From: Prevotella sp.
GTDB taxonomy: Bacteria > Bacillota > Clostridia > Christensenellales > UBA1242
DNA: 64,000 nucleotides
Direction of reading: 5' to 3'
Assembly (NCBI GenBank): GCA_023666145.1
Contig: JAMPCO010000003.1
Span: 3,027-67,026, forward strand
Part shown: piece by piece, positions 1 to 64,000 of the stretch
How the letters are laid out: every line of letters starts with the position of its first letter
How positions within the stretch are numbered: position 1 is the stretch's first letter
Notes under the pieces: generated by a model
Told to the model about the DNA's origin: nothing
Seen by the model: only the letters and a program-made list of their open reading frames with translations
The model's database searches: none
Translations under genes and position numbers: made by a program

Positions 1-436
1 TTTGTCCGCGTACCAAAGTGTTCAAACCGTCAATCGCGGAAATGCCCGTTTGGATAAAATCTTGCGGATAATCGCGGGCAGTGGGGTTGATGGGAGCGCC
101 GTTGATGTCTAATTTTTTGGTGGCAATTAAGGGGGCGGCACCGTCTTTCGGACGACCCAGTCCGTCAAACACGCGTCCCAAAATGTTGGGGGCAACCGCG
201 ACTTCCAAGCCGTGTCCCGTAAATTTAACTGCGTTATCGTGGATGCCTAAGCCTTGTCCTGCGGTAAACATTTGGACAATGGCTTTATCGTCCATAACTT
301 CCAAGACTTTACCGTAACGCACGGTGCCGTCGTCGGCTTTGATTTCCACAAATTCGTTGTAGGTCACACCCGCGGTGTCGGTTACCACTAACAAGGGACC
401 GACCGCACTTTGAATTGTTTTGTAATATTTGTTCAT
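1..436 (-). CDS. ntpB: V-type ATP synthase subunit B, N-terminal 145 codons (gene continues beyond window start)
   Basis: Manual reverse translation from the ATG at 436 gives MNKYYKTIQSAVGPLLVVTDTAGVTYNEFVEIKADDGTVRYGKVLEV...FIQTGISAIDGLNTLVRGQ, a typical V/A-ATPase B N-terminus. The start forms an ATGA overlap with the subunit A stop (433-436). It is absent from the ORF track because it is truncated. Confidence 0.9.
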   Translation of the reverse strand, partial: MNKYYKTIQSAVGPLLVVTDTAGVTYNEFVEIKADDGTVRYGKVLEVMDDKAIVQMFTAGQGLGIHDNAVKFTGHGLEVAVAPNILGRVFDGLGRPKDGAAPLIATKKLDINGAPINPTARDYPQDFIQTGISAIDGLNTLVRGQ

Positions 437-2172
437 GCCAGTTTTCCCCCTAATTCGTATTTAATGCGGTTGGTGAGTGCCGCAATCTTGTCCGCGTCTT
501 GGTTGGGGATGTAACGGAATTGGGCAAATTCTTCCCGCACCGTGGGCAAGATGACGGCTTCGTATGCCACACCTTTTTGAATGGCGGCCGCCGCCAAATT
601 GTAGTAAGTCATCATGGATTCTAACATCAGGAACTGTTTGCGTGGCGCCGCGTAAGTGTCAATCTCGCTCATCGCGTCTTGCATTAAATAGTTTTCTCGT
701 AACAGATGGGCGGTGTCCAAAATCAAACGGTCGGCGTCAGATAAGGAATCTTCCCCGACTAAGCGCACGATTTCTTCCAAATTGGCCGCCAGTTGTAAAA
801 TTTTCATCGCGCCTTGACGGTGCTGTGCGTAATCGGGTGAAAGGTTGTCACGGTACCAAGTTGCCAGTTGGTCAGCGTACAAGGAATAAGATGTCAACCA
901 ATCAATCGCAGGAAAGTGGCGGCGATAGGCCAAAGCCGCGGATAAGCCCCAGAAAACTTTCACAATGCGCAGGGTGGCTTGCGAAACAGGTTCACTTAAA
1001 TCACCCCCTGGCGGCGAAACCGCACCAATCGCGGTAATCGAACCTAACTGCGCGTCTGACCCCAAAACTTGCACCCGTCCCGCCCGTTCGTAAAATTCCG
1101 CAATGCGGCTGCTGAGATAGGCGGGGTAGCCTTCTTCGCCCGGCAGTTCTTCCAAACGACCGCTCATTTCGCGTAAGGCTTCCGCCCAACGGCTGGTACT
1201 GTCCGCCATGATGGCAACGTCGTAGCCCATGTCACGGAAGTATTCGGCAATCGTAATTCCCGTGTAGATACTGGCTTCGCGCGCCGCCACGGGCATATCG
1301 CTGGTATTGGCAATCAAGATGGTGCGTTTCATTAAAGGTTCGCCCGTCTTGTGATCGATCAGGGCGGGAAATTCGTTCAAAACGTCGGTCATTTCGTTGC
1401 CGCGTTCGCCACAACCAATATAAACCACCACTTGGGCATCCGACCATTTGGCAATTTGGTGTTGGCAGACGGTTTTGCCCGAACCGAAGGGGCCAGGAAT
1501 GGCCGCCACACCTCCTTTGGCGATCGGGAACAGCGTATCCACGGTCCGTTGTCCCGTGATTAACGGCACACTGGTGGGTAACTTTTTGACGTAGGGGCGG
1601 GCTTGCCGTACCGGCCATTTTTGTAACATTTGGACGGGTTTGCCGTCGATGGCGGCGATGTCATCCACAATGGTAAAGTCACCCGATCGGATTTGGGTGA
1701 TTTTACCTTGCAGCCCGTAAGGCACCATGATGCGGTGTTCAATCACGGCGGTTTCTTGCACCGTTCCCAATACATCGCCCGCGGTCACTACGTCACCGAC
1801 TTTTTTGGTCGCTTGGAATTTCCATTTTTGGCTATGGTTTAATTTGTCTAACGTCAGTCCCGTAGTTATGCGGTCGCCCACCAAACGGCGGATGTCTTCT
1901 AACGGACGACCAATTCCGTCAAAAATGCCCGACATAATGCCTGGTGCCAATTCCATACACAGCGGGGCATTGGTGTTAATCACGGGGTCGCCAATTTTTA
2001 AGCCGCTGGTTTCTTCGTACACTTGGATACTGGCGTGGTCGCCACGCAGTTCAATGATTTCGCCGACCAGTTTGCCGTCGCCGACATAGACCACGTCGTG
2101 CAAATTGGCACTGTCCAGATTTTCCGCGACAATCAATGGCCCACTGACTTTAATAATTGTTCCTGTTTTCAT
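433..2172 (-). CDS. ntpA: V-type ATP synthase catalytic subunit A
   Basis: Walker A GPFGSGKT, and strong V/A-type A-subunit sequence throughout (SDMPVAAREASIYTGITIAEYFRDMGY). The track start at 2175 is TTG. The ATG at 2172 (MKTGTIIKVSGPL) overlaps the subunit F stop by 1 nt. Confidence 0.96.
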   Translation of the reverse strand: MKTGTIIKVSGPLIVAENLDSANLHDVVYVGDGKLVGEIIELRGDHASIQVYEETSGLKIGDPVINTNAPLCMELAPGIMSGIFDGIGRPLEDIRRLVGDRITTGLTLDKLNHSQKWKFQATKKVGDVVTAGDVLGTVQETAVIEHRIMVPYGLQGKITQIRSGDFTIVDDIAAIDGKPVQMLQKWPVRQARPYVKKLPTSVPLITGQRTVDTLFPIAKGGVAAIPGPFGSGKTVCQHQIAKWSDAQVVVYIGCGERGNEMTDVLNEFPALIDHKTGEPLMKRTILIANTSDMPVAAREASIYTGITIAEYFRDMGYDVAIMADSTSRWAEALREMSGRLEELPGEEGYPAYLSSRIAEFYERAGRVQVLGSDAQLGSITAIGAVSPPGGDLSEPVSQATLRIVKVFWGLSAALAYRRHFPAIDWLTSYSLYADQLATWYRDNLSPDYAQHRQGAMKILQLAANLEEIVRLVGEDSLSDADRLILDTAHLLRENYLMQDAMSEIDTYAAPRKQFLMLESMMTYYNLAAAAIQKGVAYEAVILPTVREEFAQFRYIPNQDADKIAALTNRIKYELGGKLA

Positions 2173-2498
2173 CAATTTCCTCCTACTTTAATGCCCATGG
2201 CTTTTTCCATATTTTGGTTCAGGCGTTGCAAACCATAATGATCCTGCGTCACGGTATCGGGAATGGACAGGATGATCGGGTAAGCAATGCCCGCACGGCG
2301 ATCCAAATACTGACCAATTTGGGCGGCAATCTTTTCCAAAATCAAAATGATTTTATAGCCGTCACGTTCTAACTCTTCACAACGGGTGATGACCGCGGTG
2401 GGTGCGGTGTCGTAATAACAAGCGTAACCAATCGCTTGGAAAACTTTGACAATGGCTGGTTCGCCGATGACAGCAATTGTTTTATTGGAATTGTTCAT
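2172..2498 (-). CDS. V-type ATP synthase subunit F (position of E. hirae NtpG)
   Basis: 108 aa. The N-terminus KTIAVIGEPAIVKVFQAIG is typical of V-type F subunits. It sits between subunits C and A, as in the ntp operon. Confidence 0.85.
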   Translation of the reverse strand: MNNSNKTIAVIGEPAIVKVFQAIGYACYYDTAPTAVITRCEELERDGYKIILILEKIAAQIGQYLDRRAGIAYPIILSIPDTVTQDHYGLQRLNQNMEKAMGIKVGGN

Positions 2499-3156
2499 AC
2501 AGCCCCCTTAAATTTTCGCGCAACCAAGTTACGTCATAATGAAAGCGTTTGCTGATTAACAAGGCTTTGATGATGATCAATTCTTTTTCGCGTTGCAAGT
2601 ACCACCAAAACAAAGGATTGGGTTGGAAAATGTCATCTTTATCGACCGCACCCAACGCATCCAATCGGGCGCGACACGCCGCCTCACGTTGGGCGGAAGT
2701 TTGATGGGGAAAGATGTCAAGGTTGTCTGCCGTCAGATTGCCACCAGGAAAGACCGTCTGGCTGCCTTTATAAAAATTGCGGACGTTGACCAGATCCACC
2801 CAAGTGGTGAGATAAGTGCGGATGCTGGGCGTTTTAATGCGCGGGATTTGTACCGCCAACAGGGCAAAGGTTTCCGTCGCGTTGGCTTCGGTCAATTGAT
2901 TTATCGCGCGAACACAGGACAGCAACGCAGGGTCTTCACACAGATTGCTGAATGTGTCCATGGTTTGCGCGCGGGCGGCATCTAACAAAGCATCATCGTC
3001 GTCAAAATCAGTTTGGTAGCCACATTCTGCCAGTACACGTAAACACGTAGCGCGGTCGTCGGCGGTCGCCATATCACGAATCCGTTTGCGCGTTAAAAGG
3101 TGGGCATCGCCCTGCATGATGATGCTGGCATTCGCAAATGTTACGCCGCCTGCCAT
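2482..3156 (-). CDS. ntpC: V-type ATP synthase subunit C (d-like), unusually short at 224 aa
   Basis: Operon position between E and F. AGGAG Shine-Dalgarno lies 9 nt upstream of the ATG at 3156. The protein is helical and ends in a WWYLQREKE...KALL motif. It is shorter than the roughly 330 aa usual for bacterial NtpC. Confidence 0.75.
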   Translation of the reverse strand: MAGGVTFANASIIMQGDAHLLTRKRIRDMATADDRATCLRVLAECGYQTDFDDDDALLDAARAQTMDTFSNLCEDPALLSCVRAINQLTEANATETFALLAVQIPRIKTPSIRTYLTTWVDLVNVRNFYKGSQTVFPGGNLTADNLDIFPHQTSAQREAACRARLDALGAVDKDDIFQPNPLFWWYLQREKELIIIKALLISKRFHYDVTWLRENLRGLYEQFQ

Positions 3157-3157
3157 G

Positions 3158-3691
3158 TCAAATCACTCCTAGAATTTCCGCCACCGATGGTGCCAGCGGT
3201 TCACGCAACGCGTTCAAAACACTGTCCACATCCAATTCTAAGCGGTAAGTTGGGTTTTCAATGATGATACCGCCCGCAATGGTATCCGTAATTGGTAACT
3301 GGGGTAATGCGTGCGCCCAGGCTTGTGCCACCACAATTTTATCGCCTGGCTGGGCGTATTTTTGGGTGTAGGCGTCCACCAAACGTTGGATTTCCGTTTT
3401 GGTTGCGTGCAGTAATTTTTCCCGTGTTTGGTTGAAGGCTTGGTCAATCCATTGTTGTTGGGCATTGATTTGGGCTTTGATTTGTGCTACTTCGTAGGCG
3501 CGCTTTTGCTGTGTTTGACGGTAGGCTAAATCCGCTTTGGCTTTTTTCAGGGCGGTGTTTTTCCGCACCGTGGCTTGGGCTTGGGCTTCCGCTATTTTGG
3601 CGTCGGCTTGGGCTTGGGCCGTAGCCAGCAAGTCTTTGGCTTGTTGGTTAGCATTCCGTAAAATTTTTTTGGTTAAATCTTGTTCGGTCAT
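3158..3691 (-). CDS. ntpE: V-type ATP synthase subunit E
   Basis: 177 aa with an N-terminal Ala/Gln/Lys-rich coiled coil (AQAQADAKIAEAQAQA) and a C-terminal globular part. Its operon position fits subunit E. Confidence 0.85.
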   Translation of the reverse strand: MTEQDLTKKILRNANQQAKDLLATAQAQADAKIAEAQAQATVRKNTALKKAKADLAYRQTQQKRAYEVAQIKAQINAQQQWIDQAFNQTREKLLHATKTEIQRLVDAYTQKYAQPGDKIVVAQAWAHALPQLPITDTIAGGIIIENPTYRLELDVDSVLNALREPLAPSVAEILGVI

Positions 3692-3700
3692 GAATGCTCC

Positions 3701-4183
3701 TTATAAAGTTGCCGCTGTGGTGGGAATCAATAACACGCACAAAATGGAAATAATCAAACCAAACAATGCAAACAATTCGGTGAAAACCGCCATGGTAATC
3801 GCACGGCCTAACGCGTCGTCACGTTTACCCACCATAACCACCGCGGAAGCACAAACTTTCCCTTGTGCAATGGCGGCGGTGGTACCCGCAATCGCCACGG
3901 CTAAGCAACCACCCAACACCATCAAACCTTGGTCGACCGAGTAGTAGGAACCGTCATTGGCTAAAACGGCTTTGACCAAGACCAAGAACGCGACGATAAA
4001 ACCGTACAGCGCACTGGACGACGGAATTAACTGCAAAATCAAAGTCTTGCTGTATTTTTCGGGTTTTTCCGCGATAATGCCGCAACTGGCCCGTTGCACA
4101 TGAAACACGCCGAACGCCGAACCCATACAGCAACAACCAACGGCCAGTGCCGCACCGATTAACGCAAAAGCATTTCCTCCCAT
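3701..4183 (-). CDS. ntpK: V-type ATP synthase proteolipid subunit K (duplicated 4-TM c subunit)
   Basis: 160 aa with four hydrophobic helices. It shares ILQLIPSSSALYGFIVAF and AIAQGKV, and has the essential Glu in FTELFALFG, with E. hirae NtpK. GGAGG Shine-Dalgarno lies upstream. Confidence 0.92.
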   Translation of the reverse strand: MGGNAFALIGAALAVGCCCMGSAFGVFHVQRASCGIIAEKPEKYSKTLILQLIPSSSALYGFIVAFLVLVKAVLANDGSYYSVDQGLMVLGGCLAVAIAGTTAAIAQGKVCASAVVMVGKRDDALGRAITMAVFTELFALFGLIISILCVLLIPTTAATL

Positions 4184-4216
4184 AAATTTCTTTCTTCCTC
4201 CTTTCCTTTTCTCAAT

Positions 4217-6166
4217 TTATATACGCGTACCCTGGTGGATACGGGCATAACGAAGTTTGCTGGCTAACGGAACAAACGGAGTCCCCGAGCCTTCATAAAA
4301 TTTGCCGAAGAATTCGACGAACTGTAAACGGGCATTATGGATGTACGCGGACAACAGGCTTAACGCGATGTTGAGGGCGTGGAACAAGACCGCTACAATT
4401 CCACCCAAAATCATCCCGATGAAGCCGATGTCCGCCAACATCCCGCACAAGAAATTGGCGACGTACGCAATTACGCAACCAACCAAACCCACCCCGAACA
4501 AGCGGGCGTAGGAGAGCAGGTCGCTGAAATAATTGACCAATTTATACGCGCCAGAAAACATCCCCAACACGTAACCACCGAAGCGGCGCCCAATGCCGTT
4601 AAACAGCACAACGCCCGCAAAACCGACCAAGGTTACGATCAAACCAGGTACCATCAGTGGTTGGAACCAATCAACCACCGCGTAATCCAACGGAATCAAT
4701 TTTTGGATTAAAGCCGGGAACGCTAAAGTCAAACCAACGAACATAACCAAGTTCGGTAAGGCTTTGCCAACGCCGTCGATAAAGTGTCGCAAACGCAATT
4801 GGTTAATGAAGTTTAATAAATTGCCGACCGTGATTTGAATCACACCCAAATAAAGGGAAAGGGCGAAGAACAGTGTTGCGTCGTTACCTAATGGGTCCAG
4901 CCAAGTTTTGTTAAGGATGAACGTCGGCAAATTCAAACCAAAAAAACTGTTAAACAATAAACCCCACAGTGCCGCCGAAATACCGCCCATGCAGAACAAC
5001 GCCAGTAATTGACGTGTACCCCCTTGGGGGCGTTTCACGCACAAGATGACCGCGGTAATTACGGACAGCAATAAGCCGTAACCCAAATCGCCAAACATGG
5101 AACCGAAAAAGAAGAAATAGAAGAAAGCGACAAAGGGGTTCGGGTCAATGTCGTTGCGGCCAGGGGCGCCATACATCATGGTAATGGCGTTATACGGTTG
5201 AACCAGTGGTGAATTATGTACTAAGGCGGGCGGGGTATCGGTGGCGGTCGCGTCTTTCAAGGAAACAACAATGTTTTTGTCGGTCTGGTGAATCAGGGTG
5301 GTAAATTCGTCCGCGGAGCGTGCCGGAATCCAGCCATGCACCACAAAACACAATTTGGTTTGAATCGTGGCGGTCAAAATGTCGAGCGTATCAATTTCGT
5401 TCAACAAATAATCGTAATAAGTTTTTAACAAATTGACTTGCTCGAGGGTGGGGTGGTGACTGCGCGTATTTTCCGTTAATTGCTCCGTCAAGGTTTGGTT
5501 TTGTTGGGACAGGTAATCAATTTGTTGCAAGGGCGTTCGTTCAAAACTGTAATAGGTGGGGAACGGAGTCAAACCGTAATCCAAAATCGTTTCGGCCAGC
5601 GGTTGGTTATCTAAGTCACCCATGATGACCACCAATAAATGGTTGTGGGTGGTGGGATAAGTTTCGTAGATGAAATCTTGGGTGTCGATGTCGTTGGTAA
5701 AACGGGTAAAATCCGCGGTTGCGATTAAACCCGCCAGCACGAAAGTAGTTTTGGTCGATTTTAATAAATGGGCGGGGATGGGTAAATCACGGAACTTTTG
5801 CAGGTTAGTAATCGTGGTTTGGTTTAAGTTAATTTGAGTTTGTAAATCGGTGGCTTCAATTTTGGCGTGTTCCAATTTGGTCAGCAAGGTTTCAATTTGT
5901 TTTTGTTTTTTGGTGACGCTTTTCAAGGCTTGGTAAGTTAAATCGACGGGTTTGCTGTCGGCTTGCAAGTATTGCAGCGCGCTGGTGACGCGGTTCAATT
6001 CGGCGGTGTAATCGTTCTTACGGGCTTGGTCGTCGGCGTCCAAAGGGGTATCGCTGTTTTTGTAAAAGGTAATTTGAAAGTTACCCGTGGCTTTCAGAGT
6101 ATCAATCACTTTTTTTAAGGCGGTGCGCTCCCCAACCAGGGAGACTTTTTTCATCTTGGCAATCAT
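4217..6166 (-). CDS. ntpI: V-type ATP synthase subunit I (a-subunit homolog)
   Basis: 649 aa. It starts MIAKMKKVSLVG, has a soluble N-terminal half and a polytopic C-terminal half ending LSAYIHNARLQFVEFFGKFYEG, which carries the conserved Arg region. Confidence 0.93.
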   Translation of the reverse strand: MIAKMKKVSLVGERTALKKVIDTLKATGNFQITFYKNSDTPLDADDQARKNDYTAELNRVTSALQYLQADSKPVDLTYQALKSVTKKQKQIETLLTKLEHAKIEATDLQTQINLNQTTITNLQKFRDLPIPAHLLKSTKTTFVLAGLIATADFTRFTNDIDTQDFIYETYPTTHNHLLVVIMGDLDNQPLAETILDYGLTPFPTYYSFERTPLQQIDYLSQQNQTLTEQLTENTRSHHPTLEQVNLLKTYYDYLLNEIDTLDILTATIQTKLCFVVHGWIPARSADEFTTLIHQTDKNIVVSLKDATATDTPPALVHNSPLVQPYNAITMMYGAPGRNDIDPNPFVAFFYFFFFGSMFGDLGYGLLLSVITAVILCVKRPQGGTRQLLALFCMGGISAALWGLLFNSFFGLNLPTFILNKTWLDPLGNDATLFFALSLYLGVIQITVGNLLNFINQLRLRHFIDGVGKALPNLVMFVGLTLAFPALIQKLIPLDYAVVDWFQPLMVPGLIVTLVGFAGVVLFNGIGRRFGGYVLGMFSGAYKLVNYFSDLLSYARLFGVGLVGCVIAYVANFLCGMLADIGFIGMILGGIVAVLFHALNIALSLLSAYIHNARLQFVEFFGKFYEGSGTPFVPLASKLRYARIHQGTRI

Positions 6167-6168
6167 GA

Positions 6169-6441
6169 TTAGGCACCATAAACTGCTGTGATAATGTGCG
6201 CCACCGCCGCATCCATTTTGGCTTGGGGAACATTGATGTTAACGGTGGGTGTCGCCAGCGGTTGGGGTTGCGGTAAATTTGTTACCGCCGCCGCAATTTC
6301 AGCATTCGTATTATTCTCAATTTTAGTTAAGCGTTGATAAGTATCTTTTTCAATTTCACGCACTTGCACATTGGCCTTCGCAATGATTTGTTCAGCCTGG
6401 TCTTCGGTGTCATGGAGCGTTTTCAAGATATCGGCTAACAT
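6169..6441 (-). CDS. Small V-ATPase stalk subunit (G/H-like; position of E. hirae NtpF)
   Basis: The ATG at 6441 gives a 90-aa helical protein (MLADILKTLHDTEDQAEQIIAKANVQVREIEKD...). It is the first gene of the operon, and a promoter sits 7 nt upstream. The 157-aa track ORF would extend through that promoter. Confidence 0.7.
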   Translation of the reverse strand: MLADILKTLHDTEDQAEQIIAKANVQVREIEKDTYQRLTKIENNTNAEIAAAVTNLPQPQPLATPTVNINVPQAKMDAAVAHIITAVYGA

Positions 6442-6448
6442 AAGGCTA

Positions 6449-6477
6449 ATTTTAATGGATTGGTCTTTGATTGACAA
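6449..6477 (-). promoter_or_regulatory. sigmaA-type promoter of the V-ATPase operon, positioned for a leaderless transcript
   Basis: On the minus strand: TTGTCA (6477-6472), 17 nt spacer, TAAAAT (6454-6449), 7 nt, then ATG (6441). No Shine-Dalgarno is present. The -35 is part of the quasi-palindrome TTGACAA, which also reads TTGACA on the plus strand. Confidence 0.55.
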
Positions 6478-6512
6478 GCAAATTTTGCCTGCCACCTTTA
6501 TATATATAGAAA

Positions 6513-9002
6513 ATGCAAGACTTTTACGGGTTAACCAGCCAGGAGGTCGAAAGTGCACGTCGTCAACACGGCAGCAATACTTTGACTCCACCCAAAAAGC
6601 GTAGTTTTTGGCAAATCTTGATTGGTAACTTGGGTGACCCAATCATGAAAATCTTAATGATTGTCACGGGCATTAACGTTGCGTGCTTGTTTTATACTCA
6701 CAATTTTTTGGAAACTTTTGGTATTGTGATGTCGATTTGTATTGCGGTCGTGGTCAGTACCCTCAGCGAATTAGGTAGTGAATCCGCGTTCAAAAAATTG
6801 GAAACCATGTCGGGACAAATTGAATCCCGTGTCAAACGCGCGGGCAAAACCGTCTTGTTACCGGCGACACAGATTGTGGCGGGCGACATCGTTTTGCTGG
6901 GCAGTGGGGATAAGATTCCCGCCGACGGCGTCGTAGTGGACGGCACATTGAGCGTCGACCAAAGTATTTTGAACGGCGAAAGTTTGGAATGTCACAAGCA
7001 CGTGGCACGTGACAGTGGCAAAACCGATTTTTTGGCGGCGGGACAATTATTTTCGGGGACGGTGGTCACGGGTGGCAGTGGGGTGATGCAGGTCACGGCG
7101 GTGGGTGACCAAACCGCTTACGGACAAATCGCGCAAGGTTTAACCGAAAGCGCACCGACCAGCCCGTTAAAAGTCAAATTATCCAAACTGGCGAACTTGG
7201 TTTCCGTGATTGGTTACATTGGTGCCGCGATTGCGGCGGTCACGTATTTAATCAGTGTCAGCGGGGGCGGCATTACTTTTCAAGAGATTTTGTCGGCGAT
7301 TACTTTGGTGGTGTCCGTGGTCGTCATGGCGGTTCCTGATGGTTTGCCGATGATGATTACCGTGGTGCTTTCGTCCAATATGCGCGCCATGATGCGCGAC
7401 CAATTATTGGTGCGAAAACTGAGCGCGGTGGAAACGGCGGGCAGTTTGAACATCCTTTTTACCGACAAAACGGGTACCATTACTCAAGGTAAATTAAGCG
7501 TGTGTGGGGTTTTGTTGCCCAACGGACAATATGTGACCCAAGATTTTCGGACGCAGTTGGGTGGGTTTGGACAGTTGTTGGGTACGGCTTTGGTGGTGAA
7601 TAACGAAGCCGAACCGACCGCGCAAGGGTTTATCGGGGGTAACATTACGGATCGGGTGTTGGCCGCGTTCGGGGGCGAATTGTTGAGTGGTGTGCTGCCC
7701 AAGGCCACGAAACAACACGTGGAACCGTTTTCTTCGGCGACCAAATTCATGGCGACCACCACGGCGCAAGGAGATACCTATTATAAAGGGGCGACCGAAG
7801 TGTTGTTGCCGCGTTGTCAGTTGGACGTTTCCGAACGCGCCCTCTTGATGCAGCGGGTGGCTGCGTTAAACCAACAAGCCATGCGCGTAATTTGCGTGAC
7901 CCAAGGCGAGGTGTTGTTGGGCTTTGTCGTGATTCGTGATGCGATTCGTCCCGAAGCCTTGACCAGTATCCAAACTTTACATACCGCCCAAATTCAAGTG
8001 GTGTTGGTGACGGGGGATGCGCGCGATACCGCGGTGGCGGTGGCGCGGGAAGTGGGAATTTTAGACGAAGATGGTTTGGTGTTAACCAGTGAGGAACTTA
8101 ACCGTTTGGACGATGCGGCTTTGGCACAAATTTTGCCACGGTTACGGGTGGTGTCACGGGCATATCCCCAAGACAAAAGTCGGTTGGTACGGGTGGCACA
8201 GTCCTTGAATTTAGTGGTCGGCATGACGGGGGATGGAGTTAACGATGCACCCGCGTTGAAACGTGCCGAGTTAGGTTTTGCGATGGGCAGTGGGACCGAA
8301 GTAGCCAAAGCGGCGGGCGATATCGTGATTATGGACGACAACATTCAATCCATTACCAAAGCGGTTTCGTTTGGACGCACTTTGTTTGAAAGTATCCGCA
8401 AATTTTTGGTTTTCAAATTGACGATTAACTTTATTGCGATGACGATTTGTATCTTGGCACCCTTGTTCGGCATTGCGGCACCGATTACCGTGATCCAAAT
8501 GTTGTGGATTAACTTGGTGATGGATACCTTGGCGGGCTTAGCGTTTGGGGGCGAAAAACCCGCACCGATATATATGCAGCAACCGCCGAAGCGGCGCGAC
8601 GAAAGTTTAATTACCAAAACCATGTGGGGCAAAATTATTTGGGGCAGTGTGTTCGGCAGTTTGATTTGCCTGTGGTTCTTAATTTCGCCGTACATCCAAA
8701 GCATTGTGGGTAACCAACAAGTTTTCGTTACCGTGTTCTTTACTTTCTTTATGTTCCTGAACGTTTGCAACGCATTTAACGCCCGCGCGAACGGCATGAA
8801 CTTACTGCGTGGATTGTTCAAAAACAAAGCGTTCGTCATTATCATGGTGGCGATTGTGTTATCACAATTTGTGATTATCTTTTGGGGTGGGGGTGTCTTT
8901 CGTACCGTGCCAATTGATTGGGGTTACATTATTTTCTCTGGTGTTTTGGCTCTGTCCATGTTGCCCGTCGAAATGTTCCGTCAAGCCATCTTCCGTCGCT
9001 AA
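6513..9002 (+). CDS. P-type Ca2+-transporting ATPase (type IIA, YloB-like)
   Basis: 829 aa with the phosphorylation motif DKTGTITQG and hinge TGDGVNDAPAL. The N-terminus GLTSQEVESARRQHGSNTL is typical. No Shine-Dalgarno is present, and a TATATATATA tract ends 4-6 nt before the ATG. Confidence 0.93.
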   Translation: MQDFYGLTSQEVESARRQHGSNTLTPPKKRSFWQILIGNLGDPIMKILMIVTGINVACLFYTHNFLETFGIVMSICIAVVVSTLSELGSESAFKKLETMSGQIESRVKRAGKTVLLPATQIVAGDIVLLGSGDKIPADGVVVDGTLSVDQSILNGESLECHKHVARDSGKTDFLAAGQLFSGTVVTGGSGVMQVTAVGDQTAYGQIAQGLTESAPTSPLKVKLSKLANLVSVIGYIGAAIAAVTYLISVSGGGITFQEILSAITLVVSVVVMAVPDGLPMMITVVLSSNMRAMMRDQLLVRKLSAVETAGSLNILFTDKTGTITQGKLSVCGVLLPNGQYVTQDFRTQLGGFGQLLGTALVVNNEAEPTAQGFIGGNITDRVLAAFGGELLSGVLPKATKQHVEPFSSATKFMATTTAQGDTYYKGATEVLLPRCQLDVSERALLMQRVAALNQQAMRVICVTQGEVLLGFVVIRDAIRPEALTSIQTLHTAQIQVVLVTGDARDTAVAVAREVGILDEDGLVLTSEELNRLDDAALAQILPRLRVVSRAYPQDKSRLVRVAQSLNLVVGMTGDGVNDAPALKRAELGFAMGSGTEVAKAAGDIVIMDDNIQSITKAVSFGRTLFESIRKFLVFKLTINFIAMTICILAPLFGIAAPITVIQMLWINLVMDTLAGLAFGGEKPAPIYMQQPPKRRDESLITKTMWGKIIWGSVFGSLICLWFLISPYIQSIVGNQQVFVTVFFTFFMFLNVCNAFNARANGMNLLRGLFKNKAFVIIMVAIVLSQFVIIFWGGGVFRTVPIDWGYIIFSGVLALSMLPVEMFRQAIFRR

Positions 9003-9709
9003 ATAATTTGACTTTTGCGCACAAATTTCCAATCGCCACTGGCTAAATTGCCCAAAGTCAATTTGCCTTCTTGCAAACGGATCAGGTGGGTGACTTGCAG
9101 GCCTAAGGTTTCAAACATTTTGCGAATTTGCCGATTGCGTCCTTCGTGGATGATGACTTGGATTTGGGTACGGTCGTGTTGCAGATAGGAAAATTCCGCG
9201 GGTGCCGTTTGGACACCATCGATCTTGACCCCGTGGGATAAAGTTGCTAATTCGGCCTTGGTGACGGGGCGGTTGACCGTAGCGTGATAGATTTTATTGA
9301 CGTGGGTGGACGGATGCGTTAATTGCTTGGTCAAAGCGCCGTCGTTGGTTAGCAGTAGCAAACCACACGTCTGATAATCCAAACGGCCAACGGGGTACAG
9401 GCGCACCGTTTTTAACAGGGTCGCGTATTGCTTGGGATTTTGGCGAATCACGTCCAAAACGGTGGTTCGACCTTGGGGGTCAAAAGTGGTGGTAACCACG
9501 CCCGCGGGTTTGTTCAATAAAATGTAGACTTTGTCGGTCGGGGGTTGGACGGGGCGGTTGTCGACCGTTACGGTCGCATCATCGGGAATGATGGTGGCTA
9601 AATTGGTAATCACCACCCCATTCAAACGGACACGTCCCGCGGTGATCAACGTTTCCACATGGCGGCGGCTGCCGAGTCCACACAAAGCAAGATATTTGTT
9701 TACGCGCAT
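8999..9709 (-). CDS. rluB: Pseudouridine synthase, RsuA/RluB family with S4 domain
   Basis: The ATG at 9709 gives MRVNKYLALCGLGSRRHVETLITAGRVRLNG (S4 domain). The catalytic motif GRLDYQTCGLLLLTNDG is present. The track ORF's upstream extension is hydrophobic junk. Confidence 0.9.
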   Translation of the reverse strand: MRVNKYLALCGLGSRRHVETLITAGRVRLNGVVITNLATIIPDDATVTVDNRPVQPPTDKVYILLNKPAGVVTTTFDPQGRTTVLDVIRQNPKQYATLLKTVRLYPVGRLDYQTCGLLLLTNDGALTKQLTHPSTHVNKIYHATVNRPVTKAELATLSHGVKIDGVQTAPAEFSYLQHDRTQIQVIIHEGRNRQIRKMFETLGLQVTHLIRLQEGKLTLGNLASGDWKFVRKSQII

Positions 9710-9717
9710 CAAAAAAA

Positions 9718-9726
9718 AGTATATCA
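9718..9726 (-). promoter_or_regulatory. Extended -10 promoter of rluB (leaderless-type)
   Basis: The minus strand reads TGaTATACT, then 8 nt (tttttttg), then ATG (9709). No Shine-Dalgarno is present. Confidence 0.45.
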
Positions 9727-10535
9727 TGAAAATGATGAATATCCTAATCGCAAATGTGCGGAATTTAGAGTCACGGGAATTAAAAGTGTTGGCGGGTGAA
9801 CTGGCAAAAAAACACACGGTGACGGTTTGTTCGCTGGAAGGTCCAGGACGCCAAAAGGGTAATGCGTTTTCTTACGGGGGTTTCCCAATTAAGTTCAAAC
9901 AGATTTCCAATTATACGGTTAACGGCGTGCGGATTCCCGCCTATAAATTTGACGGCACACCCGCGGATATGATTTCGGTCATGTTGGGCAACATTATGCA
10001 ACACCGTAAACCGCATTTGGTGATTTGTGGGATTAGCAACGGGATTTCGTTGGGTACCGACGTCTTTTGCTCATCGAACATTGGAATGGCGATGCAAACC
10101 GCTTTCAATAATATCCCGTGTATTGCGGTTGGCGTGCCAATGCAAATCGGGGGACACAGCGAAGCCGAATTGTTACCGGCGGCACAATTCATCGCGAAAA
10201 ACGTGGAAAAATTTGCCAAAGCCAAATTACCGACCGATACGTTCTTGAATATCACGCTTCCGATTGTCAAAAAATACGACGATTACCAAGGTGTTGGCAT
10301 TTCTTCCATGGATAATTTGACCAAGATGACGCGCTATTTGGAAAAAGTGGATTGCAAAGGCAACAAATACTACTGGGCTCAATTGGTTGAACGCGACAGT
10401 TCCCAAAAAGCCACGGTGGCACCGACCGCGGGCATGGCGTATTTCAAAAAGAATTACATCATTATGGCTCCGTTGACCTATAACTGCACCGACGCCGCCC
10501 ATTTGGCAGAAATGCAAAAGGAGGTCGTCAAATGA
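9726..10535 (+). CDS. SurE-like 5'/3'-nucleotidase paralog 1, catalytic DD motif absent
   Basis: SurE fold markers are present: GTPAD, CGISNGISLG, IAVGV. The N-terminus reads MNILIANVRNLE where SurE has NDDG. Three candidate ATGs lie at 9726, 9732 and 9735. The stop overlaps the next gene (ATGA). Confidence 0.8.
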   Translation: MKMMNILIANVRNLESRELKVLAGELAKKHTVTVCSLEGPGRQKGNAFSYGGFPIKFKQISNYTVNGVRIPAYKFDGTPADMISVMLGNIMQHRKPHLVICGISNGISLGTDVFCSSNIGMAMQTAFNNIPCIAVGVPMQIGGHSEAELLPAAQFIAKNVEKFAKAKLPTDTFLNITLPIVKKYDDYQGVGISSMDNLTKMTRYLEKVDCKGNKYYWAQLVERDSSQKATVAPTAGMAYFKKNYIIMAPLTYNCTDAAHLAEMQKEVVK

Positions 10536-11302
10536 AAATTTTATTGACGAACGAAGCGGGTTGCTTCCACCCTGGGATTGTGGCGTTGGCGAAAGAACTT
10601 TGTAAAGACCACCGTGTGTGTATTGTCGCACCGTTGACGCGACAGAGTGGTGCGGGACATTCTTTAACGGTCGACCAACGTCCGTTGCACGCACAACAAT
10701 GGTTTGTGTTGGACAACGTGAAAATGTGGTCGGTAGATGGTACGCCGTGTGATTGTGTTGCGTTGGCGTTGGATAAATTGTTATTAGACAAACCCGATTT
10801 AATCATTACGGGGATTGACCCCATCAATAATCTGGGCAATTTGATTTACAGCAGTGGGGTGGTCGCGGCCGCCATGGAAGGGGCGATTCAAGGCATCAAA
10901 AGTATTGCCATTAGCGCTGCGATTAAAGCGGAAAAGAAAGAACGGGCTTACCGTCATGTGGCGAAGTATGTTGCGCGTAAGTTAGAATTTTTGGTGACCA
11001 AAACACCTGATTACGGGGTCTTGAACGTGAATTTCCCCGACAAAGTGCAACCTAAGAAAGTGATGCCCGCCGCTTTAACGGACGGAATTTTTATCAACGA
11101 ATACGAAATTGAAGTCAATCCGTTTGGCTCGACGTTTGCTTGGGTTAAAAATCCGTTAATGGAATTCGGCTTGGACGCTTACGAACAAAAAGGCGATTTA
11201 TGTTGGTTGAAACAGGGCTACATTACTTTGACGCCCTTGAAATTGGATTTATTAAAAGGCGAGGCTTTAACGGCCTTACAAAAGGCAGGGATTAAATTAT
11301 GA
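10532..11302 (+). CDS. surE: SurE-like 5'/3'-nucleotidase paralog 2, DD motif replaced by EA
   Basis: MKILLTNEAGCFHPGIVALAKEL compares with canonical MRILLSNDDGxxAPGI. APLTRQSGAGHSLT, GTPCDCV and YSSGVVAAAMEG all align to SurE. GGAGG Shine-Dalgarno lies 8 nt upstream. Confidence 0.88.
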   Translation: MKILLTNEAGCFHPGIVALAKELCKDHRVCIVAPLTRQSGAGHSLTVDQRPLHAQQWFVLDNVKMWSVDGTPCDCVALALDKLLLDKPDLIITGIDPINNLGNLIYSSGVVAAAMEGAIQGIKSIAISAAIKAEKKERAYRHVAKYVARKLEFLVTKTPDYGVLNVNFPDKVQPKKVMPAALTDGIFINEYEIEVNPFGSTFAWVKNPLMEFGLDAYEQKGDLCWLKQGYITLTPLKLDLLKGEALTALQKAGIKL

Positions 11303-11961
11303 GTATCAACATTGCGATTGACGGACCCGTCGCCAGCGGAAAAGGGGCGGTCACCAAAGGGTTGTCGGCTAAATTGGGAATTCCCGCATTGGATACGGGT
11401 GCCGCTTACCGTGCGGTCACCTTGTATCTGTTGGAAAATAACATCGATTTGCACGATGAAAAACGGATTTTGATGACCTTGAATAAAATCGAATTGCGTT
11501 TGTACGTCACAGACCACCATGCGGTGCGGGTTTTTACCCAAGGGCAAGATGTGACGCCGCGGATTCGCGACAACCGTGTCAGTGTGGCGGTGCCCACCGT
11601 GGCGGCGTATGTTGGCGTGCGTGATTACGTCAACCGGCAAATTGCGTTGGTGGCAGCGCAAGGTGATTGCATTATGGAAGGGCGTGACATCGGGACGGCG
11701 GTTTTGCCCCAGGCTCAATACAAGTTTTATTTGACCGCTTCGTTGGAAGTGCGTGCCAAACGTCGGAAAGCGGATTTGGATGCCAAGGGCGAACATTTGT
11801 CTTTATTGGAAGTGATGGCGCAAATTAAGCGGCGCGATGAACAGGATATGACCCGCACGGTGGCGCCGTTGAAACAGGCTCCTGATGCCATTTACCTGGA
11901 CAACAGTGATCTGACGTTGGAACAAACCATTGACACAATGGCAAAATACATTAAAATGTAA
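11299..11961 (+). CDS. cmk: Cytidylate kinase
   Basis: IAIDGPVASGKG P-loop and overall Cmk-like sequence. ATGA overlap with the upstream gene. Confidence 0.93.
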   Translation: MSINIAIDGPVASGKGAVTKGLSAKLGIPALDTGAAYRAVTLYLLENNIDLHDEKRILMTLNKIELRLYVTDHHAVRVFTQGQDVTPRIRDNRVSVAVPTVAAYVGVRDYVNRQIALVAAQGDCIMEGRDIGTAVLPQAQYKFYLTASLEVRAKRRKADLDAKGEHLSLLEVMAQIKRRDEQDMTRTVAPLKQAPDAIYLDNSDLTLEQTIDTMAKYIKM

Positions 11962-11964
11962 GTA

Positions 11965-12330
11965 ATGGAAACGATTGTGCACGTGGAAAACGGCGAATAT
12001 TTGGGACAGACACGCTTTGCTAACGATTTGTTACGCGAATCGTTAATGCTGTGCGTGAAAGAAGTGCGTGGTGTGGCGGGGATTGGCAAACATATGCGCA
12101 GTAACAAAAACAAAATTAAAAATTTGAAAATCAGCCGCTGTAAGGACAGTAACCATTTGATCGTCGACATTAACCTGTTGGTGTCAACGGGCTTTTCCGT
12201 GCCTGACGTGGCTTACCGCGTGCAAGAAGCCGTGTTGAATACCGCCACGCAATTTACGAACGATAAAATTGACCAAGTCAATATCTATGTACGGGGCGCA
12301 AAGTATGGGGCAAGCACTAAGCAGAAGTGA
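11965..12330 (+). CDS. Asp23/Gls24 family envelope-stress protein (YqhY-like)
   Basis: 121 aa with Asp23-family features (...VRGVAGI...VDINLLVSTGFSVPDVAYRVQEAV). It lies immediately upstream of nusB, as yqhY does in Bacillus. Confidence 0.85.
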   Translation: METIVHVENGEYLGQTRFANDLLRESLMLCVKEVRGVAGIGKHMRSNKNKIKNLKISRCKDSNHLIVDINLLVSTGFSVPDVAYRVQEAVLNTATQFTNDKIDQVNIYVRGAKYGASTKQK

Positions 12331-12706
12331 GTCCCGCGAAGTTGCTTTCCGTTTGATTTTTGCCATGGGACAGCAGACGGTTTGGGATGCGGACGCGTGG
12401 AATTTGGCGTTGGACGGTAAAACGGCACCGACACCCGAACAACAATACATCACCAAAATTGTGGAAAAGTTTACCGAACTACGAACGGAGATTGATGCCA
12501 AGATTAGTGCGCATTTGCAGAAATGGACGTTGGATCGTTTGCGCCAAACCGACTTAGCCGCGTTACGTTTAGCGGCGACCGAAATGGCGTTGGGAACTGT
12601 CCCTGTACCAGTGATCATTAACGAAGCGGTCAGTTTAGCCAAAAAATACGGGGAGGCATCCAGCGGTGCGTTCGTGAACGGGGTGTTAGCACAACTGGCG
12701 GAGTAG
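12305..12706 (+). CDS. nusB: Transcription antitermination factor NusB
   Basis: The ATG at 12305 gives MGQALSRSESREVAFRLIFAM...AALRLAATEM...INEAVSLAKKYG, which is NusB-like. The start is uncertain (track TTG at 12269). Confidence 0.88.
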   Translation: MGQALSRSESREVAFRLIFAMGQQTVWDADAWNLALDGKTAPTPEQQYITKIVEKFTELRTEIDAKISAHLQKWTLDRLRQTDLAALRLAATEMALGTVPVPVIINEAVSLAKKYGEASSGAFVNGVLAQLAE

Positions 12707-12707
12707 C

Positions 12708-13706
12708 ATGGAACTATCGGTTACACAATTAAACAATTACATTAAATCGGTGTTTGTCGCCGAAGAAATGTTGCACAACATCCTTTTGAACGGAGAAGCG
12801 TCGGGCGTGTCGGTACGTGGCAACGGCGTATGGTTTACTTTGCGTGACCGCGAAGCGGCGATCCCGTGTGTTTGTTGGGAAAAAGCCCGTTGTGCGGTGA
12901 AGGACGGTGACCAAGTCACTTTACGCGGCACGGTCGATTATTGGCAGAAGGCGGGTAAAATCAATTTTAACGTCCATGCTTTGGTCAAGACGGGGGCGGG
13001 CGCATTGTTAGAACAGTTACAAGCCTTGACCGAAAAATTGCAGCGCGAAGGTTTATTTGACCGCAAAAAAGCGTTACCCAGTCAAGTTAAACGTATCGGG
13101 GTGGTCAGTTCCCGTTACGGTGCGGTGATTCATGATATTATGACGGTGACTAAACGGCGCAACCCGTTGGTGGATATTGTGTTATATCCTGCCGCGGTGC
13201 AGGGGGAAAACGCCGCCCGTGAAATTTGTGCAGGCGTGGCATATTTCAACCGTACCCAAACGGTTGATTTAATCATTGTGGCACGGGGTGGTGGTTCCAA
13301 CGAAGACCTGTCGTGCTTTAACACCGAAGATGTCGCCCGTGCCGTGGCAGGCAGTACTTTGCCGATTGTGGCCGCGGTCGGACACGAGACCGATTTTACT
13401 TTGGTGGATTACGTGGCGGATTTACGGGCCCCGACGCCCTCTGCCGCCGCCGAAATGGTGATTCCCGAATTGGTCTCACAAAAAGATGTGGTGCTGCGCT
13501 TGTGGTCACAAATGAAGTACAGTATTACCAGTCGTTTGCAACAATTACGCACCCAAGCGTTGGGCTTTTTGCATTTATTCCCGCAGGACTTTGTTGCGGT
13601 GGCGAAAGACGGGCAAGTGGTCAAAAGCGTCCGCGATCTAAAACCCAAAGACAAATTGCAAATTTGTTTTAATGATGGTAGAATTGGAGTAACAGTCGAT
13701 GAATAA
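12708..13706 (+). CDS. xseA: Exodeoxyribonuclease VII large subunit (compact, 332 aa)
   Basis: N-terminal OB fold (LSVTQLNNYIKSVF...GEASGVSVRGNGVWFTLRD) and catalytic core (RIGVVSSRYGAVIHDI, ARGGGSNEDL). Confidence 0.92.
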   Translation: MELSVTQLNNYIKSVFVAEEMLHNILLNGEASGVSVRGNGVWFTLRDREAAIPCVCWEKARCAVKDGDQVTLRGTVDYWQKAGKINFNVHALVKTGAGALLEQLQALTEKLQREGLFDRKKALPSQVKRIGVVSSRYGAVIHDIMTVTKRRNPLVDIVLYPAAVQGENAAREICAGVAYFNRTQTVDLIIVARGGGSNEDLSCFNTEDVARAVAGSTLPIVAAVGHETDFTLVDYVADLRAPTPSAAAEMVIPELVSQKDVVLRLWSQMKYSITSRLQQLRTQALGFLHLFPQDFVAVAKDGQVVKSVRDLKPKDKLQICFNDGRIGVTVDE

Positions 13707-13887
13707 AACCATTGCGGAATTAGAAAAATTAACCCAATCCATTCAGGCGGAAAAACGGATTGACCAAGCCTTGGATAGTTTTATCAGTGGCGCTGAATTG
13801 GTTAAAACGGTCTTAAAGGAATTGGACCAAGCCGAAGGCAAGGTGTACGCAGTCGTTAACGACGTGGAACAACTGTTGGAGGAATAA
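13699..13887 (+). CDS. xseB: Exodeoxyribonuclease VII small subunit
   Basis: 62-aa helical protein that overlaps the xseA stop. Typical XseB size and position. Confidence 0.88.
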   Translation: MNKTIAELEKLTQSIQAEKRIDQALDSFISGAELVKTVLKELDQAEGKVYAVVNDVEQLLEE

Positions 13888-15455
13888 TGCTGAATACCTT
13901 ACGCATTCAAAATTTGGCTTTGATTCCGGCGGTAGAAATCAATTTCGGTGCGGGGTTTAACGTCTTAACGGGGGAAACCGGGGCGGGTAAATCGATTATT
14001 ATTGGCAGTTTGAATTTTATTTTTGGTGACAAGTTATCGGTGAATGCGATTCGTCACGGGGCGGACTTGGCACGGGTGACCGCGGTGTTCGATGATACGA
14101 TTATCGTGCGTACTTTGCACGCGAACGGCAAAAGTGAAATTCGGGTCAACGATGAACCCATGACTTTGAAAGGTTTACGGGAAGTGGCCAGCGGTTTGAT
14201 CGATATCCACGGACAGCACGACACCGAAAAATTGTTGGACCCCAAAAACCATTTAAGGATTCTGGACGCGTTTGCCCAAACCGATTTGACCGCTTACCAA
14301 TCCGCGTATGCGCAGTTACAGGCGTTACGGAACGAATTGGCGACTTACGGGGATAACCCCGCCGAGCGAGCGCGCTTGTTAGATTTATACCAGTACCAAA
14401 TTAACGAAATTGAACGGGCACATTTGTCGGCGGACGAAGAAGAAAGTTTGAACCAACGGGCTTTGGTGTTACGCAACGCCGAAAAATTAGCGGAAGGTTT
14501 ACAAACCGTAGTAGATAATTTGACCGACGCGGACGGCGCGTTGGGTGTGGCGCAAAAACGGCTTTTAGGCATTCAACAATACGATGAAAAGTTACAGACA
14601 CTCGCCACACGTCTGAACGCCGCCAGTAGTGAAATCGGTGACATCTTCATGGAGTTACGGGATTATGCGGAGCAGACCGATTTCAGTGCGGATGCGTTAG
14701 AAAGTGTTTACGACCGTTTGGATGAAATCAAAAACTTGAAACGCAAATACGGTGCGACGGTGACGGATGTTTTGGCGTTTGCGGAAAAGACGAAAGCCGA
14801 ACAGACGCGCTTATTACAAGCGGGGGATACGATCGACCAATTGCAAACCCAAATTGCCGCCCAAACCGCGGTGGTGACCCAGTTAGCGACCCAATTGACG
14901 GCCGTACGTCAAGCGGCGGCCAAGGAATTGGCAGCCCAATTAACCACCCAATTAAAAGACCTTGGCATGGAACAAACCCAATTTGATGTCCAGTTCAATG
15001 CGGTTACCCCCAAAAACAACGGCGCGGACGCAGTTGAATTTCTGTTTTCCGCGAATGTGGGCGAACCCGTGCGCCCGTTAGCGCAAATTATTTCGGGTGG
15101 GGAAATGAGCCGTTTAATGTTGGCATTGAAAACGGTCGCAAATCCCGAACCCCAAAAGACCTTGGTGTTCGATGAAATTGATACGGGCATTTCGGGTAAA
15201 ATGGGGCTGGCGTTGGCGACTAAGTTGGCGGCGCTGGCGCGTCAATCCCAAATTATCGTGGTCACCCATTTGGCGGCGGTAGCCGCGGCGGGGCAGACCC
15301 ATTTCTTAATTCAAAAAAATGTGGAAGCGCACCAAACCATTACTAACGTTTATCCGTTAGATGCGCCCGCCCGCGAACAAGAAATCGCGCGGATTATCGG
15401 TGGTGGTGACACGGCGCTGGCCCATGCACGGGCTTTGTTGACTGCCCAAGGTTAA
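13887..15455 (+). CDS. recN: DNA repair protein RecN
   Basis: Starts MLNTLRIQNLALI. Walker A GETGAGKS, a long coiled coil, the C-terminal signature ISGGEMSRLMLAL and Walker B LVFDEIDTG. Confidence 0.95.
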   Translation: MLNTLRIQNLALIPAVEINFGAGFNVLTGETGAGKSIIIGSLNFIFGDKLSVNAIRHGADLARVTAVFDDTIIVRTLHANGKSEIRVNDEPMTLKGLREVASGLIDIHGQHDTEKLLDPKNHLRILDAFAQTDLTAYQSAYAQLQALRNELATYGDNPAERARLLDLYQYQINEIERAHLSADEEESLNQRALVLRNAEKLAEGLQTVVDNLTDADGALGVAQKRLLGIQQYDEKLQTLATRLNAASSEIGDIFMELRDYAEQTDFSADALESVYDRLDEIKNLKRKYGATVTDVLAFAEKTKAEQTRLLQAGDTIDQLQTQIAAQTAVVTQLATQLTAVRQAAAKELAAQLTTQLKDLGMEQTQFDVQFNAVTPKNNGADAVEFLFSANVGEPVRPLAQIISGGEMSRLMLALKTVANPEPQKTLVFDEIDTGISGKMGLALATKLAALARQSQIIVVTHLAAVAAAGQTHFLIQKNVEAHQTITNVYPLDAPAREQEIARIIGGGDTALAHARALLTAQG

Positions 15456-16489
15456 TTGGCAGAAGTTTCGTCTTCGGTGTGGTGTTTACGATTACGTTTG
15501 CGGCGGGGCGTCTTTTTGGGTTTGAGGGTGTGACGGTTAGGAAACATCCAAACCGCGACCGCGACGCAGGCGACCACCATGACGGCACAAACAATAAAAA
15601 ACGAACCCAGGTTATCCAGGTGGTCAAAGGGTAAATCGACGTTCATACCGTAGATACCCGCAATCAAGGTCGGAATCGCCAAGATGATGGTAACAATGGT
15701 TAACAAACGCATCCGTTCGGCTAATTGGTTACTGACCAGGTTGTTGTAGGTGCTCATGGTTTCGGTCATCAATTCACGTTGCAGGTTACAGGTGGCGAAG
15801 GCTTGCTTGATTTCGACGATAATGTTTTCCAAAGTTTCGACGTCGTCTTCGGTCAAGTTCTTTTGTGCCAGAGACTTTTCTGCTACCACAATGTTTTGGC
15901 GTAAAGACGAAGCAAAGTAAATTAACGCATTTTTCAGACGCATTAACTCACGGAGGTTGGTGTCCGTGTCACGGGATTGCATTAACTTGCTTTCTAAACG
16001 GGTACTGGATTTGTCAATCATGCGCAAATAAGTTTCGTACAGGCTGTGGAAAGCCAATAAGCATTGGTAATTGATTTTTTGACTGTCCAGCAGACTGTTG
16101 GTGCGTAAAGTGCCTTGTTTAATTTCTTGAAATTTGAAATGGTCTTGCAAACAAACGGTCACGGTTAAATTCCCCTTTTGAATCATGGATAACGGGATCG
16201 TGGTGTAAGGCGCATCACTGCTGTGGTCACGTTGCACCACGGGAATGTCAAAGACGGTTAACTTGTAATGGGTGTCGTCGTCTTCGTCCAAGCGCGGACC
16301 TTCTTCGTCGTCCAAGGCCGAACGCACGAAATCTTCGGGAATCTGCAATTCATCAATCACACGGTGGACTTCGATTTCGTTCGGGTTGGTTAATTGCACC
16401 CAAATGCGTTCGTTGGTCGGCAAAGATAATAAATCGTGGGTTTCGATTTTTACATATTTGCCGTCACGGTTGACCATTACGTTTGTCAT
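15452..16489 (-). CDS. corA: CorA-family Mg2+/Co2+ transporter with basic C-terminal tail
   Basis: GMN motif (GIYGMNV) between two C-terminal TM helices. The ATG at 16489 (MTNVMVNRDG) has a promoter 6 nt upstream. The stop overlaps the recN stop by 4 nt (convergent). Confidence 0.9.
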   Translation of the reverse strand: MTNVMVNRDGKYVKIETHDLLSLPTNERIWVQLTNPNEIEVHRVIDELQIPEDFVRSALDDEEGPRLDEDDDTHYKLTVFDIPVVQRDHSSDAPYTTIPLSMIQKGNLTVTVCLQDHFKFQEIKQGTLRTNSLLDSQKINYQCLLAFHSLYETYLRMIDKSSTRLESKLMQSRDTDTNLRELMRLKNALIYFASSLRQNIVVAEKSLAQKNLTEDDVETLENIIVEIKQAFATCNLQRELMTETMSTYNNLVSNQLAERMRLLTIVTIILAIPTLIAGIYGMNVDLPFDHLDNLGSFFIVCAVMVVACVAVAVWMFPNRHTLKPKKTPRRKRNRKHHTEDETSAN

Positions 16490-16495
16490 GTGCTC

Positions 16496-16525
16496 ATTGT
16501 ATGCCTGTTTGTGAAATAAAGTCAA
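16496..16525 (-). promoter_or_regulatory. sigmaA-type promoter of corA (leaderless-type)
   Basis: Minus strand: TTGACT (16525-16520), 18 nt spacer, TACAAT (16501-16496), 6 nt, then ATG (16489). Confidence 0.55.
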
Positions 16526-16545
16526 GAATTGTTGCAAATAATAAC

Positions 16546-16574
16546 TTGCTAATCTTGCGGATTGGTTTTATAAT
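16546..16574 (+). promoter_or_regulatory. sigmaA-type promoter of the large surface-protein gene (leaderless-type)
   Basis: TTGCTA (16546-16551), 17 nt spacer, TATAAT (16569-16574), 7 nt, then ATG (16582). No Shine-Dalgarno. Confidence 0.6.
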
Positions 16575-16581
16575 TATCAAC

Positions 16582-19500
16582 ATGGACAAATTGAAAAGAA
16601 GTTTGAAACGTTTGATTGCACCCGCCATTGTGCTTTTGTTGGTGGCGATTATGGGTGTGTTTAGCCCGGCCGTTTCGGTTGCGGCGGCATTACGCGTGAA
16701 CCCAATGAGCGTGACAGATACCAATCCTTTTACCATTACTAACTTACCCGCACGTACCGTGGAATTGGGTACTGATGCGGCGACGGTCACCGTGCCAACA
16801 ATTAACAACAACGGTGTGGTGGTGTTGAGTCATGCGGGTAAAAACATCAGTACGTTCCCCGATAACAAATATACCTACCAAGAAATCGGTCAATACGAAT
16901 GGCGTTTTTACACCGATGACACCAAAAAAGTGCTATTTGACACTTACACCGTGACCGTAACCGATACCACCTACGGCATGACGATGCCCGACAACGTGGT
17001 GACGGTGGCACCGAAAGATCTCGACCAATTAACCTTACCGTTGCCGTCCACTTACCGTGTGGCGGAAAAAACCGTGGAAGTTACCGAAATCGTTGAAGAC
17101 GAAAGCGGTAAATACGCGGTCGTTACTTTGCAAGACGATGATAATCAAAAAGTAGATTATATCTTACGTGCCAACATTACTTTGGAAAATGAAAATCTGA
17201 ACGACAAAATTACGGCGTTTGACCAAGATGGCATGGTCATTGATTTGAGCGATAATAAGAACACGGGTGTTTTGAAAGTTACTTACCAATTATTGAACGC
17301 CACCAGTCAAAAACTTTTGGTGGCGGTACCTTTGTCCGACATTGAAATTAAAAATATCACTAAAAGCCAAGTGACGTTTGCGAATATCCCGACCGCGCCC
17401 AGCGTGAAAAGTTTAGCCTATTATTCCAGCATCAGTTTAACCGCCCCCACCGCAGATAGTGCTAAAGTCGGTTCGACTTCGTTCAACGTTGAAGCCCAAA
17501 CCACCATCTGCCAAGTGCAATGCTACTTGTACTCCGACGAACCCAGCGATTGGACCGCTAAAAACAGTAAAATTCACAATTTGACCGTGGAAAAAGAGGA
17601 CGGGGCATGGGTCGTGAAAGAAAACGGCACCGCGGTCGACTATTTGGAAATTGATGACTTGACCGTGAAAATTAAAGCGTTGGGTTGGTATCGTTTCCAA
17701 TTCCAAACATCGACTTTGTTTGGTTACCAATTAGACGACGATTTTGACACCGACGACGTCAACATCGAACAAGACCCCAACAATTCCTACGTCCGTTATT
17801 GGAGCGACAGTATCCGTATCTACCGTGACGCCGTTGAACCCAGTTTCGCTTGGGTGGCTAATTACAACGAAGATGACAGCGCGACCATCGAAAATTACAA
17901 TAAAAATTTCAGCACCTTGCAAGAATATGATGTTTATTTGCCGATGACCGAAAAACCCGATGCGACTACGTCACAAAAAATTACCATTAACTATGACGGT
18001 TTAGTCTTGCCTGCAATTTTCCCACACGACAATGCTACTCCGTTCGAAAAAATGAAAGTCACTGCCTTCAATATTGAACAAATCCAAAATGTCGACGGTG
18101 AATCCATTACGTCGAATGATAACTATGTTTACAGTGGCAGTGAAAATGACAGCAAAACTTTTGTTTACGATATGACGGATCCTTTACAAATCCAATTCGT
18201 CATTGACGGCGCTACGCGTGCACAAGGCAACAATGTTGTGCAACTTTACCAACGTGAAGGTTTATACCGTGTACGCATCGTGGTGGAAGAAGAACAACCG
18301 ACTTTTGAAGATGGCACCCGTTACAGCGGTGGTTACGCGAATACCAAAACCAAATATTTGTACTTTTATGTCGACAGTGATTACAAATGCGGTACGGACG
18401 GTGAAAATTCGCCTGTGATTGACACCAACAATGTGTTCCAAGTCAGCGATGTTTATTTGTGGGAAGGTCACACCTTCGATTTCCGTATCCCGACCGTGAC
18501 CGATGCCCATACGCCCGCCGATGACATCCAAATTGATTATTATTTGGTCAATGCTGATGATCAAAGCAAAACATATAAATTGGATTACAATGTTAACGCG
18601 TCACACGTTACGGTTGATTTGGATGATTTGGACGGATTCGATACCAAAGATTTGTTGACGGACGTCGATTACTACATTTATGCGGTGGCACGCAATTTCA
18701 ACGGAATGCAAGCCAAATTGAAAGTAGAAGCGAATCCTGTCATCAAAGATGAAAATGTCGCCGATAACAAATATTTCGAGGAAGCCTTGTTTAGCAAATT
18801 AGACACTGACGAAATCGCACAATATGGTTATGCGTGGAAACGTGCCGCGTTTACCATTTACGCGACCAAAGACAGCAGTAAAGCCGATGCAGACTTCACG
18901 GTTACACCCAACAACGACAATTCCTACAAGGCGGGTGAAAAAGTGGTTTTCGACAGCATCAAAGTAGCATGGAGCGATAATACCGTCGTGGACGGACAAA
19001 TGACCGTCGCCGTGTATTTAATGAAAGACAACGGTACGCGTGTGCCAGTCAACATGGTAAACAGCAGTAACAGTTCCGCGGAAATTGTCAGTGCGGTGGC
19101 GTTTAACGCCAGCAGTTACGAAGCCACGGATTGGAGTTTCACTCCTGGTGTCGGTGGTACCTACATCCTGGTGATCACCGCCAAAGAACACGCCAGCAGT
19201 CAAATCCAAACCTGCGTGAAAACCATTGAAGTTGCATCCAGTGGTGATTGGAACATTACTCCGTTAAGTGTGTCTCCTGCCGCGGCCACCAATTACACGA
19301 TTGATGCCACGATCAGTTTAGGGGAAAGCGCCGTGTTGCCCAATTATGTGGTCAGTAAAGACGAACAAGGTGGCACAAAATATTTTGCGAAAAATCGTCG
19401 TTTGTATCCATACGACGATAACGGCAATGTTACCGACGGACCCGAAGGTTACTATACCATTACCGTGATGGGGGTCAACGATCCGAATTGTATCATCGGT

Positions 19501-20979
19501 AACAAATTTGTCCCGAACAAAACGGGAACTTACATTTTCCAATATACTTTTACGAAAGACAATGTCTTGAAAACCACCAATTATGTGGTGCAGGTTAACG
19601 ACAGCAGCAGTGGTGTTGCCAGCATCCGTATGGGCGAAGAATACGACGACAAAACTGTTTTGCCCAATGCCGATGCACCAACAGACGCTGATAGTGGAAA
19701 AACTACTAACAAGGTTGGTGACTTCACCTACGTTGTCGAAACTCGTACCGCAGACAATCCAGCGTACGCGATTATCTTACCAGAATTTATCGCGTCGAAC
19801 TATGGTGCCGCAACTGATTTCGTGGTCGACAGTGCGTACCTGTATGATTATTTGGAACCGATATACGAAGAAAAAGAAGGCAAAATGGAAATTACGGGTT
19901 ATCTGTATCCCGCGATTGCGATCCCGATGCCGAACGTCATTGCCGATACCACCAGTTCCGACGAAGTAGAAATCACCGTGCAAAAGAGCGGCAGCAGTAA
20001 CTACTTGGTTTCCAGCAAAAAATTGAATGCCGGTGGCAGCAGTAACAAAGCCAGTGTGATTACCCAAATTGATGGTTACTATGTTTTCCGCCCCGATGGT
20101 AAATTCTCCAAAGATTGCAAGGATACAGAAAAGTACAATCCCCAAACTTATCAACTTGCCGCGGTCAGTACCAGCGGTGCAACGGGCGTTTACACCGTGT
20201 CTTACAAAACCAATAGTACCAGCGTGAACTTCAACGTGACCATTGGTAACTTGGAAAATGGGGAATTGGCTTTCAATGAAGGCTTCTTAACCTACAACAA
20301 TGACGACGGCAAAGGGGCGCAAGCAATTACCGATACGGGCGACACCAACAACGTGGTGATTGAAAAAGTCGACGGTCATCGTTATGTTACCATTGATTTG
20401 TCCAAACTTTATTTTACGGGCAACAGTGATATGCAAGACTTGATCAATGAGGGACCGAATCCCGCTAACGACAACGATGGTTGCCACCCCGACCATTTGG
20501 ATACGGAATACCTTTATAAAAATGTGAGTGTTACGGTCAGTTACGAAGGTAGTTCGTTTATCAGTACCAGCGATTGGTCAGATGCGGATGATGAAACCAA
20601 AGCGCTTAAAATTTATGGTGACCAAGGTGACGGTTACAAATATCAATACAAATTTGATTTAACTGGTGGCAGCGGTACCTACAAAGTCAACGTTTCCATG
20701 GTTAACAAATACACTGGTAATACGATTTCGAATTCGATTGAATTTACGATTGATGTGGATGCAACCAACAAAAACACCAACCTGAACACGGTTTGGGGTA
20801 TTATCCTGGTGGTGTTGTCACTTGGTCTGTTGGCGGGTATGGTCTTCTACTTCGTGAAAACTGCACGGGCAACCCGTTTCGTTGATGCGCCCAGCGCCGT
20901 CAAGGATAAAAACAAAGTTAAGAAGGACAAACCTGTCGCCCCAAAAGCGGTGGAGGCACCCCAAGAAGATGTTAAATAA
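16582..20979 (+). CDS. Large (1466 aa) secreted, C-terminally membrane-anchored surface protein built of Ig/PKD-like beta-sandwich modules
   Basis: The ATG at 16582 gives the signal peptide MDKLKRSLKRLIAPAIVLLLVAIMGVFSPAVSVAAA. The G-x-Y-x-hydrophobic strand motif recurs (GQYEWRFY, GWYRFQFQ, GLYRVRIV, GTYILVIT, GTYIFQYT, GVYTVSYK, GTYKVNVS). The C-terminus has a TM helix (VWGIILVVLSLGLLAGMVFYFV) and a Lys-rich tail. No LPXTG, SLH or choline-binding motifs were seen. Confidence 0.85.
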   Translation: MDKLKRSLKRLIAPAIVLLLVAIMGVFSPAVSVAAALRVNPMSVTDTNPFTITNLPARTVELGTDAATVTVPTINNNGVVVLSHAGKNISTFPDNKYTYQEIGQYEWRFYTDDTKKVLFDTYTVTVTDTTYGMTMPDNVVTVAPKDLDQLTLPLPSTYRVAEKTVEVTEIVEDESGKYAVVTLQDDDNQKVDYILRANITLENENLNDKITAFDQDGMVIDLSDNKNTGVLKVTYQLLNATSQKLLVAVPLSDIEIKNITKSQVTFANIPTAPSVKSLAYYSSISLTAPTADSAKVGSTSFNVEAQTTICQVQCYLYSDEPSDWTAKNSKIHNLTVEKEDGAWVVKENGTAVDYLEIDDLTVKIKALGWYRFQFQTSTLFGYQLDDDFDTDDVNIEQDPNNSYVRYWSDSIRIYRDAVEPSFAWVANYNEDDSATIENYNKNFSTLQEYDVYLPMTEKPDATTSQKITINYDGLVLPAIFPHDNATPFEKMKVTAFNIEQIQNVDGESITSNDNYVYSGSENDSKTFVYDMTDPLQIQFVIDGATRAQGNNVVQLYQREGLYRVRIVVEEEQPTFEDGTRYSGGYANTKTKYLYFYVDSDYKCGTDGENSPVIDTNNVFQVSDVYLWEGHTFDFRIPTVTDAHTPADDIQIDYYLVNADDQSKTYKLDYNVNASHVTVDLDDLDGFDTKDLLTDVDYYIYAVARNFNGMQAKLKVEANPVIKDENVADNKYFEEALFSKLDTDEIAQYGYAWKRAAFTIYATKDSSKADADFTVTPNNDNSYKAGEKVVFDSIKVAWSDNTVVDGQMTVAVYLMKDNGTRVPVNMVNSSNSSAEIVSAVAFNASSYEATDWSFTPGVGGTYILVITAKEHASSQIQTCVKTIEVASSGDWNITPLSVSPAAATNYTIDATISLGESAVLPNYVVSKDEQGGTKYFAKNRRLYPYDDNGNVTDGPEGYYTITVMGVNDPNCIIGNKFVPNKTGTYIFQYTFTKDNVLKTTNYVVQVNDSSSGVASIRMGEEYDDKTVLPNADAPTDADSGKTTNKVGDFTYVVETRTADNPAYAIILPEFIASNYGAATDFVVDSAYLYDYLEPIYEEKEGKMEITGYLYPAIAIPMPNVIADTTSSDEVEITVQKSGSSNYLVSSKKLNAGGSSNKASVITQIDGYYVFRPDGKFSKDCKDTEKYNPQTYQLAAVSTSGATGVYTVSYKTNSTSVNFNVTIGNLENGELAFNEGFLTYNNDDGKGAQAITDTGDTNNVVIEKVDGHRYVTIDLSKLYFTGNSDMQDLINEGPNPANDNDGCHPDHLDTEYLYKNVSVTVSYEGSSFISTSDWSDADDETKALKIYGDQGDGYKYQYKFDLTGGSGTYKVNVSMVNKYTGNTISNSIEFTIDVDATNKNTNLNTVWGIILVVLSLGLLAGMVFYFVKTARATRFVDAPSAVKDKNKVKKDKPVAPKAVEAPQEDVK

Positions 20980-21343
20980 GACCGAAGCCCATGTCATGGC
21001 TTACATTTTTGAAAAGTGTAAGGGCGAAAACAAAGGCATCTTTACCCCCAAAGAATTGTTGACGGCGTTGATGCCGCACTACGAAATTACCGCTAAACAA
21101 TTAGACGTCGTCATCAGCAATTTGGCTTTGGATGATTACATCGAATGCGAAAAGAAAGACAAGGACGGCAAAGTTTATTTTTTAGTTTCGTTGACCATGC
21201 GGGGGGCGGCTTTTGACCGCGAACGACAGTCGCAAAAACGCCAAATGTTCCGTTCCGTGATGTGGAAATTGGCTTTGACGGTGGGTGGTGCAATTTTGGC
21301 GTTTATTTTGGGTCTGTTATTAAACCGTGTTTTTGGAAAATAA
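20969..21343 (+). CDS. Small winged-helix (BlaI/CopY-like) protein with C-terminal transmembrane anchor
   Basis: The ATG at 20969 overlaps the last 11 nt of the surface-protein gene. MLNKTEAHVMAYIFEKCKG..ITAKQLDVVISNLALDDYIECEKKDKDGKVYFLVSLT resembles a wHTH. The C-terminal WKLALTVGGAILAFILGLLL is a TM helix. An alternative start lies at 20996. Confidence 0.65.
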   Translation: MLNKTEAHVMAYIFEKCKGENKGIFTPKELLTALMPHYEITAKQLDVVISNLALDDYIECEKKDKDGKVYFLVSLTMRGAAFDRERQSQKRQMFRSVMWKLALTVGGAILAFILGLLLNRVFGK

Positions 21344-21349
21344 TCAAGT

Positions 21350-23320
21350 ATGGATTTCAAATTAGTGGCTCAGTACCAACCGACGGGTGACCAACCGCAA
21401 GCGATTGCGGCGTTAACCCAAGGTATCAAGGATGGTTTGCGCCACCAAGTTTTGTTGGGTGTGACGGGCAGTGGTAAGACTTTTACCATGGCGAACGTGA
21501 TTAAAAATGTGAACAAGCCTACCTTGGTGATTGCGCACAACAAAACTTTGGCGGCACAATTGTGTAACGAGTTTCGGGAATTTTTTCCCCAAAATCGCGT
21601 GGAATATTTTGTCAGTTATTACGATTATTACCAACCCGAAGCCTATTTGCCCGCGACCGATACTTACATTGAAAAGGACATGGCAATCAACGACGAAATC
21701 GATAAACTGCGCCACGCGGCAACCACGTCATTGTGCGAACGCAACGATACGATTGTTGTGGCTTCGGTATCCTGTATTTATGGCTTGGGTGAACCGCAAG
21801 AATATTTCAAAATGGGCATTTCGTTGCGCCCGGGCATGACGCTGAACCGCCGCGATTTGGTCACGCGTTTGGTCAACAATCAATACAAACGCGCCGATGT
21901 TGATTTTGTGCGGGGTAGTTTCCGCGCGCATGGCGATGTGGTGGATGTGATTCCGTCTTATGCTTCCAATGTGGCGGTGCGGATTCAATTTTGGGGTGAC
22001 GAAATCGATGGCATTTTCGAAATTGACGCTTTGACGGGACAAAAAATTTCTTCTTTGTCACATATCGCGATTTTCCCTGCTTCGCATTTTGCGGTGGGTT
22101 CGGAACGTTTACACGAAGCAATTGAAAAAATCCGTGCCGATTTAGCCATCCAAAAAAAGTTTTTTGATGATAACAACATGGTGGTGGAAAGTCATCGCAT
22201 TATCCAACGCACCAATTACGATTTGGAAATGTTGGCGGAATTGGGTTTTGTGAAAGGCATCGAAAATTACTCGCGTTACTTTGACGGGCGTCAACCAGGC
22301 GAACCGCCGTACACCTTGATGTCGTATTTTCCTGATGATTATTTGGTGTTTATTGACGAATCGCACATTACTGTCCCGCAAATTCGGGGGATGTTCAATG
22401 GCGATCGTGCCCGTAAAAAAGTGTTGGTCGATTTTGGTTTCCGTTTGCCGTCGGCCTACGATAACCGTCCCTTGAATTTTCAAGAATTTAACCAACGGTT
22501 GGGGCAGTGCATCTACGTATCGGCGACGCCTGAGCATTATGAATTGGATTTGGCGGGTGACCATGTGGTGGAGCAAATTATTCGCCCCACTGGATTGTTG
22601 GATCCAGTGGTGATTGTCCGTCCCAAAGACCACCAAGTCAGTGATGTTTTGCACGAAATCCGCACGGTGGCGGCGGGTAAAGGCAAAATTTTGGTCACGA
22701 CCTTAACCAAAAAAATGGCGGAAGATTTAACCGCATTCTTAACCGAAAATCAAGTGCGAGTGCGTTATTTACACAGCGAAATTGATACATTGGAACGTAC
22801 CGAGATTTTGACCGCGTTCCGTCAAGACCAATTTGATGTAATTGTGGGTATCAATTTGTTGCGAGAAGGTTTGGATTTGCCCGAAGTCGCATTGGTGGCA
22901 ATTTTGGATGCGGACAAGGAAGGTTTGTTTCGTTCTACGCGCGCTTTGATTCAAACAATTGGGCGGGCGGCGCGCAATGCACAAGCCCGGGTTATTTTGT
23001 ATGCCAACGCGGTCACCCCCAGTATGCAAGCCGCAATGGACGAAACGGCACGGCGCCGTCAAATTCAAATGGACTATAATACCAAGCACAACATCACGCC
23101 GCGCACGGTGTATAGTTCGATTAAAAATTCGCTTTACATTACCAAAAAAGCCAAGGGTGATACTACCGCAGAAAATTTGTCGGTGGAACAATTGACCGCG
23201 TTGATGAATACCGCCAGCCAGAACCTTAACTTTGAATTGGCGATTCAATACCGCGAACGGATTAACGCTTTACAAGCCAAAAAAGTGGGGCGCAAAGCAC
23301 CCAAAACCAAACCGAAATAA
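21350..23320 (+). CDS. uvrB: Excinuclease ABC subunit B
   Basis: 656 aa. Motifs: YQPTGDQPQAI, Walker A GVTGSGKT, YYDYYQPEAY, the helicase motifs, and the C-terminal UVR domain (ELAIQYRERINAL). Confidence 0.97.
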   Translation: MDFKLVAQYQPTGDQPQAIAALTQGIKDGLRHQVLLGVTGSGKTFTMANVIKNVNKPTLVIAHNKTLAAQLCNEFREFFPQNRVEYFVSYYDYYQPEAYLPATDTYIEKDMAINDEIDKLRHAATTSLCERNDTIVVASVSCIYGLGEPQEYFKMGISLRPGMTLNRRDLVTRLVNNQYKRADVDFVRGSFRAHGDVVDVIPSYASNVAVRIQFWGDEIDGIFEIDALTGQKISSLSHIAIFPASHFAVGSERLHEAIEKIRADLAIQKKFFDDNNMVVESHRIIQRTNYDLEMLAELGFVKGIENYSRYFDGRQPGEPPYTLMSYFPDDYLVFIDESHITVPQIRGMFNGDRARKKVLVDFGFRLPSAYDNRPLNFQEFNQRLGQCIYVSATPEHYELDLAGDHVVEQIIRPTGLLDPVVIVRPKDHQVSDVLHEIRTVAAGKGKILVTTLTKKMAEDLTAFLTENQVRVRYLHSEIDTLERTEILTAFRQDQFDVIVGINLLREGLDLPEVALVAILDADKEGLFRSTRALIQTIGRAARNAQARVILYANAVTPSMQAAMDETARRRQIQMDYNTKHNITPRTVYSSIKNSLYITKKAKGDTTAENLSVEQLTALMNTASQNLNFELAIQYRERINALQAKKVGRKAPKTKPK

Positions 23321-23330
23321 AAAAAAAGAC

Positions 23331-23359
23331 TGGACATTTCGCGGCAAAAAAATTATATT
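23331..23359 (+). promoter_or_regulatory. sigmaA-type promoter of the nfeD-SPFH pair (leaderless-type)
   Basis: TGGACA (23331-23336), 17 nt spacer, TATATT (23354-23359), 8 nt, then ATG (23368). No Shine-Dalgarno. Confidence 0.5.
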
Positions 23360-23367
23360 ATAGTAAT

Positions 23368-23811
23368 ATGACAACAACAATGATTGTAGTTTGGGCAGTG
23401 ATTATGGCGTTCACCTTGTTATTAGAGTTTTTCACCGTGGACTTCTTTGCTTGCTGCTTTTCGGTCGGTGCTTTGGTCGCTTTGATTTTGGCGGCTTGCG
23501 GCGTGAACATTTATTGGCAAGTGGGTGTGTTCTTTGTGTTGACCATTGTGGCAATTGGGGCGACACGTCCGTTGGTTAAACGTTTCATGAAAAAACCGAC
23601 GGTGCCGACCAACGTCGACCAAAACTTCGGTAAAACCGCACGTCTGTTGGCGGACGTCGTGGACGGTCATTCTTCGATTAAAATTAACGATGTCGTGTGG
23701 CAAGTGGCATGCGATACTAATTTGAAACAAAATGATTTGGTCACCATTGAAAGTGTGGAAGGTAACAAAATGGTCGTGAAAGCGGCCGAGAAGGAGGAAA
23801 GTAAAAAATGA
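23368..23811 (+). CDS. NfeD-family membrane protein
   Basis: 147 aa with N-terminal TM helices and a C-terminal OB-like soluble domain (GKTARLLADVVDGHSSIKINDVVWQVACD). ATGA overlap with the SPFH gene, which is the classic NfeD-SPFH pairing. Confidence 0.85.
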   Translation: MTTTMIVVWAVIMAFTLLLEFFTVDFFACCFSVGALVALILAACGVNIYWQVGVFFVLTIVAIGATRPLVKRFMKKPTVPTNVDQNFGKTARLLADVVDGHSSIKINDVVWQVACDTNLKQNDLVTIESVEGNKMVVKAAEKEESKK

Positions 23812-24719
23812 CACCTTGGTTAATTGCGATTATTGTTATCGGTGTGGCGTTGGTTGTAATTTTTGCACTGTCGGTGCGCATTGTTAAGCAAGGAACGGCG
23901 GTCATCGTCGAACGTTTGGGTAAGTACCACAAAACTTTGGGTACGGGCTTGAAGTTCATTGTGCCGTTCATTGACCGTGCTTTGCCGATGATCAGTTTGA
24001 AAGAACAAGTGGCCGATTTCAAACCACAGCCAGTGATTACCAAAGATAACGTTACCATGCAAATTGACAGTGTGGTGTTTTTTCAAATCGTCGACCCGAA
24101 ATTGTACACTTACGGGATTGAACGTCCGATGCAAGCGATTGAAAATTTAACCGCCACTACTTTACGTAATATTGTCGGCGAATTAGAATTGGACGAAACG
24201 TTAAGCAGTCGTGATACCGTGAACACCAAAATGCGCGAAATCATTGACACGGCGACCGACCCATGGGGCATTAAAGTTAACCGTGTGGAATTGAAAAACA
24301 TTTTACCACCCGCCGCGATTCAAGAAAGCATGGAAAAGCAAATGCGTGCCGAACGTGAACGTCGGGAAAACATTTTGCTGGCGGAAGGTGAAAAGCGCAG
24401 TAAAATTTTGGTTGCCGAAGGTGAAAAAGAAGCGGAAATTTTGAAAGCCGAAGCGCGTAAGATTGCGTTATTAACCGAAGCCGAAGGTCAACAACAAGCG
24501 ATTGAAAAAATTGTGGCGGCAAAACCCGACGCGGCTTATTTGACTTTGCAAGGTTATGAAGCCTTGAAAGCGTTGGCGGTGGGCGAAGCCACCAAAATCA
24601 TAGTCCCGAACGATTTAGCCAATGTAGCGACTTTGTTTTCCACGATTAAAGAAACGGTTGCAATGCCCGCAACGGACAAGGGCACAACCACCACCAAAGC
24701 CAAAAGTAAACAAAAATAA
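23808..24719 (+). CDS. SPFH/band-7 (stomatin/QmcA-like) protein
   Basis: N-terminal anchor, then VKQGTAVIVERLGKYHKTL..., the PHB domain, and an EA-rich coiled coil. Confidence 0.92.
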   Translation: MTPWLIAIIVIGVALVVIFALSVRIVKQGTAVIVERLGKYHKTLGTGLKFIVPFIDRALPMISLKEQVADFKPQPVITKDNVTMQIDSVVFFQIVDPKLYTYGIERPMQAIENLTATTLRNIVGELELDETLSSRDTVNTKMREIIDTATDPWGIKVNRVELKNILPPAAIQESMEKQMRAERERRENILLAEGEKRSKILVAEGEKEAEILKAEARKIALLTEAEGQQQAIEKIVAAKPDAAYLTLQGYEALKALAVGEATKIIVPNDLANVATLFSTIKETVAMPATDKGTTTTKAKSKQK

Positions 24720-24746
24720 GCCGTGGTTGTGACCTGGAAATGAGAC

Positions 24747-24779
24747 AAGACTTGCCCATGCGTGGCAAGTCTTTTTTTA
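24747..24779 (+). terminator. Rho-independent terminator after the SPFH gene
   Basis: A 10-bp perfect stem, aagacttgcc (24747-24756) with ggcaagtctt (24764-24773), a 7-nt loop, then a T-run. Confidence 0.8.
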
Positions 24780-24790
24780 GAAAATGGCGA

Positions 24791-24819
24791 TTGACAAAAT
24801 TGCTAAATGTGTTCATAAT
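24791..24819 (+). promoter_or_regulatory. sigmaA-type promoter of the RND transporter gene (leaderless or 1-2 nt leader)
   Basis: TTGACA (24791-24796), 17 nt spacer, CATAAT (24814-24819), 8 nt, then ATG (24828). No Shine-Dalgarno. Confidence 0.6.
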
Positions 24820-24827
24820 AAGTATTT

Positions 24828-27800
24828 ATGGCAACGAATCAAGAACAACTGGATCAAAATATTAAAGAAAATTGGTTTGCAAAAATCGGCGTACAAAAAC
24901 CATATACCGTGTTTGTTTGCATTATGGCGATCATCATTTTGGGTGTTTTTGCTTTTTCCAAAATGTCGGTGGATTTGTTTCCGTCGATGAACTTACCTTA
25001 CGCGGTGGTGGTGTTAAGCCCCAACGAAACCTACTTAATGGAACGTTTGAACGAGACCATGGTGCAATCCGCAATGGAAAAAGCGGCAACATATTATGAA
25101 GCCAATCCCGACGCTGATATCAATCAAGATGCCGCGGCTTTGCGCACAATTTTGCAAGGCGACTCGGCGTCTTTGATGACTAACTTAATGGCAGCCATTA
25201 AGGACAACAACATGGTTGCGTCTGCTTATAGTAGCCTACTCCAAGATGAAAGCAGTTATCAAGACCTTTTGGAATCCGTGATGCCCGATGATACGAAAAT
25301 GGAAACTTTAACCGATACGGCGTTGCAAGCCTTGTCGAGTGTGAACGGGATCCAAAACACCAGCAGCACAACCATGTTGTCGGTTGGTTTAGTGATGATT
25401 ACGCTGGAATACAACAGCGACGCGACGGTCGATTTGACCGAATTGGCTTTGGCGTTTGAAAACATCGCGTTGGACGATGCCACCACCTATGGTACCAAGT
25501 ACAATAAAACTATTTTGAAAATTGACCCGTCTTTGTTGGCGGTCATGTATGTCACGGTTTCTTACCAAGGCACGAATGACGCCCAAACCCAAACTTGGTT
25601 AGAAAATAATGTGCTGAACAAAGTTGCGACGACGGTGGGTGTTGGTACGGTCTCATCCAATATTGAATCCAGTGTGACCAACCAAAACGAGGCTTGGGAA
25701 GGTTCTGGTGACGAATTAGTTAAAACTTACAGCATTTCGATTCAAAAGAGCAGTAACGCGGTTACCGCCGAAGTTTGCGCGAATGTGTTGGTAACTTTGG
25801 ACAAAATTAAAGCGGAAAACCCTGGTTTCTCTTACGACGTGACCAGCAGTCAAGGCGAATACATTAACCAAACAATTGGTTCGGTCGGTGAAAATTTGAT
25901 TGTCGGTGGTTTGTTGGCTTTGTTGATTTTGTTCTTGTTCTTGCGCTCGGTCAAAATGACTTTGGCGATTGGTATTTCGATTCCGTTGGCTTTGGTCGGC
26001 ACCTTTGTGGCCATGTATTTCATGGGCATCAATTTGAACATTATTTCCATGTCGGGCTTAGCCTTAGCGGTGGGGATGTTGGTGGATAACTCGGTGGTGG
26101 TTTTGGAAAACATTTACCGTCTGCGCAGTAAGGGGTTCCCGCTGAAAGAGGCGTGCAGTAAGGGGGCTTCCCAAATTATGTTGGCGATGTTGGCATCGTC
26201 TTTGACGACTATTTGCGTGTTCTTCCCCATGTTCTTTTTGGAAGGCTTGATGATGCAAATCTTTACCGATTTGATTTGGGTCGTGATTTTGTCGTTACTG
26301 TGTTCGTTCGTCGTGGCGGTCATGTTCTTGCCGTCGATTGTGGCGACCTTCAAAATTAACCCGAAACCCGAGAAAAAAATTGCCGTGGTTGCTGATGCTG
26401 AACAAAAACCAACATTCTGGCAAAAAGTGCGCACTGGTTGGGGTAAATTTACCGCGGGTGCGAACCAAGTTTTTGACAAAGTGTTACGTTTCGCGATTGA
26501 TAAAAAATTGTTAACTGTGGCATTGGCGTTGGTCTTGTTCGTGGGGTCGGTCTTATTGGTATTTGTGAACGGTTTCATTTTGATGCCGTCCACCGATGAA
26601 GGTACGTTAACGGTGTCGGCGGTCTTGAACGCGCATGGACAAACGGTTGACAACAAACAAGAAGAATTAGCGCAACCGTTGTACGAAGAAGTGATGAATA
26701 TTTTGGGTAGCGACGTCGAAAAGTGCGTGGTAGAATACGACGCGGGTTCCAGCATCTTATCCAGTGGGGCACAAGTGTCATTGGAAATCAAATTAAAAGA
26801 CAACCGTAGTCTGACCACCGACCAAGCGAGTGAAAAGGTTTACAAGGCCTTACAAAATTACCACAATGAAAACTTCGATGACATTGAAGTTTCCGCTTCT
26901 TCTTTAACCAGCAGTATGATGTCGAGTGATGTTTCGGTTACCTTGGCGGTCGACGCCAGTGCCACCGCCGATGCATCGGCATACAAAGTTGCGTGTGGCG
27001 TTTTGGACGATTTTAATGCGGCGTTAGAAGCCAAATTCGCGGACAAAATGGACGACTTAGGTATCCGCGCGGTGGTTTATGACCAAAACCAAGGCATTAA
27101 AATTGTCAAGAGTAATGGTAAGTACGCGGCAACGGTGACCATTAAGGCGAACCCCAGTGCGGATACGAACCAAATTCAATCCAAATTAAACCAATATCTG
27201 GACGAATTGATGGACAGTGACCAATTCAAAGACCAAGCCATTACCATCTTGGATAACGGTTTGGAAGGCGAAATGGAAAGTACTTACACCTCTATGGGGA
27301 TTGCGTTGCTGGTTGGTTTCTTGTTGATTTATCTGGTCATGGTGGCAATTTTCCAATCGTTCTTAATGCCGTTTATCATTTTGATTTGTGTGCCGCTGGG
27401 CTTCACGGGGGCGTTCTTGCTGTTGGCGATGTGCGGTATGCCGTTATCAATTCCTGCTTTAATCGGTTTCTTAATCTTGATGGGAGTGGTCATCAACAAT
27501 GGTATTTTGGCGGTCGATTACACCAACCAAGCCCGTCGCGACGGCTTGTCGGTCAAAGAAGCGTTAGTGTCGGCGATGCATACCCGTATACGTCCGATCT
27601 TCATGACCGCGCTAACGACAGTGTTGGCCATGGTGCCCATGGCTTTCGGTTGGTCACTTTTCAATCAAGGTGGTAGCAGCGCGATTATGCAACCGTTAGC
27701 GGTCGTTTCGATTGGCGGATTGTTGTTTGGTACCGTAACGACGTTGATTGTGGTGCCCGCGTTTTATTCCATTTTCTGCCGCGATAAAAAAACTCAAATT

Positions 27801-27950
27801 GCACCGGTTACACCCACTACATCGGCGGAAGCGCCTGTTGTGACAACGGAAGCACCTGCTGAACCAGTTGAAACCGTGGCACAGCCTGTCAAAGCACCAC
27901 ACCCCGTGAAAGCAACAAAATCCGTAAAAACAGCACGACCAGTAAAATAA
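24828..27950 (+). CDS. RND-superfamily efflux transporter (AcrB/SwrC-like), no adjacent MFP gene
   Basis: 1040 aa with 12-TM RND architecture and two large extracytoplasmic loops (N-terminus WFAKIGVQKPYTVFVCIMAIIILGVFAF; LAVGMLVDNSVVVLENI). It ends in a Pro/Val/Lys-rich tail (PVKAPHPVKATKSVKTARPVK). Confidence 0.9.
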   Translation: MATNQEQLDQNIKENWFAKIGVQKPYTVFVCIMAIIILGVFAFSKMSVDLFPSMNLPYAVVVLSPNETYLMERLNETMVQSAMEKAATYYEANPDADINQDAAALRTILQGDSASLMTNLMAAIKDNNMVASAYSSLLQDESSYQDLLESVMPDDTKMETLTDTALQALSSVNGIQNTSSTTMLSVGLVMITLEYNSDATVDLTELALAFENIALDDATTYGTKYNKTILKIDPSLLAVMYVTVSYQGTNDAQTQTWLENNVLNKVATTVGVGTVSSNIESSVTNQNEAWEGSGDELVKTYSISIQKSSNAVTAEVCANVLVTLDKIKAENPGFSYDVTSSQGEYINQTIGSVGENLIVGGLLALLILFLFLRSVKMTLAIGISIPLALVGTFVAMYFMGINLNIISMSGLALAVGMLVDNSVVVLENIYRLRSKGFPLKEACSKGASQIMLAMLASSLTTICVFFPMFFLEGLMMQIFTDLIWVVILSLLCSFVVAVMFLPSIVATFKINPKPEKKIAVVADAEQKPTFWQKVRTGWGKFTAGANQVFDKVLRFAIDKKLLTVALALVLFVGSVLLVFVNGFILMPSTDEGTLTVSAVLNAHGQTVDNKQEELAQPLYEEVMNILGSDVEKCVVEYDAGSSILSSGAQVSLEIKLKDNRSLTTDQASEKVYKALQNYHNENFDDIEVSASSLTSSMMSSDVSVTLAVDASATADASAYKVACGVLDDFNAALEAKFADKMDDLGIRAVVYDQNQGIKIVKSNGKYAATVTIKANPSADTNQIQSKLNQYLDELMDSDQFKDQAITILDNGLEGEMESTYTSMGIALLVGFLLIYLVMVAIFQSFLMPFIILICVPLGFTGAFLLLAMCGMPLSIPALIGFLILMGVVINNGILAVDYTNQARRDGLSVKEALVSAMHTRIRPIFMTALTTVLAMVPMAFGWSLFNQGGSSAIMQPLAVVSIGGLLFGTVTTLIVVPAFYSIFCRDKKTQIAPVTPTTSAEAPVVTTEAPAEPVETVAQPVKAPHPVKATKSVKTARPVK

Positions 27951-27951
27951 G

Positions 27952-27980
27952 TTGTCAAAAATCCCGTTTCACGCTATGGT
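27952..27980 (+). promoter_or_regulatory. sigmaA-type promoter (leaderless-type) for the 163-aa membrane protein gene
   Basis: TTGTCA (27952-27957), 17 nt spacer, TATGGT (27975-27980), 8 nt, then ATG (27989). Confidence 0.5.
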
Positions 27981-27988
27981 ATAAATAT

Positions 27989-28480
27989 ATGGATTGGTTA
28001 TGGCTGTTTTTAAGTGTTGTCGGTTTAGGACTGTTGTGGCTATTGATTATGGGGGTAGAAAAATTAACGGAGCGTTTGAAAGCCCACGATGAAGCCCGTC
28101 AACGTGCCGCCCAACGTATCGCCGAACGTACCGCCGTCGCCGAAGCCGATTTATTAGCAAAACAATATGCCAAAGCCAGTGCCCAAGATTACATTGCCAA
28201 TGCCGATGCTGACGACCCCGCCAATGCGGAAAAGTTAGCGGAAGCCATTAACACTTTGTCTGCGGACGAACTGGTGGATTCGTTAACCATGCGTGCTTTC
28301 GGTGCCCCCGAAGGTACGGACGGAATTACCGCTAAACAGTCAGCCTTTGACCACCTGCACGCCCAAAAAGTGGTGGCAAGGGGTAACGGCGTCACTCCCG
28401 TTAAGGTTAAATCGTCGGGTAAATCGGCACTCAGTAAGTCCGAACAAAAAATGTTGAAAAAAATTAAGCAAGGGGATTGA
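27989..28480 (+). CDS. Hypothetical N-terminally anchored protein with Ala/Glu-rich helical region
   Basis: 163 aa. N-terminal TM helix WLWLFLSVVGLGLLWLLIMGV followed by helical AEA-rich sequence. No recognisable family. Confidence 0.6.
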   Translation: MDWLWLFLSVVGLGLLWLLIMGVEKLTERLKAHDEARQRAAQRIAERTAVAEADLLAKQYAKASAQDYIANADADDPANAEKLAEAINTLSADELVDSLTMRAFGAPEGTDGITAKQSAFDHLHAQKVVARGNGVTPVKVKSSGKSALSKSEQKMLKKIKQGD

Positions 28481-28530
28481 CTTTTTACCCCAATTTAGGG
28501 TATCATTATACTCGAAAGGGGAAAACGAAA

Positions 28531-29643
28531 ATGAAAAAAATCAATTTATTATTTAGTGCGTTGATGATTTGTTTGGCGCTTTTGGTCGCGGGTGGTGCGA
28601 CGGTACCCGCCGTTCAATTCCACGCCCAGGCTTTAGCGGTACGCACAGCCAGCAACAGTAATGGTCAATTATCTGGCATCGAGTTATTCGACAGTGTAGG
28701 ACGTTATGCCGTCAGCCAAGCGGACTTGAAAGTGGGTGAAACTTTCCAATTTTTTGGTTATGATTGGCGCGTGGTTTACGTTAATGCTGAACAAAAAGTG
28801 GCGACCTTCTGGATGGCGGACCCGTACACGAAAACCAATTTTAATGCCACCACCCGTGCGGGTAATTATATCTTCAAGGACGGTACGAATATTTGGTGCA
28901 ATGGCTACCGCGACACAATTTGGTGTAATGAAGAGAACATCAACAAGGGTGATGTTTCGTTAGGTGAAAGTGACATCCGTAAATTTTTAACCAACGAAGC
29001 CAGTACGATCATTGATAATTCAGATTACGAAAAATATGCGAACAAAGTCGTTAAAGGTTATGTCGTAGGTACCAACGAAGTCAATGACAATGCAAAACAA
29101 ACTATTCCGTATCTTGCTTACAGCAAGGATTCTGTTGATCAAGTTGAAGAATTGAAAGAATCGACCAAGGAATTAACTGCTTACTATAATTTGGGTGAAA
29201 ATGAACGTTTATGGTTGCCGTCGGTTGACGAAATTAAAAACATTTGGCAATTGCCCGAAACCATGCTGGGATGGACGGACAATACAGTTTCCAATCGCGC
29301 TTGGTTACGTACGCCAGATTATCAACAACCTGGCGAAAGTCAATATGTCATGGCGGTTTGTTCAGAAGAAACTGTGAGTGGTAATTATTTTACTTACAAA
29401 GCCGTTAAGCAAGACGCGGGTGTGCGCCCAGCGATTCATTTGAACATTGAAAATATTGAAACCGAATATCAAGAACATTTGGATGCTACCGGCAATGGCA
29501 GCAAGGGCGGTTGGTTTGATGATGATTGGTTGAAAGCCTTGTTCATTGTGGTTTGTGTCTTGGGTATTGTGGGTGTGGCTTTGGTCATCATCGCGGTTGT
29601 CATCAAAGCGCGCAAAAACAAAGCCGAATCACAACAAGCATAA
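28531..29643 (+). CDS. Secreted DUF6273-like protein with C-terminal membrane anchor
   Basis: The ATG at 28531 is preceded by an AAGGGGA Shine-Dalgarno. Signal peptide MKKINLLFSALMICLALLVAGGA. It carries the W..V......W.LP..DE...WLRTP...GVRPAIHLN pattern characteristic of DUF6273-type domains. C-terminal TM helix ALFIVVCVLGIVGVALVIIAVVI. Confidence 0.75.
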   Translation: MKKINLLFSALMICLALLVAGGATVPAVQFHAQALAVRTASNSNGQLSGIELFDSVGRYAVSQADLKVGETFQFFGYDWRVVYVNAEQKVATFWMADPYTKTNFNATTRAGNYIFKDGTNIWCNGYRDTIWCNEENINKGDVSLGESDIRKFLTNEASTIIDNSDYEKYANKVVKGYVVGTNEVNDNAKQTIPYLAYSKDSVDQVEELKESTKELTAYYNLGENERLWLPSVDEIKNIWQLPETMLGWTDNTVSNRAWLRTPDYQQPGESQYVMAVCSEETVSGNYFTYKAVKQDAGVRPAIHLNIENIETEYQEHLDATGNGSKGGWFDDDWLKALFIVVCVLGIVGVALVIIAVVIKARKNKAESQQA

Positions 29644-29664
29644 ACACTCAAATAATTCTTTGTA

Positions 29665-29693
29665 AAAACAACTCCGCAAGGGGTTGTTTTTTG
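29665..29693 (+). terminator. Rho-independent terminator
   Basis: An 11-bp stem pairs aaaacaactcc (29665-29675) with ggggttgtttt (29680-29690), including one G-U pair. GCAA tetraloop, then a T-run. Confidence 0.8.
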
Positions 29694-29741
29694 TTCCGTC
29701 GGCAGCAACGAAAAATTACGTTTTAATTCGTGGGGCAACCG

Positions 29742-29750
29742 TGCTATAAT
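29742..29750 (+). promoter_or_regulatory. Extended -10 promoter of the ABC-F gene (leaderless-type)
   Basis: TGcTATAAT (29742-29750), 7 nt, then ATG at 29758. The track start ATG at 29749 lies inside the -10 hexamer and is therefore unlikely. Confidence 0.6.
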
Positions 29751-29757
29751 GGCAAGT

Positions 29758-31305
29758 ATGATTCAAGTAGTCAATGTATCTTTGCAATATGGCAAACGGG
29801 TTTTGTTCAAAGATGTTAATTTGAAATTTTTGCCAGGGGAATGTTACGGCATTATCGGTGCCAACGGGGCGGGCAAATCAACGTTTTTAAAAATTTTATC
29901 GGGCGAAATTACCCCGAATAAAGGGGAAGTGGTGGTTGGTAAAAACCAACGGATTTCGACCCTGGCGCAAAACCAAAATGCGTTTGATGATTTATCCGTG
30001 ATTAATACTGTTATTGGCGGGCACCAACGTTTGGCAGAAATCGTCGCGTTAAAAGAAAAATATTATGCGTTGCCCACCATGACCGAAGCGCAGGGTAATG
30101 AATTGGGCGCGTTGGAAGCCGAATTTGCCGAATTGGACGGTTGGGATGCCGACAGCAACGCGCGGATCATGTTGTCGGGTTTGGGCGTCAGCGAAGAATT
30201 TCACGACCAACAAATGAAAGACTTGGATGCGAAACTGAAAGTTAAAGTTTTGTTGGCGCGGGCTTTATTTGGTAATCCCGATATTTTAATTTTGGACGAA
30301 CCAACCAATAATTTGGATTTGGCGGGTACGCATTGGTTGGAAGAATTTTTGTTGGAATTTAAAAACATTACCATTATTGTGTCGCACAATCGTCATTTTT
30401 TGAACCAAGTTTGTACGCACATTTGCGATGTTGACTTTAACCAAATCAATATGTTTGTGGGGAACTACGATTTTTGGTACGAAACCAGCCAATTATTGTT
30501 GAAGCAACAAAAGGAAGCCAACAAGAAAGCCGAAGCGCGTGCACAAGAATTGAAAGACTTTATTGCACGGTTTTCCGCGAACGCCAGTAAATCACGCCAA
30601 GCCACCAGTCGTAAAAAAGAATTGGAAAAATTGACGATTGAAGACATCAAACCGTCATCGCGTAAATATCCGTACATCAATTTCGAATGTGCGCGTGAAC
30701 CAGGTAACGAAATTTTGGCGGTGGAAAATTTGACCGTCAACGGCTATTTCCGCAATGTCTCTTTCCGCGTTAACAAGGGGGAAAAAATCGCTTTTTTAAC
30801 CGATAAAAGTGTGCGCATGGACAAATTGTTTAACTGTATCATGGGCATTGAAAAAGCCGACAGCGGTACCGTCACCATCGGCAAGACCATTACGACTTCG
30901 TATTTACCCGCGGACTACCGCAGTTATTTCGAAGGGGTCAATTTGAATTTGTTAGATTGGTTGAAACAGTATTCCCAAGACACTAACGAAACCTTTATCC
31001 GCAGTTGGTTAGGTCGGATGTTGTTTTCGGGGGAAGAAGCCTTAAAAAAAGCCAGTGTTTTGTCGGGTGGGGAAAGAGTGCGTTGTATGTTAGCGAAAAC
31101 CATGTTGGAACAAGGTAATCTGTTGATTTTGAACGAACCCACCAACCATTTGGATTTGGAAAGCATTACCGCCTTAAACCAAGGGATGATGCGTAGTAAG
31201 GCCGTAATGTTGTTTTACACCAGTGATGAAGAAATTATCGATACGGTGGCAACCCGCGTGATTGAAATTACTGCCGACAAAATCCACGACCGCGTTTTAG
31301 TTTAA
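29758..31305 (+). CDS. ABC-F family ATPase (YbiT/YkpA-like) with one degenerate ATP site
   Basis: Two ABC domains joined by a charged linker. NBD1 has GANGAGKST, ILILDEPTNNLD and SHNRHFLN. NBD2 has signature LSGGE, but its Walker A position reads FLTDKSVRMDKL and its Walker B reads LLILNEP. Confidence 0.92.
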   Translation: MIQVVNVSLQYGKRVLFKDVNLKFLPGECYGIIGANGAGKSTFLKILSGEITPNKGEVVVGKNQRISTLAQNQNAFDDLSVINTVIGGHQRLAEIVALKEKYYALPTMTEAQGNELGALEAEFAELDGWDADSNARIMLSGLGVSEEFHDQQMKDLDAKLKVKVLLARALFGNPDILILDEPTNNLDLAGTHWLEEFLLEFKNITIIVSHNRHFLNQVCTHICDVDFNQINMFVGNYDFWYETSQLLLKQQKEANKKAEARAQELKDFIARFSANASKSRQATSRKKELEKLTIEDIKPSSRKYPYINFECAREPGNEILAVENLTVNGYFRNVSFRVNKGEKIAFLTDKSVRMDKLFNCIMGIEKADSGTVTIGKTITTSYLPADYRSYFEGVNLNLLDWLKQYSQDTNETFIRSWLGRMLFSGEEALKKASVLSGGERVRCMLAKTMLEQGNLLILNEPTNHLDLESITALNQGMMRSKAVMLFYTSDEEIIDTVATRVIEITADKIHDRVLV

Positions 31306-31817
31306 TTACGTTCGTTGGGATTATGGCGGGGACTAACTCTCGGCATCGGTTGCGTGTCGTGCCGTTTTTCCGAAATCGGCGCACGATGGTTTCCAGGTTT
31401 TCTGTCATGGTTACGGGGCGCACCGTCGTATAACGCGGGGATAGGTTCTTCCGCATGGAAACGGGGACGTTCTTGGTCGTCGTTTGGGTTTGGTTCTGCT
31501 GTTTGGTCGGGATAAATCTCCAAAGTACGCGGTTGGTCATCCACTGGTTGATAGTTTGCTACGTGGGCGACCACAGGGGTATTTTGCCTTTCCAATTGAT
31601 GGATTTGGCTCTTTAATTGGCGATTATGTAACGCCGTGGCACCCAACAGGCTGCTGGTAACGGCTACGGCCAAAGCCATAACCGACATCGTAATTCCAGT
31701 CAAAATTTTGTGGCGCTGTCGTTGACGATGTTCATCCGCCACGGCGCTGTTGGAATTTTCCACCACGACGTTTCCTTGGTAATTTCTTTGGTGCGATTGA
31801 GTTGTAAATGATTGCAT
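31302..31817 (-). CDS. Hypothetical single-pass membrane protein, Pro/Arg/His-rich C-terminal region
   Basis: 171 aa. GGAGGTG Shine-Dalgarno lies 7 nt upstream of the ATG at 31817. One TM helix (ILTGITMSVMALAVAVTSSLLGA), followed by a short coiled segment and a disordered tail. A sigmaG-like promoter lies upstream. Confidence 0.7.
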   Translation of the reverse strand: MQSFTTQSHQRNYQGNVVVENSNSAVADEHRQRQRHKILTGITMSVMALAVAVTSSLLGATALHNRQLKSQIHQLERQNTPVVAHVANYQPVDDQPRTLEIYPDQTAEPNPNDDQERPRFHAEEPIPALYDGAPRNHDRKPGNHRAPISEKRHDTQPMPRVSPRHNPNERN

Positions 31818-31836
31818 GATTGTTCACCTCCGAGGA

Positions 31837-31866
31837 TAGTATCTACCGCCAGAGATAAAATATTCA
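31837..31866 (-). promoter_or_regulatory. Forespore sigmaG-type promoter candidate
   Basis: Minus strand: TGAATA (31866-31861), 17 nt spacer, GATACTA (31843-31837). The Bacillus sigmaG consensus is TGAATA-N17/18-CATACTA. A 19-nt leader with GGAGGTG Shine-Dalgarno follows. Confidence 0.5.
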
Positions 31867-31870
31867 CGCC

Positions 31871-32134
31871 TTAGTAAATTTTACAGCAGCAATCGTTGCA
31901 ACCGTGGTCTTGTTCCGGTTTTTCACAAGGCGACGGTTCTTTTTTCTCTTGGCAGACACATTCAAAGCGTTTTTCGCGACATTCGCATTTTTCTTCACGA
32001 TGTTCGCAGCGGTCTTCACATTTGTTTTCGCACTTGCATTCACAGCGGTTAACTGGCTTGCAGGTGTTGTGACAACGGCAGCAACGGAAAACCCAGCAGA
32101 ACAGGTCGCCAACAGTTGGACATTGATTACACAT
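31871..32134 (-). CDS. Cysteine-rich small protein (87 aa, 21 Cys)
   Basis: Perfect AGGAGG Shine-Dalgarno 8 nt upstream of the ATG at 32134. The sequence is MCNQCPTVGDLFCWVFRCCRCHNTCKPVNRCECKCENKCEDRCEHREEKCECREKRFECVCQEKKEPSPCEKPEQDHGCNDCCCKIY. Two other long ORFs overlapping here have no Shine-Dalgarno. Confidence 0.8.
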   Translation of the reverse strand: MCNQCPTVGDLFCWVFRCCRCHNTCKPVNRCECKCENKCEDRCEHREEKCECREKRFECVCQEKKEPSPCEKPEQDHGCNDCCCKIY

Positions 32135-32192
32135 CTTTGGTACCTCCTACGTACAGCATACGCGCACAGAAAAAAGAATGTGCCATCCCGCG

Positions 32193-32978
32193 TTAGGCGA
32201 CGGTGAGCGCGTGTTGGCGGCTGTGTTCCGCAATGACAGCCGTGGTGATATGGTAGGCCAGAATTTGTTGGTAAGTCGTGGATTGCAGCAATTGGCGTTC
32301 GTTGGCATTGGTCAAAAATCCGCATTCAATTAAAACGGCGGGGCAAGGCGAGTGTTCGACTAAATTGAAATCGGTGGGTTTAGCGGTTTTGTAAATTGGT
32401 AAGCCGCTGTCGTTAAATTGGTTTTGAATGGCGGTGGCGTAGGCTTGACTGCCCGTGGTTTCGTTGGCGTAAAAACATTGTAAACCACTGACCGAAGTTA
32501 ACGGGTAGGTATTTTGGTGAATTGAAATCACCAGGTCGGGGTTAAGACTGCGAATCTTTGCGCGACGTTTAGCCATGTCTTCCACTTTTTTATTACGGGC
32601 GTAAGGCGAATTCAGACTCTCACTGTCAACACGGGTCAAGGAAACTGCGCAACCGTGGTTACGTAATTCTTGCGCCAAAACTTGGACAATTTGTAAATTT
32701 AATCCCGCCTCACTGACCCCGTCAACGCAGGCACCGTTGTCGAAACCACCGTGTCCCGCGTCCAAAACCACATGAAACTGCTCTGGGGCAATGACCGCGG
32801 TGGAACCTTGCAACGCATCAATCCACAGCCCTACGCCCAGCACAACAAAACACAAACTAATTGCTAAGTAACGGATTTCTATGTATATTAAAATTGCATG
32901 CGTAAAATGCGGGAATACCACTTCCAAAGGGGGTTGGCCAAAGATTTGCTTGTGGCCACTTTCTTTTTTAGTTTGCAA
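32193..32978 (-). CDS. cwlD: Germination-specific N-acetylmuramoyl-L-alanine amidase CwlD (maximal ORF; true start unresolved, probably 32855-32894)
   Basis: Amidase_3 motifs are present: VVLDAGHGGFDNGA, VISIHQN, AVLIECGFLTN. An N-terminal signal-anchor (RYLAISLCFVVLGVGLWI) matches CwlD. The track start (TTG at 32978) would overlap the divergent ABC gene and its promoter. Confidence 0.85.
   Translation of the reverse strand: MQTKKESGHKQIFGQPPLEVVFPHFTHAILIYIEIRYLAISLCFVVLGVGLWIDALQGSTAVIAPEQFHVVLDAGHGGFDNGACVDGVSEAGLNLQIVQVLAQELRNHGCAVSLTRVDSESLNSPYARNKKVEDMAKRRAKIRSLNPDLVISIHQNTYPLTSVSGLQCFYANETTGSQAYATAIQNQFNDSGLPIYKTAKPTDFNLVEHSPCPAVLIECGFLTNANERQLLQSTTYQQILAYHITTAVIAEHSRQHALTVA
32861..32889 (+). 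promoter_or_regulatory. sigmaA-type promoter of the ABC half-transporter pair (leaderless-type)
   Basis: TTGCTA (32861-32866), 17 nt spacer, TATATT (32884-32889), 8 nt, then ATG (32898). It lies inside the 5' end of the cwlD reading frame on the other strand. Confidence 0.55.
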
Positions 32979-34643
32979 GAAATTTTGAATACGGTTTACC
33001 CGCTGGTCTTAAAAAATTTGGTCACCGAAAAGATTGAAAACGACACGGGGATGTTGCCCAGCATGGGAAACTTCTTAATCAGTGCGGGCATCGTGTTAGG
33101 ATTGTTGGTGATCATTTTCTTTGTTTCGTTTTATGCGCGGAATCGGGTTAGTGTCTATGGTGCCAAATGCCGTCGCAACGCCCGCAATCTGCTTTATGAT
33201 AAAATGACGCGTGTGCCGACCAATGTGTTGTACGAATACGGTACCAGCAAATTCTTGTCGTCGATGATGGAAGACACGACTTGGGTGAAATACCGTCACG
33301 AACAGTTTTTGCAAGCCGCGATTTATTTTGTGGTGACGATCTTAGGTAGTTGTGTGTTAATCATGACCTTGTCGCCGATTTATGTGCTGTTTATTGTGGC
33401 CGCGGTGGCGGTCGAAATCGGGATTTTAATGGTCCACCGTGCCATCATCAGCAAACGAATGCCCGCGGCGGTAGACGCATACGACAAATCCTTTGTGGCG
33501 ACACGCGAAAGCATCGCGGGCGCACGCGATATTCGTATCTTGGGTAAACAGTCCGAACGCTCCGCTACCGCCGCCCGTCAAAACAAGGCTTTAGCCCGCG
33601 AAGTTTTTGACATCGACCAATCCAAACACATTTTTGAATGCAGCAACAACATCGTTTTCGGCATTGTGACGTTTGGCATTATTTTATTCGGGGCTTTATC
33701 TTACGATGGTGTGCATTTGGCGGAACAGTTGGTAATTATCAACACCATTTTGCAATACATCACCCTGTGTACGACGGCGACGCTCAATATCTTCAAATTG
33801 CTGATTAACCCGATGACGCGTGGGCGGGTCGCCTACGCCAGAATTGATCAGTTCATGCATTTACCCGAAGAAGACATCGATCAGGGACTAACCAAATTAG
33901 ACACCGAATTTGGCAGTTCTTTGGTTTTGTATCAAGTCAGCCATCGTTTCTGGAATGGGCGTAAAACCATTGAGGATTTGTCGATGGAATTACAAAAAGG
34001 CAAAATGGTGGCTTTTTGTGGGGAAGTCGGTGCGGGGCGCACAACGTTAATCAAGATTTTATTACGTTATTTTGACCCGACGACAGGCATGGTTTTGGTG
34101 AACGGCATCAATATCAAAGACTTTAACAAACGTTTTTATCGTGCCAAAATTATCTCGTACTGTCCCGCTTATCCCGAATTTTTGTCTGGCACAGTGCGGG
34201 AAAATATCCGCCTTTTCAACCCTGAGGTTACCGACGAACAAATTTTAGCCGCGTTTAACGAAATCGGGGCGGCTAATCTAGCCATTTTACCGTCGTTTTT
34301 GGATACACCATTGTCGGTACGCGCACAGTTGCCACAAGATGTCAAAAGTTTAATCAATGTGGTGCGTTGTATTTTGAAACCAGCGGAGTTTTATGTTTTT
34401 GACGGCAGTTTCATCAATTTATCCAACGATGTGGTGCAAAGTACTTTACACAAATTGCGTGCGGAAAACAAAGCCTGTGTGTTCACAACCATCAATCCTT
34501 TAATTTGCGAAAGTGCCGACGAAGTGTTTTTTGCACAGAGCGACCACCATTATGTGAAAGGAACGCACACTTCATTGTTGGCGGAAAATCAAGAATACGC
34601 GGCTTTCTTCATGAAAGCCGAGCAATTGGAGGCGCAAGGATGA
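32898..34643 (+). CDS. ABC exporter half-transporter (TMD-NBD) with degenerate NBD
   Basis: 581 aa with a 6-TM type-I exporter domain and an NBD. The NBD has Walker A GEVGAGRTT (K to R), signature LSVRAQ, Walker B FYVFDGS and H-loop TTINPL. Confidence 0.88.
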   Translation: MRKMREYHFQRGLAKDLLVATFFFSLQEILNTVYPLVLKNLVTEKIENDTGMLPSMGNFLISAGIVLGLLVIIFFVSFYARNRVSVYGAKCRRNARNLLYDKMTRVPTNVLYEYGTSKFLSSMMEDTTWVKYRHEQFLQAAIYFVVTILGSCVLIMTLSPIYVLFIVAAVAVEIGILMVHRAIISKRMPAAVDAYDKSFVATRESIAGARDIRILGKQSERSATAARQNKALAREVFDIDQSKHIFECSNNIVFGIVTFGIILFGALSYDGVHLAEQLVIINTILQYITLCTTATLNIFKLLINPMTRGRVAYARIDQFMHLPEEDIDQGLTKLDTEFGSSLVLYQVSHRFWNGRKTIEDLSMELQKGKMVAFCGEVGAGRTTLIKILLRYFDPTTGMVLVNGINIKDFNKRFYRAKIISYCPAYPEFLSGTVRENIRLFNPEVTDEQILAAFNEIGAANLAILPSFLDTPLSVRAQLPQDVKSLINVVRCILKPAEFYVFDGSFINLSNDVVQSTLHKLRAENKACVFTTINPLICESADEVFFAQSDHHYVKGTHTSLLAENQEYAAFFMKAEQLEAQG

Positions 34644-36349
34644 AAATGCCCCACAAGAAGTCGGTCTTTCTGCGCGCCATGGCTTATTTCAAGCCGTTGC
34701 GTTGGCGCATTTTAATTGTGATTCTGTGCGGGATTGTGGGGATTGCTTTGTATTCTTTTATGCCAGGTTTGACGGCCGATGCGTTAAACGAATTTGAAAC
34801 TTGGGGCTTGAACCACGATTTATCGGTCGTTTTGCAACCGCTGATTTTGTACTTGATTTTGTGTCTTCTGTCGGAAACGTTCGCGCTGATTTGCAAATGC
34901 ATCATCATCAATTACGAATACAAAGTAACCTTGGGTATTATGGACGATGCCCGCCAAAAATTGGACGTGGTGCCGTTGTCCTTTATTGAGCAATTTGAAA
35001 TCAGCAAAACCACGCACCAAATTGCGGTCGGGCGTCGGTTATTGCAAGAATGTTTATCCATGATTTATCAAATTTGCCGTACCATTTTCTTCTTCGTTTT
35101 GAACATTGTGATGATGTTATCTTTGAACGGTACTTTAAGTCTCTTGGTGATTATTTCTTTGCCCGTGACCTTAATTATTGCGCAAATTGTCGTCAACAAA
35201 ACCCAAAAATATTACACGCGCAAAGAAGAAGCGAACGGGCGGATTTATGACTTTACCGAACAGCACGCGACTTTGCACGGCTTTTTCCAAGAAAACGGGA
35301 TTGTTGGTGAAGACGAATTTCAATCGATTAACGGGTACAAAGGCATTGTCGGCGTGGATACCGTGGTTGGTTTGAATGAAACTTACATCAGTTTTCTTTC
35401 TAATTTTATGTATTTGGCGATTACGGTGGTTTTCGGTATCTTGGCGATCAATGGGGCTTTGTCTATGGCCGACTTCGCCATTTTGCCCGCTTTCTTATTG
35501 TATAGTTCACGCTTCCTGTCCAACACTAAAATCATTACGACGGCCTCGAACATCATCCAACCAACCGAAAGTTACGCCAAAGTCTTTTTCGGGATTTTGG
35601 ATTGTCCCGATGACGTGACCGCGGACGAAGATGTCAACATCAAAAAAATTGACGGGAGCATCGTTTTTGACCATGTATCAACCGACAAAGTCAAAGACAT
35701 TACGTTTGAAATTCCCTTTGGTAGTAGTGTCGCCTTTTTGGAAGAAGACAATGTTACGGGTTCCGCGATTGTGAATTTAATGACGAAATTGGAATTGCCC
35801 AAGAGCGGCCAAATCAAAGTGAACAACATTGATTTGGCACGAATCCGCAGTAAGAAATTCTACGAACGCGTAGGGATGTGCTTCGACCGTCCGTTCTTGA
35901 TTGACGCAACGATTGCCGAAAACATTATGTACGGGGTGGGAAAAACTTTGCCCGAAAACGTGATTCAAGCCACCCAAATGTTTGGGTTTGACCAATTTAT
36001 CCGTTTGCTGCCACACGGCTACAACACCCGTTTAACCGAAAATACGGTTCTTTTAACCAACGCGGAACAACAAGCCGTCAATTTGTCGCGAACAGTATTG
36101 CACGCACCTGACTTATTGATTTTGAACCACGCTTTGAATTGTTTTGATACGGCAACCGAAAAAAAATGTAACGATGTGATTATTAACAAATTGAAAAACC
36201 GTACCCGTGTGTTCGTGACGACACAAATCAAAACGATTCAAAACGTTGACCGCATTTATGTTTGCAAAGGTGGGCGCATTGTCGAAACGGGTTCGCACGC
36301 CGAACTGATGGCGTTGCAAGGTGAATACTACCGCCGATACAAGAGTTAA
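34640..36349 (+). CDS. ABC exporter half-transporter (TMD-NBD) with strongly degenerate NBD
   Basis: The ATG at 34640 (ATGA overlap, GGAGG Shine-Dalgarno 7 nt upstream) gives MKMPHKKSVFLRAMAYFKPLRWRIL. The protein has 6 TM helices. In the NBD the Walker A position reads FLEEDNVTGSAI, the signature is LTNAE, Walker B is LLILNHA and the H-loop is TTQIKT. The C-terminal GSHAELMALQGEYYRRY is typical of the family. Confidence 0.88.
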   Translation: MKMPHKKSVFLRAMAYFKPLRWRILIVILCGIVGIALYSFMPGLTADALNEFETWGLNHDLSVVLQPLILYLILCLLSETFALICKCIIINYEYKVTLGIMDDARQKLDVVPLSFIEQFEISKTTHQIAVGRRLLQECLSMIYQICRTIFFFVLNIVMMLSLNGTLSLLVIISLPVTLIIAQIVVNKTQKYYTRKEEANGRIYDFTEQHATLHGFFQENGIVGEDEFQSINGYKGIVGVDTVVGLNETYISFLSNFMYLAITVVFGILAINGALSMADFAILPAFLLYSSRFLSNTKIITTASNIIQPTESYAKVFFGILDCPDDVTADEDVNIKKIDGSIVFDHVSTDKVKDITFEIPFGSSVAFLEEDNVTGSAIVNLMTKLELPKSGQIKVNNIDLARIRSKKFYERVGMCFDRPFLIDATIAENIMYGVGKTLPENVIQATQMFGFDQFIRLLPHGYNTRLTENTVLLTNAEQQAVNLSRTVLHAPDLLILNHALNCFDTATEKKCNDVIINKLKNRTRVFVTTQIKTIQNVDRIYVCKGGRIVETGSHAELMALQGEYYRRYKS

Positions 36350-36356
36350 TGATTGG

Positions 36357-38996
36357 TTAACTGATTTTACCGCAACATTGTTTGTATTTTTTGCCGCTGC
36401 CACAAGGGCAAGGGTCGTTGCGACCCACCTTTTTCAAATTGACATTGGTTGGCATCACCGTGCGTGGGGTGGGTGTGGGGGGCGTTTGGCGTTCAATGCG
36501 GACTTTGAACAGAAACAGGGCGGTCTCGTTGTTAATGGCTTCAATCATTTGGTTGAACATCCCAATTGCTTCACGGCGGTATTCCACCAGGGGGTCTTTG
36601 CCACCGTAACCACGTAAACCGATGCCGTTGCGCAAATTGACCATCGCGTCAATGTGGTCAACCCATTTTTTGTCTACGACCGAAAGCAGCACATCACGTT
36701 CGAATGCATCGAAATTAAAACCATCGGCTTTCAATTTTTCAATCTTGGCTGCGTATTGTTCGTTGACCGCGTCCAAAACCATTTCGTAAACGTCATTGAA
36801 ACTGGCTTTGTCCGTGTTGGCTTGGTCAAGGTAGGCGGTTTTGGTACCGAACAATTGATCAGACAAAATTTGGTTGGCTTTCTCCAAATCCCATTCGGTG
36901 TAATGACGCATCGGGTCAATTGCTTGGCTGACGACCCCATAAACCAAATCGGGGAAACATTTCACAATTTGCTCGTGGACGTTTTCGCCGTCCAAAATTT
37001 TATCGCGTTCCCGATAAATCGTGGTGCGTTGGTCGTTCAAAACATTATCGTATTCAAAGGTCACGCGGCGGCTGTCAAAGTAATAACCTTCCACCCGTTT
37101 TTGCACCCGTTCGAACAGTTTGGTAATCATTTTACTTTGCACATCGTCCAAATTCAGGAAACGCATGGTGCCACCAATCACATCTTTCCCAAAGCGTTTC
37201 ATGATTTCATCGTCACACGAAATGTAAAAAATCGAACTGCCAGGGTCGCCTTGTCGTCCCGCACGACCACGTAACTGGTTATCGATGCGGCGGCTGTCAT
37301 GGCGTTCGGTGCCGATGATATGCAAACCACCGAGCGCGACCACTTTTTCGCGTTCAGCGTCGGTCTCTTGTTTGAACTGGGCTAAATAATCTTTGAATAA
37401 TTGGCGGTGCGCCAAAATTTTTTCGTCGTTCGTTTCGAAGTAGGCGGTCGCGTCGTAAATTTCTTGTTCGGTCAAACCGTCTTTTTTCAGTTGGGTGGTG
37501 GCCATGTGTTCGGGGTTGCCGCCTAAATGGATATCCGTACCACGGCCAGCCATGTTGGTCGCAATCGTCACGCTGCCTAAACGTCCCGCACCCGCCACGA
37601 TGTCGGCTTCTTTTTCGTGGTTTTTCGCGTTCAAAACCACGTGTGGAATTTTTTTTGTTTTCAGAAATTTGGCTATCTCTTCACTGTGTTCAATGGTGGT
37701 CGTTCCAATTAAGACGGGTTGTTGACGCTCATAGCGGTAGAGCACGTCTTCGTAAATCGCACCCAATTTGTTTTCCATATTTTGGAAAATTACGTCGGGG
37801 GCATCTTCCCGAGCGATGGGGCGGTTGGTGGGAATTGCTACGACGTCCACCCCGTAGATTTTTTTGAATTCGTCTTCTTCGGTTTTGGCGGTACCTGTCA
37901 TCCCCGACAATTTGCGGTAAAGTTTGAACAAATTTTGAATCGTAATCGTGGCGACCGTTTTGTCTTCGTTTTTAATCGGTACACCTTCTTTGGCTTCGAT
38001 GGCTTGGTGCAAACCGTCACTGTAACGGCGACCCACCATCGCGCGTCCCGTGTTTTGGTCAATGATGATGATTTCTTTTTTGGCGTTGATAATGTAATCG
38101 GTATTTAAGGCAAACAAGTGGTGTGCCTTCATCGCATTATTGATGAAGTGGTTCAATTCCATGTTTTCCGCATCACTGATGTTTTCAATGTTGAACGCCC
38201 GTTCGGCTTTGGTAAAGCCCGATTCGGTCAAACGCACCGCGCGTTCTTTCAAATCAATTTCGTAATCATCTTGGTTTAAGGTGCGGGTGAATTTGTCCGC
38301 CACTTTGTACAATTCGCTGTTGTCTTTGGTCGGCGCCGACATAATTAACGGTGTACGGCTTTCGTCGATTAAAATACTGTCGATTTCATCAATGATGGCG
38401 AAGTTCATGCCGCGCAAAACACGGTTCTCTTTTTTGTGGGCGACGTTATCACGTAAGTAATCAAAACCGACTTCGCTGCTGGTAACATAAGTGATGTCTT
38501 GTTGGTACGCAAATTGCTTTTTATCAGGAGTATCGTGCGACAAACTTAAACCCACGGTTAAACCCAAGAAGCGGTGGACTTTACCCATCCATTCGCTGTT
38601 ACGTTTGGCCAAATATTCGTTAACTTCAACAATATGCACGCCTTTGCCCGTTAAGGCGTTCAAATAGGCGGGCATGGTCGAAACCAAAGTTTTCCCTTCG
38701 CCCGTTTTCATTTCGGCAATGCGCCCTTGGTGCAAAGCAATCCCACCCAAGATTTGGACATAATAGGCTTTTTGACCCAACACACGGTAAGCGGCTTCCC
38801 GCACGGTGGCAAAGGCTTCGGGCAAAATGTCATCTAAAGTTTCCCCTTGTGCCAAACGTTGTTTAAACTCAGCGGTTTTGGCCACCAAAGCATGGTCGTC
38901 CAGTGCGACATAATCGTCTTCCAAAGCCACGACTAAATCGGCAATACGTTGTAATTTGCGGACTGCACGCGTATTATCACTTGCAAATAAACCCAT
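36357..38996 (-). CDS. secA: Preprotein translocase ATPase SecA
   Basis: 879 aa. Motifs: MKTGEGKTL, DEIDSILIDESRTPLI, the full-length SecA pattern, and the C-terminal zinc motif CPCGSGKKYKQCCG. Confidence 0.98.
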   Translation of the reverse strand: MGLFASDNTRAVRKLQRIADLVVALEDDYVALDDHALVAKTAEFKQRLAQGETLDDILPEAFATVREAAYRVLGQKAYYVQILGGIALHQGRIAEMKTGEGKTLVSTMPAYLNALTGKGVHIVEVNEYLAKRNSEWMGKVHRFLGLTVGLSLSHDTPDKKQFAYQQDITYVTSSEVGFDYLRDNVAHKKENRVLRGMNFAIIDEIDSILIDESRTPLIMSAPTKDNSELYKVADKFTRTLNQDDYEIDLKERAVRLTESGFTKAERAFNIENISDAENMELNHFINNAMKAHHLFALNTDYIINAKKEIIIIDQNTGRAMVGRRYSDGLHQAIEAKEGVPIKNEDKTVATITIQNLFKLYRKLSGMTGTAKTEEDEFKKIYGVDVVAIPTNRPIAREDAPDVIFQNMENKLGAIYEDVLYRYERQQPVLIGTTTIEHSEEIAKFLKTKKIPHVVLNAKNHEKEADIVAGAGRLGSVTIATNMAGRGTDIHLGGNPEHMATTQLKKDGLTEQEIYDATAYFETNDEKILAHRQLFKDYLAQFKQETDAEREKVVALGGLHIIGTERHDSRRIDNQLRGRAGRQGDPGSSIFYISCDDEIMKRFGKDVIGGTMRFLNLDDVQSKMITKLFERVQKRVEGYYFDSRRVTFEYDNVLNDQRTTIYRERDKILDGENVHEQIVKCFPDLVYGVVSQAIDPMRHYTEWDLEKANQILSDQLFGTKTAYLDQANTDKASFNDVYEMVLDAVNEQYAAKIEKLKADGFNFDAFERDVLLSVVDKKWVDHIDAMVNLRNGIGLRGYGGKDPLVEYRREAIGMFNQMIEAINNETALFLFKVRIERQTPPTPTPRTVMPTNVNLKKVGRNDPCPCGSGKKYKQCCGKIS

Positions 38997-39002
38997 ACCC
39001 CC

Positions 39003-39031
39003 ATTATATACAAGATTTTATGACACCACAA
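39003..39031 (-). promoter_or_regulatory. Candidate secA promoter (leaderless-type)
   Basis: Minus strand: TTGTGG (weak -35, 39031-39026), 17 nt spacer, TATAAT (39008-39003), 6 nt (gggggt), then ATG (38996). Confidence 0.4.
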
Positions 39032-39070
39032 TCACAATCTTTGCGTTCATGTGCGGTGCGTGGAGAACAA

Positions 39071-39135
39071 TTTGACAACGTTTGCGGAAATGCGACATGA
39101 ATTGACAGCGCAAAAGTTTGGGTTTTTGTCATAAT
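39071..39135 (+). promoter_or_regulatory. spoIIE promoter region: TTGACA and extended -10 separated by 22 bp, with 0A-box-like repeats
   Basis: TTGACA (39102-39107), 22 nt, TGtCATAAT (39127-39135), 6 nt, then ATG (39142). TTTGACA (39071-77) and TGCGACA (39091-97) each match the reverse Spo0A box TTCGACA at 6 of 7 positions. ATTGACA (39101-07) matches at 5 of 7. Confidence 0.45.
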
Positions 39136-39141
39136 TTTGCG

Positions 39142-41427
39142 ATGAAAAAATTTCTGCTGACGTCTTTGGCGGTGGCGATGGTGATTGTGCTCGATTATGC
39201 TGCGGTGGCCAATGTGATTCGTCCGTTTGCTTTTGCGTTTATGTTTGTGTTGGCGGTGACCCCTGTTGTGAAAGTGGTGCCCGTGATTGCTTTAATTTTA
39301 ATTGAATTGTGGCGTTGTTCGGAACAACTGAATATGCTCAGTGTGTTATTCGGTTGCGGGATTTTTTTGCTGACGGCGTTGGTGATTCGTTTGATTAAAG
39401 GCAAAAAACGTTGGTACTTTCCCGTCTTATTGGCGGGTTTTGTGGTTTCGCAGGGCTTCAACGTGTACGTTGCGGTCGTACAACATACGCTGTTTGCCCA
39501 AACCATGATTGGCGTTTTGGTCGGCGGTATCTTTTTGCTGGCGTGTTATGTGACCGTGAAAGCAGTGGCGCAAAAAAAGTTCACTTTCCCGTGGACGATC
39601 GACCAGATCGTCAGTTTACTGTGCGTCGTGGTGGTGGCGGCGTTAGGACTGTGTGGCTTTGCGAATCCGTATTTTGATGTTTACCAATTTTGCAGTTTGT
39701 TCATCATTTTGTGGGGTGTTTATTATGTCAACCCCAAATCAACCGTGCTGTTGGCGGCGGCGTTAGGGTTAGGTAAAGCCTTCGCCACCACCAATTTGGT
39801 GTACGTCGCGATATTGGTGTTGTTAGCCATGGTGTGCATGGTGTTCAAAAGTAAACAACGCATTTACAGTATTGTCGCGTTGTTTTTCGGCGATTGGGTG
39901 ATTGGTTTGTATTTTAACGGGTACGGCGCTTACGATTGGTGGAGTGTGTTGCCCATGGTCGCGTCGGTTGCGTTGTTTTTGTGCGTACCACGGGCGACCG
40001 TACGTTACTTTACGTTCGGCGCCGACGGTTTAGGTGGGTTCTTGGTTTCCAAAAACACGATTAACCGTAATACGGCGGGGATATCCACGCGGATGCGTTC
40101 TTTGGCCGCCGTCTTTAACGAAATGCAAAATACCTACCGCAATTTGACCCGTGCGTCCTTACCACCCCAACAAACCGCAGTTTTATTGTGTACCGAAATT
40201 ACCGGGGCGGTTTGTGAAGGCTGTCCGCACCGTGGCACTTGTCGGAAAACCACGACCGCCAGTCAGGAGATAGAAACAGGCATCACGACTTTGGCGAAAG
40301 TGGGTTTGAAACACGGCCACGTAACTTTGTTGGATGTGCCCAATACGTTATCGGTGAAATGCACCCGCATCAACACCTTAATGTCAACCATGAATAAATT
40401 ATTGGCGGTTAATCAAAATAAGGAACAAATAATTGCGGGGTTGGACAGTGGTAAAATTTTGATGGCCAATTTGTTGGCTGGCATTTCCCAATTATGCAGT
40501 AAATTTGCTAATGACGTTTGTCGCAGTGTGGTTTTCGACAATGAACGCGGCGAAATGGTGAAAGAAGAATTATTGTTCCGTAATATTTTCGCGGAAGACT
40601 GTTTGATTACCAAGACCACCCAAAATGAATACGTAGTCTCCGTGTTGGTACCACGTGGTGATGCTAAAAACCAACGCATTGAAAAAGTCGTCAGCCATGT
40701 TTGTGGTCACAAAATGATTGTGGACGAAGTGGTGGATGCGGACACCAAGGGCTATGCAATTGTGTCTGTGCGTTCCGCACCGAAGTATGCCGTGTTGTTT
40801 GGGATGGCAGGTGTCACCAAAGGGGTCAACCAAACCAGCGGTGACAATTTTTCGTTCTTGCGCGTCACGAACGAAAAAACGTTGATGGCTTTGTGTGACG
40901 GTATGGGGGCTGGCGAACGTGCCGCGCGTGCCAGCACTTTGGCGTTATCCTTGGTCGAAAATTTTTACAAAGCCGGTTTCCCTGACGAGATTATTATGTA
41001 CTCGGTCAACCAATTGCTGACCTTTACGGGGCAAGATGTGTTTTCGGCGTTGGATATGTGTGTGTTCGATTTGGCTACGGGCGACACTGATTTTATTAAA
41101 GTGGGGGCGCCCGACGGATTTATCAAACGCGCACGCGAAGTCGAAGTGGTGGAAGCCGGGTCGTTGCCGTTGGGCATTTTGGATGACATTGAACCCAAAA
41201 TTACCAAGGCCGTTTTGACGGCGGGCGATATGGTGGTTTTGGTGAGTGATGGCATCTTGGACGTTTTTGGCGGTGAACGGGTGGCTTTGGCGGGTTTTAT
41301 CAATAACTTGGATGTCACCAACCCGCAACAGTTAGCCGACCAATTGGTAGCGGAGGTAACCACTTTGGCCGAGGGTTATCCTGCCGATGATTGTACGGTG
41401 ACGGTAGCGCAATTGGTAAAAATGTAA
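39142..41427 (+). CDS. spoIIE: Stage II sporulation protein E (membrane PP2C phosphatase)
   Basis: About 10 N-terminal TM helices, a central region with CEGCPHRGTC, and a C-terminal PP2C domain (GDNFSFL...ALCDGMGAGERAA...VLVSDGILD). Confidence 0.93.
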   Translation: MKKFLLTSLAVAMVIVLDYAAVANVIRPFAFAFMFVLAVTPVVKVVPVIALILIELWRCSEQLNMLSVLFGCGIFLLTALVIRLIKGKKRWYFPVLLAGFVVSQGFNVYVAVVQHTLFAQTMIGVLVGGIFLLACYVTVKAVAQKKFTFPWTIDQIVSLLCVVVVAALGLCGFANPYFDVYQFCSLFIILWGVYYVNPKSTVLLAAALGLGKAFATTNLVYVAILVLLAMVCMVFKSKQRIYSIVALFFGDWVIGLYFNGYGAYDWWSVLPMVASVALFLCVPRATVRYFTFGADGLGGFLVSKNTINRNTAGISTRMRSLAAVFNEMQNTYRNLTRASLPPQQTAVLLCTEITGAVCEGCPHRGTCRKTTTASQEIETGITTLAKVGLKHGHVTLLDVPNTLSVKCTRINTLMSTMNKLLAVNQNKEQIIAGLDSGKILMANLLAGISQLCSKFANDVCRSVVFDNERGEMVKEELLFRNIFAEDCLITKTTQNEYVVSVLVPRGDAKNQRIEKVVSHVCGHKMIVDEVVDADTKGYAIVSVRSAPKYAVLFGMAGVTKGVNQTSGDNFSFLRVTNEKTLMALCDGMGAGERAARASTLALSLVENFYKAGFPDEIIMYSVNQLLTFTGQDVFSALDMCVFDLATGDTDFIKVGAPDGFIKRAREVEVVEAGSLPLGILDDIEPKITKAVLTAGDMVVLVSDGILDVFGGERVALAGFINNLDVTNPQQLADQLVAEVTTLAEGYPADDCTVTVAQLVKM

Positions 41428-41428
41428 T

Positions 41429-41456
41429 TTGCGGAAAAGTCGGTTAATGCTATATT
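41429..41456 (+). promoter_or_regulatory. sigmaA-type extended -10 promoter of recR (leaderless-type)
   Basis: TTGCGG (41429-41434), 16 nt spacer, TGcTATATT (41448-41456), 5 nt, then ATG (41462). No Shine-Dalgarno. Confidence 0.6.
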
Positions 41457-41461
41457 AAGGT

Positions 41462-42055
41462 ATGCAGAACTTGTCGTGCATCGACGCGTTAATTAACTGT
41501 TTCACCAAGTTACCAGGCGTGGGGTACAAAACGGCCGAACGCTACGCGTACCGTGTGATTGAAATGTCGCGCGAAGATGCTGACCAATTCAGTGCAGCGC
41601 TGACCGCGGTCAAACGCCAAGTTAAATTTTGTCAGGTGTGTGGTAACTTTGCGGTGGAGGAACTTTGCGATATTTGTGCCAAACGCCACAGCGATACGGT
41701 TTGCGTGGTGGCCCACCCGAAAGACATCACAGTGATTGAACGTTGTCACGCGTTTAACGGAACTTATCATGTATTGCACGGGGTGTTATCGCCTTTGAAC
41801 AAAAAAGGTCCCGAACAATTAAACTTGAAATCTTTGATGACGCGGTTGCAGGGTGGCGCAATTAAAGAAGTGATTATCGCGCTGTCGGCCGACGTGGAAG
41901 GGGAAGCCACGGCCAATTATTTGGCGGCGTTAATTAAACCGAGCGGAATCAAAGTTTCCCGTTTAGCCACAGGCATCGCCATGGGTGTGGCGTTAGAATA
42001 TGCGGACGAAATGACCATTAGTATGGCTTTGCGCAACCGTACCGAGGTCAAGTAA
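41462..42055 (+). CDS. recR: Recombination protein RecR
   Basis: 197 aa. Motifs: LINCFTKLPGVGYKTAERYAY (HhH), zinc finger CQVCGNF..CDIC, and the Toprim domain. Confidence 0.96.
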   Translation: MQNLSCIDALINCFTKLPGVGYKTAERYAYRVIEMSREDADQFSAALTAVKRQVKFCQVCGNFAVEELCDICAKRHSDTVCVVAHPKDITVIERCHAFNGTYHVLHGVLSPLNKKGPEQLNLKSLMTRLQGGAIKEVIIALSADVEGEATANYLAALIKPSGIKVSRLATGIAMGVALEYADEMTISMALRNRTEVK

Positions 42056-42058
42056 GTG

Positions 42059-43144
42059 ATGGTCATTGAGTCAAAATTTGTACCCCAGTTATACGCGTAT
42101 GAAGACGAAGAAGCCAAACGCATCTTACGCAATTTGAAAAAAGTGGCAATCAAAAACGAATATCAATTGGTGGATTTGGGCGTGCGTGAATACGTTAGCG
42201 TCGCGAAACTCGACCAAAAAGCGTTCCGTTACATTGAAAAAAATGGCAAGTTATATTTACGGGAAAGTGTGCTTTCGGTGGGTGGCTTGGTGCAGGATAG
42301 TGTGTTAATTAACTTGGGCGATTTTACGTTGGGGGACGACGAAACGGGGGCAGAGTTAGAATACTTGGTGCGGGTCAAAGACGCCAAAGCCAAGCAGCGC
42401 GCGCGCCAATTACAAGAATGTGAACGCATTGCACAGGCGACCTTACAAAAAATCCAAAAGCAAGTCAAGAACGCGGAATTGTTGCAAAAATGGCAAGACG
42501 AATTGCAGGAATCTAAACGGTTTGTGCGCTTGGGAAAAGCCGATTACTATCAATCGCAGGTCGCGATTATTGCGAAGTTCGCCCAGCAAGATGAAACTCT
42601 GGCCAAGTTAATCGTGGAATACAACCAGAAAATGAACACGAAAAATGAGAAATGGCTGACCCAACCTTTGAAATTACCAACGGTGAAAAACGCGGCGGAA
42701 CGCATTGGTACCGCACCGCGTTCCGCCGATATTGGGGAACTGGACCCTGCCAAGCGTGCCGCGTTTGAACAATATTATGCGGCGCGGGCACCGCAGATGT
42801 CTCCGTACTTGAACCCTGCTCAGGATGTTGCGCAGGAATTACCACCCGCACCGACCATTATTGATGACAAACAACAAGCGGTACAATCAACTAACACCGC
42901 CGCGGTTGCAACGGCAACCACCACGCAAAAAGCCAAAAACGTGCGTGTCACGACGGGTGTCAACCAATTAAAACAGGCGTTCCAAACTACGGCAAACCAT
43001 GCGCAGTCCACGGTTACGACCAACAACGCCAGGGCAACCCACAAAGTCGCAACCTTGTTACAACCTGCCGAACGAAAAACGGTGACCAAACCAACAGCCG
43101 AAAATGCGCAGGTGTTTGACAACGGTAACGAAGTGTCGCGCTAA
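42059..43144 (+). CDS. Hypothetical protein: structured N-terminal domain, coiled coil, and long Thr/Ala/Gln-rich disordered tail
   Basis: 361 aa. It starts 4 nt after the recR stop (GTG at 42056 or ATG at 42059). I recognised no family. Confidence 0.65.
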   Translation: MVIESKFVPQLYAYEDEEAKRILRNLKKVAIKNEYQLVDLGVREYVSVAKLDQKAFRYIEKNGKLYLRESVLSVGGLVQDSVLINLGDFTLGDDETGAELEYLVRVKDAKAKQRARQLQECERIAQATLQKIQKQVKNAELLQKWQDELQESKRFVRLGKADYYQSQVAIIAKFAQQDETLAKLIVEYNQKMNTKNEKWLTQPLKLPTVKNAAERIGTAPRSADIGELDPAKRAAFEQYYAARAPQMSPYLNPAQDVAQELPPAPTIIDDKQQAVQSTNTAAVATATTTQKAKNVRVTTGVNQLKQAFQTTANHAQSTVTTNNARATHKVATLLQPAERKTVTKPTAENAQVFDNGNEVSR

Positions 43145-43148
43145 ACTG

Positions 43149-44312
43149 ATGAAACTGTGTAATTTTCGTCCGCTGTGTTGGTTAGCGCTGATCGTGATTT
43201 TGGCAATCGGGAGTGCCATGTTGTCCGCATGGGTGGCAGTTGTGGTGGGTTTTCTCGTGTTTGGTGTTTTGTTGTGGTCACGGTTACCGCGTCAATTCAA
43301 AATTGTGGCCATAGTCGTGTATGCCGCGGCAGTGATTAGTTACGCCTTAACGACCATTTTGGTCGCTAATCCGTATTACCGTACCTATGACCCCGAGGCG
43401 GGGTTGCGTGGGATTGTTTTACGTTATGTCCGTCGGTATTTGCCCATGTTTTTATCACAAGACAATGCCGATTTATTGTACGCGATGATGTTCGGCGACA
43501 AAAGTGTGCTAACGTGGGGCTTGCGTCAAGATTTCAGTGCGTCTGGTCTAGCCCATATGTTAGCCGTTTCGGGTTTGCACGTGACGTTGTTGGCGGGCGT
43601 TGTCGGAACTTTGTTACGATGGTGTCGGGTACCACGGCGCGCTCATTTGTGGGTGATGACACCAATTCTCATTTTTTACGCGTATTTATGCGGTTGGCAG
43701 TACGCCATTATGCGGGCGGTCATCATGTGTTTGGTTTATGCCATTGCTAAAAATCATTTGCACGTCGCCGACCCATTATCGGTTTTATCTTTGGCGGCGG
43801 TCATCATTTTAATGCTTTTCCCGTATGCACTGGTGTCGGTTTCGTTTTTGTTATCTTTTTCTTGTGTGCTGGGAATCAATCTGTGGTATCAATGCGTGTT
43901 ACGGGTGACTACGTCCAAATTGGTCGCGCTGTATGTCGCGGTCACATTGGGGAGTTTCCCGTTCCTGGTTTATTTCTTCGGATCAGTACCCGTATTGGGC
44001 ATTGTGGCCAATGTGATACTGGTCCCGTTGTTGGTCGCCTCATTTTATTTGGGGATGTTTGCGGTGAGTACGTTTGCGTGTGGGGCCGTTTTGTGGTTAG
44101 CGGAACCGATGCTCAATTTTGTCCGTTGGGTGACCAATGCCATGGGACAATTATCTTGGGCGACCTTGACGGTCAGTCACAATTTTGTGGCGATCCTGAT
44201 TTATTTGTGTGCGTCGCTTGTGTTATCGCGGTTTGTCTTTTTGCGACCCAAAATCAAATATCCGTTGGTGGCGGTTTTGTTTGGTTGTTATTTGTTATTA
44301 CTTGTGGTTTAA
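43149..44312 (+). CDS. comEC: ComEC/Rec2 competence-channel core domain only (no metallo-beta-lactamase domain)
   Basis: 387 aa, polytopic. It has the Competence-domain signature region (FSASGLAHMLAVSGLHVTLLAG...). holA follows immediately, as in Bacillus. Confidence 0.82.
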   Translation: MKLCNFRPLCWLALIVILAIGSAMLSAWVAVVVGFLVFGVLLWSRLPRQFKIVAIVVYAAAVISYALTTILVANPYYRTYDPEAGLRGIVLRYVRRYLPMFLSQDNADLLYAMMFGDKSVLTWGLRQDFSASGLAHMLAVSGLHVTLLAGVVGTLLRWCRVPRRAHLWVMTPILIFYAYLCGWQYAIMRAVIMCLVYAIAKNHLHVADPLSVLSLAAVIILMLFPYALVSVSFLLSFSCVLGINLWYQCVLRVTTSKLVALYVAVTLGSFPFLVYFFGSVPVLGIVANVILVPLLVASFYLGMFAVSTFACGAVLWLAEPMLNFVRWVTNAMGQLSWATLTVSHNFVAILIYLCASLVLSRFVFLRPKIKYPLVAVLFGCYLLLLVV

Positions 44313-44319
44313 TGGGGTA

Positions 44320-45237
44320 GTGGACTTTGCACAGTTAAAATCCAGTTTGAAAAGCCAAATTGAATCCGCGTACTTGTTATATGGGACGGATTATTTTTTG
44401 ATTCATAAGGCGGTCAGTTTAATTCAAGCGGCATTGCCATCCGCCGAAATGACCAAATTTGCTGACGATGTGACGGGCGAAACGATTACGACCGCTTTGG
44501 CGACGACTTCGTTTTTTACCAACGCCCGTTTGGTGGTGGCAACGTTAGGGGAAAAAACCGCGCTAAGTGCCATCAACCAATACCTCAAAAATCCAGTGGC
44601 GGGCAATGTATTGGTGCTAATCAGTTACCGTGAAAAACCCGAAGCCAATTTGAAAGGTGCTACCGTGGTGAATTGTAACCCCATGCCCGCCACAATTTTG
44701 ATACCGCTGATTGCCCGGCAAATTGCGCCGCACCAAATTACCCGTGACGCGGCCACTTATTTGGTGGAAGCCACGGGTGGTTATTACACTTTGATTGACA
44801 ACGAATTGACCAAATTTTTGGCCTACTATGCCGATGTCCCCGTCTGGGATACCAAACATTTACAACCGTATTTGACCAAGACTTTGGATTACCAAATTTA
44901 CGAATTGGGGGCAGCCATTTTGGCACACCAAGTGACCGCCGCCGCCAACATTTTCGCGTGGCTGCTCGGCAGTAACACCAACGAATATTTAATTTTTGGT
45001 GGGGTAGTCGCCCAAATGCGCCGTGCTTATTACGCGACCGCCAGTCACGAAGATATCAACGTCTTGGGCAAAAGATTGGGTTGTTCCCCGTACGCCATTA
45101 AATACAGCCGCCGCGATTACGGTGCGAACCCTTCCGTGGTTAAGGACTGTTATGCCCGCAGTTTGGAATTAGAGTACCAAATTAAAGCGGGGCAGACGAC
45201 GGTGACGGCGGCTTTGGACGCCTTAATATATCGTTAG
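44320..45237 (+). CDS. holA: DNA polymerase III delta subunit
   Basis: YLLYGTDYFLIHKAV and overall delta-subunit length. The synteny is after comEC. The start is uncertain (GTG at 44320 or TTG at 44302), and there is no ATG in the 5' region. Confidence 0.8.
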   Translation: MDFAQLKSSLKSQIESAYLLYGTDYFLIHKAVSLIQAALPSAEMTKFADDVTGETITTALATTSFFTNARLVVATLGEKTALSAINQYLKNPVAGNVLVLISYREKPEANLKGATVVNCNPMPATILIPLIARQIAPHQITRDAATYLVEATGGYYTLIDNELTKFLAYYADVPVWDTKHLQPYLTKTLDYQIYELGAAILAHQVTAAANIFAWLLGSNTNEYLIFGGVVAQMRRAYYATASHEDINVLGKRLGCSPYAIKYSRRDYGANPSVVKDCYARSLELEYQIKAGQTTVTAALDALIYR

Positions 45238-46372
45238 GTCGTAATGGGTAAGGGCAACCCACGATTGTGACCATGGTTGCGGGTTGGTTTTGGACATCAC
45301 CCGTCCAAACAAAAGTTTGGTTATCCGTATCGTCATGGGGCGAAAGAATTTCCAACGTGTCACCAGGTTGGACTTTGTTTTTTAGCAGCATCGTGGTGGG
45401 AGTGGTAACCAAACCGATAAAATCATAGGTTTGTTCTTCACGGGCGGCGGGGTAATATTCGGTGGGTTCTTTTTCAAAAGTGAAACCCAACGTGTAGGGT
45501 CGGTGCGAAATTTTGTCCAATTCGTGCAGGTAGTCGCGTTGGACGCCGTCCAAGGCTTGACGGTAAGCGTGGGTCACCCCCGCCACGTAGTAGGCACTTT
45601 TAACGCGGCCTTCAATTTTGATACTGGTTACGCCCGCTGCGACCAATTCGTCCAAATGGTTAATCAGACACAAATCACGGCTGTTCAAAATGTAGGTGCC
45701 GTGTGCATCTTCTTCGATTGGCCAAAATTGGTCGGGGCGTTTGGCTTCCTGCAAGGCGTAATTGTAACGACACGCATGGGCGCAATCGCCACGGTTGCTG
45801 GCGCGGTTGGTCATGTAATTGGAAAGCAGACAGCGTCCGCTGTACGAAACGCACATGGCACCGTGTACGAAAACTTCAATTTCGGCTTGACCGCGCACTG
45901 CTTGGCAAATGGCTTTAATTTCGGCAAGGTTTAATTCGCGCGCCAAAACCAGTCGTTTGGCACCCAAACGGACGTATGCCAAAGCGGCGGATTGGTTGGT
46001 AATGTTGGCTTGGGTGGAAACATGGATGGGAATTTGGGTTTGATCACGGAAGATTTGCATCACGCCCAAGTCCGCAACAATCACGCCGTCGACCCGTAAG
46101 GCATCCAGCCGTTTTGCATAGTCCACCAATGCGGTAAAATCGGCGTTGCGGGCGAAAATGTTGACCGTAACGTAGACTTTTTTGTGGCGACGGTGGGCGA
46201 TTTCCACGATTTGGCGCATTTCCTGGTCGGTAAAATTAATCGCACGGGCGCGCAGACTGAAATCTTTACCGCCCAAATAAATCGCGTCGGCGCCATAATC
46301 CATGGCAATCACGGCACGGGCTAAATCACCAGCCGGGGCTAATAATTCAATTTTGGGTGATGGGTGGTTCAT
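45182..46372 (-). CDS. Peptidase U32 family protein
   Basis: U32 signature EVFVHGAMCVSYSGRCLLS and N-terminus ELLAPAGDL..AIAMDYGADAIYLGG. The 3' end overlaps the holA 3' end by 56 nt (convergent). Confidence 0.9.
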   Translation of the reverse strand: MNHPSPKIELLAPAGDLARAVIAMDYGADAIYLGGKDFSLRARAINFTDQEMRQIVEIAHRRHKKVYVTVNIFARNADFTALVDYAKRLDALRVDGVIVADLGVMQIFRDQTQIPIHVSTQANITNQSAALAYVRLGAKRLVLARELNLAEIKAICQAVRGQAEIEVFVHGAMCVSYSGRCLLSNYMTNRASNRGDCAHACRYNYALQEAKRPDQFWPIEEDAHGTYILNSRDLCLINHLDELVAAGVTSIKIEGRVKSAYYVAGVTHAYRQALDGVQRDYLHELDKISHRPYTLGFTFEKEPTEYYPAAREEQTYDFIGLVTTPTTMLLKNKVQPGDTLEILSPHDDTDNQTFVWTGDVQNQPATMVTIVGCPYPLRPNDILRRPKPPSPSSAPL

Positions 46373-46382
46373 TTGCTACCAC

Positions 46383-46411
46383 ATTTTAATGTGATTTAGT
46401 ACGGACGGCAA
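46383..46411 (-). promoter_or_regulatory. sigmaA-type promoter of the U32 gene (very short leader)
   Basis: Minus strand: TTGCCG (46411-46406), 17 nt spacer, TAAAAT (46388-46383), 10 nt, then ATG (46372). Confidence 0.5.
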
Positions 46412-46431
46412 ATGGTTTATCGGATTGACGG

Positions 46432-46460
46432 TTGCGACTTGAGCCAGAAAATGGTATGCT
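46432..46460 (+). promoter_or_regulatory. sigmaA-type extended -10 promoter of addBA (leaderless-type)
   Basis: TTGCGA (46432-46437), 17 nt spacer, TGgTATGCT (46452-46460), 4 nt, then ATG (46465). The track's TTG start at 46432 is the -35 element itself. Confidence 0.5.
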
Positions 46461-46464
46461 GACC

Positions 46465-49005
46465 ATGGTGAAAGTTACCGTCTACCAAGGGAAAAATTTT
46501 GTCTTAACCAATGAACACGTGTTGCGGCAAGCGGCGGCGCAACCCATTTTGCAAACGGTTTTAGTGTTGGTGCCTGACCGTTTCACTTTGCAAGCCGAAC
46601 GCATACTGTTAAAACAACAGCCGCATTTATTGAATACACGGGTGATTACATTTTCCATGTTGTATCGTTTAGTTGCCGCGGAATTAAACCATGGTGAGAC
46701 TCCCGCGGTCTTGGATAAAACCAGTGCGGTGATGCACTTGTGGACGGCCATTCGGCAGGTGCAAGGTGAATTGACTTGGTTCAAAACCAGTGCGGGGCAT
46801 TATGACTTTGCCGAAAAGATGTTCAATACGATTAACCAGATGCGCAGTTCCTGTGTCAATTTTACCACTTTGGAAGCCCAAGCCCCATCCGCCGTGGCAC
46901 GCAAAAAATACCATGACATTAACTTGATTTATCAAGCCTACCGTCAAATCATCGCCAATGTGACCGATACGTCGGGGATGTTAGAATATTTAAGCACGCA
47001 CGTTGCCGCCAGTACCACCGTGCAAAATGCGGCCATCTTTGTCTGCGGTTTTGCCAGTTTGTCGCCCGCGCGTTTGCAGGTTCTTTCCGCGCTGTGTCAT
47101 ACGGCGCAGGCGGTGACGATTGCCGCCAGTGAGGGGGAATTCAGTCAACAGTTATCCCCGTATCCACATTACCAAATTCAAGCCTTGCCTTTTACGCCCC
47201 AACTTACTACTGTCCGTGCAGAAACCGAGCGCGGAGAAGCCACTGTCATTGTGGAACGCATTGTGGCATTGCTGGAGCAAGGGGTGCCTCCCGAAGCGAT
47301 TGTGGTGCTGTTAACCGAGTTTGATACTTTGGCGCCCGTGTGGCAAGTGGTTGCCGATAAATATCAATTACCGATTAACTTGGATGTGGGCACCAAATTA
47401 AGTACGACCGCCGAGGCTAAGTATTTACGCGATTTGTTAGAATTGGCGGCAAACGACGATGCCGAAAATACAGTGGCGGTGTTGTTTAACCAATGCAGTG
47501 CGATTGACGATGAAACGGCGTTTGCGTTGGAAAACCGTATTTTGCAAGCCAATTTGCGGGCGAGTGCGGTACCCGAAATCAAAAAATTAGTGGCGACCAA
47601 GGACACGGTGGCATTATGTACCCAGTTAAAGTCTTTGACCACCAACGAAAAATTGCAAGCGATTTTCGACCAGATTGCTGCTGGTTACGGGACACAACCG
47701 TTCAATTTACGGGAACTGATTGCGCTGTTTTGGACATTGTGCAGTGCGACCAAAATTTCGCAAATTCCGCAATACATTGACCGTGTGCTGATTGCACCCG
47801 TCAACGAATGGGTGCCCAGTCGGGTGCAGTATTTGTTCATTGCGAACTGTACCGCGGAAAATTTTCCCCAAGGACAAGCCGACGATGACATTTTGCAGGA
47901 AGCCGATTTGGTCGGTACACAGATTACGCCGACGCCAGCCTTGCAACGTCTGCGCAATTACCGCCACGCCGAACTGCTGCAAACGGTGGCAACCGCACAA
48001 GTGACTTTGTCGGGGACGCGCGAAGATTTTCAGGTCGTGCCTTATACTCCGTATTATAGTTTCCGTTGGTACGATGACCAAACGCCGTTGACGGTGGGGT
48101 CAGCGTTATTTTTTCCGCAGCAGCATGTTAAGACAACTCTGTTGGAACGTTATTATACTTGTCCACGTTTGAACTTTATCCAAAACGGGTTAGGTCTGGC
48201 GCCGCGCCCGTTATACCGCTTGCAAGCCAACACCGTGGGGTCGGCAATTCACGCGGCGTTGCAAGATTATTTTACCAATCACAACATGGAAAAAGCGGTG
48301 GCGGTGGGGGTGTCCGCATTGGCGTATGATTATCCGCCGTTAACGAAAAATATTGCCAAGGAAATTCGCTTCATTTTACAACAACTGGCCAAAATCTTTG
48401 CCACGGGAAAGTTTCAGTACCAAACCGTCGTCGAAAAGGCGATTAAACGTCCGTTAGCCCATGGTTTAACTTTGGTGGGACGGGTTGACCGCGTTGATGT
48501 GGCAGATTTGGGTGATCACCGCCGTGCTATATGGGTCTTGGATTATAAAACGGGCAATGTCAGCGGCAGTATCCCGAAAAGCATTTATCTGGGCAACAAA
48601 TTGCAGTTACCCGTTTACGCCAGTATCTTATCCGCCGAGATGGGGACCATTGCGGGGGCGGGCTACTTACCGTTAAGTAGTGGTTATGCGACCGACCAAA
48701 AGAAATTTTTGTTAAAAGGGTTTTTAGATCGGGATTACCAAGACTTGTTCCCGTCGGCAATTCTCAGCGAACGTGCCCGTTATTATGTGACGGCCGATGT
48801 GATTCACCACATTTGTCAGCACGCGAACCGTTTGGTCGATGCCGCGGTCGAAAAGTTAATGGCGGGTGATGTTGTTGCTCACGCGGTTGAAAAAGCGGTG
48901 TGCAAATACTGTCCCGTGCGGTTGTTATGTACGCGGGCGGAAACCGACTGCCGCGGCGAGGGGGTTGAAGTTTCTTTCAAAACTTTTGAGGAGGTTCCAT
49001 CATGA
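46465..49005 (+). CDS. addB: Helicase-nuclease AddAB subunit B (RexB-type, no Walker A) with Fe-S cysteines
   Basis: C-terminal RecB-type nuclease (VLDYKTG) and an Fe-S cluster cysteine set (YYTCPRLNF ... CKYCPVRLLC). No P-loop at the N-terminus. ATGA-type overlap with addA. Confidence 0.88.
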   Translation: MVKVTVYQGKNFVLTNEHVLRQAAAQPILQTVLVLVPDRFTLQAERILLKQQPHLLNTRVITFSMLYRLVAAELNHGETPAVLDKTSAVMHLWTAIRQVQGELTWFKTSAGHYDFAEKMFNTINQMRSSCVNFTTLEAQAPSAVARKKYHDINLIYQAYRQIIANVTDTSGMLEYLSTHVAASTTVQNAAIFVCGFASLSPARLQVLSALCHTAQAVTIAASEGEFSQQLSPYPHYQIQALPFTPQLTTVRAETERGEATVIVERIVALLEQGVPPEAIVVLLTEFDTLAPVWQVVADKYQLPINLDVGTKLSTTAEAKYLRDLLELAANDDAENTVAVLFNQCSAIDDETAFALENRILQANLRASAVPEIKKLVATKDTVALCTQLKSLTTNEKLQAIFDQIAAGYGTQPFNLRELIALFWTLCSATKISQIPQYIDRVLIAPVNEWVPSRVQYLFIANCTAENFPQGQADDDILQEADLVGTQITPTPALQRLRNYRHAELLQTVATAQVTLSGTREDFQVVPYTPYYSFRWYDDQTPLTVGSALFFPQQHVKTTLLERYYTCPRLNFIQNGLGLAPRPLYRLQANTVGSAIHAALQDYFTNHNMEKAVAVGVSALAYDYPPLTKNIAKEIRFILQQLAKIFATGKFQYQTVVEKAIKRPLAHGLTLVGRVDRVDVADLGDHRRAIWVLDYKTGNVSGSIPKSIYLGNKLQLPVYASILSAEMGTIAGAGYLPLSSGYATDQKKFLLKGFLDRDYQDLFPSAILSERARYYVTADVIHHICQHANRLVDAAVEKLMAGDVVAHAVEKAVCKYCPVRLLCTRAETDCRGEGVEVSFKTFEEVPS

Positions 49006-51839
49006 GTCGACCAACCAAAGCACAACAAACGGTCATCGATTCGACGGCGAACCAAATTGCCATTTCGGCCAGCGCGGGTAGTGGTAAAACCACCACGATG
49101 ATCAACCGTATCGCCCACATTTTGCAAATGAAAAGTTGTCGGGTGGACGAAATTTTGGTTTTGACCTTTACCGATGCTTCCGCGCAAGACATGCGCCAAA
49201 AATTAAAGAAGCAGTTGGGTGATGTATTATCGCCCGTTGAATTGCAAGCGGCAGCGATTGGCACCTTTCACAGTTTCTGTGCGAACTTAGTCCGGGCGTG
49301 GTTCTCGGTCGCGGAAGTCAGCCCCAGTTTCGCGGTCATGGATGCCATTGAAAGTGCCAAAATAAAAACGAACGTGTTCGAGCAAGTGGTCTTAAACCAT
49401 TATCAGGACGTGGCAACCGCGGTGGATTTATTCGCAGTCAATCGTAACTTAGACGAATTGCGGGATGTGGTCTTCAAAATTCATGCGTTTTTGGCAACCC
49501 GTCGTGACCGTGAGGCTTGGTTAAAGGAGACCGCTTTGGCGGCCTATGAACCCGACGTTGATCGTAACGCGGCGGTGTGTGCTTTGATGGAATTTTACCG
49601 ACAAACCGCGACCAAGTACCGTGCATTGTTCATTGGGTTGGGACACACTTCGCCCCAAATCGACCGGGTGGTGGGGCTGGCCAACCAGATTATCCATGCC
49701 AAAACTTATGCCGACTTTCAAAGATTAGATTTAAGTTTACCGACCTTAAAACGTGAACCAGATTTTGTGCTGTATGAAGATTTTAAGACTTTGCGTGCGG
49801 ATTTCCGTGAAAAAGTTTGTAAGCCGATTACGGAGCAATTCAAATTCCCCGTCAGCCAAATTCAAGTGGACATTGCCGCCGACCGTCACATCGTGGCACA
49901 ATTATTGCAATTAGTGCAAATTTTTGATACCGCATACAGCACGAAAAAAGCCGAATACAAAAAATTGGATTTTGACGATTTGGAAAAATACGCCTTAAAA
50001 GTGTTATCCCACCCCGCGGCGGTAGCGGCCATTCGCGCGCAGTACCGCTACATTTTTGTGGACGAAGGGCAGGACACGAACCCCGTGCAATTTGCGATGA
50101 TTGACATCTTGCGTGGTGATGATAAGTTTTTCTGCATTGTGGGGGATACCAAACAAAGCATTTATGGTTTCCGCGACTGTGAACCCGAATTGTTTGACGC
50201 CATGACAACCGCCCGCTTAATTCAATCGTTGCGCCTGAACCAAAATTTCCGCAGTGTGGACCCCATTTTGCATTTTGTGAACCAGGTGATGCAACCATTG
50301 CTGGCTGATTATGCCACTGCACACCAATTTGTGTTGACCAGCCAACCCGATTTAGCCGCACTGCAACAGGTCGTTAAAATTGAAACAGCACAGGATTTGC
50401 CGTCCCAAATGGAACTGGTTTACCAACGGATTGTGCAATCCCAACGTCCCTTTGCTGAGATTGCGGTTTTGTCGGAGACAGGGACACATTTCGAGCGGTT
50501 ACAGAAATATTTGGCGGCACGGAATATTCCCAGTGTGATTGACCGCAAGACGAACGCTTTGGAAGAACCAGAGATTGTTTTGCTAAATCATTGCTTGTTT
50601 GCTGCAATGAATCCTACCAACGAATTGTCGCGTTACATCGTGTTGCAAAATCTATTTGATTGCTCCAATGATGATTTAGCGCGCATCCGTTTGGGCAAAA
50701 TTGACGCAACCTTAGCCCGCAAAGTGGCAAAATGTGATCAAGTTTTGGCGCATTACCGCCAATTAGGACGCACCCAAGCCACTGAAGAAGTTTTGACACA
50801 AGTAGCAACCGAATTCGGGATGTTGGAAATCCCCGTGGTGAACGCGTATTTGGGGTCGATTCGTGGGGTCAATGATTTTGACACGGTGGCACGTTACCTT
50901 TATTTGATTGAACATCAATTAGTGACGATTGAAATCAACGTGGGCGCGCACACGACCAATGCGGTCAAGTTAATGACAATTCATCATGCCAAAGGTTTGG
51001 AATTCCCGTGCGTCATCTTATTTCACATGGGGGCGCTGTGGTCGCAACATCACGACAGCGGTAAAATCGCGTTAGACAAAAATCTCGGGATTTGTGTGGC
51101 TTCGGTGGATACCGAAAATTATGTTCACAAAAGTCCCGTGCTACGGTTAGGAATTTTGAAACACCAGCAAGCCCGTTTGTTGGCGGAAAAGAAACGCTTG
51201 TTGTACGTGGCGTTGACCCGTGCTAAAGAAGAACTGTACATCGTTGGTACTTGGCAACGCAATCCCTACTTAATTCAACCCAATTCGATGTTGGATTTGA
51301 TTAACCCGTTGGGCGTGGTGGCACGTGGCACGGTCGCGCCTTCGGCGGTTATTGACACAACCACCATGGCAACCGTACCGCAGCCGAAGGTTTGTCAGGC
51401 GGTGGGGCATCCCGAGATTTTGGTCAAACAAAGTGTCACGGCGTTGGCAACGGCGGAACCGTTCCAAGATTATGTTGCGCCCGTTAAATACAGCGACGCA
51501 GGCGGCAAAGCCTTTGGTACGGCTTATCACCGCCAAATCCAATACGGAATGTTACCCCCTGCGGTGCAAAACTTGGTTGACGGGTATACGGTTTACCGCG
51601 AATTGCCATTTTTGTACTTACAAGACCAAACCATTGTGCAAGGTATCATGGACTTGTTGGCGGTCAAGGGGACGGAAGCCATCATTGTGGATTATAAAAC
51701 GACGCGCTTGCCACGCGCCAACTTAGTGGCAAAATACCGCGAACAGTTACGTTTGTACGCGCAAGCCATTCCACAATACCAGGTACGCACTTACATTTAT
51801 TCTACTGTACACGCCGCGTTAATTGAGGTATCCTTTTAA
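49002..51839 (+). CDS. addA: Helicase-nuclease AddAB subunit A (UvrD-like helicase plus RecB nuclease), compact at 945 aa
   Basis: Walker A SASAGSGKTTTM, motif II IFVDEGQDTN, and C-terminal nuclease GIMDLLAV...IVDYKTT. Confidence 0.93.
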   Translation: MSRPTKAQQTVIDSTANQIAISASAGSGKTTTMINRIAHILQMKSCRVDEILVLTFTDASAQDMRQKLKKQLGDVLSPVELQAAAIGTFHSFCANLVRAWFSVAEVSPSFAVMDAIESAKIKTNVFEQVVLNHYQDVATAVDLFAVNRNLDELRDVVFKIHAFLATRRDREAWLKETALAAYEPDVDRNAAVCALMEFYRQTATKYRALFIGLGHTSPQIDRVVGLANQIIHAKTYADFQRLDLSLPTLKREPDFVLYEDFKTLRADFREKVCKPITEQFKFPVSQIQVDIAADRHIVAQLLQLVQIFDTAYSTKKAEYKKLDFDDLEKYALKVLSHPAAVAAIRAQYRYIFVDEGQDTNPVQFAMIDILRGDDKFFCIVGDTKQSIYGFRDCEPELFDAMTTARLIQSLRLNQNFRSVDPILHFVNQVMQPLLADYATAHQFVLTSQPDLAALQQVVKIETAQDLPSQMELVYQRIVQSQRPFAEIAVLSETGTHFERLQKYLAARNIPSVIDRKTNALEEPEIVLLNHCLFAAMNPTNELSRYIVLQNLFDCSNDDLARIRLGKIDATLARKVAKCDQVLAHYRQLGRTQATEEVLTQVATEFGMLEIPVVNAYLGSIRGVNDFDTVARYLYLIEHQLVTIEINVGAHTTNAVKLMTIHHAKGLEFPCVILFHMGALWSQHHDSGKIALDKNLGICVASVDTENYVHKSPVLRLGILKHQQARLLAEKKRLLYVALTRAKEELYIVGTWQRNPYLIQPNSMLDLINPLGVVARGTVAPSAVIDTTTMATVPQPKVCQAVGHPEILVKQSVTALATAEPFQDYVAPVKYSDAGGKAFGTAYHRQIQYGMLPPAVQNLVDGYTVYRELPFLYLQDQTIVQGIMDLLAVKGTEAIIVDYKTTRLPRANLVAKYREQLRLYAQAIPQYQVRTYIYSTVHAALIEVSF

Positions 51840-51840
51840 T

Positions 51841-52296
51841 ATGGTTAAACAACGGCGTCGGATTTCCAACAAAGCGATTGTCATCATGAAAATTATTTCG
51901 GCGTTGGGTTTGATGTTTGCGTGTTGTTTGTATGTCTTCATGAATTTTGACACGTTCAAAGATGATTTAGGCTTGAACAGCGCCAAGCCCCTGGGGTCGG
52001 CGGCCAATCCGTGGTATCATGTGGCGTTTCCCGTTTTGTTTATTTTAGGTTTTTGTTTTGTGATTTATTACGTTGGTAATATGATTATCCGCGTCGAAGC
52101 CAAACAAATGTGGAAAGCCGATCGGATGTTTTTGGTTTATCAAATCGTTTTTACGGGCTTGTTGTTGATTACCATTTGGCGTTGGTTTTTGGTCGATTTA
52201 TCCAACGCTTGGTTACCTAGTGTCATGATGATTGTCTCGGGGGCTTTGAATTTATGTACCCCCAAAATTGTTGATAACAACAACCGAGATTTTTAA
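51841..52296 (+). CDS. Hypothetical 4-TM membrane protein
   Basis: The ATG at 51841 gives MVKQRRRISNKAIVIMKIISALGLMFACCLYVF. Four hydrophobic segments. No recognisable family. Confidence 0.6.
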   Translation: MVKQRRRISNKAIVIMKIISALGLMFACCLYVFMNFDTFKDDLGLNSAKPLGSAANPWYHVAFPVLFILGFCFVIYYVGNMIIRVEAKQMWKADRMFLVYQIVFTGLLLITIWRWFLVDLSNAWLPSVMMIVSGALNLCTPKIVDNNNRDF

Positions 52297-52320
52297 TCTT
52301 GTGGGATTGATGACCTTTGG

Positions 52321-52743
52321 TTAGTCATAATCATCTTGGTTTTTCAACAATTCATTCATGGTGGCACTGTCGTTAACGGTGGTATTGCCACGTAAATCGC
52401 GGTAATGGTACAGGTCATGCAAAATGGTTAAATCAGGTTCACCGTTGAAGTAAATAGCGGTGCAATGCGCCAAAGACACTGCGTCCAACATTTCCCGTAC
52501 TTTGGTACCTTGGTAAGTCACGGTTTCGGATTCAAGACTGTCTGAGCCAGCCGATGGTTTGAATTTTTGCGCCGTGATTTGTATTTCGTCGCCTGTACGT
52601 TCGATGGTCATAGCCGTGATGACCGTGGTAGAACGGACTTGTAAATCGTGTCCGATCGTATTGGGCAAAAGGATTAATACTAACGCCAACAATAAAATAA
52701 AAAACTTTTTGCCCCACAAATAATGCAACGTGTGTTTTATCAT
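52321..52743 (-). CDS. Short GerxC-position protein of the germinant-receptor operon (140 aa, N-terminal anchor, no lipobox Cys)
   Basis: Third gene of the gerA-like operon, with a 4-nt overlap with the B gene. N-terminal hydrophobic segment FFILLLALVLILL. Canonical GerAC lipoproteins are about 370 aa. Confidence 0.6.
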   Translation of the reverse strand: MIKHTLHYLWGKKFFILLLALVLILLPNTIGHDLQVRSTTVITAMTIERTGDEIQITAQKFKPSAGSDSLESETVTYQGTKVREMLDAVSLAHCTAIYFNGEPDLTILHDLYHYRDLRGNTTVNDSATMNELLKNQDDYD

Positions 52744-53612
52744 TGGCGGTTTAACCCCCGTTTAATTAAAGTGACGACGGCCACCAATTGGACCCCGAAA
52801 CGCAAGACTAACGCCGCCATCATGGCTATGGCAATCACCCAATCCAAACTGCCCGTATTGGTAATGAATTGGGCAGCGGTGGTCATGTCAATTAACCCCA
52901 TTGTTTGGTGTTGGCTTAAAGTCCCGAACAACAACACAAACAAGACCATGAAAGCCACGTAACCAATTCCGCACAACAGCGCCGTTAAATTCAAACGGCA
53001 TAAATCGCGGTTGGTTTTGCGTGTTTCGGAGCCGAACGCCAACACAAAAGCCGCCGTTTCAAAAAAGCACAAGTGCATGGTGGTGGCGGGCACAATTTGC
53101 CCAGCGTTACCGCGCACTAAGTCGTGCCAATCCACTTGGATATTGTACAGGGTTGGCACAATGGCGAGAATTAAACCAAACGCGAACAAGAGCCAGAGAA
53201 TTTCGCCTGCCCGAAAAACGGCACGTGGTTGACGGGTTAAAAAGAAGCACCCCAACGCCACCATAGTAATCACAAACACGGTGATACCTAAATTCGTAAA
53301 GAAATCGGTGTAGGATAATTGATAAACTTGGAGGGCAGTAATCGCGATTTCCCCGACCACCACGGGGAGCAGTACCCAACAAACAGCGCGGAAAAATTTG
53401 TTTTGGTTGTCGGTAAATTTTAAGATTATGCTGGCGATTGCCACCAAAACTAATTCAAAAATCACGCCAAGCAGCGCGGAAACCCACGCCCAATTGCCTG
53501 TGGCACTGGCCAGTCCTGATGGTAAAGTCAGGAGTTTGATACTGGTGCTGTACAAAAAGTAGCCAAAACACAATTGACGGAGACTGATGGCTTGGTGGTG
53601 TCGGTTATTCAT
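52740..53612 (-). CDS. Spore germination protein, GerAB-type (APC-superfamily membrane subunit)
   Basis: The ATG at 53612 gives MNNRHHQAISLRQLCFGYFLYSTSIKLLTLP, typical of GerAB N-termini. The protein is polytopic. It overlaps the A-subunit stop by 8 nt. Confidence 0.82.
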   Translation of the reverse strand: MNNRHHQAISLRQLCFGYFLYSTSIKLLTLPSGLASATGNWAWVSALLGVIFELVLVAIASIILKFTDNQNKFFRAVCWVLLPVVVGEIAITALQVYQLSYTDFFTNLGITVFVITMVALGCFFLTRQPRAVFRAGEILWLLFAFGLILAIVPTLYNIQVDWHDLVRGNAGQIVPATTMHLCFFETAAFVLAFGSETRKTNRDLCRLNLTALLCGIGYVAFMVLFVLLFGTLSQHQTMGLIDMTTAAQFITNTGSLDWVIAIAMMAALVLRFGVQLVAVVTLIKRGLNRQ

Positions 53613-54741
53613 GGCTATCCTCCATGGGGCGTTGACGAATAGGGTTGCGGTTGGGAATACTGCGCGGGCGTTCAATCATTTCGGGGAAGGGAACTTTTTG
53701 CAACGCATCTTTTTGGTCATCGGGGATGTACGGAGTAAATGGTGCTAAATAGGGTGAACCGTAGTGATCAATGCCTGCGGTGTAAACCAACAAGACGACG
53801 AAAGCCGCTACCAAACCGTACAAGCCTAAGAAACCACCAATTAAACAAAAAATGAAACGCAGGACACTGATTTGGGCCAACATATTCGGCATGATGTAGG
53901 AAGTGATACCCGAAATGGCCACGACCAAAACCGTGGGGGCGGAAAGCAATCCTACCGAAGCCGCCACTTCACCCACCACAAACACCGCAATGATACTGGT
54001 CGCTGAACCGAGATGTTTAGGCATGATTAACGTCGCTTCGTAAATGATTTCGAAAAGCAGAAGGACGATAATCATTTCGATAATCGGTGGAAATAAATCG
54101 TTTTCGGTGGAGTTCGCAATCGTGGCTAAAGTGTTCAACGGGATAATTGACAAATGGTATAAACTGACCGCTAAGAAAAAACCAGGCAGCAAGACCGCAA
54201 TCAACCCACCCAACAGGCGGATGGTGCGTTTCATTGTGACGCCTGCATTACCGCTGTAATAATCATTGCTGTTTTGGATGTTTTCCAAAAACAAATGCGG
54301 AATGGTCAACACGACGGGGCTGCCGTCCACAAAAATGGCCACGCGCCCTTCCAGCAGTCGGGATGCTACGATATCGGGTTTTTCTTCGGAAGCGGCGGCT
54401 TTGTACAAGGCAATGCGGTCAGGATTCAAACATTCACTGATGTAGGAAGAATCGATAATCCCGTCGCAATCAATTTTTTTTAAGCGCGCTAAAACGGATT
54501 GCACCACGGCCGGCGTCGCAATGCTGTCAATGTAAGCCAGTTGCACTTTGGTTTGGGTGTATTTGCCAATCGTTAAAGTTACAAATTGCAAATCCTGGTT
54601 TTTAATGCGTTTGGTGATTAAAGCCACATTGGTATCAATATTTTCCACAAAACCTTCGCGTGGACCCAAGAGCACTTGACCAGTGGGTGGTTCAGTTAAA
54701 CCACGTTGTGGTGGTTGCTGCGGTTGGTTTGGTGCTGCCAT
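53605..54741 (-). CDS. Spore germination protein, GerAA-type subunit (N-terminally short)
   Basis: GPREGFVENIDTNVALITKRIK..., KPDIVASRLLEGRVAIFVDGSPVVLTIP and DYY, followed by 5 TM helices, match the GerA family. I prefer the start at 54741 (MAAPNQ), because the ATG at 54792 would overlap the divergent lysK start. Confidence 0.82.
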   Translation of the reverse strand: MAAPNQPQQPPQRGLTEPPTGQVLLGPREGFVENIDTNVALITKRIKNQDLQFVTLTIGKYTQTKVQLAYIDSIATPAVVQSVLARLKKIDCDGIIDSSYISECLNPDRIALYKAAASEEKPDIVASRLLEGRVAIFVDGSPVVLTIPHLFLENIQNSNDYYSGNAGVTMKRTIRLLGGLIAVLLPGFFLAVSLYHLSIIPLNTLATIANSTENDLFPPIIEMIIVLLLFEIIYEATLIMPKHLGSATSIIAVFVVGEVAASVGLLSAPTVLVVAISGITSYIMPNMLAQISVLRFIFCLIGGFLGLYGLVAAFVVLLVYTAGIDHYGSPYLAPFTPYIPDDQKDALQKVPFPEMIERPRSIPNRNPIRQRPMEDSHE

Positions 54742-54752
54742 ACGGATATTAT

Positions 54753-54781
54753 TTGCATTTTCACAAAAAAAATTATATATT
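54753..54781 (+). promoter_or_regulatory. sigmaA-type promoter of class-I lysyl-tRNA synthetase gene (leaderless-type)
   Basis: TTGCAT (54753-54758), 17 nt spacer, TATATT (54776-54781), 5 nt, then ATG (54787). There is no room for a T-box leader. Confidence 0.6.
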
Positions 54782-54786
54782 GCATC

Positions 54787-56355
54787 ATGCATTGGAGTTA
54801 TGAATTAGCCGCCGCAATATTGCAAAAATATCCTGACCGTGAAGAATACGTGGTTGCCAGTGGTATTTCCCCGTCGGGCAGTGTGCACATCGGTAACTAC
54901 CGTGAATTTGTGACACAGTATTACGTGGCGAAGGCTTTGCAAAGTATGGGCAAAAAAGTGCGTGAAATTTTTTCTTGGGACGAATTTGACCGTTTTCGTA
55001 AAGTACCCAAAAATTTCCCTGTCGCTTACGCGGTGCACGTGGGAAAACCCTATGTCGATATTCCGTCGCCGTTTAGTGCGGGCGAAAGCAGTGCTAAATA
55101 TTTTGAACGGGAATTTGAAGGTGCCTTGCAAAAATTGGGCATGAACGAAATTCCCGTGCAGATGATTTACCAAGCCGACGAATACCGTAGCGGTCGTTAC
55201 GGGGTGGCGATTGCCGAAGCCATAAAAAAACGTCAACAAATTTATGACATTATCATGTCGTTCAAAACTCAGGACGGGGACGAAGGCGACCGCGCAAATT
55301 ATTATCCGATTACGATTTATTGTCCTATTTGTGGCAAAGACGATACCCAGGTTTTAAGTTTTGATGCCAAGACCGATGTGCTGACTTACCAATGTCGTTG
55401 CGGACACCAACACAGCGTGGACGTTAAAACCGCTAATAACATCAAATTGGTTTGGAAAGTGGACTGGCCGATGCGTTGGAAAGCCGAAAACGTCTGCTTT
55501 GAAGCCGCGGGGATTGACCACCACAGTGAGGGGGGCAGTTATGACGTCAGTTCACGCATCGCCCGTGAAATTTGGGGCATTGAACCGCCCGTGTCGACTT
55601 GCTATGCGTGGGTCGGCATTCGCGGTGTCGGTAATATGCACAGTAGTACGGGCATCAACATTACACCGAACCAGTTATTGCAAGTTTATGAACCCGAAAT
55701 TCTGCGTTACTTGTACGCGAAGTATCCTGTGGGTGACGCTTTCGATTTTGGTTACGATGATACGATTATTCGCCACTACATGGAATTTGACCGCAATTTA
55801 GAAAAGTATTTGGCGCACGACCCCAGTTTGCCTGAATACGACAAAGTTGTTTACGATTTGTGTTTATTCCCCAAAAGTCAGGGTAACCGTGTCAGTTTCA
55901 GTACTTTGGCGACCGTGGCACCGTTGACCGGTTTCAACCAAGCCTTAACTCTCAAAATGTTAAAGCAGGCTGGCATTACCGCACTGGGCAATTTTGAATC
56001 CCGTTTCGCAAAAGTCAAATATTGGCTGGAAAATTATCAACCCGACCGTATTTACCATTTGTTACCCACGTTTAACCAAGCGTACTACCATACTTTAGAT
56101 GACACCCAAAAGGCCGTCTTGCAACAGTTAGCGGCATTTTTAACCACACCCCACACGGAAAGCGAAATCCAAACTTACTTGTACCAAATCATCAATGATC
56201 CCAATTTGTCCAAAAAAGAAAACCAACAGCGACAACAAGTTTATTTCAAAATCTTTTACAATATGCTGTTTGGGCGCGATGCTGGCCCGCGTTTGTACTT
56301 ATATTTAGCCGTGGCAAATCCGCAAGATTACTTGAAACTCTTGCAAGAAAAATAA
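54787..56355 (+). CDS. lysK: Lysyl-tRNA synthetase, class I (archaeal-type)
   Basis: ASGISPSGSVHIGNYREF (the HIGH-region variant typical of class I LysRS). Size and overall pattern fit class I LysRS. The KMSKS-equivalent region reads GNMHSSTG. Confidence 0.88.
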   Translation: MHWSYELAAAILQKYPDREEYVVASGISPSGSVHIGNYREFVTQYYVAKALQSMGKKVREIFSWDEFDRFRKVPKNFPVAYAVHVGKPYVDIPSPFSAGESSAKYFEREFEGALQKLGMNEIPVQMIYQADEYRSGRYGVAIAEAIKKRQQIYDIIMSFKTQDGDEGDRANYYPITIYCPICGKDDTQVLSFDAKTDVLTYQCRCGHQHSVDVKTANNIKLVWKVDWPMRWKAENVCFEAAGIDHHSEGGSYDVSSRIAREIWGIEPPVSTCYAWVGIRGVGNMHSSTGINITPNQLLQVYEPEILRYLYAKYPVGDAFDFGYDDTIIRHYMEFDRNLEKYLAHDPSLPEYDKVVYDLCLFPKSQGNRVSFSTLATVAPLTGFNQALTLKMLKQAGITALGNFESRFAKVKYWLENYQPDRIYHLLPTFNQAYYHTLDDTQKAVLQQLAAFLTTPHTESEIQTYLYQIINDPNLSKKENQQRQQVYFKIFYNMLFGRDAGPRLYLYLAVANPQDYLKLLQEK

Positions 56356-56369
56356 TTATTGATTATAAT
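56341..56369 (+). promoter_or_regulatory. sigmaA-type promoter for the 181-aa hypothetical gene (leaderless-type)
   Basis: TTGCAA (56341-56346, inside the lysK 3' end), 17 nt spacer, TATAAT (56364-56369), 8 nt, then ATG (56378). Confidence 0.55.
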
Positions 56370-56377
56370 AAAGTATT

Positions 56378-56923
56378 ATGAACAATAAAGAAGTGCGCAA
56401 ATATGATTTAGTGGTACAAATCGGTAACCAAGGTGGTGCGTTGGCAATTAAAGAATTGGCCACCATTGATTTTAATTTGGCGGTCGATATGTGGGAATAC
56501 AAATTACTGAAAGATATCAATGCGTTTGCGGGGGATGATATTTTTGAAATTTTGGAAAACGTTTCCGAAAGTAAATTGCGCGCGGCGGTGTTGGGTAATT
56601 CCGCTTTATTAAAATTGATTTATGGTGCCAGCGAAGACAGTTGCAGTGGTGCCAATTTACAATTCTTGGCGTCTTTGATTGTGGCATCCAAAATTAACGA
56701 AGCCGAAGAAATTTTGAAAATGGTGAAAAATAATGGGACGGGTGATTTTACCGAACGGATGCGTGCCGTTGTCGATGCGGTTTTTGCGTTATCCATGGGC
56801 AAGACTGGCACGAAGAAAGCCACATTGAACCACAAACAAACCATTTTGTTGTTTGACTTTGTGTCGAAAATGAAAACGGGCACAACGAAAAATTTGTTAA
56901 CGCAACGCTTAAAAGAATTGTAA
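56378..56923 (+). CDS. Hypothetical all-helical cytoplasmic protein
   Basis: 181 aa with no TM helix and no recognisable motif. Its stop directly abuts the mnmG stop (convergent, 0 nt gap). Confidence 0.6.
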   Translation: MNNKEVRKYDLVVQIGNQGGALAIKELATIDFNLAVDMWEYKLLKDINAFAGDDIFEILENVSESKLRAAVLGNSALLKLIYGASEDSCSGANLQFLASLIVASKINEAEEILKMVKNNGTGDFTERMRAVVDAVFALSMGKTGTKKATLNHKQTILLFDFVSKMKTGTTKNLLTQRLKEL

Positions 56924-58687
56924 TTAACCTTGCTTCCGTAAATGAATTAGCAAGACCGTGATGTCGGCGGGGGTGACGCCCGAAATGCGGGTGGCTTGAC
57001 CGACACTCAGCGGTTTAATTTGGTTTAACTTGATTTGGGCTTCGCGGCGCAAACCCGTGACTGTCTCGTAATCCAGTTCGGGGGAAAGCAGCGTGGCTTC
57101 TTGGCGTTTGATTTCCGCAATTGCGGATTGTTCGCGGGCAATGTAACCCGCGTATTTAATTTCGGTGGTAATTTGTTCCAATAAAGCAGCAGGTTGGTCG
57201 GTGATAAATTCACCGAGCGTATGACCTTGTTTGGCCACTTCTTGGCGCATTTTGGGCGTCACCATTTGGCGAATTTCCGCTAAGTGTTTTTGCTTGGTGG
57301 TAAAGACCTGATAACGGTGGTCGTCAACCAAACCGATTGCACGGCCGATGGGGGTCAAACGTTCATCGGCATTGTCTTGGCGTAAAGACAAGCGGTATTC
57401 CGCGCGGGCGGTAAACATCCGATAAGGTTCCAAAGTGCCTTCCGTGGTCAAGTCGTCAATTAACACACCAATGTAGGAATTGGTGCGCGATAAGATCAAA
57501 GGGCTTTGTGCGTTGATTTCCCGTACCGCGTTGATACCCGCCACTAAACCTTGCGCGGCGGCTTCTTCGTAGCCACTGGTACCATTGATTTGTCCCGCAC
57601 AATAAAGGCCACGGTACCGTTTATGTCGCAATGTCGGTAACAATTCTAACGGGTCAATGCAAGTATACTCAATCGCATAACCCGCCCGGACAATCGACAC
57701 GTGTTCCAGACCTTTAATGCTGTGAATGAATTGGTCTTGCACGGCGGCCGGTAAAGAACTGGATAAACCTTGTAAATAAATTTCGCGGCTGGACAGACTT
57801 TCGCGTTCCAAAAAAGTTTGGTGGCGTGTGCGGTCGGCGAAACGGGTCACTTTGTCTTCGATACTGGGGCAGTAGCGGGGGCCAACGCCCACAATTAAAC
57901 CGCTGTACATGGCGGATTCTTGGATGTGGTCGCGAATAATTTGATGGGTAGTTTCGTTGGTATAGGTCAAATAGCACGGGCAAACATTTTTAATGGGTTG
58001 GGTTGCCAAAAAAGAAAAGGCGCGAATGTTGTCATCGCCGTTTTGAATTTCCGTTTGGTCGTAATCAATGGTATCCATGTCGACGCGGGCGGGGGTGCCA
58101 GTTTTGAAGCGGCGGATGGTAATCCCCATAGCGGTCAATGATTGTTCCAAGGTGGTGGCGTTCGGCAAACCAGCGGGACCTTCGTGTTTCACTTGGTTCC
58201 CCACAAAAGTATCGCTGTTCAAATAGGTGCCCGTCGCCACAATCACCGCACGGCAGGTCACAGGAGTGCCGTGCAAAATTACGCCCGTAATCTGTTGGTC
58301 TCGCCAGGTGATGGCGGTAACTTCGCCAATCGCCAACGTTAAATGGGGGGTGTGTTTTAACAAATCTAACATGGCTGTGTGGTAACGGACTTTGTCAATT
58401 TGGGCGCGGAGACTGCGCACCGCGGGGCCTTTGGCGGCGTTTAACATCCGAATTTGGATGGCGGTTTGGTCCGCCAAAAGTCCCATAATCCCGCCCAGCG
58501 CATCAATTTCGCAAACTAAATGTCCCTTAGCGGTGCCGCCAATCGACGGGTTGCAGGGTAACATTCCAATACTGCGTTCGTCCAATGTGGTCAGCAAAAC
58601 GCGCTGACCCAATTTGGCGGCGGCTACCGCGGCCTCACAACCAGCGTGCCCAGCCCCAATCACTACGATGTCATAATCGTTGGTCAT
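56924..58687 (-). CDS. mnmG: tRNA uridine 5-carboxymethylaminomethyl modification enzyme MnmG (GidA)
   Basis: FAD motif YDIVVIGAGHAGCEAA and GidA core motifs (GPRYCPSIEDK, GQINGTSGYEEAAAQG). AGGAGG Shine-Dalgarno upstream. Confidence 0.97.
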   Translation of the reverse strand: MTNDYDIVVIGAGHAGCEAAVAAAKLGQRVLLTTLDERSIGMLPCNPSIGGTAKGHLVCEIDALGGIMGLLADQTAIQIRMLNAAKGPAVRSLRAQIDKVRYHTAMLDLLKHTPHLTLAIGEVTAITWRDQQITGVILHGTPVTCRAVIVATGTYLNSDTFVGNQVKHEGPAGLPNATTLEQSLTAMGITIRRFKTGTPARVDMDTIDYDQTEIQNGDDNIRAFSFLATQPIKNVCPCYLTYTNETTHQIIRDHIQESAMYSGLIVGVGPRYCPSIEDKVTRFADRTRHQTFLERESLSSREIYLQGLSSSLPAAVQDQFIHSIKGLEHVSIVRAGYAIEYTCIDPLELLPTLRHKRYRGLYCAGQINGTSGYEEAAAQGLVAGINAVREINAQSPLILSRTNSYIGVLIDDLTTEGTLEPYRMFTARAEYRLSLRQDNADERLTPIGRAIGLVDDHRYQVFTTKQKHLAEIRQMVTPKMRQEVAKQGHTLGEFITDQPAALLEQITTEIKYAGYIAREQSAIAEIKRQEATLLSPELDYETVTGLRREAQIKLNQIKPLSVGQATRISGVTPADITVLLIHLRKQG

Positions 58688-58696
58688 GCTGTCCTC

Positions 58697-59974
58697 CTAT
58701 TTCCCCAAACAAAATTTGGCGAAAATTTCATCCAAAGTCCGTTCGTCAACGTTGGTCCCCGTAATTTTGCCAATGTAACTTAACGCCAAAGTAATGTTGG
58801 CGGCAATTTGATCCAAAGGGGCTTGGGTGTCAATTGTTGTGAGTAATCGGTATGCTTGCGTCAACAGGTTGGCTTGGCGTTCGTTTGTTACACAAACCAA
58901 GTTGCTGATGGGCGTGGTACGGGTGGCCAGTTCCACGATTTTGGGTAAAATCAACGCCACATTTTTACCAGTTTTCGCGGAAACCGCGATGCCGTCCGTG
59001 GGTATGTCAGAACAAAGGTCACATTTGTTATAAACAATGATGTGTTTTTTGTCACGCGGGAAATCGACCATGACACGGGTAGTAGCGTCGACCACGACCA
59101 ACAAGATATCTGCTTCTTGTAAGATGGCTTTGGCACGGGCAATGCCTTGCTGTTCAATGACTGATGTGGCGGTGTCGTGAATACCCGCCGTATCGATGAA
59201 ATTGATTTTGATGCCTTGGTAGGTAATTTTTTCCGTAATCGCGTCGGTCGTGGTGCCTGCAATGTCGGTTACAATGCTGCGGTTGTTACCAATTAACGCG
59301 TTGAACAGGCTGCTTTTCCCCGCGTTGGGACAACCAATTAAACAAACGTTAATCCCGTTTTTAATGATTTGCCCGTGGTCGGCCGTCGCCAGCAGTTGGG
59401 CAATGGTGTCTTTCGCACGGTTGATTGGTGCCATGGGAACATCTGGTGATACCAAATCTTCGGGATAATCCAAGTAAGCGTCAATTTGGGCGCGCGCATC
59501 AATTAGATCGTTTTCCACCGTGGACATTAAAGTCTGCAATTCACCTGCCATGAGGCGCGCGGCATTTTGCAATTCGGCATCGGATTCGGCATGAATTAAG
59601 TCCAAAGTGCTTTCGGCTTGACTTAACGTCATTTTATTGTTTAACACGGCCAGGCGGGTGAATTCGCCTGGTTCCGCGGGGGTTGCCCCGTGTTGAACCG
59701 CGGTCTGCATGATCCGGTTGATTAAATGCCACCCGCCGTGGGCTTGAATTTCGACGACATCTTCGCCCGTAAAACTGTGTGGGGCAGGGAAATAAAGGGC
59801 AATGACCGTGTCGGTAAAATTTTTACCGCGGAGTAGCCCTAACGTCGCGTGGCGCGGTTGCAACGGGCGATCAAACATTTGGGCAGTAATCGACAGCGCG
59901 TTTGCCCCCGAAAGCCGCACAATACCCACTCCGCCAAAGCCAACTGGTGTCGCAATCCCAACAATGGTTTTCAT
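58697..59974 (-). CDS. mnmE: tRNA modification GTPase MnmE (TrmE)
   Basis: N-terminus TIVGIATPVGFGGVGIVRLSG, G-domain GCPNAGKSSLFNAL and DTAG, and the C-terminal FCLGK motif. Confidence 0.96.
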   Translation of the reverse strand: MKTIVGIATPVGFGGVGIVRLSGANALSITAQMFDRPLQPRHATLGLLRGKNFTDTVIALYFPAPHSFTGEDVVEIQAHGGWHLINRIMQTAVQHGATPAEPGEFTRLAVLNNKMTLSQAESTLDLIHAESDAELQNAARLMAGELQTLMSTVENDLIDARAQIDAYLDYPEDLVSPDVPMAPINRAKDTIAQLLATADHGQIIKNGINVCLIGCPNAGKSSLFNALIGNNRSIVTDIAGTTTDAITEKITYQGIKINFIDTAGIHDTATSVIEQQGIARAKAILQEADILLVVVDATTRVMVDFPRDKKHIIVYNKCDLCSDIPTDGIAVSAKTGKNVALILPKIVELATRTTPISNLVCVTNERQANLLTQAYRLLTTIDTQAPLDQIAANITLALSYIGKITGTNVDERTLDEIFAKFCLGK

Positions 59975-60225
59975 GATTGATCAATCATAGCATTAAATTC
60001 CAAAATATCAAAGGGGATACTTTCGATAAAGTCGCGTTGTTTTAATTTCAAAAGGTTAAAAGCCAAAAAATTATCAATTTGGGATTGGGTAATTATGGGC
60101 GTCGGAATTTTCAGTGCGGCGGCGATTTGCGTGACGCCATCGTAAAAATGGTCGGGGTCAAGCGGCACCACGACACTGCGTTTGACTTTATGGTCAATGA
60201 TAATTTTGGCCCAGACATTAATCAT
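59971..60225 (-). CDS. Hypothetical 84-aa protein, first gene of the mnmE-mnmG operon
   Basis: ATGA overlap with the mnmE start. Its promoter lies 8 nt upstream. I recognised no family. It occupies the position usually held by jag/yidC genes. Confidence 0.6.
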   Translation of the reverse strand: MINVWAKIIIDHKVKRSVVVPLDPDHFYDGVTQIAAALKIPTPIITQSQIDNFLAFNLLKLKQRDFIESIPFDILEFNAMIDQS

Positions 60226-60233
60226 TTGGTTTC

Positions 60234-60262
60234 ATTATAATCCTTTCAGTGGGGTTCGGCAA
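60234..60262 (-). promoter_or_regulatory. sigmaA-type promoter of the 84aa-mnmE-mnmG operon (leaderless-type)
   Basis: Minus strand: TTGCCG (60262-60257), 17 nt spacer, TATAAT (60239-60234), 8 nt, then ATG (60225). Confidence 0.6.
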
Positions 60263-60286
60263 GGCATTGCGACGGGAAAAAATAAT

Positions 60287-60315
60287 TTGCGCAAACGGGG
60301 TGTTACAGGTATCAT
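60287..60315 (+). promoter_or_regulatory. sigmaA-type promoter of the GT2 gene (leaderless-type)
   Basis: TTGCGC (60287-60292), 17 nt spacer, TATCAT (60310-60315), 6 nt, then ATG (60322). Confidence 0.5.
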
Positions 60316-60321
60316 ATACGT

Positions 60322-61260
60322 ATGGGGAAAATTTCTTTATTGTTGCCAGTCTATAATGAACAAGTTATTTTGCGCGATGTGTTGGCGAAATACATTGCCG
60401 ATTTAGAAAATTTGCGTTTGAAAATGCAATACCAATGGGAAATTATTGCGGTCGATGATTGCAGTGATGATGAGTCGCGGTTGATTATGTTAGATTTTGC
60501 CCGCCGTCATCATAATTTCCGCATTGTCACGTTGGCACAGCGTTCGGGCAAACATACGGCGGTCACCGCGGGGTTAAGTGTGGCGTCGGGTGATTTAGTT
60601 TTGATTGCCGAAATCAGTTTGCAAAACCCTATGGGCTTGTTGGAAAACATGGTTAAAGAACATTTGGCCAGTGGTGCACAGATTATTTATGGCTACCGCC
60701 AGTTTAATGGTTGGCGCCGCCGTAAAGCCTTAATCACCGACCGTTTAACCCGTTTGGCGTGTAAATTGTTTGTCTTGGACGGTTATTTTACGGGGATTGT
60801 GAACGCCGAATTGTACACCGCCGATGTGGCTGCGGTGTTACGTGACAATCCGTCCAAAACGAAATATATGCGTTCGATGAATAACTGGGTTGGTTGGAAA
60901 ACGCAAGAATATTGGTACGCCAGTGAATATACTGACACCGAAGCCAAAATTAAAATGGAACAATTACGCGCCCGTACCCACCGACATACCCGTTTCAAAA
61001 AGAGTGGTCATGTTGCGCCTGTCAACATTTGGTGGGGCATTTTGTATTTGGTGGTTGCGGCGGCGGCTTTTATCTTGGGCGGCACTTTGCTGACGGTGGC
61101 ACACCCAGGTGTGATTGGCACGATATTTACGGTGGGTTCCGCGGGGATTGTGTTAGCCTTGTTGTCCTTTTTGCGCGCTTTGTTATTGGAACACATTGGC
61201 AAAATCAGTTACCGCGCGGGCGAAGTGGTTTATGAGATTAAATCAATCATCAATCGTTAA
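60322..61260 (+). CDS. Family-2 glycosyltransferase, GtrB/polyprenyl-phosphate glycosyltransferase-like, 2 C-terminal TM helices
   Basis: ISLLLPVYNE and IIAVDDCSDDES match the family, and the C-terminal membrane hairpin is as in GtrB. The DxD region reads IAEISLQNP where GtrB has IDVDLQDP. Confidence 0.85.
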   Translation: MGKISLLLPVYNEQVILRDVLAKYIADLENLRLKMQYQWEIIAVDDCSDDESRLIMLDFARRHHNFRIVTLAQRSGKHTAVTAGLSVASGDLVLIAEISLQNPMGLLENMVKEHLASGAQIIYGYRQFNGWRRRKALITDRLTRLACKLFVLDGYFTGIVNAELYTADVAAVLRDNPSKTKYMRSMNNWVGWKTQEYWYASEYTDTEAKIKMEQLRARTHRHTRFKKSGHVAPVNIWWGILYLVVAAAAFILGGTLLTVAHPGVIGTIFTVGSAGIVLALLSFLRALLLEHIGKISYRAGEVVYEIKSIINR

Positions 61261-61284
61261 TCATTTAGAAAGGAGAAAATTAAA

Positions 61285-62289
61285 ATGAGAATTGGCATCA
61301 ATGGTTTTGGACGGATTGGGCGTTTAATGTTGCGCAACACCTTACAACGCAAGGATGCGACCGTGGTCGCGGTGAACGACCCGTTCGTCACTTTGGATTA
61401 TGCCGCGTATTTGCTGACTTATGATACCGTACACGGCCAATTAAATGCCGACATCAAAGTTGACGACGCGCAAAAGGCTTTAATCATTAACGGGCAGACC
61501 GTTAAATTTTATACTGAAAAAGAACCCATCAATATTCCGTGGGGTAAAAATCGGGTGGATGTGGTGATAGAAGCCACGGGGGTTTTTTTAACCAGTGAAA
61601 AATGCCAAGCCCACTTGGACGCTGGCGCTGGGAAAGTCATTATCACCGCACCCGCGAAAGACCAAGTTACCCCGACTTATGTGATGGGGGTTAACGAAAA
61701 AACTTACCAACCAACCCAGCGTATCATTTCCAACGCTTCGTGTACCACCAATTGCCTGGCACCGTTGTGTAAAGTGATTCACGGCCGTTTTGGTATTGAA
61801 AACGGTTTGATGACCACAGTGCACGCGGTGACCGCGACCCAAAATACCGTGGACGGCGCCAGCGCGAAAAATTGGCGTTTGGGACGTGCGGCGTATCACA
61901 ACATGATTCCGTCAACCACGGGAGCCGCCAAAGCGGTGGGGTTGGTCATCCCCGACTTAGCAGGTAAATTAACGGGAACCAGTTTGCGCGTGCCAGTGGA
62001 TAATGTTTCCGTGGTGGATTTGACCTGCACTTTGCAAAAAGCGGCTTCGCAAGCGGAAATCTGTGCCGCCTTAAAAGATGCCAGCGAACACGAATTGAAA
62101 GGCATCTTGCAATACACCGAAGTACCCGTAGTTTCCAGTGACATTATTGGCAATCCGCACACCGCGGTCTTTGATGCCAAAGCCAGTGTTTTTTTAAACG
62201 ACCATTTCGTGAAATTGTTGGCATGGTACGACAACGAATGGGGCTACAGCGTAAAAACCGTCGACTTGGCGGTGCATATTGGCAAATAA
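61285..62289 (+). CDS. gap: Glyceraldehyde-3-phosphate dehydrogenase
   Basis: INGFGRIGR, active site [12 protein letters not shown], and [14 protein letters not shown] Shine-Dalgarno 9 nt upstream. Confidence 0.98.
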
Positions 62290-62318
62290 TTGACTGTCGA
62301 TAAAAATCAAAGTACACT
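62290..62318 (+). promoter_or_regulatory. sigmaA-type promoter upstream of the DUF1963 gene
   Basis: TTGACT (62290-62295), 17 nt spacer, TACACT (62313-62318), 5 nt, then GTG (62324). The first ATG is at 62336. Confidence 0.45.
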
Positions 62319-62323
62319 TTGCT

Positions 62324-63295
62324 GTGAACAAACAAATGAAGTTTTTTCGCAAAACTGCGATGATTTCACTGATATTGGGTATGGGATTTTTATTACTCTG
62401 TGTCGTTGCGTCAAGTGCATCGGATGGTTCTGATTTAGTTGCAATGATTCAGTTATTCAGTTTGATTTTCGGGTTGGTTTTAATTACTTTATCGGTTGAG
62501 TCTTGGAAAAAATATCGTCAAGCATGGAAACAAAACGGGAAAGCAATTTCAGATGAACGCCACGTTGCTAAAAAATTTCCTAAATGGGTACAACGGTTTG
62601 AACACCTGACTAAAACCGCCGCTAAACTTGTACGGTCCAATGAAAATAGGCAAATATTTTCTAAATTTGGTGGTTTGCCTCAGGTGCCTGCTGATTTCAA
62701 ATGGCCAACTTGTAACAACGAACCAGTTCCGTTTTTGTTACAACTTGATTTTGCGGAAATCAATGTCAATGGGCAGTTAAAAAATTTCCCCACATCGGGA
62801 TTGTTGTATGTATTTGTTGAAGAAGATGCTACCGAAGATTATCATAACCTGAAAATTTTATTTTTTGAACCAACAGAAAATCTAGCATTGGCGCATCAAC
62901 CGCAGAATTTATCTACCATTTTCCGAGAAATTTATGTTGCTCCTGAACTGATTAAAACCTATCCTGCTGTTGAGGATTGTGCCGAAGCCACCCAAATTTG
63001 TGATACTGAATCAGACAAAAATCTGCATCGTGCTTATGATGTGTTGTGTTGGAAAAACATGGACAGTCATTTGGTCGGTGGTTGGGCAAGTTATGTTCAA
63101 GAGGGTTGGTTTATGCGGGAGCAAGACAATCCCAGTGACTGGGTGTTACTGTGTCAAATTGCTAGTGAATGTTCAACCAATGGGGAAGGTGACTTCATGT
63201 GGGGGGATGCGGGAACAATTTACATTTATATCCGTGAAAAAGACCTCATAGCGCGCAATTTTGACAACGTTAAGTTAGATATGCAATGCGGTTAA
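62324..63295 (+). CDS. DUF1963 (YwqG-like) domain protein with two N-terminal TM helices
   Basis: FGGLPQVPADFKWP...PVPFLLQLDF and WGDAGTIYIYI match the DUF1963 pattern. The N-terminus has two hydrophobic helices. The start is either GTG at 62324 or ATG at 62336. Confidence 0.8.
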   Translation: MNKQMKFFRKTAMISLILGMGFLLLCVVASSASDGSDLVAMIQLFSLIFGLVLITLSVESWKKYRQAWKQNGKAISDERHVAKKFPKWVQRFEHLTKTAAKLVRSNENRQIFSKFGGLPQVPADFKWPTCNNEPVPFLLQLDFAEINVNGQLKNFPTSGLLYVFVEEDATEDYHNLKILFFEPTENLALAHQPQNLSTIFREIYVAPELIKTYPAVEDCAEATQICDTESDKNLHRAYDVLCWKNMDSHLVGGWASYVQEGWFMREQDNPSDWVLLCQIASECSTNGEGDFMWGDAGTIYIYIREKDLIARNFDNVKLDMQCG

Positions 63296-63303
63296 AATAA
63301 TTT

Positions 63304-63651
63304 TTAATCGTTGTCTTCGGGTGGCACGCCGTAAAGGTATTGTAACGGGTTGCGGGACAATTCGACAATCGCATCGAAGTCGTCGTCGGGGGCGGCTTTG
63401 TTGTTGTGGTAAGCGCCGCAGGTGTCGCAATGGTAATTGATAATGGTACCCTTTTTGCTGTTTTGCGTGATGCCGATTGGTACCAACAAACCGTGGCACT
63501 CGTTGGCGCGGTCGCCAGGGTTAATGTCCACATGCAACGAATACAGGCAAGCCGTGCAATGGTCGCGCGACGACGAAAGCAAGGGCGGAATGTAACGCCC
63601 ACAATGCTGGCAAGTAAAACCAGCATCGTTTTTGGTAAAACGTTTATGCAT
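63304..63651 (-). CDS. RNHCP-domain zinc-ribbon protein
   Basis: The ATG at 63651 gives MHKRFTKNDAGFTCQHCGRYIPPLLSSSRDHCTACLYSLHVD..., the RNHCP-type motif, plus HCDTCG. It overlaps the stop of the upstream ORF by 8 nt. Confidence 0.75.
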   Translation of the reverse strand: MHKRFTKNDAGFTCQHCGRYIPPLLSSSRDHCTACLYSLHVDINPGDRANECHGLLVPIGITQNSKKGTIINYHCDTCGAYHNNKAAPDDDFDAIVELSRNPLQYLYGVPPEDND

Positions 63652-64000
63652 GAGTGGGGTCTTGTGGGTGTGACGGAGTTTTTTGGTCGTTTCCATTAGC
63701 GGTTTCCTTTGGTTTGGTCGTCTTTTTCGTGGTCGTGGTTTGCTTTGGAGCGGTCGGTTTTTTCGTCGCGGGAGTGGTGGACTTGTCCGCTGTGGCAACC
63801 GTTGGTTGGGGTGTTTCGACAACGACCAGGGTGGGATATTTTTCCAACGATTCAAAATCGATGGTCGGGATGGGTGGAATTTTGCCCGTTTGACGGACGT
63901 ATTGACGCGCTAGTTCGCAATTTTGACGTAATTTGACCACGTGTTCTTCGGTCACCAATTTTTCTTGTAAATGCAAATTAGCAATGTCCAGCGCACGGGT
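63644..64000 (-). CDS. C-terminal part of a hypothetical protein with Thr/Lys/Pro-rich tail (gene starts beyond window end)
   Basis: The reading frame stays open to position 64000 (..TRALDIANLHLQEKLVTEEHVVKLRQNCELARQYVRQTGKIPPIP...TTTTKKTTKPKETANG). The track's TTG at 63976 is internal. Confidence 0.6.
   Translation of the reverse strand, partial: TRALDIANLHLQEKLVTEEHVVKLRQNCELARQYVRQTGKIPPIPTIDFESLEKYPTLVVVETPQPTVATADKSTTPATKKPTAPKQTTTTKKTTKPKETANGNDQKTPSHPQDPTHA

Follow-up and report, generated by a model that had tools for sequence, protein, structure and literature searches.

The window analysed here is a 64-kb stretch of DNA from an isolated, uncultured, spore-forming lineage of animal-gut Clostridia with a very compact genome. 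A sequence-only reading of this stretch had listed about 18 transcription-unit starts at which promoter hexamers are directly followed by the start codon. All 18 quoted promoter strings are found in the window, each once and on the strand given, and the ATG at the end of each is the first codon of an ORF of 84 to 1465 aa. Below, each site is written as the -35 hexamer, the spacer, the -10 hexamer, the distance d from the -10 to the start codon, and the start codon itself.

On the minus strand, the 90-aa first gene of the V-ATPase operon is preceded by TTGTCA-17-TAAAAT-7-ATG (6439–6477, ATG at 6441), secA by TTGTGG-17-TATAAT-6-ATG (38994–39031, ATG at 38996), and the 84-aa first gene of the mnmE-mnmG operon by TTGCCG-17-TATAAT-8-ATG (60223–60262, ATG at 60225). 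The corA site, TTGACT-18-TACAAT-6-ATG (16487–16525, ATG at 16489), has a spacer of 18 bp. The U32 peptidase gene has TTGCCG-17-TAAAAT-10-ATG (46370–46411, ATG at 46372). It had been singled out as the loosest case, and we agree; d is 10 and the expected leader is ~3–4 nt.

On the plus strand, the gene for a surface protein of 1465 aa carries TTGCTA-17-TATAAT-7-ATG (16546–16584, ATG at 16582), nfeD carries TGGACA-17-TATATT-8-ATG (23331–23370, ATG at 23368), and the RND transporter gene carries TTGACA-17-CATAAT-8-ATG (24791–24830, ATG at 24828). The sites of a 163-aa gene and of the first ABC transporter gene (ABC1) are TTGTCA-17-TATGGT-8-ATG (27952–27991, ATG at 27989) and TTGCTA-17-TATATT-8-ATG (32861–32900, ATG at 32898). 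The lysK site is TTGCAT-17-TATATT-5-ATG (54753–54789, ATG at 54787). A 181-aa gene has TTGCAA-17-TATAAT-8-ATG (56341–56380, ATG at 56378), and this promoter overlaps the 3' end of lysK. The GT2 glycosyltransferase gene has TTGCGC-17-TATCAT-6-ATG (60287–60324, ATG at 60322), which is counted among the weak cases.

The -10 is TG-extended at another set of genes. Three of them are without a good -35: rluB with TGaTATACT-8-ATG (9707–9745, minus strand, ATG at 9709), ABC-F with TGcTATAAT-7-ATG (29722–29760, plus strand, ATG at 29758), and spoIIE with TGtCATAAT-6-ATG (39107–39144, plus strand, ATG at 39142). For spoIIE, a sporulation-sigma promoter was considered and rejected; the -10 there is of the extended sigma-A type and has GACA boxes upstream. 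The recR site, TTTGCG-17-TGcTATATT-5-ATG (41428–41464, plus strand, ATG at 41462), has its -35 at the extreme 3' end of spoIIE, overlapping the stop codon, which ends at 41427–41428. The addB site is TTGCGA-17-TGgTATGCT-4-ATG (46432–46467, plus strand, ATG at 46465).

All the listed starts exist, and the list is an undercount, as four to five further cases were found. The asp23 gene is preceded by TTGACA-16-TAAAAT-7-ATG (11930–11967, plus strand, ATG at 11965), a promoter that lies within the 3' end of cmk. The surE1 gene is preceded by TTTACG-17-TATCAT-7-ATG (9699–9737, plus strand, ATG at 9735), and its -10 overlaps the -10 of rluB on the opposite strand. Two additions are weak. At gerA, AATAAT-6-ATG (54739–54776, minus strand, ATG at 54741) is seen. 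At mnmE, a candidate internal promoter, TTGATA-16-TGcTATGAT-9-ATG (59972–60011, minus strand, ATG at 59974), lies within the 84-aa gene, whose overlap with mnmE is 4 nt. A sporulation-sigma promoter was considered for gerA as well, and gerA remains a weak case. The possible fifth addition is uncertain: TTGACT-17-TACACT-5-GTG (62290–62326, plus strand, GTG at 62324), with the first in-frame ATG after it at 62336.

The geometry of these sites is uniform. In the 22 genes classified as leaderless-type, d ranges from 4 to 10 with a mean and median of 7, so that the canonical +1 falls on the A of the ATG; in nine of the 22, d is 8–10, and these transcripts may have leaders of 1–4 nt instead of zero. 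The enrichment of -10 motifs suggested as a check by the sequence-only reading is thus seen in the window, with the -10 locked at this distance 5' of ATG starts. With the -10 boxes of the 22 cases placed in register, a TTG stands out at a spacing of 17 bp, its three bases matching in 19, 18, and 14 of 22. The -10 is TG-extended in six (rluB, ABC-F, spoIIE, recR, addB, and mnmE). The TTG at 17 bp and the TG extensions indicate that these are promoters and not just AT-rich stretches. The start codon is ATG in 22/22, in keeping with the strong preference for AUG on leaderless mRNAs; only the doubtful extra case at 62324 has GTG.

The leaderless-type starts and Shine-Dalgarno (SD) sequences are divided between first and internal genes. 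This was examined in a curated classification of 51 genes, which is partly a matter of judgement and in which the amidase, comEC, uvrB, and P-type ATPase genes were entered as having neither signal; an automated version points in the same direction. Of the 16 divergent genes, 14 are of the leaderless type, and an SD is absent from all 16. Among internal genes, defined by an upstream gap of at most 30 nt, 20 of 25 have an SD (for example AGGAGG, AAGGAGGT, or GGAGGTGA) and three are leaderless-type. When divergent genes are combined with co-directional genes having a gap of more than 30 nt, leaderless-type starts are seen in 20/26 versus 3/25 internal genes (Fisher p = 3.5e-6). The genes that had been named as SD-bearing contrasts (gap, the Cys-rich gene, ntpK, mnmG, surE2, and ABC2) do contain AAGGAG, AGGAGGT, or GGAGG. 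The claim that nearly every first gene is without an SD needs a correction, as in a small number of them a minimal leader carries an SD. These are a gene at 31817, the Cys-rich 87-aa gene (32134–32170, minus strand), where TATGCT is followed by a ~16-nt minimal leader with AGGAGGT and the ATG at 32134, and the DUF6273 gene (28477–28533, plus strand), where TTGACT-18-TATCAT is followed by 24 nt including AAGGGG and the ATG at 28531, with an expected leader of ~18 nt. Neither a leaderless signal nor an SD is seen at the amidase gene or at the P-type ATPase gene (6513).

The same boxes could in principle be read as A/U-rich, unstructured, SD-independent landing sites for ribosomes (S1-type, or the Bacteroidetes type called group B) on leadered transcripts that start from promoters farther upstream. 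Such initiation is known in other phyla (PMC5397173; group B, PMC6028130), the deposited MAG is labelled 'Prevotella sp.' at NCBI, and the region upstream of the P-type ATPase gene is AT-rich with neither a canonical -10 nor an SD. Bacteroidetes group B resembles the window in that first genes are without an SD. However, the group B motif also precedes internal genes, in genomes that lack SDs, while in the window only first genes have the -10-like motif, together with a -35 or a TG extension, and internal genes have strong AGGAGG-type SDs. The -35 and the TG extension are features of promoters, not of ribosome-binding sites. Besides, only 25–145 bp separate divergent start codons at a coding density of 97%, and additional promoters with leaders could hardly be accommodated; between those divergent starts that are 25–96 bp apart there is no space for them. 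An Rfam scan of the 64-kb window for long regulatory leaders, which would be counter-examples, found none. The clostridial gene content (SpoIIE and GerA) and the affinities of SecA, which are likewise clostridial, indicate that the Prevotella label is wrong. Landing sites on leadered transcripts are therefore considered unlikely, and leaderless transcription from the boxes themselves is favoured.

Leaderless starts also depend on the start codons being correct. If the true starts were downstream in-frame codons preceded by SDs, the leaders would lie inside the presumed coding sequences. In spoIIE, a downstream GTG (39268) is preceded by GGTGA, and in the U32 peptidase gene a scan finds a downstream GTG (46312) with a GGTGA match 13 nt upstream of it. 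The deposited NCBI protein starts elsewhere in four of the 13 genes tested (hyp90, surE1, ABC-F, and addB). In the other nine, it begins exactly at the proposed ATG; rluB, corA, spoIIE, recR, lysK, the surface protein gene, and the 84-aa gene are so annotated, and the protein of the weak case gerA begins at the same ATG. N-terminal alignment to Pfam anchors the starts of rluB, lysK, addB, recR, and surE1. In the first four, the profile HMM alignment begins between residue 1 and ~9: the S4 domain of rluB begins at residue 1, the lysK alignment pairs 1–358 with 1–356, and position 9 of the ADDB_N profile aligns to residue 9 of addB. The SurE domain of surE1 starts ~2 residues past the ATG. The SecA N-terminus, MGL (MGLF/I), is common to 28 genomes, that is, the window and 27 others. 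Orthologues in two related loci, L001 and L002, begin at the homologous ATG. The in-frame ATG upstream of the ABC-F start, at 29749, falls within the -10 box, and the ABC-F orthologue in L002 starts with MIQ right behind TGnTATAAT-8. Within the first ~100 codons, most genes of the leaderless type offer no in-frame start with an SD in front of it. The start codons implied by the pattern, which the sequence-only reading had set against the ORF maxima, thus agree with the Pfam anchoring, the nine NCBI proteins, and the ABC-F orthologue, and a systematic misplacement of starts is very unlikely. The leaderless reading corrects the ORF maxima for lysK, corA, rluB, spoIIE, the surface protein gene, ABC-F, and addB.

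The positional bias was quantified starting from the promoters. A site was taken as promoter-like if its hexamers matched at 10 or more of 12 positions, or if a TG-extended -10 matched at 5 or more of 6. Among the 45 best sigma-70-like sites, 13 lie at d = 4–9 nt 5' of an ATG that begins an ORF of 100 aa or more, seven at d = 10–60, and none at d = 0–3. The Poisson probability of the peak at d = 4–9 is about 6e-12. This distance profile, with the same criteria, replaced a generic promoter scan that returned too many low-score matches.

The arrangement is also conserved in close relatives, from which 57 kb were sampled in addition to the window. Relatives are known from gut assemblies, that of the giraffe among them. 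The relatives share ~65–77% DNA identity with the window, and in five loci the arrangement is seen in 11 of 35 genes (31%). The -10 of secA (TATAAT or TATACT) is located exactly 6 nt upstream of the start in the window and in L001, L002, L081, L082, and L084, and the sequence of the 6-nt spacer varies while the -10 and the distance stay. In contrast, all 25 inspected outgroup secA genes have an SD before the same N-terminus. The arrangement is kept as well for orthologues of recR (in L001 and L002), spoIIE, ABC-F, ABC1 (hexamers and spacing identical in L002), and U32 (TATACT-7-ATG in L002). In other Clostridia, the signature is found in 2.0% of genes (155 loci), or 4.9% in a GC-matched set with the same processing, and promoters peak 24–50 nt upstream of starts. 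Outside its small clade, no lineage sampled has a SecA more than ~53% identical to that of this lineage. A metagenome scan for SecA between 79% and 53% identity yielded no intermediates and three more close relatives. The arrangement is a lineage-level trait, conserved within the lineage and absent in the outgroups.

Chance matching, that is, TAnnnT hexamers common in AT-rich intergenic DNA and degenerate matches picked with flexible spacing, could be argued from the generic scan, which is barely above shuffles (34 vs 25.2 +/- 4.8 sites in positions 1–20000), and from degenerate -10 boxes such as TATGGT, TATGCT, and TATCAT, but the peak at d = 4–9, the TTG at exactly 17 bp, the 4.9% in GC-matched Clostridia against 28.6% in the window under identical processing, and the conservation of the -10 and spacing while adjacent bases diverge place the pattern far beyond chance and effectively refute this explanation, which is hardly credible.

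The architecture can be compared with known systems. In the genomes that GeneMarkS-2 assigns to group C, its class for bacterial leaderless transcription, the Pribnow box is located 6–8 nt from the start of first genes in operons and 25–50% of operons are affected; the examples are mainly Actinobacteria and Deinococcus, such as Mycobacterium tuberculosis, Streptomyces, and Deinococcus deserti (PMC6028130). The window shares with them the short fixed -10 distance at first genes, the dual start model with SDs on internal genes, the AUG starts, and the large fraction of operons affected, here apparently 20/26 first genes of the window, above the reported range. It differs in that the host is a ~47% GC spore-forming lineage of Clostridia, and in the full TTGnnn -35 at 17 bp or TG-extended -10, whereas high-GC genomes have a bare TAnnnT.

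Pervasive leaderless initiation had been described as atypical of Firmicutes, and this is borne out. Group C is predicted in 36 of 1064 Firmicutes (3.4%; PMC6028130). In TSS maps of C. difficile, C. phytofermentans, and solventogenic clostridia, the lengths of 5' UTRs peak at about 30 nt and 0.4–4% of transcripts are leaderless, and our own controls give 2–5%. These Clostridia share with the window the class, the sigma-A consensus, and the AGGAGG SD on SD-led genes, but their transcripts mostly have leaders, whereas the promoters of this lineage lie directly at the start codon. Leaderless genes have also been predicted in Lactococcus/Streptococcus, Oenococcus/Leuconostoc, and Mycoplasma, with an average of 4.2% and a maximum of 16.6% (Zheng et al. 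2011, PMC3160421). They belong to the same phylum and have a similar low-GC TAtAAT motif, often TG-extended, directly upstream of the start. Unlike the lineage studied here, they are Bacilli and Mollicutes, and their 4.2% average contrasts with 28.6% of genes in the window by the strict automated signature and ~43% by curation. Archaeal group D also has first genes without an SD and a promoter element whose distance from the start is fixed, but there the element is a TATA box ~26 nt upstream, used by a different polymerase. A literature search on leaderless starts in Christensenellales or Bacillota found nothing relevant.

By far the most probable explanation is that the first genes are expressed as leaderless mRNAs from sigma-A promoters, with a group C architecture, as a trait of the whole lineage. 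The 5' ends and the ribosomal pathway described here are those predicted from the promoter geometry, from which the term leaderless is read. Sigma-A RNA polymerase would start at the A of the AUG, or 1–3 nt before it, at most first genes, and the resulting mRNAs would have neither a 5' UTR nor an SD. Direct recognition of a 5'-terminal AUG is an established leaderless pathway. The first cistron could be bound in this way by the 70S ribosome, or by the 30S subunit with fMet-tRNA and IF2, and the downstream cistrons of the same operons would use ordinary SD-led initiation. The mechanism is already known, and the architecture has been modelled and predicted for a minority of Firmicutes; it is unusual, not unprecedented.

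Gene callers that assume SDs will misplace starts in this lineage. Most operons are probably without a 5' UTR, and would then have no upstream riboswitches, T-boxes, attenuators, or sRNA target sites. Pervasive leaderless initiation appears to have arisen inside the Clostridia, a class whose mapped transcriptomes contain 0.4–4% leaderless mRNAs, and pairs of orthologues that are SD-led in outgroups and have the promoter on the ATG here could be used for studying the transition. It can be speculated, at slightly less than even odds in our judgement, that the lineage independently turned nearly all of its transcription units leaderless, ~75–85% of first genes, keeping SDs internally and packing promoters into neighbouring coding sequences, with divergent -10 boxes overlapping. 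If so, this fraction would exceed that of mycobacteria and be near archaeal levels. The lineage would then offer a clean natural experiment on the change from SD-led to leaderless initiation, such as secA against its SD-led orthologues, and genome compaction and the loss of 5' UTRs would have occurred together.

All 18 promoter strings quoted in the sequence-only reading (-35 hexamer, spacer, -10 hexamer, distance d in nt, start codon) are present in the window, one copy each, and end at the ATG of an ORF of 84-1465 aa. The Shine-Dalgarno (SD) sequences of its contrast genes are also present as described. Further scanning of the window revealed other leaderless-type cases, in which a sigma-A-like promoter lies directly upstream of the start codon. 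These are asp23 (ATG 11965, TTGACA-16-TAAAAT-7-ATG), surE1 (ATG 9735 (+), TTTACG-17-TATCAT-7-ATG), mnmE (ATG 59974, TTGATA-16-TGcTATGAT-9-ATG), the weak case gerA (54741), and the doubtful 62324 gene (62290-62338 (+), TTGACT-17-TACACT-5-GTG), whose next in-frame ATG is at 62336. The last has either a GTG-initiated leaderless mRNA or ATG 62336 behind an SD-less leader of ~10 nt; a GTG start on a leaderless mRNA would be unusual. When 22 cases are aligned on the -10 box, T, T, and G are seen at the 17-bp -35 position in 19, 18, and 14 of them, and six have a TG extension. Positions 2 (A) and 6 (T) of the -10 box are found in 22/22, both having been search requirements. Mere AT-rich DNA is ruled out by the -35 TTG at 17 bp and the TG extensions; the aligned cases are real promoter architectures.

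In a promoter-first test, start codons were never selected by motif. All sigma-70-like sites on both strands of the whole window were collected. Each has either 10/12 or more matching hexamer bases around a 16-18 bp spacer, or a TG-extended -10 that matches in 5/6 positions or more. The distance d was recorded from the -10 box to any ATG that starts an ORF of 100 aa or longer. A qualifying ATG is located at d = 4-9 for 13 of the 45 sites, at d = 0-3 for none, and at d = 10-60 for only seven. The excess at d = 4-9 corresponds to a Poisson p of 6e-12. The same peak is seen in L001 and L002, two loci of close relatives, and is absent from 78 other Clostridia loci (1.36 Mb), where a wide hump is seen at 24-50 nt instead, the range that leadered mRNAs would give.

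Curation of 51 window genes by start signal, in which class assignment involves judgement, gave 21 leaderless-type genes plus two weak or doubtful ones, 17 with a clear SD, seven with a weak SD (including one that follows a short leader), and four with neither signal. The start codon is ATG in 22/22 leaderless-type genes, and the mean and median of d over 22 such starts are both 7, which places the canonical +1 at the A of the ATG or adjacent to it. Among divergently transcribed genes, 14/16 are leaderless-type and 0/16 have an SD, while co-directional genes preceded by a gap of over 30 nt include six leaderless-type and four SD genes. Where the gap is 30 nt or shorter, most genes have an SD (20/25). 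The proposed division between leaderless-type first genes and SD-led internal genes thus holds in the window, with 20/26 leaderless-type in the divergent and wide-gap classes taken together versus 3/25 in the short-gap class (Fisher p = 3.5e-6). A fully automated signature, stricter than curation, is found in 14/49 window genes (28.6%) and, across 155 other Clostridia loci, in 33/1688 genes (2.0%). In five close-relative loci it is found in 11/35 genes (31%), the lineage-wide figures being drawn from the 64 kb window and 57 kb from relatives. GC-matched controls (25-50% GC) show it in 23/473 genes (4.9%; window p = 8e-7), less often than the same controls have it at leadered distances.

The window (64 kb, 47% GC, ~53 genes) contains a V-type ATPase operon, P-type ATPase, rluB, two surE, cmk, nusB, xseAB, recN, corA, uvrB, an RND transporter, ABC-F, secA, spoIIE, recR, comEC, holA, addAB, gerA, class-I lysyl-tRNA synthetase, mnmEG, and gap. 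At NCBI, the identical sequence is part of a 70,735 bp MAG contig (proteins MCM1404022-MCM1404063; NC133_ locus tags) that carries the label "Prevotella sp."; the label of L002 is likewise "uncultured Prevotella sp.". These labels look like taxonomic mis-assignments because of the clostridial gene content (SpoIIE, GerA, AddAB) and the SecA affinities, and the earlier placement of the host in Firmicutes is therefore right. Because SpoIIE and GerA are encoded, the host is a spore-former. SecA is 79-92% identical to that of a few uncultured "Clostridia bacterium" assemblies (L001, L002, L081, L082, and L084) and at most 53% identical to all others, the next matches being Christensenellales- and Oscillospirales-type genomes. 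A metagenome scan yielded no SecA intermediates between these two groups from which to place the rise of leaderless-type starts.

The 28 secA genes inspected share an MGL(F/I/L) or similar N-terminus. In the window and the five relatives, TATAAT or TATACT is located exactly 6 nt upstream of the ATG, with TTGTGG at 17 bp before it in all six, and the six bases in between vary (GGGGGT, GATGGT, GTGTTT, GTATGC, GGTTGT, and GTTGTT). The 25 outgroup genes among the 28 have GGAGG, AAGGAG, or GAGGT some 5-12 nt upstream, and their promoters, where visible, are further upstream. The arrangement at recR (TGnTATATT, d = 5-6) is conserved in the relatives, as are those of spoIIE, ABC1, ABC-F, and U32. The leaderless signature is absent from the outgroup control loci L004, L007, and L021 (SecA ~52-53% identical). 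There, a 5-mer SD is seen in 2/11, 2/18, and 3/16 genes, and secA has only GGAG or GAGG-type 4-mers; the scarcity of 5-mer SDs may point to a weaker use of SD in these outgroups.

Pfam alignments begin close to the proposed starts: the S4 domain of RluB (1-41) aligns to profile 1-42, LysK 1-358 to profile 1-356, AddB residue 9 to position 9, and RecR residue 7 to position 1. ATG 9735 precedes the SurE domain by two residues. The NCBI protein equals the translation from the proposed ATG for secA, lysK, recR, rluB, corA, the surface protein, spoIIE, the 84-aa gene, and gerA, and differs for the 90-aa gene, surE1, ABC-F, and addB. An ABC-F start at ATG 29749 would lie inside the -10 box. The orthologue in L002 has an MIQ N-terminus directly after TGnTATAAT-8, which supports ATG 29758 as the probable start.

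Several loci deserve description. The start codons of rluB (ATG 9709 (-)) and surE1 (ATG 9735 (+)) are only 25 bp apart (9699-9745). The two -10 boxes, one on each strand, overlap (TATACT 9718-9723, TATCAT 9722-9727), and each -35 region is within the coding sequence of the other gene. The two tandem SurE (5'/3'-nucleotidase) paralogues (9735-11302 (+)) differ in start signal, the first being leaderless-type and the second having a strong AAGGAGGT SD. Neither an SD nor a canonical -10 is present at the P-type ATPase gene (6468-6515; ATG 6513), whose N-terminal domain aligns; a TATATATATA run is found 4-13 nt upstream, just upstream of the divergent V-ATPase promoter -35, with TTGACA ~22 nt before the run. 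The 1465-aa protein (16582-20979 (+)), without a Pfam match, has one of the best leaderless-type promoters, and its 3' end is overlapped by a 124-aa ORF. An extremely Cys/Glu/Lys-rich 87-aa protein with CxC and CxxC repeats (31871-32134 (-)) is encoded between the amidase gene and the 31817 gene, behind a strong AGGAGGT SD. The amidase ORF (32193-32978 (-)) contains no ATG within its first ~70 codons. TTG 32855 or GTG 32843, before a transmembrane segment, is a plausible start, with no SD or -10 at leaderless distance at either. On the other strand, the 42-bp gap that precedes TTG 32855 holds the ABC1 promoter (32861-32900). At spoIIE, the extended -10 promoter lacks a good -35; upstream, three GACA-containing boxes (TTTGACA, TGCGACA, and TTGACAG; 39071-39107), kept in L001, appear similar to Spo0A boxes (TTCGACA) such as those of spoIIE in B. 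subtilis.

The established leaderless mechanism is the most economical reading. Sigma-A RNA polymerase would start transcription on the AUG or no more than 1-3 nt from it. Translation of the first cistron would follow the leaderless pathway, and that of downstream cistrons would depend on SD. The genome context fits this reading, given the close divergent starts (separated by 25-145 bp, with three pairs at 92-96 bp), the promoters inside preceding genes (asp23 in cmk, the 56378 gene in lysK, mnmE in the 84-aa gene), and the lack of any match to Rfam leader elements in the 64 kb window. The -35 of recR is on the stop codon of spoIIE. In the few first genes that are SD-led, the expected leaders are minimal (~13-18 nt) and contain little but the SD. 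The genome looks very compact, with promoters often embedded in neighbouring genes. Coding density is ~97% (433-63295), and no tRNA genes are found in the 64 kb window.

The architecture corresponds exactly to the definition of group C of GeneMarkS-2, with a Pribnow box 6-8 nt before first-gene starts and an RBS on the others (PMC6028130). Genomes assigned to group C make up 90% of Actinobacteria and 97% of Deinococcus-Thermus; in Firmicutes the share is 3.4% (36/1064) (PMC6028130). Zheng et al. reported a mean of 4.2% and a maximum of 16.6% leaderless genes in the Firmicutes genomes with any detected (56/209), concentrated in Lactobacillales and Mycoplasma (PMC3160421). Among experimental TSS maps of Clostridia, leaderless cases are 6/1646 TSSs in C. 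difficile, ~4% of transcripts in C. phytofermentans, and 2-3% in solventogenic clostridia. Leaderless starts are thus atypical for Firmicutes, as had been proposed. The architecture is already known and built into standard annotation software; it is the host lineage and the extent that are unusual.

Follow-up and report, generated by a model that had tools for sequence, protein, structure and literature searches.

Two tandem genes for SurE-like proteins, here called paralog 1 and paralog 2, lie next to each other in the 64-kb window (the whole stretch of DNA that was analysed). The features of the locus are listed in Table 1. The initial annotation had described two adjacent, translationally coupled SurE-fold genes at the head of the string surE-surE-cmk-asp23-nusB-xseAB-recN. 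Both open reading frames are present, and the stop codon of paralog 1 overlaps the start codon of paralog 2 in an ATGA sequence, which indicates translational coupling; the same 4-nt overlap was found in 17 related loci. The downstream genes cmk, asp23, nusB, xseA, xseB and recN were identified by Pfam, in agreement with the proposed gene string.

Table 1. Features of the surE-like gene pair and its immediate surroundings; positions are those of the window.
Feature	Position	Strand	Description
Promoter-like site, TTTACG-17 nt-TATCAT	9699-9727	+	consensus scan; ends 7 nt before the paralog 1 ATG
Paralog 1 (SurE-fold)	9735-10535	+	266 aa; ORF and PF01975 match
GGAGG Shine-Dalgarno sequence of paralog 2	10520-10524	+	within the 3' end of paralog 1; 7 nt to ATG 10532
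ATGA overlap, paralog 1 stop / paralog 2 start	10532-10535	+	read from the sequence
Paralog 2 (SurE-fold)	10532-11302	+	256 aa; ORF and PF01975 match
Second ATGA overlap, paralog 2 / cmk	11299-11302	+	couples cmk to paralog 2
cmk (cytidylate kinase)	11299-11961	+	PF02224, 220 bits

The start of paralog 1 had originally been placed at 9726. In 11 orthologous loci the only conserved ATG is the one at 9735, and for this reason we consider 9735 to be the true start. The N-terminal sequences MNILIANVRN (paralog 1) and MKILLTNEAG (paralog 2) align exactly onto MRILVTNDDG of T. maritima SurE, and both starts correspond to SurE residue 1. No in-frame start is available to paralog 2 between the preceding stop codon and its ATG, and the in-frame stretch upstream of paralog 1, which extends to 9531 and overlaps a divergent rluB-like gene, contains no NDDG. 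The initial annotation had itself raised the possibility that an upstream start would restore this motif. Mis-called starts hiding NDDG are ruled out by the residue-1 alignment, the motif-free upstream frames and the conserved ATG at 9735; the N-termini that it had read were correctly called.

The site preceding paralog 1 resembles a promoter, and its block AAAAAAAGTATATCAT is identical across 11 orthologous loci; the 7 nt directly before the ATG are variable. This site may serve as the promoter for paralog 1. No Shine-Dalgarno sequence was found between the promoter-like site and the ATG of paralog 1, so the paralog 1 mRNA may be leaderless.

The neighbours of the pair are housekeeping genes, namely rluB together with cmk, asp23, nusB, xseAB and recN, and in relatives also plsC, NUDIX, der, plsY and polA. 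The gene neighbourhood, in the window as well as in relatives, gave no specific clue to the function or the substrate of the pair. When the 64-kb window was searched by tblastn, no third, canonical surE was detected, and a search of the window against Rfam revealed no RNA element.

SurE membership and the catalytic centre

Both proteins scored well above the PF01975 gathering cutoff of 22.1 bits, paralog 1 with 84 bits and paralog 2 with 158 bits. Against the 13 NCBIfam SurE equivalog models, paralog 1 remained below every cutoff (best score 116 bits vs 271), and paralog 2 remained below 12 of them and passed TIGR00087 only (150 bits vs 135.1). The AF2 models had pLDDT values of 87 for paralog 1 and 89 for paralog 2, and the top Foldseek match of each was T. 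maritima SurE, 1ILV (paralog 1: E 1.1e-21, TM 0.79-0.85; paralog 2: E 1.6e-26, TM 0.81-0.84). The best PDB matches of both models were all SurE structures. Judged by these profiles and models, both paralogs are members of the SurE family and are predicted to have the SurE fold. The segments corresponding to the swapped C-terminal helix and to the tetramerisation loop are present and conserved in both. The identity between paralog 1 and paralog 2 is only 24%.

SurE assembles by domain swapping into dimers or tetramers, with the active site near the dimer interface, and D8/D9 and the loop 39-51 are important for its function (PMC3567009). The DD motif and a strictly conserved Asn are the metal and catalytic residues of the enzyme; the Asn, which orients the metal and the water, is N95 in T. 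maritima and N94 in T. thermophilus (PMC8475336). The two paralogs were compared with a canonical set of 136 SurE representatives (50% identity clusters) and with two family sets, family 1 for paralog 1 (n=98) and family 2 for paralog 2 (n=117). In the canonical representatives D8, D9, S39, N95, N99, S107, G108 and T109 are each 100% conserved, so the loss of these ligands is far from what would be expected by chance.

Paralog 1 has V8 R9 N10 (codons 9756-9764), R39, S95 and N109, N99 is lost, and the protein reads GNA for GHS (RQKGNAFS) and CSSN for YSGT (CSSNIG). Paralog 2 has E8 A9 (codons 10553-10558), C11, F12, S39, D95, N99 and V109; GHS is kept, and the YSGTV segment reads SSGVV. The canonical Asn95 is thus replaced by Ser in paralog 1 and by Asp in paralog 2, and in place of Ser39 with S107-G108-T109 we found R39 with S-S-N in paralog 1 and S39 with S-G-V in paralog 2. 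The alignment with T. maritima SurE bears out the replacement of DD by VR in paralog 1 and by EA in paralog 2 that had been noticed in the initial annotation, and the GINxGxNxG loop is altered as it had claimed, to GISNGISLG in paralog 1 and to GIDPINNLG in paralog 2. Its statement that the fold markers are retained was correct in part: GTPxD is there, SGxGHS is preserved in paralog 2 only, and YSGTV is not retained, its Thr being lost in both proteins.

D8 was found in none of the 98 members of family 1 and in a single one of the 117 members of family 2, and neither family has the DD motif. One exception is a fusion protein outside the 98-member set, P0223, which retains D8 in its family 1 half. 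In family 1, position 8 is Val in 85% and position 10 is Asn in 86% of the members, position 9 is Arg or Gly, position 95 is Ser, Asn or Gly, and N109 reaches 91%. Lys or Arg at position 41 occurs throughout the family (92/98), and R9 and R39 are limited to the branch of the window. Family 2 is characterised by E8 (96%), A9 (64%, otherwise Glu, Ser, Lys or Gln), C11 (99%), F12 (100%), D95 (71%, otherwise Cys, Ser or Arg) and V109 (87%), and S39 is present in only 24%. This family retains N7, G10, G42-H43, N99 and S107-G108 at 86-100%.

At positions 9, 39 and 95, which are ligands in canonical SurE, the conservation ranks have fallen to 0.27-0.50, and no column of family 2 is less conserved than S39. 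In the alignments these positions are relaxed, with no fixed new ligand in their place. The pocket loops were compared with the remainder of the proteins, and their conservation was 0.77 vs 0.67 in family 1 and 0.73 vs 0.72 in family 2; the family 1 values would be compatible with a new active site and with a binding site alike. Many members of family 2, though not all, are acidic at position 95 or 96, and in 22 of the 117 members E8 is the sole carboxylate at the ligand positions. A compensatory swap of ligands in paralog 2, in which the change of D9 to Ala would be offset by that of N95 to Asp, was also considered and was rejected, as no covariation between positions 9 and 95 was seen across the 117 sequences of family 2.

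As regards SurE chemistry, paralog 1 would clearly be a pseudoenzyme, because its four metal ligands (D8, D9, S39 and N95) and the threonine of the SGT segment are all replaced, partly by the basic residues R9, R39 and K41. More of the pocket survives in paralog 2 (N7, E8, G10, GH43, N99 and S107-G108), but this protein is most likely also unable to perform the canonical reaction, because D9, N95 and T109 are lost and S39 is free to vary in its family; it would be either inactive or altered in its chemistry.

Selection, pairing and natural fusions

Paralog 1 had a pN/pS ratio of 0.10 and paralog 2 one of 0.12, in comparison with 0.16 for cmk and 0.095 for rluB, and both open reading frames were intact at every locus examined. 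These values indicate strong purifying selection on the two genes, similar to that on rluB and cmk beside them. Decay of the pair into pseudogenes is ruled out by pN/pS values of about 0.1 together with the intact reading frames.

Both families were found only in uncultured Clostridia and Christensenellaceae-like genomes from rumen, hindgut and termite gut, where clustering at 90% identity divides the sequences, which come from many samples, into about 100 distinct clusters for family 1 and about 120 for family 2. Enough DNA was available at 28 loci, and in every one of them paralog 2 comes immediately after paralog 1, most often with the 4-nt overlap; this holds down to 34% identity for paralog 1 and 40% for paralog 2. 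In addition, 37 contig sizes are common to the lists of paralog 1 and paralog 2 homologs. The flanking genes vary among the loci, and the adjacency of the two paralogs alone is invariant; cmk lies downstream of the pair in most loci and is absent from that position in three (L087, L082 and L022).

Two natural in-frame fusions of the paralogs were also identified, P0223 and P0369, each of 526 aa and with paralog 1 preceding paralog 2. The junction DNA of P0223 is identical in three records: two are the JGI and NCBI copies of one contig of 34,205 bp, and the third is a Logan contig separate from these. P0369 comes from samples other than those of P0223. P0223 and P0369 share 45% identity, and each groups within unfused pairs that are 59-77% identical to it, which points to two independent fusion events in separate sub-lineages. 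Since the paralogs are conserved as a pair and were fused twice, they probably act jointly, as the two parts of one complex whose function differs from that of ordinary SurE.

A putative heteromer and its alternatives

The explanation that we prefer, with moderate confidence, is that the two genes encode an obligate heteromer of SurE-fold proteins in which the Mg2+-dependent phosphatase centre of canonical SurE has been lost. The duplicated and diverged proteins would assemble as an obligate heteromeric complex, likely in the form of a domain-swapped paralog 1:paralog 2 dimer and possibly as a dimer of such dimers. This complex would be produced from one transcript through translational coupling, and strong selection would maintain it in a lineage of uncultured gut Clostridia. 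Most likely it would bind or sense a phosphorylated, nucleotide-like ligand without hydrolysing it, or else have a structural or regulatory role, and would not dephosphorylate nucleotides in bulk. Gene fusion and gene order are the evidence that points to the formation of a heteromer and to its interface; the absence of canonical activity and the binding of a ligand are likewise presumed. A heteromeric pseudo-nucleotidase or a changed chemistry had been thought plausible in the initial annotation, and the loss of ligands across both families, the purifying selection, the pairing in 28/28 loci and the two fusions argue in the same direction.

Some features of paralog 2 count against a heteromer devoid of a phosphatase centre, namely the carboxylate of E8 (96%), the near-invariant C11, F12 and H43, and the frequent acid at 95 or 96. 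A metal site or catalytic site of another kind could be built from these residues.

The pairing and the fusions would fit equally well if paralog 2 were a working phosphohydrolase with a remodelled centre and paralog 1 its non-catalytic regulatory or stabilising partner, an arrangement that we regard as possible, if rather unlikely. The remodelled centre would be made up of E8 with D95 (or the acid at 96), H43 and/or C11, and it might employ a softer metal or act on another substrate. Paralog 2 does score above the TIGR00087 cutoff; the changes of D9 to Ala and of N95 to Asp leave two carboxylates in the protein of the window; and family 2 has both its retained canonical positions (N7, G10, G42-H43, N99 and S107-G108, 86-100%) and its own highly conserved E8, C11 and F12 (96, 99 and 100%). 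However, positions 9 and 95 do not covary and E8 is the lone carboxylate in 22/117 members. S39 as the least conserved column of family 2 and the Val in place of T109 in 87% speak against it as well, and a tolerated loss of D9, S39, N95 and T109, all of them 100% invariant in canonical SurE, would be unprecedented. A SurE fold with a new chemistry or function seems improbable; in that case the heteromer would sense nucleotides or would catalyse some other reaction, possibly one that needs no metal. It would use C11, F12, H43 and E8 of paralog 2 and K/R41, N96, C106-S107-S108-N109 and GGH of paralog 1. The family-specific residues are indeed highly conserved in the former active-site loops, the basic residues of paralog 1 (R9, R39 and K/R41) that stand in place of acidic ligands could bind phosphate directly, and both genes are under strong purifying selection; yet we found no precedent in the literature searched, the pocket of family 2 is no more conserved than the remainder of the protein (0.73 vs 0.72), and the gene context gives no clue to a substrate.

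We think it unlikely, on the whole, that the SurE fold was re-purposed as a heterodimeric or single-chain pseudo-dimeric non-phosphatase which has replaced canonical SurE altogether in these organisms, acting as a metal-independent sensor or regulator of nucleotides or phosphate or as an enzyme with new chemistry; this proposal would rest on Glu8, Cys11, Phe12 and His43 of paralog 2 and on Lys/Arg41, Asn96 and Cys-Ser-Ser-Asn of paralog 1. The two proteins might also be independent, with separate homo-oligomers and unrelated roles, and their adjacency a relic of duplication. Tandem duplicates are adjacent by origin, and an identity of 24% speaks for a long divergence; nevertheless, an adjacency and order kept in 28/28 loci despite changing flanks, the maintained 4-nt coupling overlap and two independent in-frame fusions make this very improbable. 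An artefact of mis-called starts, decaying pseudogenes or sequencing errors, for which no evidence was found, is hardly conceivable, given starts that align to SurE residue 1 and are conserved, reading frames intact at all loci with pN/pS of about 0.1, and about 100 and 120 clusters of the two families (90% identity) from many samples.

Comparison with known SurE proteins and significance

SurE occurs widely as a protein of stress and of stationary phase, and its physiological role is still poorly defined. As canonical SurE/UmpG 5'/3'-nucleotidases we take the proteins of E. coli (P0A840), T. maritima (1ILV/1J9J), S. typhimurium (2V4N) and T. thermophilus (2E6x). Both paralogs share with canonical SurE the Pfam family, a Foldseek TM of 0.8, the Rossmann-like N-domain, the beta-hairpin 'tetramerisation loop' and the C-terminal helix, as well as the motifs GTPxDC, PDL(V/I)xxGI and LNxNxP. 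They differ from it in that DD, Asn95 and Thr109 are missing from both and S39, GHS and N99 also from paralog 1. In addition, the homodimers or homotetramers of canonical SurE are the product of a single gene, whereas here there is a fixed gene pair, sometimes fused, that would give a hetero-pair.

Heteromers of an enzyme and a pseudoenzyme paralog, in which a catalytically dead duplicate pairs with the active partner of a homo-oligomer or replaces it, offer a possible analogy. The duplication of a homo-oligomer, the asymmetric loss of catalytic residues, the purifying selection and the obligate co-occurrence would all correspond; the analogy would fail in that both partners here seem to have lost the canonical ligands, with no obviously active subunit left. 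Another case is Pby1 of S. cerevisiae, which has an N-terminal SurE-like domain and an ATP-grasp/TTL-like domain and is known as a partner of Dcp2, an interaction assigned to the C-terminal domain of Pby1 (PMC7293026). As is proposed for the pair, its SurE-family domain belongs to a protein that is known for something other than nucleotidase activity, in this case protein-protein interaction. Pby1 is, however, eukaryotic, and its SurE domain is fused to an unrelated domain and not to a second SurE copy.

We found no description of paired DD-less SurE proteins in the literature searched. A clade in which only a co-evolving, degenerate SurE pair is seen at this locus represents a natural experiment. 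The pair is under selection of housekeeping strength and was fused twice, which shows that the SurE fold has a selectable role without the canonical catalytic centre. The pair would also make it practicable to study how a homo-oligomeric enzyme becomes a hetero-oligomer made up of degenerate paralogs. Automatic annotation labels paralog 2 and the fusion as '5'/3'-nucleotidase SurE', and where the metabolism of these organisms from rumen and termite gut is reconstructed, this label is probably wrong.

Start codons and surroundings of the SurE-fold pair

Both SurE-fold genes, paralog 1 and paralog 2, are intact open reading frames matching the Pfam SurE model (PF01975, cutoff 22.1 bits). The stop codon of paralog 1 and the start codon of paralog 2 have an ATGA in common, with GGAGG 7 nt 5' of the paralog 2 ATG, and paralog 2 and cmk overlap in the same way. 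Pfam confirmed the 3' genes cmk, asp23, nusB, xseA, xseB and recN. Across 11 aligned orthologous loci the sole conserved ATG of paralog 1 was that at 9735 (MNILIAN...); the initial annotation had placed the start at 9726, which is an upstream, unconserved ATG, and the true start is 9735. Because only this ATG is conserved and the paralog 2 frame offers no start codon further 5', mis-called N-termini are excluded.

Only 25 nt separate the start codons of paralog 1 and the divergent rluB-like gene. A TATCAT resembling a -10 element is invariant and ends 7 nt 5' of the paralog 1 ATG, with no Shine-Dalgarno sequence between the two, which suggests that the paralog 1–paralog 2–cmk operon transcript may be leaderless. 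No canonical surE was found within the 64-kb window.

Several other features of the region were noticed. As called, the nusB frame shares 62 nt with the end of the asp23-family gene, and the matched regions overlap similarly in relatives; nusB probably starts further downstream. The 1,498-aa ORF probably encodes a large surface protein. It has a signal-like hydrophobic stretch at its N-terminus, a transmembrane segment at its C-terminus and a tail rich in Lys, and a CorA-type Mg2+ transporter gene adjoins it.

Coordinates of features in the window and in related loci
Feature	Sequence	Position	Strand	Remark
TATCAT region	window	9699-9737
S4/pseudouridine-synthase (rluB-like) gene	window	start 9709	-	divergent; Pfam
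Paralog 1	window	9735-10535	+	intact ORF, Pfam SurE 84 bits
Paralog 1/2 ATGA	window	10532-10535
Paralog 2	window	10532-11302	+	intact ORF, Pfam SurE 158 bits
Paralog 2/cmk overlap	window	11299-11302
asp23/nusB region	window	11965-12706		nusB called from TTG at 12269
CorA-type transporter gene	window	15452-16537	-
1,498-aa ORF	window	16483-20979
MNT-HepT-like pair	L088	4796-5429
Two cmk homologs	L020	7217-9067		termite gut
Two cmk homologs	L086	5436-7316		termite gut
Two cmk homologs	L089	7495-9329		termite gut
cmk in two pieces	L010	5619-6277		5619-5825 and 5822-6277, different frames

Active-site residues and the two families

When compared by phmmer with solved SurE structures, residue 1 of both paralogs aligned to residue 1 of T. 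maritima SurE, whose numbering is used here. As a canonical reference we took 136 SurE cluster representatives from a scan of 1.84 billion representatives; N7, D8, D9, S39, N95, N99, S107, G108 and T109 were each 100% conserved, and NDD was followed by G or S in 135 of them. Metal binding and catalysis in the family are ascribed to the DD motif and an Asn that is strictly conserved (PMC8475336), and in Salmonella SurE D8, D9 and the loop 39-51 are important for function (PMC3567009). The claim of the initial annotation that both paralogs lack the DD metal-binding motif was borne out, V8-R9 and E8-A9 being aligned to D8-D9, invariant in the canonical set.

Residues at canonical active-site positions
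Position	Canonical	Paralog 1	Paralog 2
8	D	V	E
9	D	R	A
10	G	N	G
39	S	R	S
42-44	GHS	GNA	GHS
95	N	S	D
99	N	S	N
107-109	SGT	SSN	SGV

In AlphaFold models (pLDDT 87 for paralog 1, 89 for paralog 2) the SurE fold is intact in both; the best PDB matches were SurE structures only (1ILV/1J9J, E 1e-21 to 1e-26, TM ~0.8). Both proteins belong to the SurE family (PF01975) by sequence and fold, and both lack the DD motif, Asn95 and the S-G-T segment; Ser39 is replaced by R39 in paralog 1, and its column is the least conserved one across family 2, the paralog 2 homologs. Against the 13 NCBIfam SurE equivalog models, paralog 1 fell under every cutoff and paralog 2 cleared TIGR00087 alone. Since these residue-level features and nearly all equivalog cutoffs are failed, the paralogs should not, judging from sequence, be filed as 5'/3'-nucleotidase SurE, the automatic annotation of paralog 2 and of a natural fusion.

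Family 1, the homologs of paralog 1, comprises ~100 clusters at 90% identity, down to 35% identity, and family 2 ~118 such clusters, down to 42% before canonical SurE sequences begin. The paralogs are families, not accidents, and the lineage is narrow: library-wide, a family 1 profile found roughly twelve clusters at 50% identity before an abrupt score drop to canonical SurE. By MAG record titles, every member that has a name is an uncultured MAG labelled 'Clostridia', 'Eubacteriales', 'Christensenellaceae' or 'Bacillota/Firmicutes', and the 24 species-level genome matches came from ruminant rumen or hindgut and termite gut. In family 1 (n=98), 85% of the members have V8 and 86% have N10, position 9 is R or G, and K/R41 is present in 92 and N96 in 97 members, together with (F/Y)CSSNIGMAM. 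Family 2 (n=117) carries N-E-x-G-C-F (E8 96%, C11 99%, F12 100%), keeps G42-H43 and has D95 in 71% and V109 in 87%. Compensation of D9 to A by N95 to D was considered for family 2 and rejected, as no covariation was seen among the 117 members.

One family 1 member, P0370 (348 aa, from a JGI contig of 1,055 bp), has a Lys/Pro/Glu-rich low-complexity C-terminal tail of ~80 residues that the others lack. A locus titled 'uncultured Prevotella sp.' (L015, CAYJJH010000002.1) has the same Clostridia-type locus (rluB, SurE pair, cmk, asp23 and nusB) at 52-67% identity; this bin is probably mislabelled or contaminated.

Pairing, fusion and selection in relatives

Paralog 1 was followed directly by paralog 2 in all 28 loci with enough sequence, including those of three family 2 members picked because their contigs were missing from the paralog 1 list. 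Most overlap by ATGA, and in the others between a few and a few tens of nt separate the two genes; the most divergent family 2 member (P0220, NDEG) is overlapped 4 nt by a family 1 gene. The flanks vary, with cmk 3' of the pair in most loci and der-plsY, plsC-polA or an inserted MNT/HEPN pair elsewhere, and the invariant part of the locus is the pair alone. The inserted nucleotidyltransferase/HEPN toxin-antitoxin pair lies between the SurE pair and cmk in one relative, L088. In the termite-gut relatives two cmk homologs lie 3' of the pair, and a PlsC-like acyltransferase and a NUDIX domain are joined to the second of them or lie beside it, in L020 as a single 617-aa cmk-acyltransferase-NUDIX protein. 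The split cmk match in L010 points to a frameshift or to faulty assembly of that MAG.

In two lineages the genes are fused in frame, in the order paralog 1 to paralog 2 (526 aa). The junction DNA of P0223 (MDR0384110.1, a Christensenellaceae MAG) was identical in three records, namely the JGI and NCBI copies of one 34,205-bp contig and a separate Logan contig, and its second half has no remaining start codon. The other fusion, P0369, comes from other samples, has a different linker and is 45% identical to P0223. Because the nearest relatives of each fusion half are unfused pairs (59-77% identity), the fusions appear to be two independent events, and they are classical 'Rosetta stone' evidence that the paralogs act as one unit. 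This fits the SurE fold, which forms intimate domain-swapped dimers with an interface of ~3,600 A2 and the active site near it (PMC3567009).

Among nine closely related loci, pN/pS (Nei-Gojobori) was 0.10 for paralog 1, 0.12 for paralog 2, 0.16 for cmk and 0.095 for rluB, and no stops or frameshifts were found in either paralog. Selection keeps both paralogs to the same degree as the housekeeping genes beside them.

A possible role for the pair

Two SurE-fold proteins with the canonical ligands absent in both families are under strong purifying selection, and they co-occur obligatorily (28/28 loci) in fixed order, with coupled translation and two fusions. These observations support and sharpen the hedged proposal of the initial annotation, a heteromeric pseudo-nucleotidase or a changed chemistry. 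Taken as a whole, we lean, with modest confidence, towards a heteromer without canonical SurE hydrolysis, selected for its assembly and a remodelled pocket. The paralogs would form a domain-swapped heterodimer, two of which might in turn dimerise. Paralog 1 would be dead for SurE chemistry, its pocket having turned basic or neutral (R9, R39 and K41 in the window protein), and paralog 2 is very probably also incapable of canonical Mg-dependent hydrolysis. Selection would then act on the assembly and on the remodelled pocket, which most plausibly binds a phosphorylated ligand without hydrolysing it.

The main rival, an enzyme/pseudoenzyme pair in which paralog 2 still hydrolyses something, is possible but doubtful. 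It would use a remodelled centre of E8, D95, H43 and C11; E8 is the sole carboxylate left at the ligand positions in 22 of the 117 members. At the former ligand positions 9, 39 and 95 conservation ranks are down to 0.27-0.50, S39 being the least conserved column in family 2, and this drop looks like the signature of a disused site, not of one remade around a new ligand that is fixed. A sensor role or a truly new chemistry seems improbable. Independent homo-oligomers are unlikely for genes so constantly paired and twice fused, and so is an artefact, with the reading frames intact and pN/pS near 0.1. The description that, from the sequences, seems somewhat probable is a lineage-specific heteromer of SurE-fold proteins, obligately paired and fused twice, that lacks the canonical catalytic centre.

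The nearest analogues are canonical SurE and the N-terminal, SurE-like domain of yeast Pby1 (PMC7293026). In the literature searched, no account turned up of SurE pairs that lack the DD motif. The paralogs also resemble pseudoenzyme heteromers derived from homo-oligomeric enzymes.

Follow-up and report, generated by a model that had tools for sequence, protein, structure and literature searches.

Regulators that are active while anchored in the membrane are known mainly as the ToxR-type proteins of Proteobacteria (ToxR/ToxS, TcpP/TcpH, CadC, PsaE/PsaF and VtrA), which combine an N-terminal cytoplasmic winged helix of the OmpR type, a single transmembrane (TM) segment in the N-in/C-out orientation and an extracytoplasmic sensor domain. 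The BlaR1-BlaI and MecR1-MecI systems and CopY follow a similar logic, in which a membrane sensor stands beside a winged-helix regulator that is only some 120-125 aa long; BlaI, MecI and CopY are soluble repressors that have a C-terminal dimerisation domain and lose their activity through a cognate sensor-protease or through metal. In single-helix PadR proteins, the C-terminal helix mediates dimerisation. RodZ, whose membrane-tethered cytoplasmic helix-turn-helix (HTH) domain binds MreB, provides a precedent for such a domain not binding DNA. Regulators that act while membrane-bound often form cooperating pairs, and those of the ToxR type frequently act in pairs or with a membrane partner (PMC11856585), which is a precedent for the small protein B described here and for its pairing with a second protein, A.

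In this study, we analysed 64,000 nt of DNA, hereafter the window, from Prevotella sp. GCA_023666145.1 (contig JAMPCO010000003.1, positions 3,027 to 67,026, forward strand), in which the gene of a large surface protein overlaps the small gene B (Table 1). The genes of the locus appear to form a single, closely coupled transcription unit, as predicted from the sequence, in a lineage of spore-forming, uncultured Clostridia; the order would be a leaderless promoter, a large Ig-like type-I surface protein, B, uvrB, nfeD and a band-7 gene.

Table 1. Positions of the features of the locus (numbered from the first letter of the window)
Feature	Position	Strand	Description
Promoter-like site	16546..16574	+	TTGCTA-17-TATAAT; 10/12 positions match
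Large surface protein gene	16582..20979	+	ATG 16582 to TAA 20979, 1465 aa
Signal peptide of large protein	16582..16689	+	aa 1 to ~36: basic n-region, hydrophobic core, SVAAA cleavage region
Extracellular region of large protein	16690..20787	+	~1365 aa
TM helix of large protein	20788..20856	+	aa ~1403-1425, WGIILVVLSLGLLAGMVFYFV
Cytoplasmic tail of large protein	20857..20976	+	aa 1426-1465
SD of B	20952..20956	+	GGAGG, inside tail codons of large gene
Small gene B	20969..21343	+	ATG 20969 to TAA 21343, 124 aa
Winged-helix domain of B	20969..21196	+	aa 1-76, cytoplasmic
Basic connecting helix of B	21197..21265	+	aa 77-99
C-terminal TM segment of B	21266..21334	+	aa ~100-122, KLALTVGGAILAFILGLLLNRVF
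uvrB	21350..23320	+	begins 6 nt past B stop codon, without own SD
nfeD and band-7/SPFH genes	23368..24719	+	probably distal part of the same transcription unit
Terminator-like hairpin	24747..24773	+	10-bp stem followed by T run

A previous sequence-only reading of this DNA had noticed that the last 11 nt of the large gene overlap the start of a 124-aa gene. This overlap (ATGTTAAATAA) was identical in all 16 loci of the window's clade, each of which also carries a GAGG-type SD (AAGG in two loci) at equal distance from B. We identified 77 close homologues of B at 48-98% identity with the same start, and the possibility that B is a spurious ORF or an overlap artefact was rejected on the basis of these homologues and the invariant overlap and SD. 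A profile search extended the family to ~183 clusters (at 50% identity), nearly all of them 110-130 aa long and aligning from end to end. Unlike the ToxR type, the family was seen in uncultured Clostridia only. Almost all members are named 'hypothetical protein' in their sources, with automatic regulator labels in two JGI entries, and nothing relevant was found in the literature on tail-anchored or membrane-anchored winged-helix or PadR proteins; the family is unannotated and undescribed.

The structure model of B (pLDDT 76.5) has the order H1-b1-H2-H3-b2-b3, with H1 at 4-17, b1 at 22-25, H2 at 27-34, H3 at 42-54 and a wing formed by b2 (58-65) and b3 (68-75), and is followed by a helix at 77-122 that includes the TM segment. 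Thus, the winged helix proposed from the sequence was recovered in the fold prediction. The proposed C-terminal TM helix was found as well: B has one hydrophobic segment (aa ~96-123), in which the helix 77-122 ends. The preceding basic helix (family mean net charge +3.7; conserved K78, G79, R84, E85, K90 and R91) fits the positive-inside rule, and only ~2 residues follow the TM segment in B and 0-4 in other family members. B is a real and conserved protein made of a PadR/MarR-like winged helix, a basic helix and a TM segment, with practically no extracellular part. Judged from its sequence and model, it shares with the ToxR type a single TM segment and an N-in cytoplasmic winged-helix domain whose DNA binding is putative. 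On the other hand, it shows no Trans_reg_C match and has at most ~4 residues outside, in contrast to the extracytoplasmic sensor domain of that type.

Nearly all of the best 50 Foldseek matches of the B model were MarR or PadR regulators (E about 1e-4), and neither BlaI nor CopY was among these 50. The PadR protein Rv3488 matched with E = 1.6e-4 and an rmsd of 3.1 A over 96 columns, and several further PadR structures matched at 3-4 A; in the model, B has the winged helix and the C-terminal helix that characterise the PadR fold. MarR structures such as MepR and MftR, which dimerise through N- and C-terminal helices, also matched in the winged helix, yet with an rmsd of 6-13 A over the full length, and the extra N-terminal dimerisation helix of the MarR type is lacking in the model. 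Penicillinase_R (PF03965) had no match to B at E <= 1 or to 94 family members at E <= 0.1, neither B nor any of the 94 members matched PadR (PF03551), MarR (PF01047) or Trans_reg_C, and no member reached the threshold of any Pfam DNA-binding family. Membership of B in the BlaI/CopY, PadR or MarR families by sequence was rejected on these grounds, and the earlier label 'BlaI/CopY-like' was not confirmed. B further differs from PadR and MarR proteins in that its C-terminal helix extends into the membrane and its recognition helix is acidic and variable, and from BlaI and CopY in that it is membrane-anchored, with a TM segment as its C-terminus.

The large ORF proposed earlier was borne out, except that its length of 1466 aa included the stop codon. 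A longer alternative from a TTG at 16483 is unused in homologues, all of which begin with MDKLK or MNKLR. As had been suggested, the protein has a signal peptide and a single C-terminal TM helix: just two hydrophobic segments are present (aa ~7-39 and ~1400-1428), an AXA site lies near A34-A36, and the N-terminus is conserved among homologues. The motif G-x-[YF]-x-h-x-h occurs in 9 copies, versus 1.3 +/- 1.1 in shuffled sequences (1000 shuffles, maximum 6). An AlphaFold2 model of aa 36-1235, based on an alignment of 42 sequences, was almost all beta (mean pLDDT 83.7, pTM 0.66; longest helix <= 12 residues). By an approximate reading of its secondary structure, this model contains ~11 sandwich-sized modules, which makes the previous count of 7-8 a safe lower bound, and aa 1236-1400, outside the model, have room for one or two more. 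The protein has both marks of a multi-Ig bacterial surface protein, namely a signal peptide and tandem beta-sandwich domains.

Database matches of the large protein were generic. Foldseek returned multi-Ig matches only (MG, Ig and FN3 strings; TM-score about 0.1, 8-13% identity), with the beta-sandwich strings of Bacillus anthracis EA1 and Sap, of SbsB and of alpha-2-macroglobulin-like MG proteins among the top ones. An identity as alpha-2-macroglobulin, a group marked by a helical thioester domain with CGEQ, was rejected, as these matches are generic (TM-score ~0.12) and the model has no thioester-type helical domain; a phage origin was also rejected, the viral structure library returning just generic Ig-string matches. 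No significant match of any kind was obtained from Pfam/NCBIfam, and a sequence profile search of the PDB found no match for either the large protein or B; distant positional equivalents of the large protein gave faint Big and Bact_surface_Ig-like matches. In agreement with the sequence-only reading, neither an LPXTG-like motif (pattern search) nor an SLH or CW-binding Pfam match (E <= 1) was found. Instead of the SLH, CWB2 or LPXTG anchors of S-layer and Gram-positive surface proteins, the large protein has a C-terminal TM helix. It contains no BlaR1-type protease or penicillin-binding domain, as expected from the earlier statement that the pair lacks a protease domain, and no protease or sensor domain was found in the neighbours. 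The large protein is a string of beta-sandwich modules, secreted and held in the membrane by its C-terminus. Its ectodomain is the fastest-evolving protein part of the locus (identity to the window across the clade is 36-62% for the large protein, 74-90% for B and 87-96% for UvrB), and we infer that the large protein is a variable surface coat or adhesin.

The -10 hexamer of the promoter-like site ends 7 nt 5' of the large-gene ATG and an SD is absent there, and a leaderless mRNA is therefore predicted. The -35/-10 arrangement and its spacing to the ATG are kept in all 12 clade loci compared, with TATAAT, TACAAT or TATATT as the -10 hexamer. The promoter spacer contains an inverted repeat, CCAAT..ATTGG, as a candidate operator, although only a suggestive one. 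At the other end of B, uvrB starts without an SD at 2-9 nt from the B stop codon in the 15 clade loci that cover this end, which suggests translational coupling. Throughout the clade, the large gene, B and uvrB overlap slightly or follow each other at a short distance, apparently behind one leaderless promoter; no internal promoter for B-uvrB was detected at a conserved position within the 400 nt upstream of B (the last part of the large gene), and the hairpin is the strongest terminator-like site downstream of the large-gene promoter. uvrA is absent from the 64-kb window, Rfam and tRNA scans of which gave no matches. No protease gene was linked to the locus.

In all 16 clade loci, A is absent and the large gene runs directly into B, and the small ORF is consistently conserved beside homologues of the large gene, a point on which the sequence-only reading had been staked. 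No second copy (paralogue A) was found elsewhere in the window by tblastn. A search for related loci with a narrower alignment gave the close clade only, and the wider context survey comprised 11 lineages outside it. There, B was always preceded by A, which has the same architecture (11/11); the hhalign comparison of A with B (probability 99.1%, E = 1e-18) indicates that they are paralogues. uvrB directly followed B in nine of these lineages, and the A-B pair occurred without uvrB in the other two (L025 and L027). In uncultured gut Clostridia, members of the B family are normally found as an A-B tandem of paralogues with uvrB-uvrA immediately downstream. A large surface protein was upstream of A-B in L004, L007, L023 and L024 (4/11) and was missing from that position in six lineages. 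The association of large and small genes predates the window's clade, and the lineages with the large gene are paraphyletic in the UvrB tree, which suggests that this arrangement is ancestral and was lost in one clade. The direct overlap of the large gene with B accompanies the absence of A, and the UvrB tree suggests that A was lost in the window's clade.

The best explanation, which we hold tentatively, is that a variable coat or adhesin gene adjoins a gene for a sensor-less, membrane-tethered winged-helix putative regulator that does not strictly need the large protein. Sequence patterns, including small residues at every fourth position of the TM segment (G107, A111 and G115), suggest that B may dimerise via its long helix and TM segment, with itself in this clade and with A elsewhere. 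The geometry of such a dimer would resemble that of single-helix PadR proteins, with the winged helices directed away from the membrane. B would then be a transmembrane regulator acting on membrane-proximal DNA, and its likeliest target would be its own operon, kept at the membrane by co-translational insertion of the large protein. By similar patterns, a contact between the TM helices of the large protein and B is plausible, but it cannot be obligatory for the family. This explanation gives no account of the tight link to uvrBA.

Less likely, although it deserves serious consideration, is that the winged helix of A and B is a membrane-tethered protein-protein adaptor and not a DNA binder. Such an adaptor would bring a cytoplasmic partner to the membrane or organise it there, or it would stabilise the anchor of the large protein. 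Helix 3, the putative recognition helix, has an acidic or variable sequence among the 94 members of the family, with 60% Asp/Glu at position 46. The winged-helix domain has a net charge of about zero (mean -0.3 in the same members), and its basic spots are limited to the wing tip (K65, K66 and G67) and the N-terminal Lys residues. The best conserved residues (L2, E6, L52, D55, Y57, D/E59, G79, R84 and E85) are atypical of base-contacting positions, and the family's only weak Pfam similarities are to assorted winged-helix families, among them non-sequence-specific ones (Rpc34, MCM WHD and RQC). Given this acidic recognition helix and its poor conservation, DNA binding by B is no more than putative. 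RodZ resembles B in its small cytoplasmic HTH-type domain with one TM tether, whereas it has an XRE-type HTH, a sizeable extracytoplasmic domain and no sequence similarity to B. On the other hand, regulators that bind DNA make up nearly all of the nearest structural neighbours of B, its wing tip carries basic residues, and the gene context offers no candidate partner except uvrBA, whose interaction with B would be hypothetical.

The sequence-only reading had viewed the two proteins as a surface receptor coupled to a membrane-tethered DNA-binding protein. In its strict form, an obligate one-step signalling pair in which the large protein is the dedicated extracellular sensor and B its cognate effector, we consider this unlikely. 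The adjacency and the winged-helix fold have stood, and strict adjacency with overlap in 16/16 clade loci is consistent with such a pair, as is the large surface protein upstream of A-B in four distant lineages. In the large protein, the stretch formed by the TM helix and the juxtamembrane segment ranks with the best conserved parts: the TM motif LAGVV(I/F)YFV is common to the window and the positional equivalents in L004, L023 and L024 (the TM segment of the L007 equivalent differs), the juxtamembrane motif KTAR(A/E)TRF(V/L)DxP is conserved in the clade, and small-xxx-small motifs occur in the TM segments of both proteins. However, dedicated pairing is weakened by five observations. The constant partner of B is A (11/11) and not the large protein (4/11); with A-B present in 6/11 lineages that lack the large protein at that position, the family does without it unless that gene has been relocated. 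The direct overlap goes with the absence of A. The tail (KTARATRFVDAPSAVKDKNKVKKDKPVAPKAVEAPQEDVK), in which 9 of 40 residues are Lys as the earlier description 'Lys-rich' implied, is variable in length and sequence in its distal K/P/A-rich part, and its final codons carry the SD and start codon of B; it thus offers no conserved docking site. The acidic, variable recognition helix leaves DNA binding putative, and the fold is PadR/MarR-like, not BlaI/CopY-like. In addition, the low identity of the ectodomain is less to be expected of a conserved ligand sensor than of a coat or adhesin that varies. The pairing of the large gene and B is real, yet it is probably not a dedicated sensor-effector pair.

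A more speculative and rather improbable view is that the large protein and A/B make up an undescribed trans-envelope module, in which the sensor-less regulator is gated within the membrane by the TM helix of the large protein, either through sequestration or through protection from intramembrane proteolysis. If so, the state of the surface, as changed for instance by adhesion, by shedding or by phages or antibodies that attack the coat, would feed straight into transcription, and the operon so controlled would include nucleotide-excision repair genes.

It is very unlikely that B is stored inactive at the membrane and freed by a housekeeping intramembrane (site-2-type) protease, its association with A or with the large-protein TM helix shielding it from cleavage. 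An N-in/C-out orientation, a tiny extracytoplasmic stub and Gly in the TM segment are features of site-2 protease substrates, and B has this orientation, almost no stub and helix-destabilising Gly at 106, 107 and 115. However, these Gly are only moderately conserved in the family (17%, 34% and 62%, respectively), and the locus has no linked protease gene.

We give hardly any credence to a functionally meaningless adjacency, in which the small genes would simply ride at the 5' end of the uvrBA operon and the large gene would be an unrelated neighbour kept there by synteny: although uvrB follows B in 9/11 outside lineages regardless of the upstream gene and LexA-box-like sites lie at differing places in L028 and in L023/L024, all 16 loci keep the apparent translational coupling that runs from the large gene through B to uvrB, deep lineages that are paraphyletic show the large-A-B order again, and L025 and L027 retain A-B although uvrB is missing.

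Under the preferred reading of B as a sensor-less membrane-tethered regulator, the family could widen the small class of regulators active while membrane-anchored. It would be a new form of them, a tail-anchored PadR/MarR-like winged helix without a sensor, found mostly as two paralogues side by side, in Gram-positive spore-formers of the animal gut; if the winged helix binds no DNA, the family would still be a new membrane adaptor. The analysis also defines an unannotated family (~183 clusters at 50% identity) with the conserved order A-B-uvrB-uvrA, and the translational coupling of a membrane-tethered winged-helix pair to excision-repair genes is not accounted for by current models. For its part, the large protein may be a major surface antigen or adhesin, of a variable kind, in these uncultured Clostridia; with its C-terminal TM helix, it is anchored in another way than the proteins of sortase, SLH and CWB2 systems.

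Control by the SOS response was rejected, as no Cheo-type LexA box was present in or near 16000-21400. The sole exact GAACN4GTTC of the window, at 38193, corresponds to the number expected by chance. Among the distant loci, LexA-box-like sites were observed at inconsistent positions, upstream of a 122-aa gene, A and B in L028 and between B and uvrB in L023 and L024.

Here, we identified a family of tail-anchored winged-helix paralogues, so far without annotation, that is linked to uvrBA and, in its ancestral arrangement, also to a giant and variable surface protein. The member encoded in the window (B) was modelled (pLDDT 76.5) as H1-b1-H2-H3-b2-b3 followed by a single helix (residues 77-122) that includes the TM segment. 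The winged helix, the terminal TM segment and the 11-nt overlap with the upstream large gene claimed by the sequence-only reading were thus recovered. Homologues of B (n=77, 48-98% identity) came from metagenomes or MAGs labelled Clostridia only, shared its start and were nearly all 122-124 aa long. Searching 1.84 billion representatives with a profile (E <= 1e-3) returned 183 clusters, almost all of 110-130 aa and aligned end to end including the TM segment, none of which carried a Pfam domain. Almost all source names were 'hypothetical protein', and two JGI entries bore the automatic labels 'predicted transcriptional regulator' and 'MarR family'.

When 94 family members were scanned, the Pfam matches were sub-threshold and fell in assorted winged-helix families (HTH_34 in 10 of the 94); Penicillinase_R, PadR and MarR were not among the families listed. 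The best PDB neighbours of the model were MarR and PadR regulators (MftR, E = 1.3e-4; PadR Rv3488, rmsd 3.1 A over 96 columns), and neither BlaI nor CopY appeared among the top 50 structural matches. The earlier label 'BlaI/CopY-like' was therefore dropped, since B is not a member of that group; it resembles PadR and MarR proteins in fold, but sequence membership failed. Judging from the model, B belongs to an orphan winged-helix family built on a PadR-like plan, in which a winged helix is followed by a single C-terminal helix; the latter extends into a membrane anchor and leaves at most ~4 residues extracellular. Three cysteines are semi-conserved in the family alignment (window-protein positions 17, 23 and 72, located where H1 ends, within b1 and within b3; 69%, 63% and 58%), of which the window protein retains C17 only. 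They probably lie near one another in the fold, and in most members they may make up a redox or metal site.

Features of the locus in the window (nucleotide positions, or residues where marked aa)
Feature	Position	Strand	Remarks
corA-like gene	15452-16537	-	divergent; listed from a TTG start
Large-gene promoter-like site	within 16546-16584	+	-10 ends 7 nt before ATG; SD absent
Inverted repeat	16549-16568		(G)CCAA(T)...(A)TTGG(C)
Large ORF	16582-20979	+	ATG to TAA; 1465 codons + stop
Large protein, signal peptide	aa ~7-39		N-terminal; cleavage region SVAAA
Large protein, TM helix	aa ~1400-1428		C-terminal
Large protein, tail	40 residues after TM helix		9 Lys
GGAGG	20952-20956		precedes B
Small ORF B	20969-21343	+	ATG to TAA; 124 aa
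uvrB start region	21344-21352		2-9 nt past B stop in the clade
First strong terminator	24747-24773		after band-7

The large protein is a multi-Ig surface protein, an ordinary kind of object whose anchor is less usual. A longer start (TTG 16483) is available; its homologues all start MDKLK or MNKLR instead. Exactly two hydrophobic segments were found, in line with the signal peptide, single C-terminal TM helix and Lys-rich tail described previously. The reported lack of conventional wall anchors also held: a pattern search found no LPXTG-like motif, and Pfam and NCBIfam gave no significant match, hence no SLH, CW-binding or enzyme domain. The motif G-x-[YF]-x-h-x-h occurs nine times (1.3 +/- 1.1 in shuffles), and AlphaFold2 modelling of residues 36-1235 from a 42-sequence alignment (pLDDT 83.7, pTM 0.66) gave an almost purely beta structure, with ~11 sandwich-sized modules by an approximate segmentation on secondary structure, where at least 7-8 had been proposed. 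Foldseek returned only generic Ig, MG or FN3 strings with TM-scores near 0.1, including alpha-2-macroglobulins, complement proteins, EA1, Sap and SbsB (Bacillus S-layer), GhpA and phage Ig-decorated proteins. None of the 42 homologues had a Pfam domain, and no relatives were detectable among them outside this Clostridia group.

The TM/juxtamembrane segment is among the best-conserved parts of the large protein, with invariant positions including W1405, G1415, L1416, G1419, Y1423, F1424, T1427, R1429, T1431 and F1433. The distal tail differs in length and composition among the window and 15 related loci that form its clade (L005, L009-L022); its last four residues are fixed because they overlap the MLNK start of B. 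Identity to the window proteins is 87-96% for UvrB, 89-94% for band-7, 74-90% for B and 36-62% for the large protein, which evolves much faster than every other member of the predicted unit. The large protein is secreted, TM-anchored and under rapid divergence.

Wherever the contigs of the clade reach, gene order is constant: recN, corA (opposite strand), large gene, B, uvrB, nfeD and band-7, the last two taking the place of uvrA after uvrB. The overlap of the large gene and B, ATG(T/C)T(A/G)AATAA, is present in 16/16 loci, as is an SD-like GAGG (AAGG in two) embedded at about -16 of B despite the differing encoded tail. The TAA within the conserved 'AAT AA(G/A)' codons of B serves as the stop for whichever gene reads in. 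In the 15 loci reaching that end, uvrB starts just past the B stop and lacks an SD of its own. B thus appears to be translationally linked to both the large gene and uvrB, and no positionally conserved promoter-like site was found in the 400 nt before B in the clade.

Upstream of the large gene, each of 12 clade loci compared (window, L005, L009, L010, L012-L015, L017, L018, L020 and L022) retains a TTGCYA-17-TATAAT arrangement. Given this conservation and the missing SD, a leaderless transcript is predicted. A -10 hexamer ~5-7 nt before the start codon was also seen at the gene directly upstream of B in other lineages (A; L001, L004) and at uvrB (L001, L023), so that leaderless mRNAs may be common in this lineage. 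The inverted repeat lies across the -35 hexamer and spacer, and its arms are retained in ~10/13 loci while the intervening bases vary; it is a candidate operator, with the left arm also under -35 constraint. The listed corA start is probably too far upstream: homologues in most loci align from residue ~16-17, which would place the start at an ATG near 16489 and leave ~90 nt of divergent promoter region common with the large gene.

Exact-protein look-ups covered 11 lineages outside the clade (L001/L002, L004, L007/L008, L023-L030). In all 11, A lies directly upstream of B and has the same architecture; the two are paralogous (hhalign probability 99.1%, E = 1e-18), and the constant partner of the B family is thus a paralogue of itself. 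Neither A nor uvrA was found in the 64-kb window. Directly after B comes uvrB in 9/11 lineages (exceptions L025 and L027), followed immediately by uvrA in seven of these nine. A large protein (signal peptide plus C-terminal TM helix, 966-1700 aa) is encoded upstream of A in four (L004, L007, L023, L024), and none was present at that position in L025-L030; the L001/L002 contig ends before it. Apart from the final module and the LAGVV(I/F)YFV motif of the TM helix, the large proteins from L004, L023 and L024 have little in common with that of the window. In a neighbour-joining tree of UvrB, lineages that carry the large gene are paraphyletic, and L026, L028, L029 and L030, which lack it, group as a single clade. 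This topology points to an ancestral order large-A-B-uvrBA and one loss. The tree also suggests that A was lost from the window's clade, its absence going with the direct overlap of the large gene and B; in L029 the 11-nt overlap with B is made by A.

The single most likely mechanism, which we hold tentatively at somewhat short of even chances, is a transmembrane regulator that has no sensor of its own and may be modulated by contacts of its TM segment. B would dimerise via its long helix and TM segment, with itself in the window's clade and with A elsewhere. In B (G107, A111, G115) and in the TM helix of the large protein (G1415, G1419), small residues are spaced four positions apart, and A has Gly-rich TM segments. 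The C-terminal helices of single-helix PadR dimers are located on the side away from the DNA-binding face, so a membrane-anchored B dimer could still offer its winged helices to DNA. Co-translational insertion of the 1465-aa secreted protein encoded on the same mRNA would further hold the locus at the membrane. ToxR-type transmembrane regulators are alike in logic, but their defining OmpR-type domain and extracytoplasmic sensor are missing here. Membrane-bound active regulators, often cooperating in pairs, have been documented (PMC11856585).

A winged helix acting as a non-DNA adaptor is rather unlikely but a serious rival, because charge and conservation disfavour DNA binding. Helix 3 is variable and acidic, the mean net charge of the domain is -0.3, only the wing tip (K65, K66, G67) is basic, and the best-conserved residues (L2, E6, L52, D55, Y57, D/E59, G79, R84, E85) are unlike base-contacting positions. 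An obligate form of the sensor-effector pair proposed by the sequence-only reading, whose adjacency stood in 16/16 clade loci, is improbable since six lineages retain A-B without the large gene. Overall, the earlier interpretation is partly supported. The tight link to uvrBA is accounted for by none of the models, the sensor-less regulator included.

LexA-type boxes were absent from the window locus. In L028 a perfect Cheo-type box (GAACGAATGTTC, 9194-9205) precedes an operon of a 122-aa gene, A, B and uvrBA, and the boxes of L024 (AAACATTTGTTC, 10339-10350) and L023 (AAACATTTGTTT, upstream of uvrB), placed between B and uvrB, are degenerate. With placement this inconsistent, the small genes may be under SOS control in some lineages only.

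The window also encodes SpoIIE, AddAB, SecA, a V-type ATPase and a nusB-xseA-xseB-recN block, and the source organism is an uncultured spore-forming Firmicute. The label 'Prevotella sp.', carried by the identical NCBI large protein NC133_00785 and by L009 (small-protein locus 90% identical), almost certainly reflects a mistake in binning or labelling, given SpoIIE, AddAB, the Firmicute-type gene order and the MAGs of all other related loci, labelled Clostridia, Eubacteriales or Firmicutes.

Two further loci deserve mention. In L027, A-B is followed by a TfoX_N-domain gene (10375-10692) rather than uvrB, and a 1947-aa protein with Flg_new repeats is encoded ~1 kb downstream of B (11551-17394). 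In the termite-gut lineage L007, a nearly identical stretch of ~50 bp precedes both A and B (9390-9472 and 9920-10000) and holds three TTTAACAT direct repeats immediately upstream of the SD; it may be a regulatory site common to both genes.
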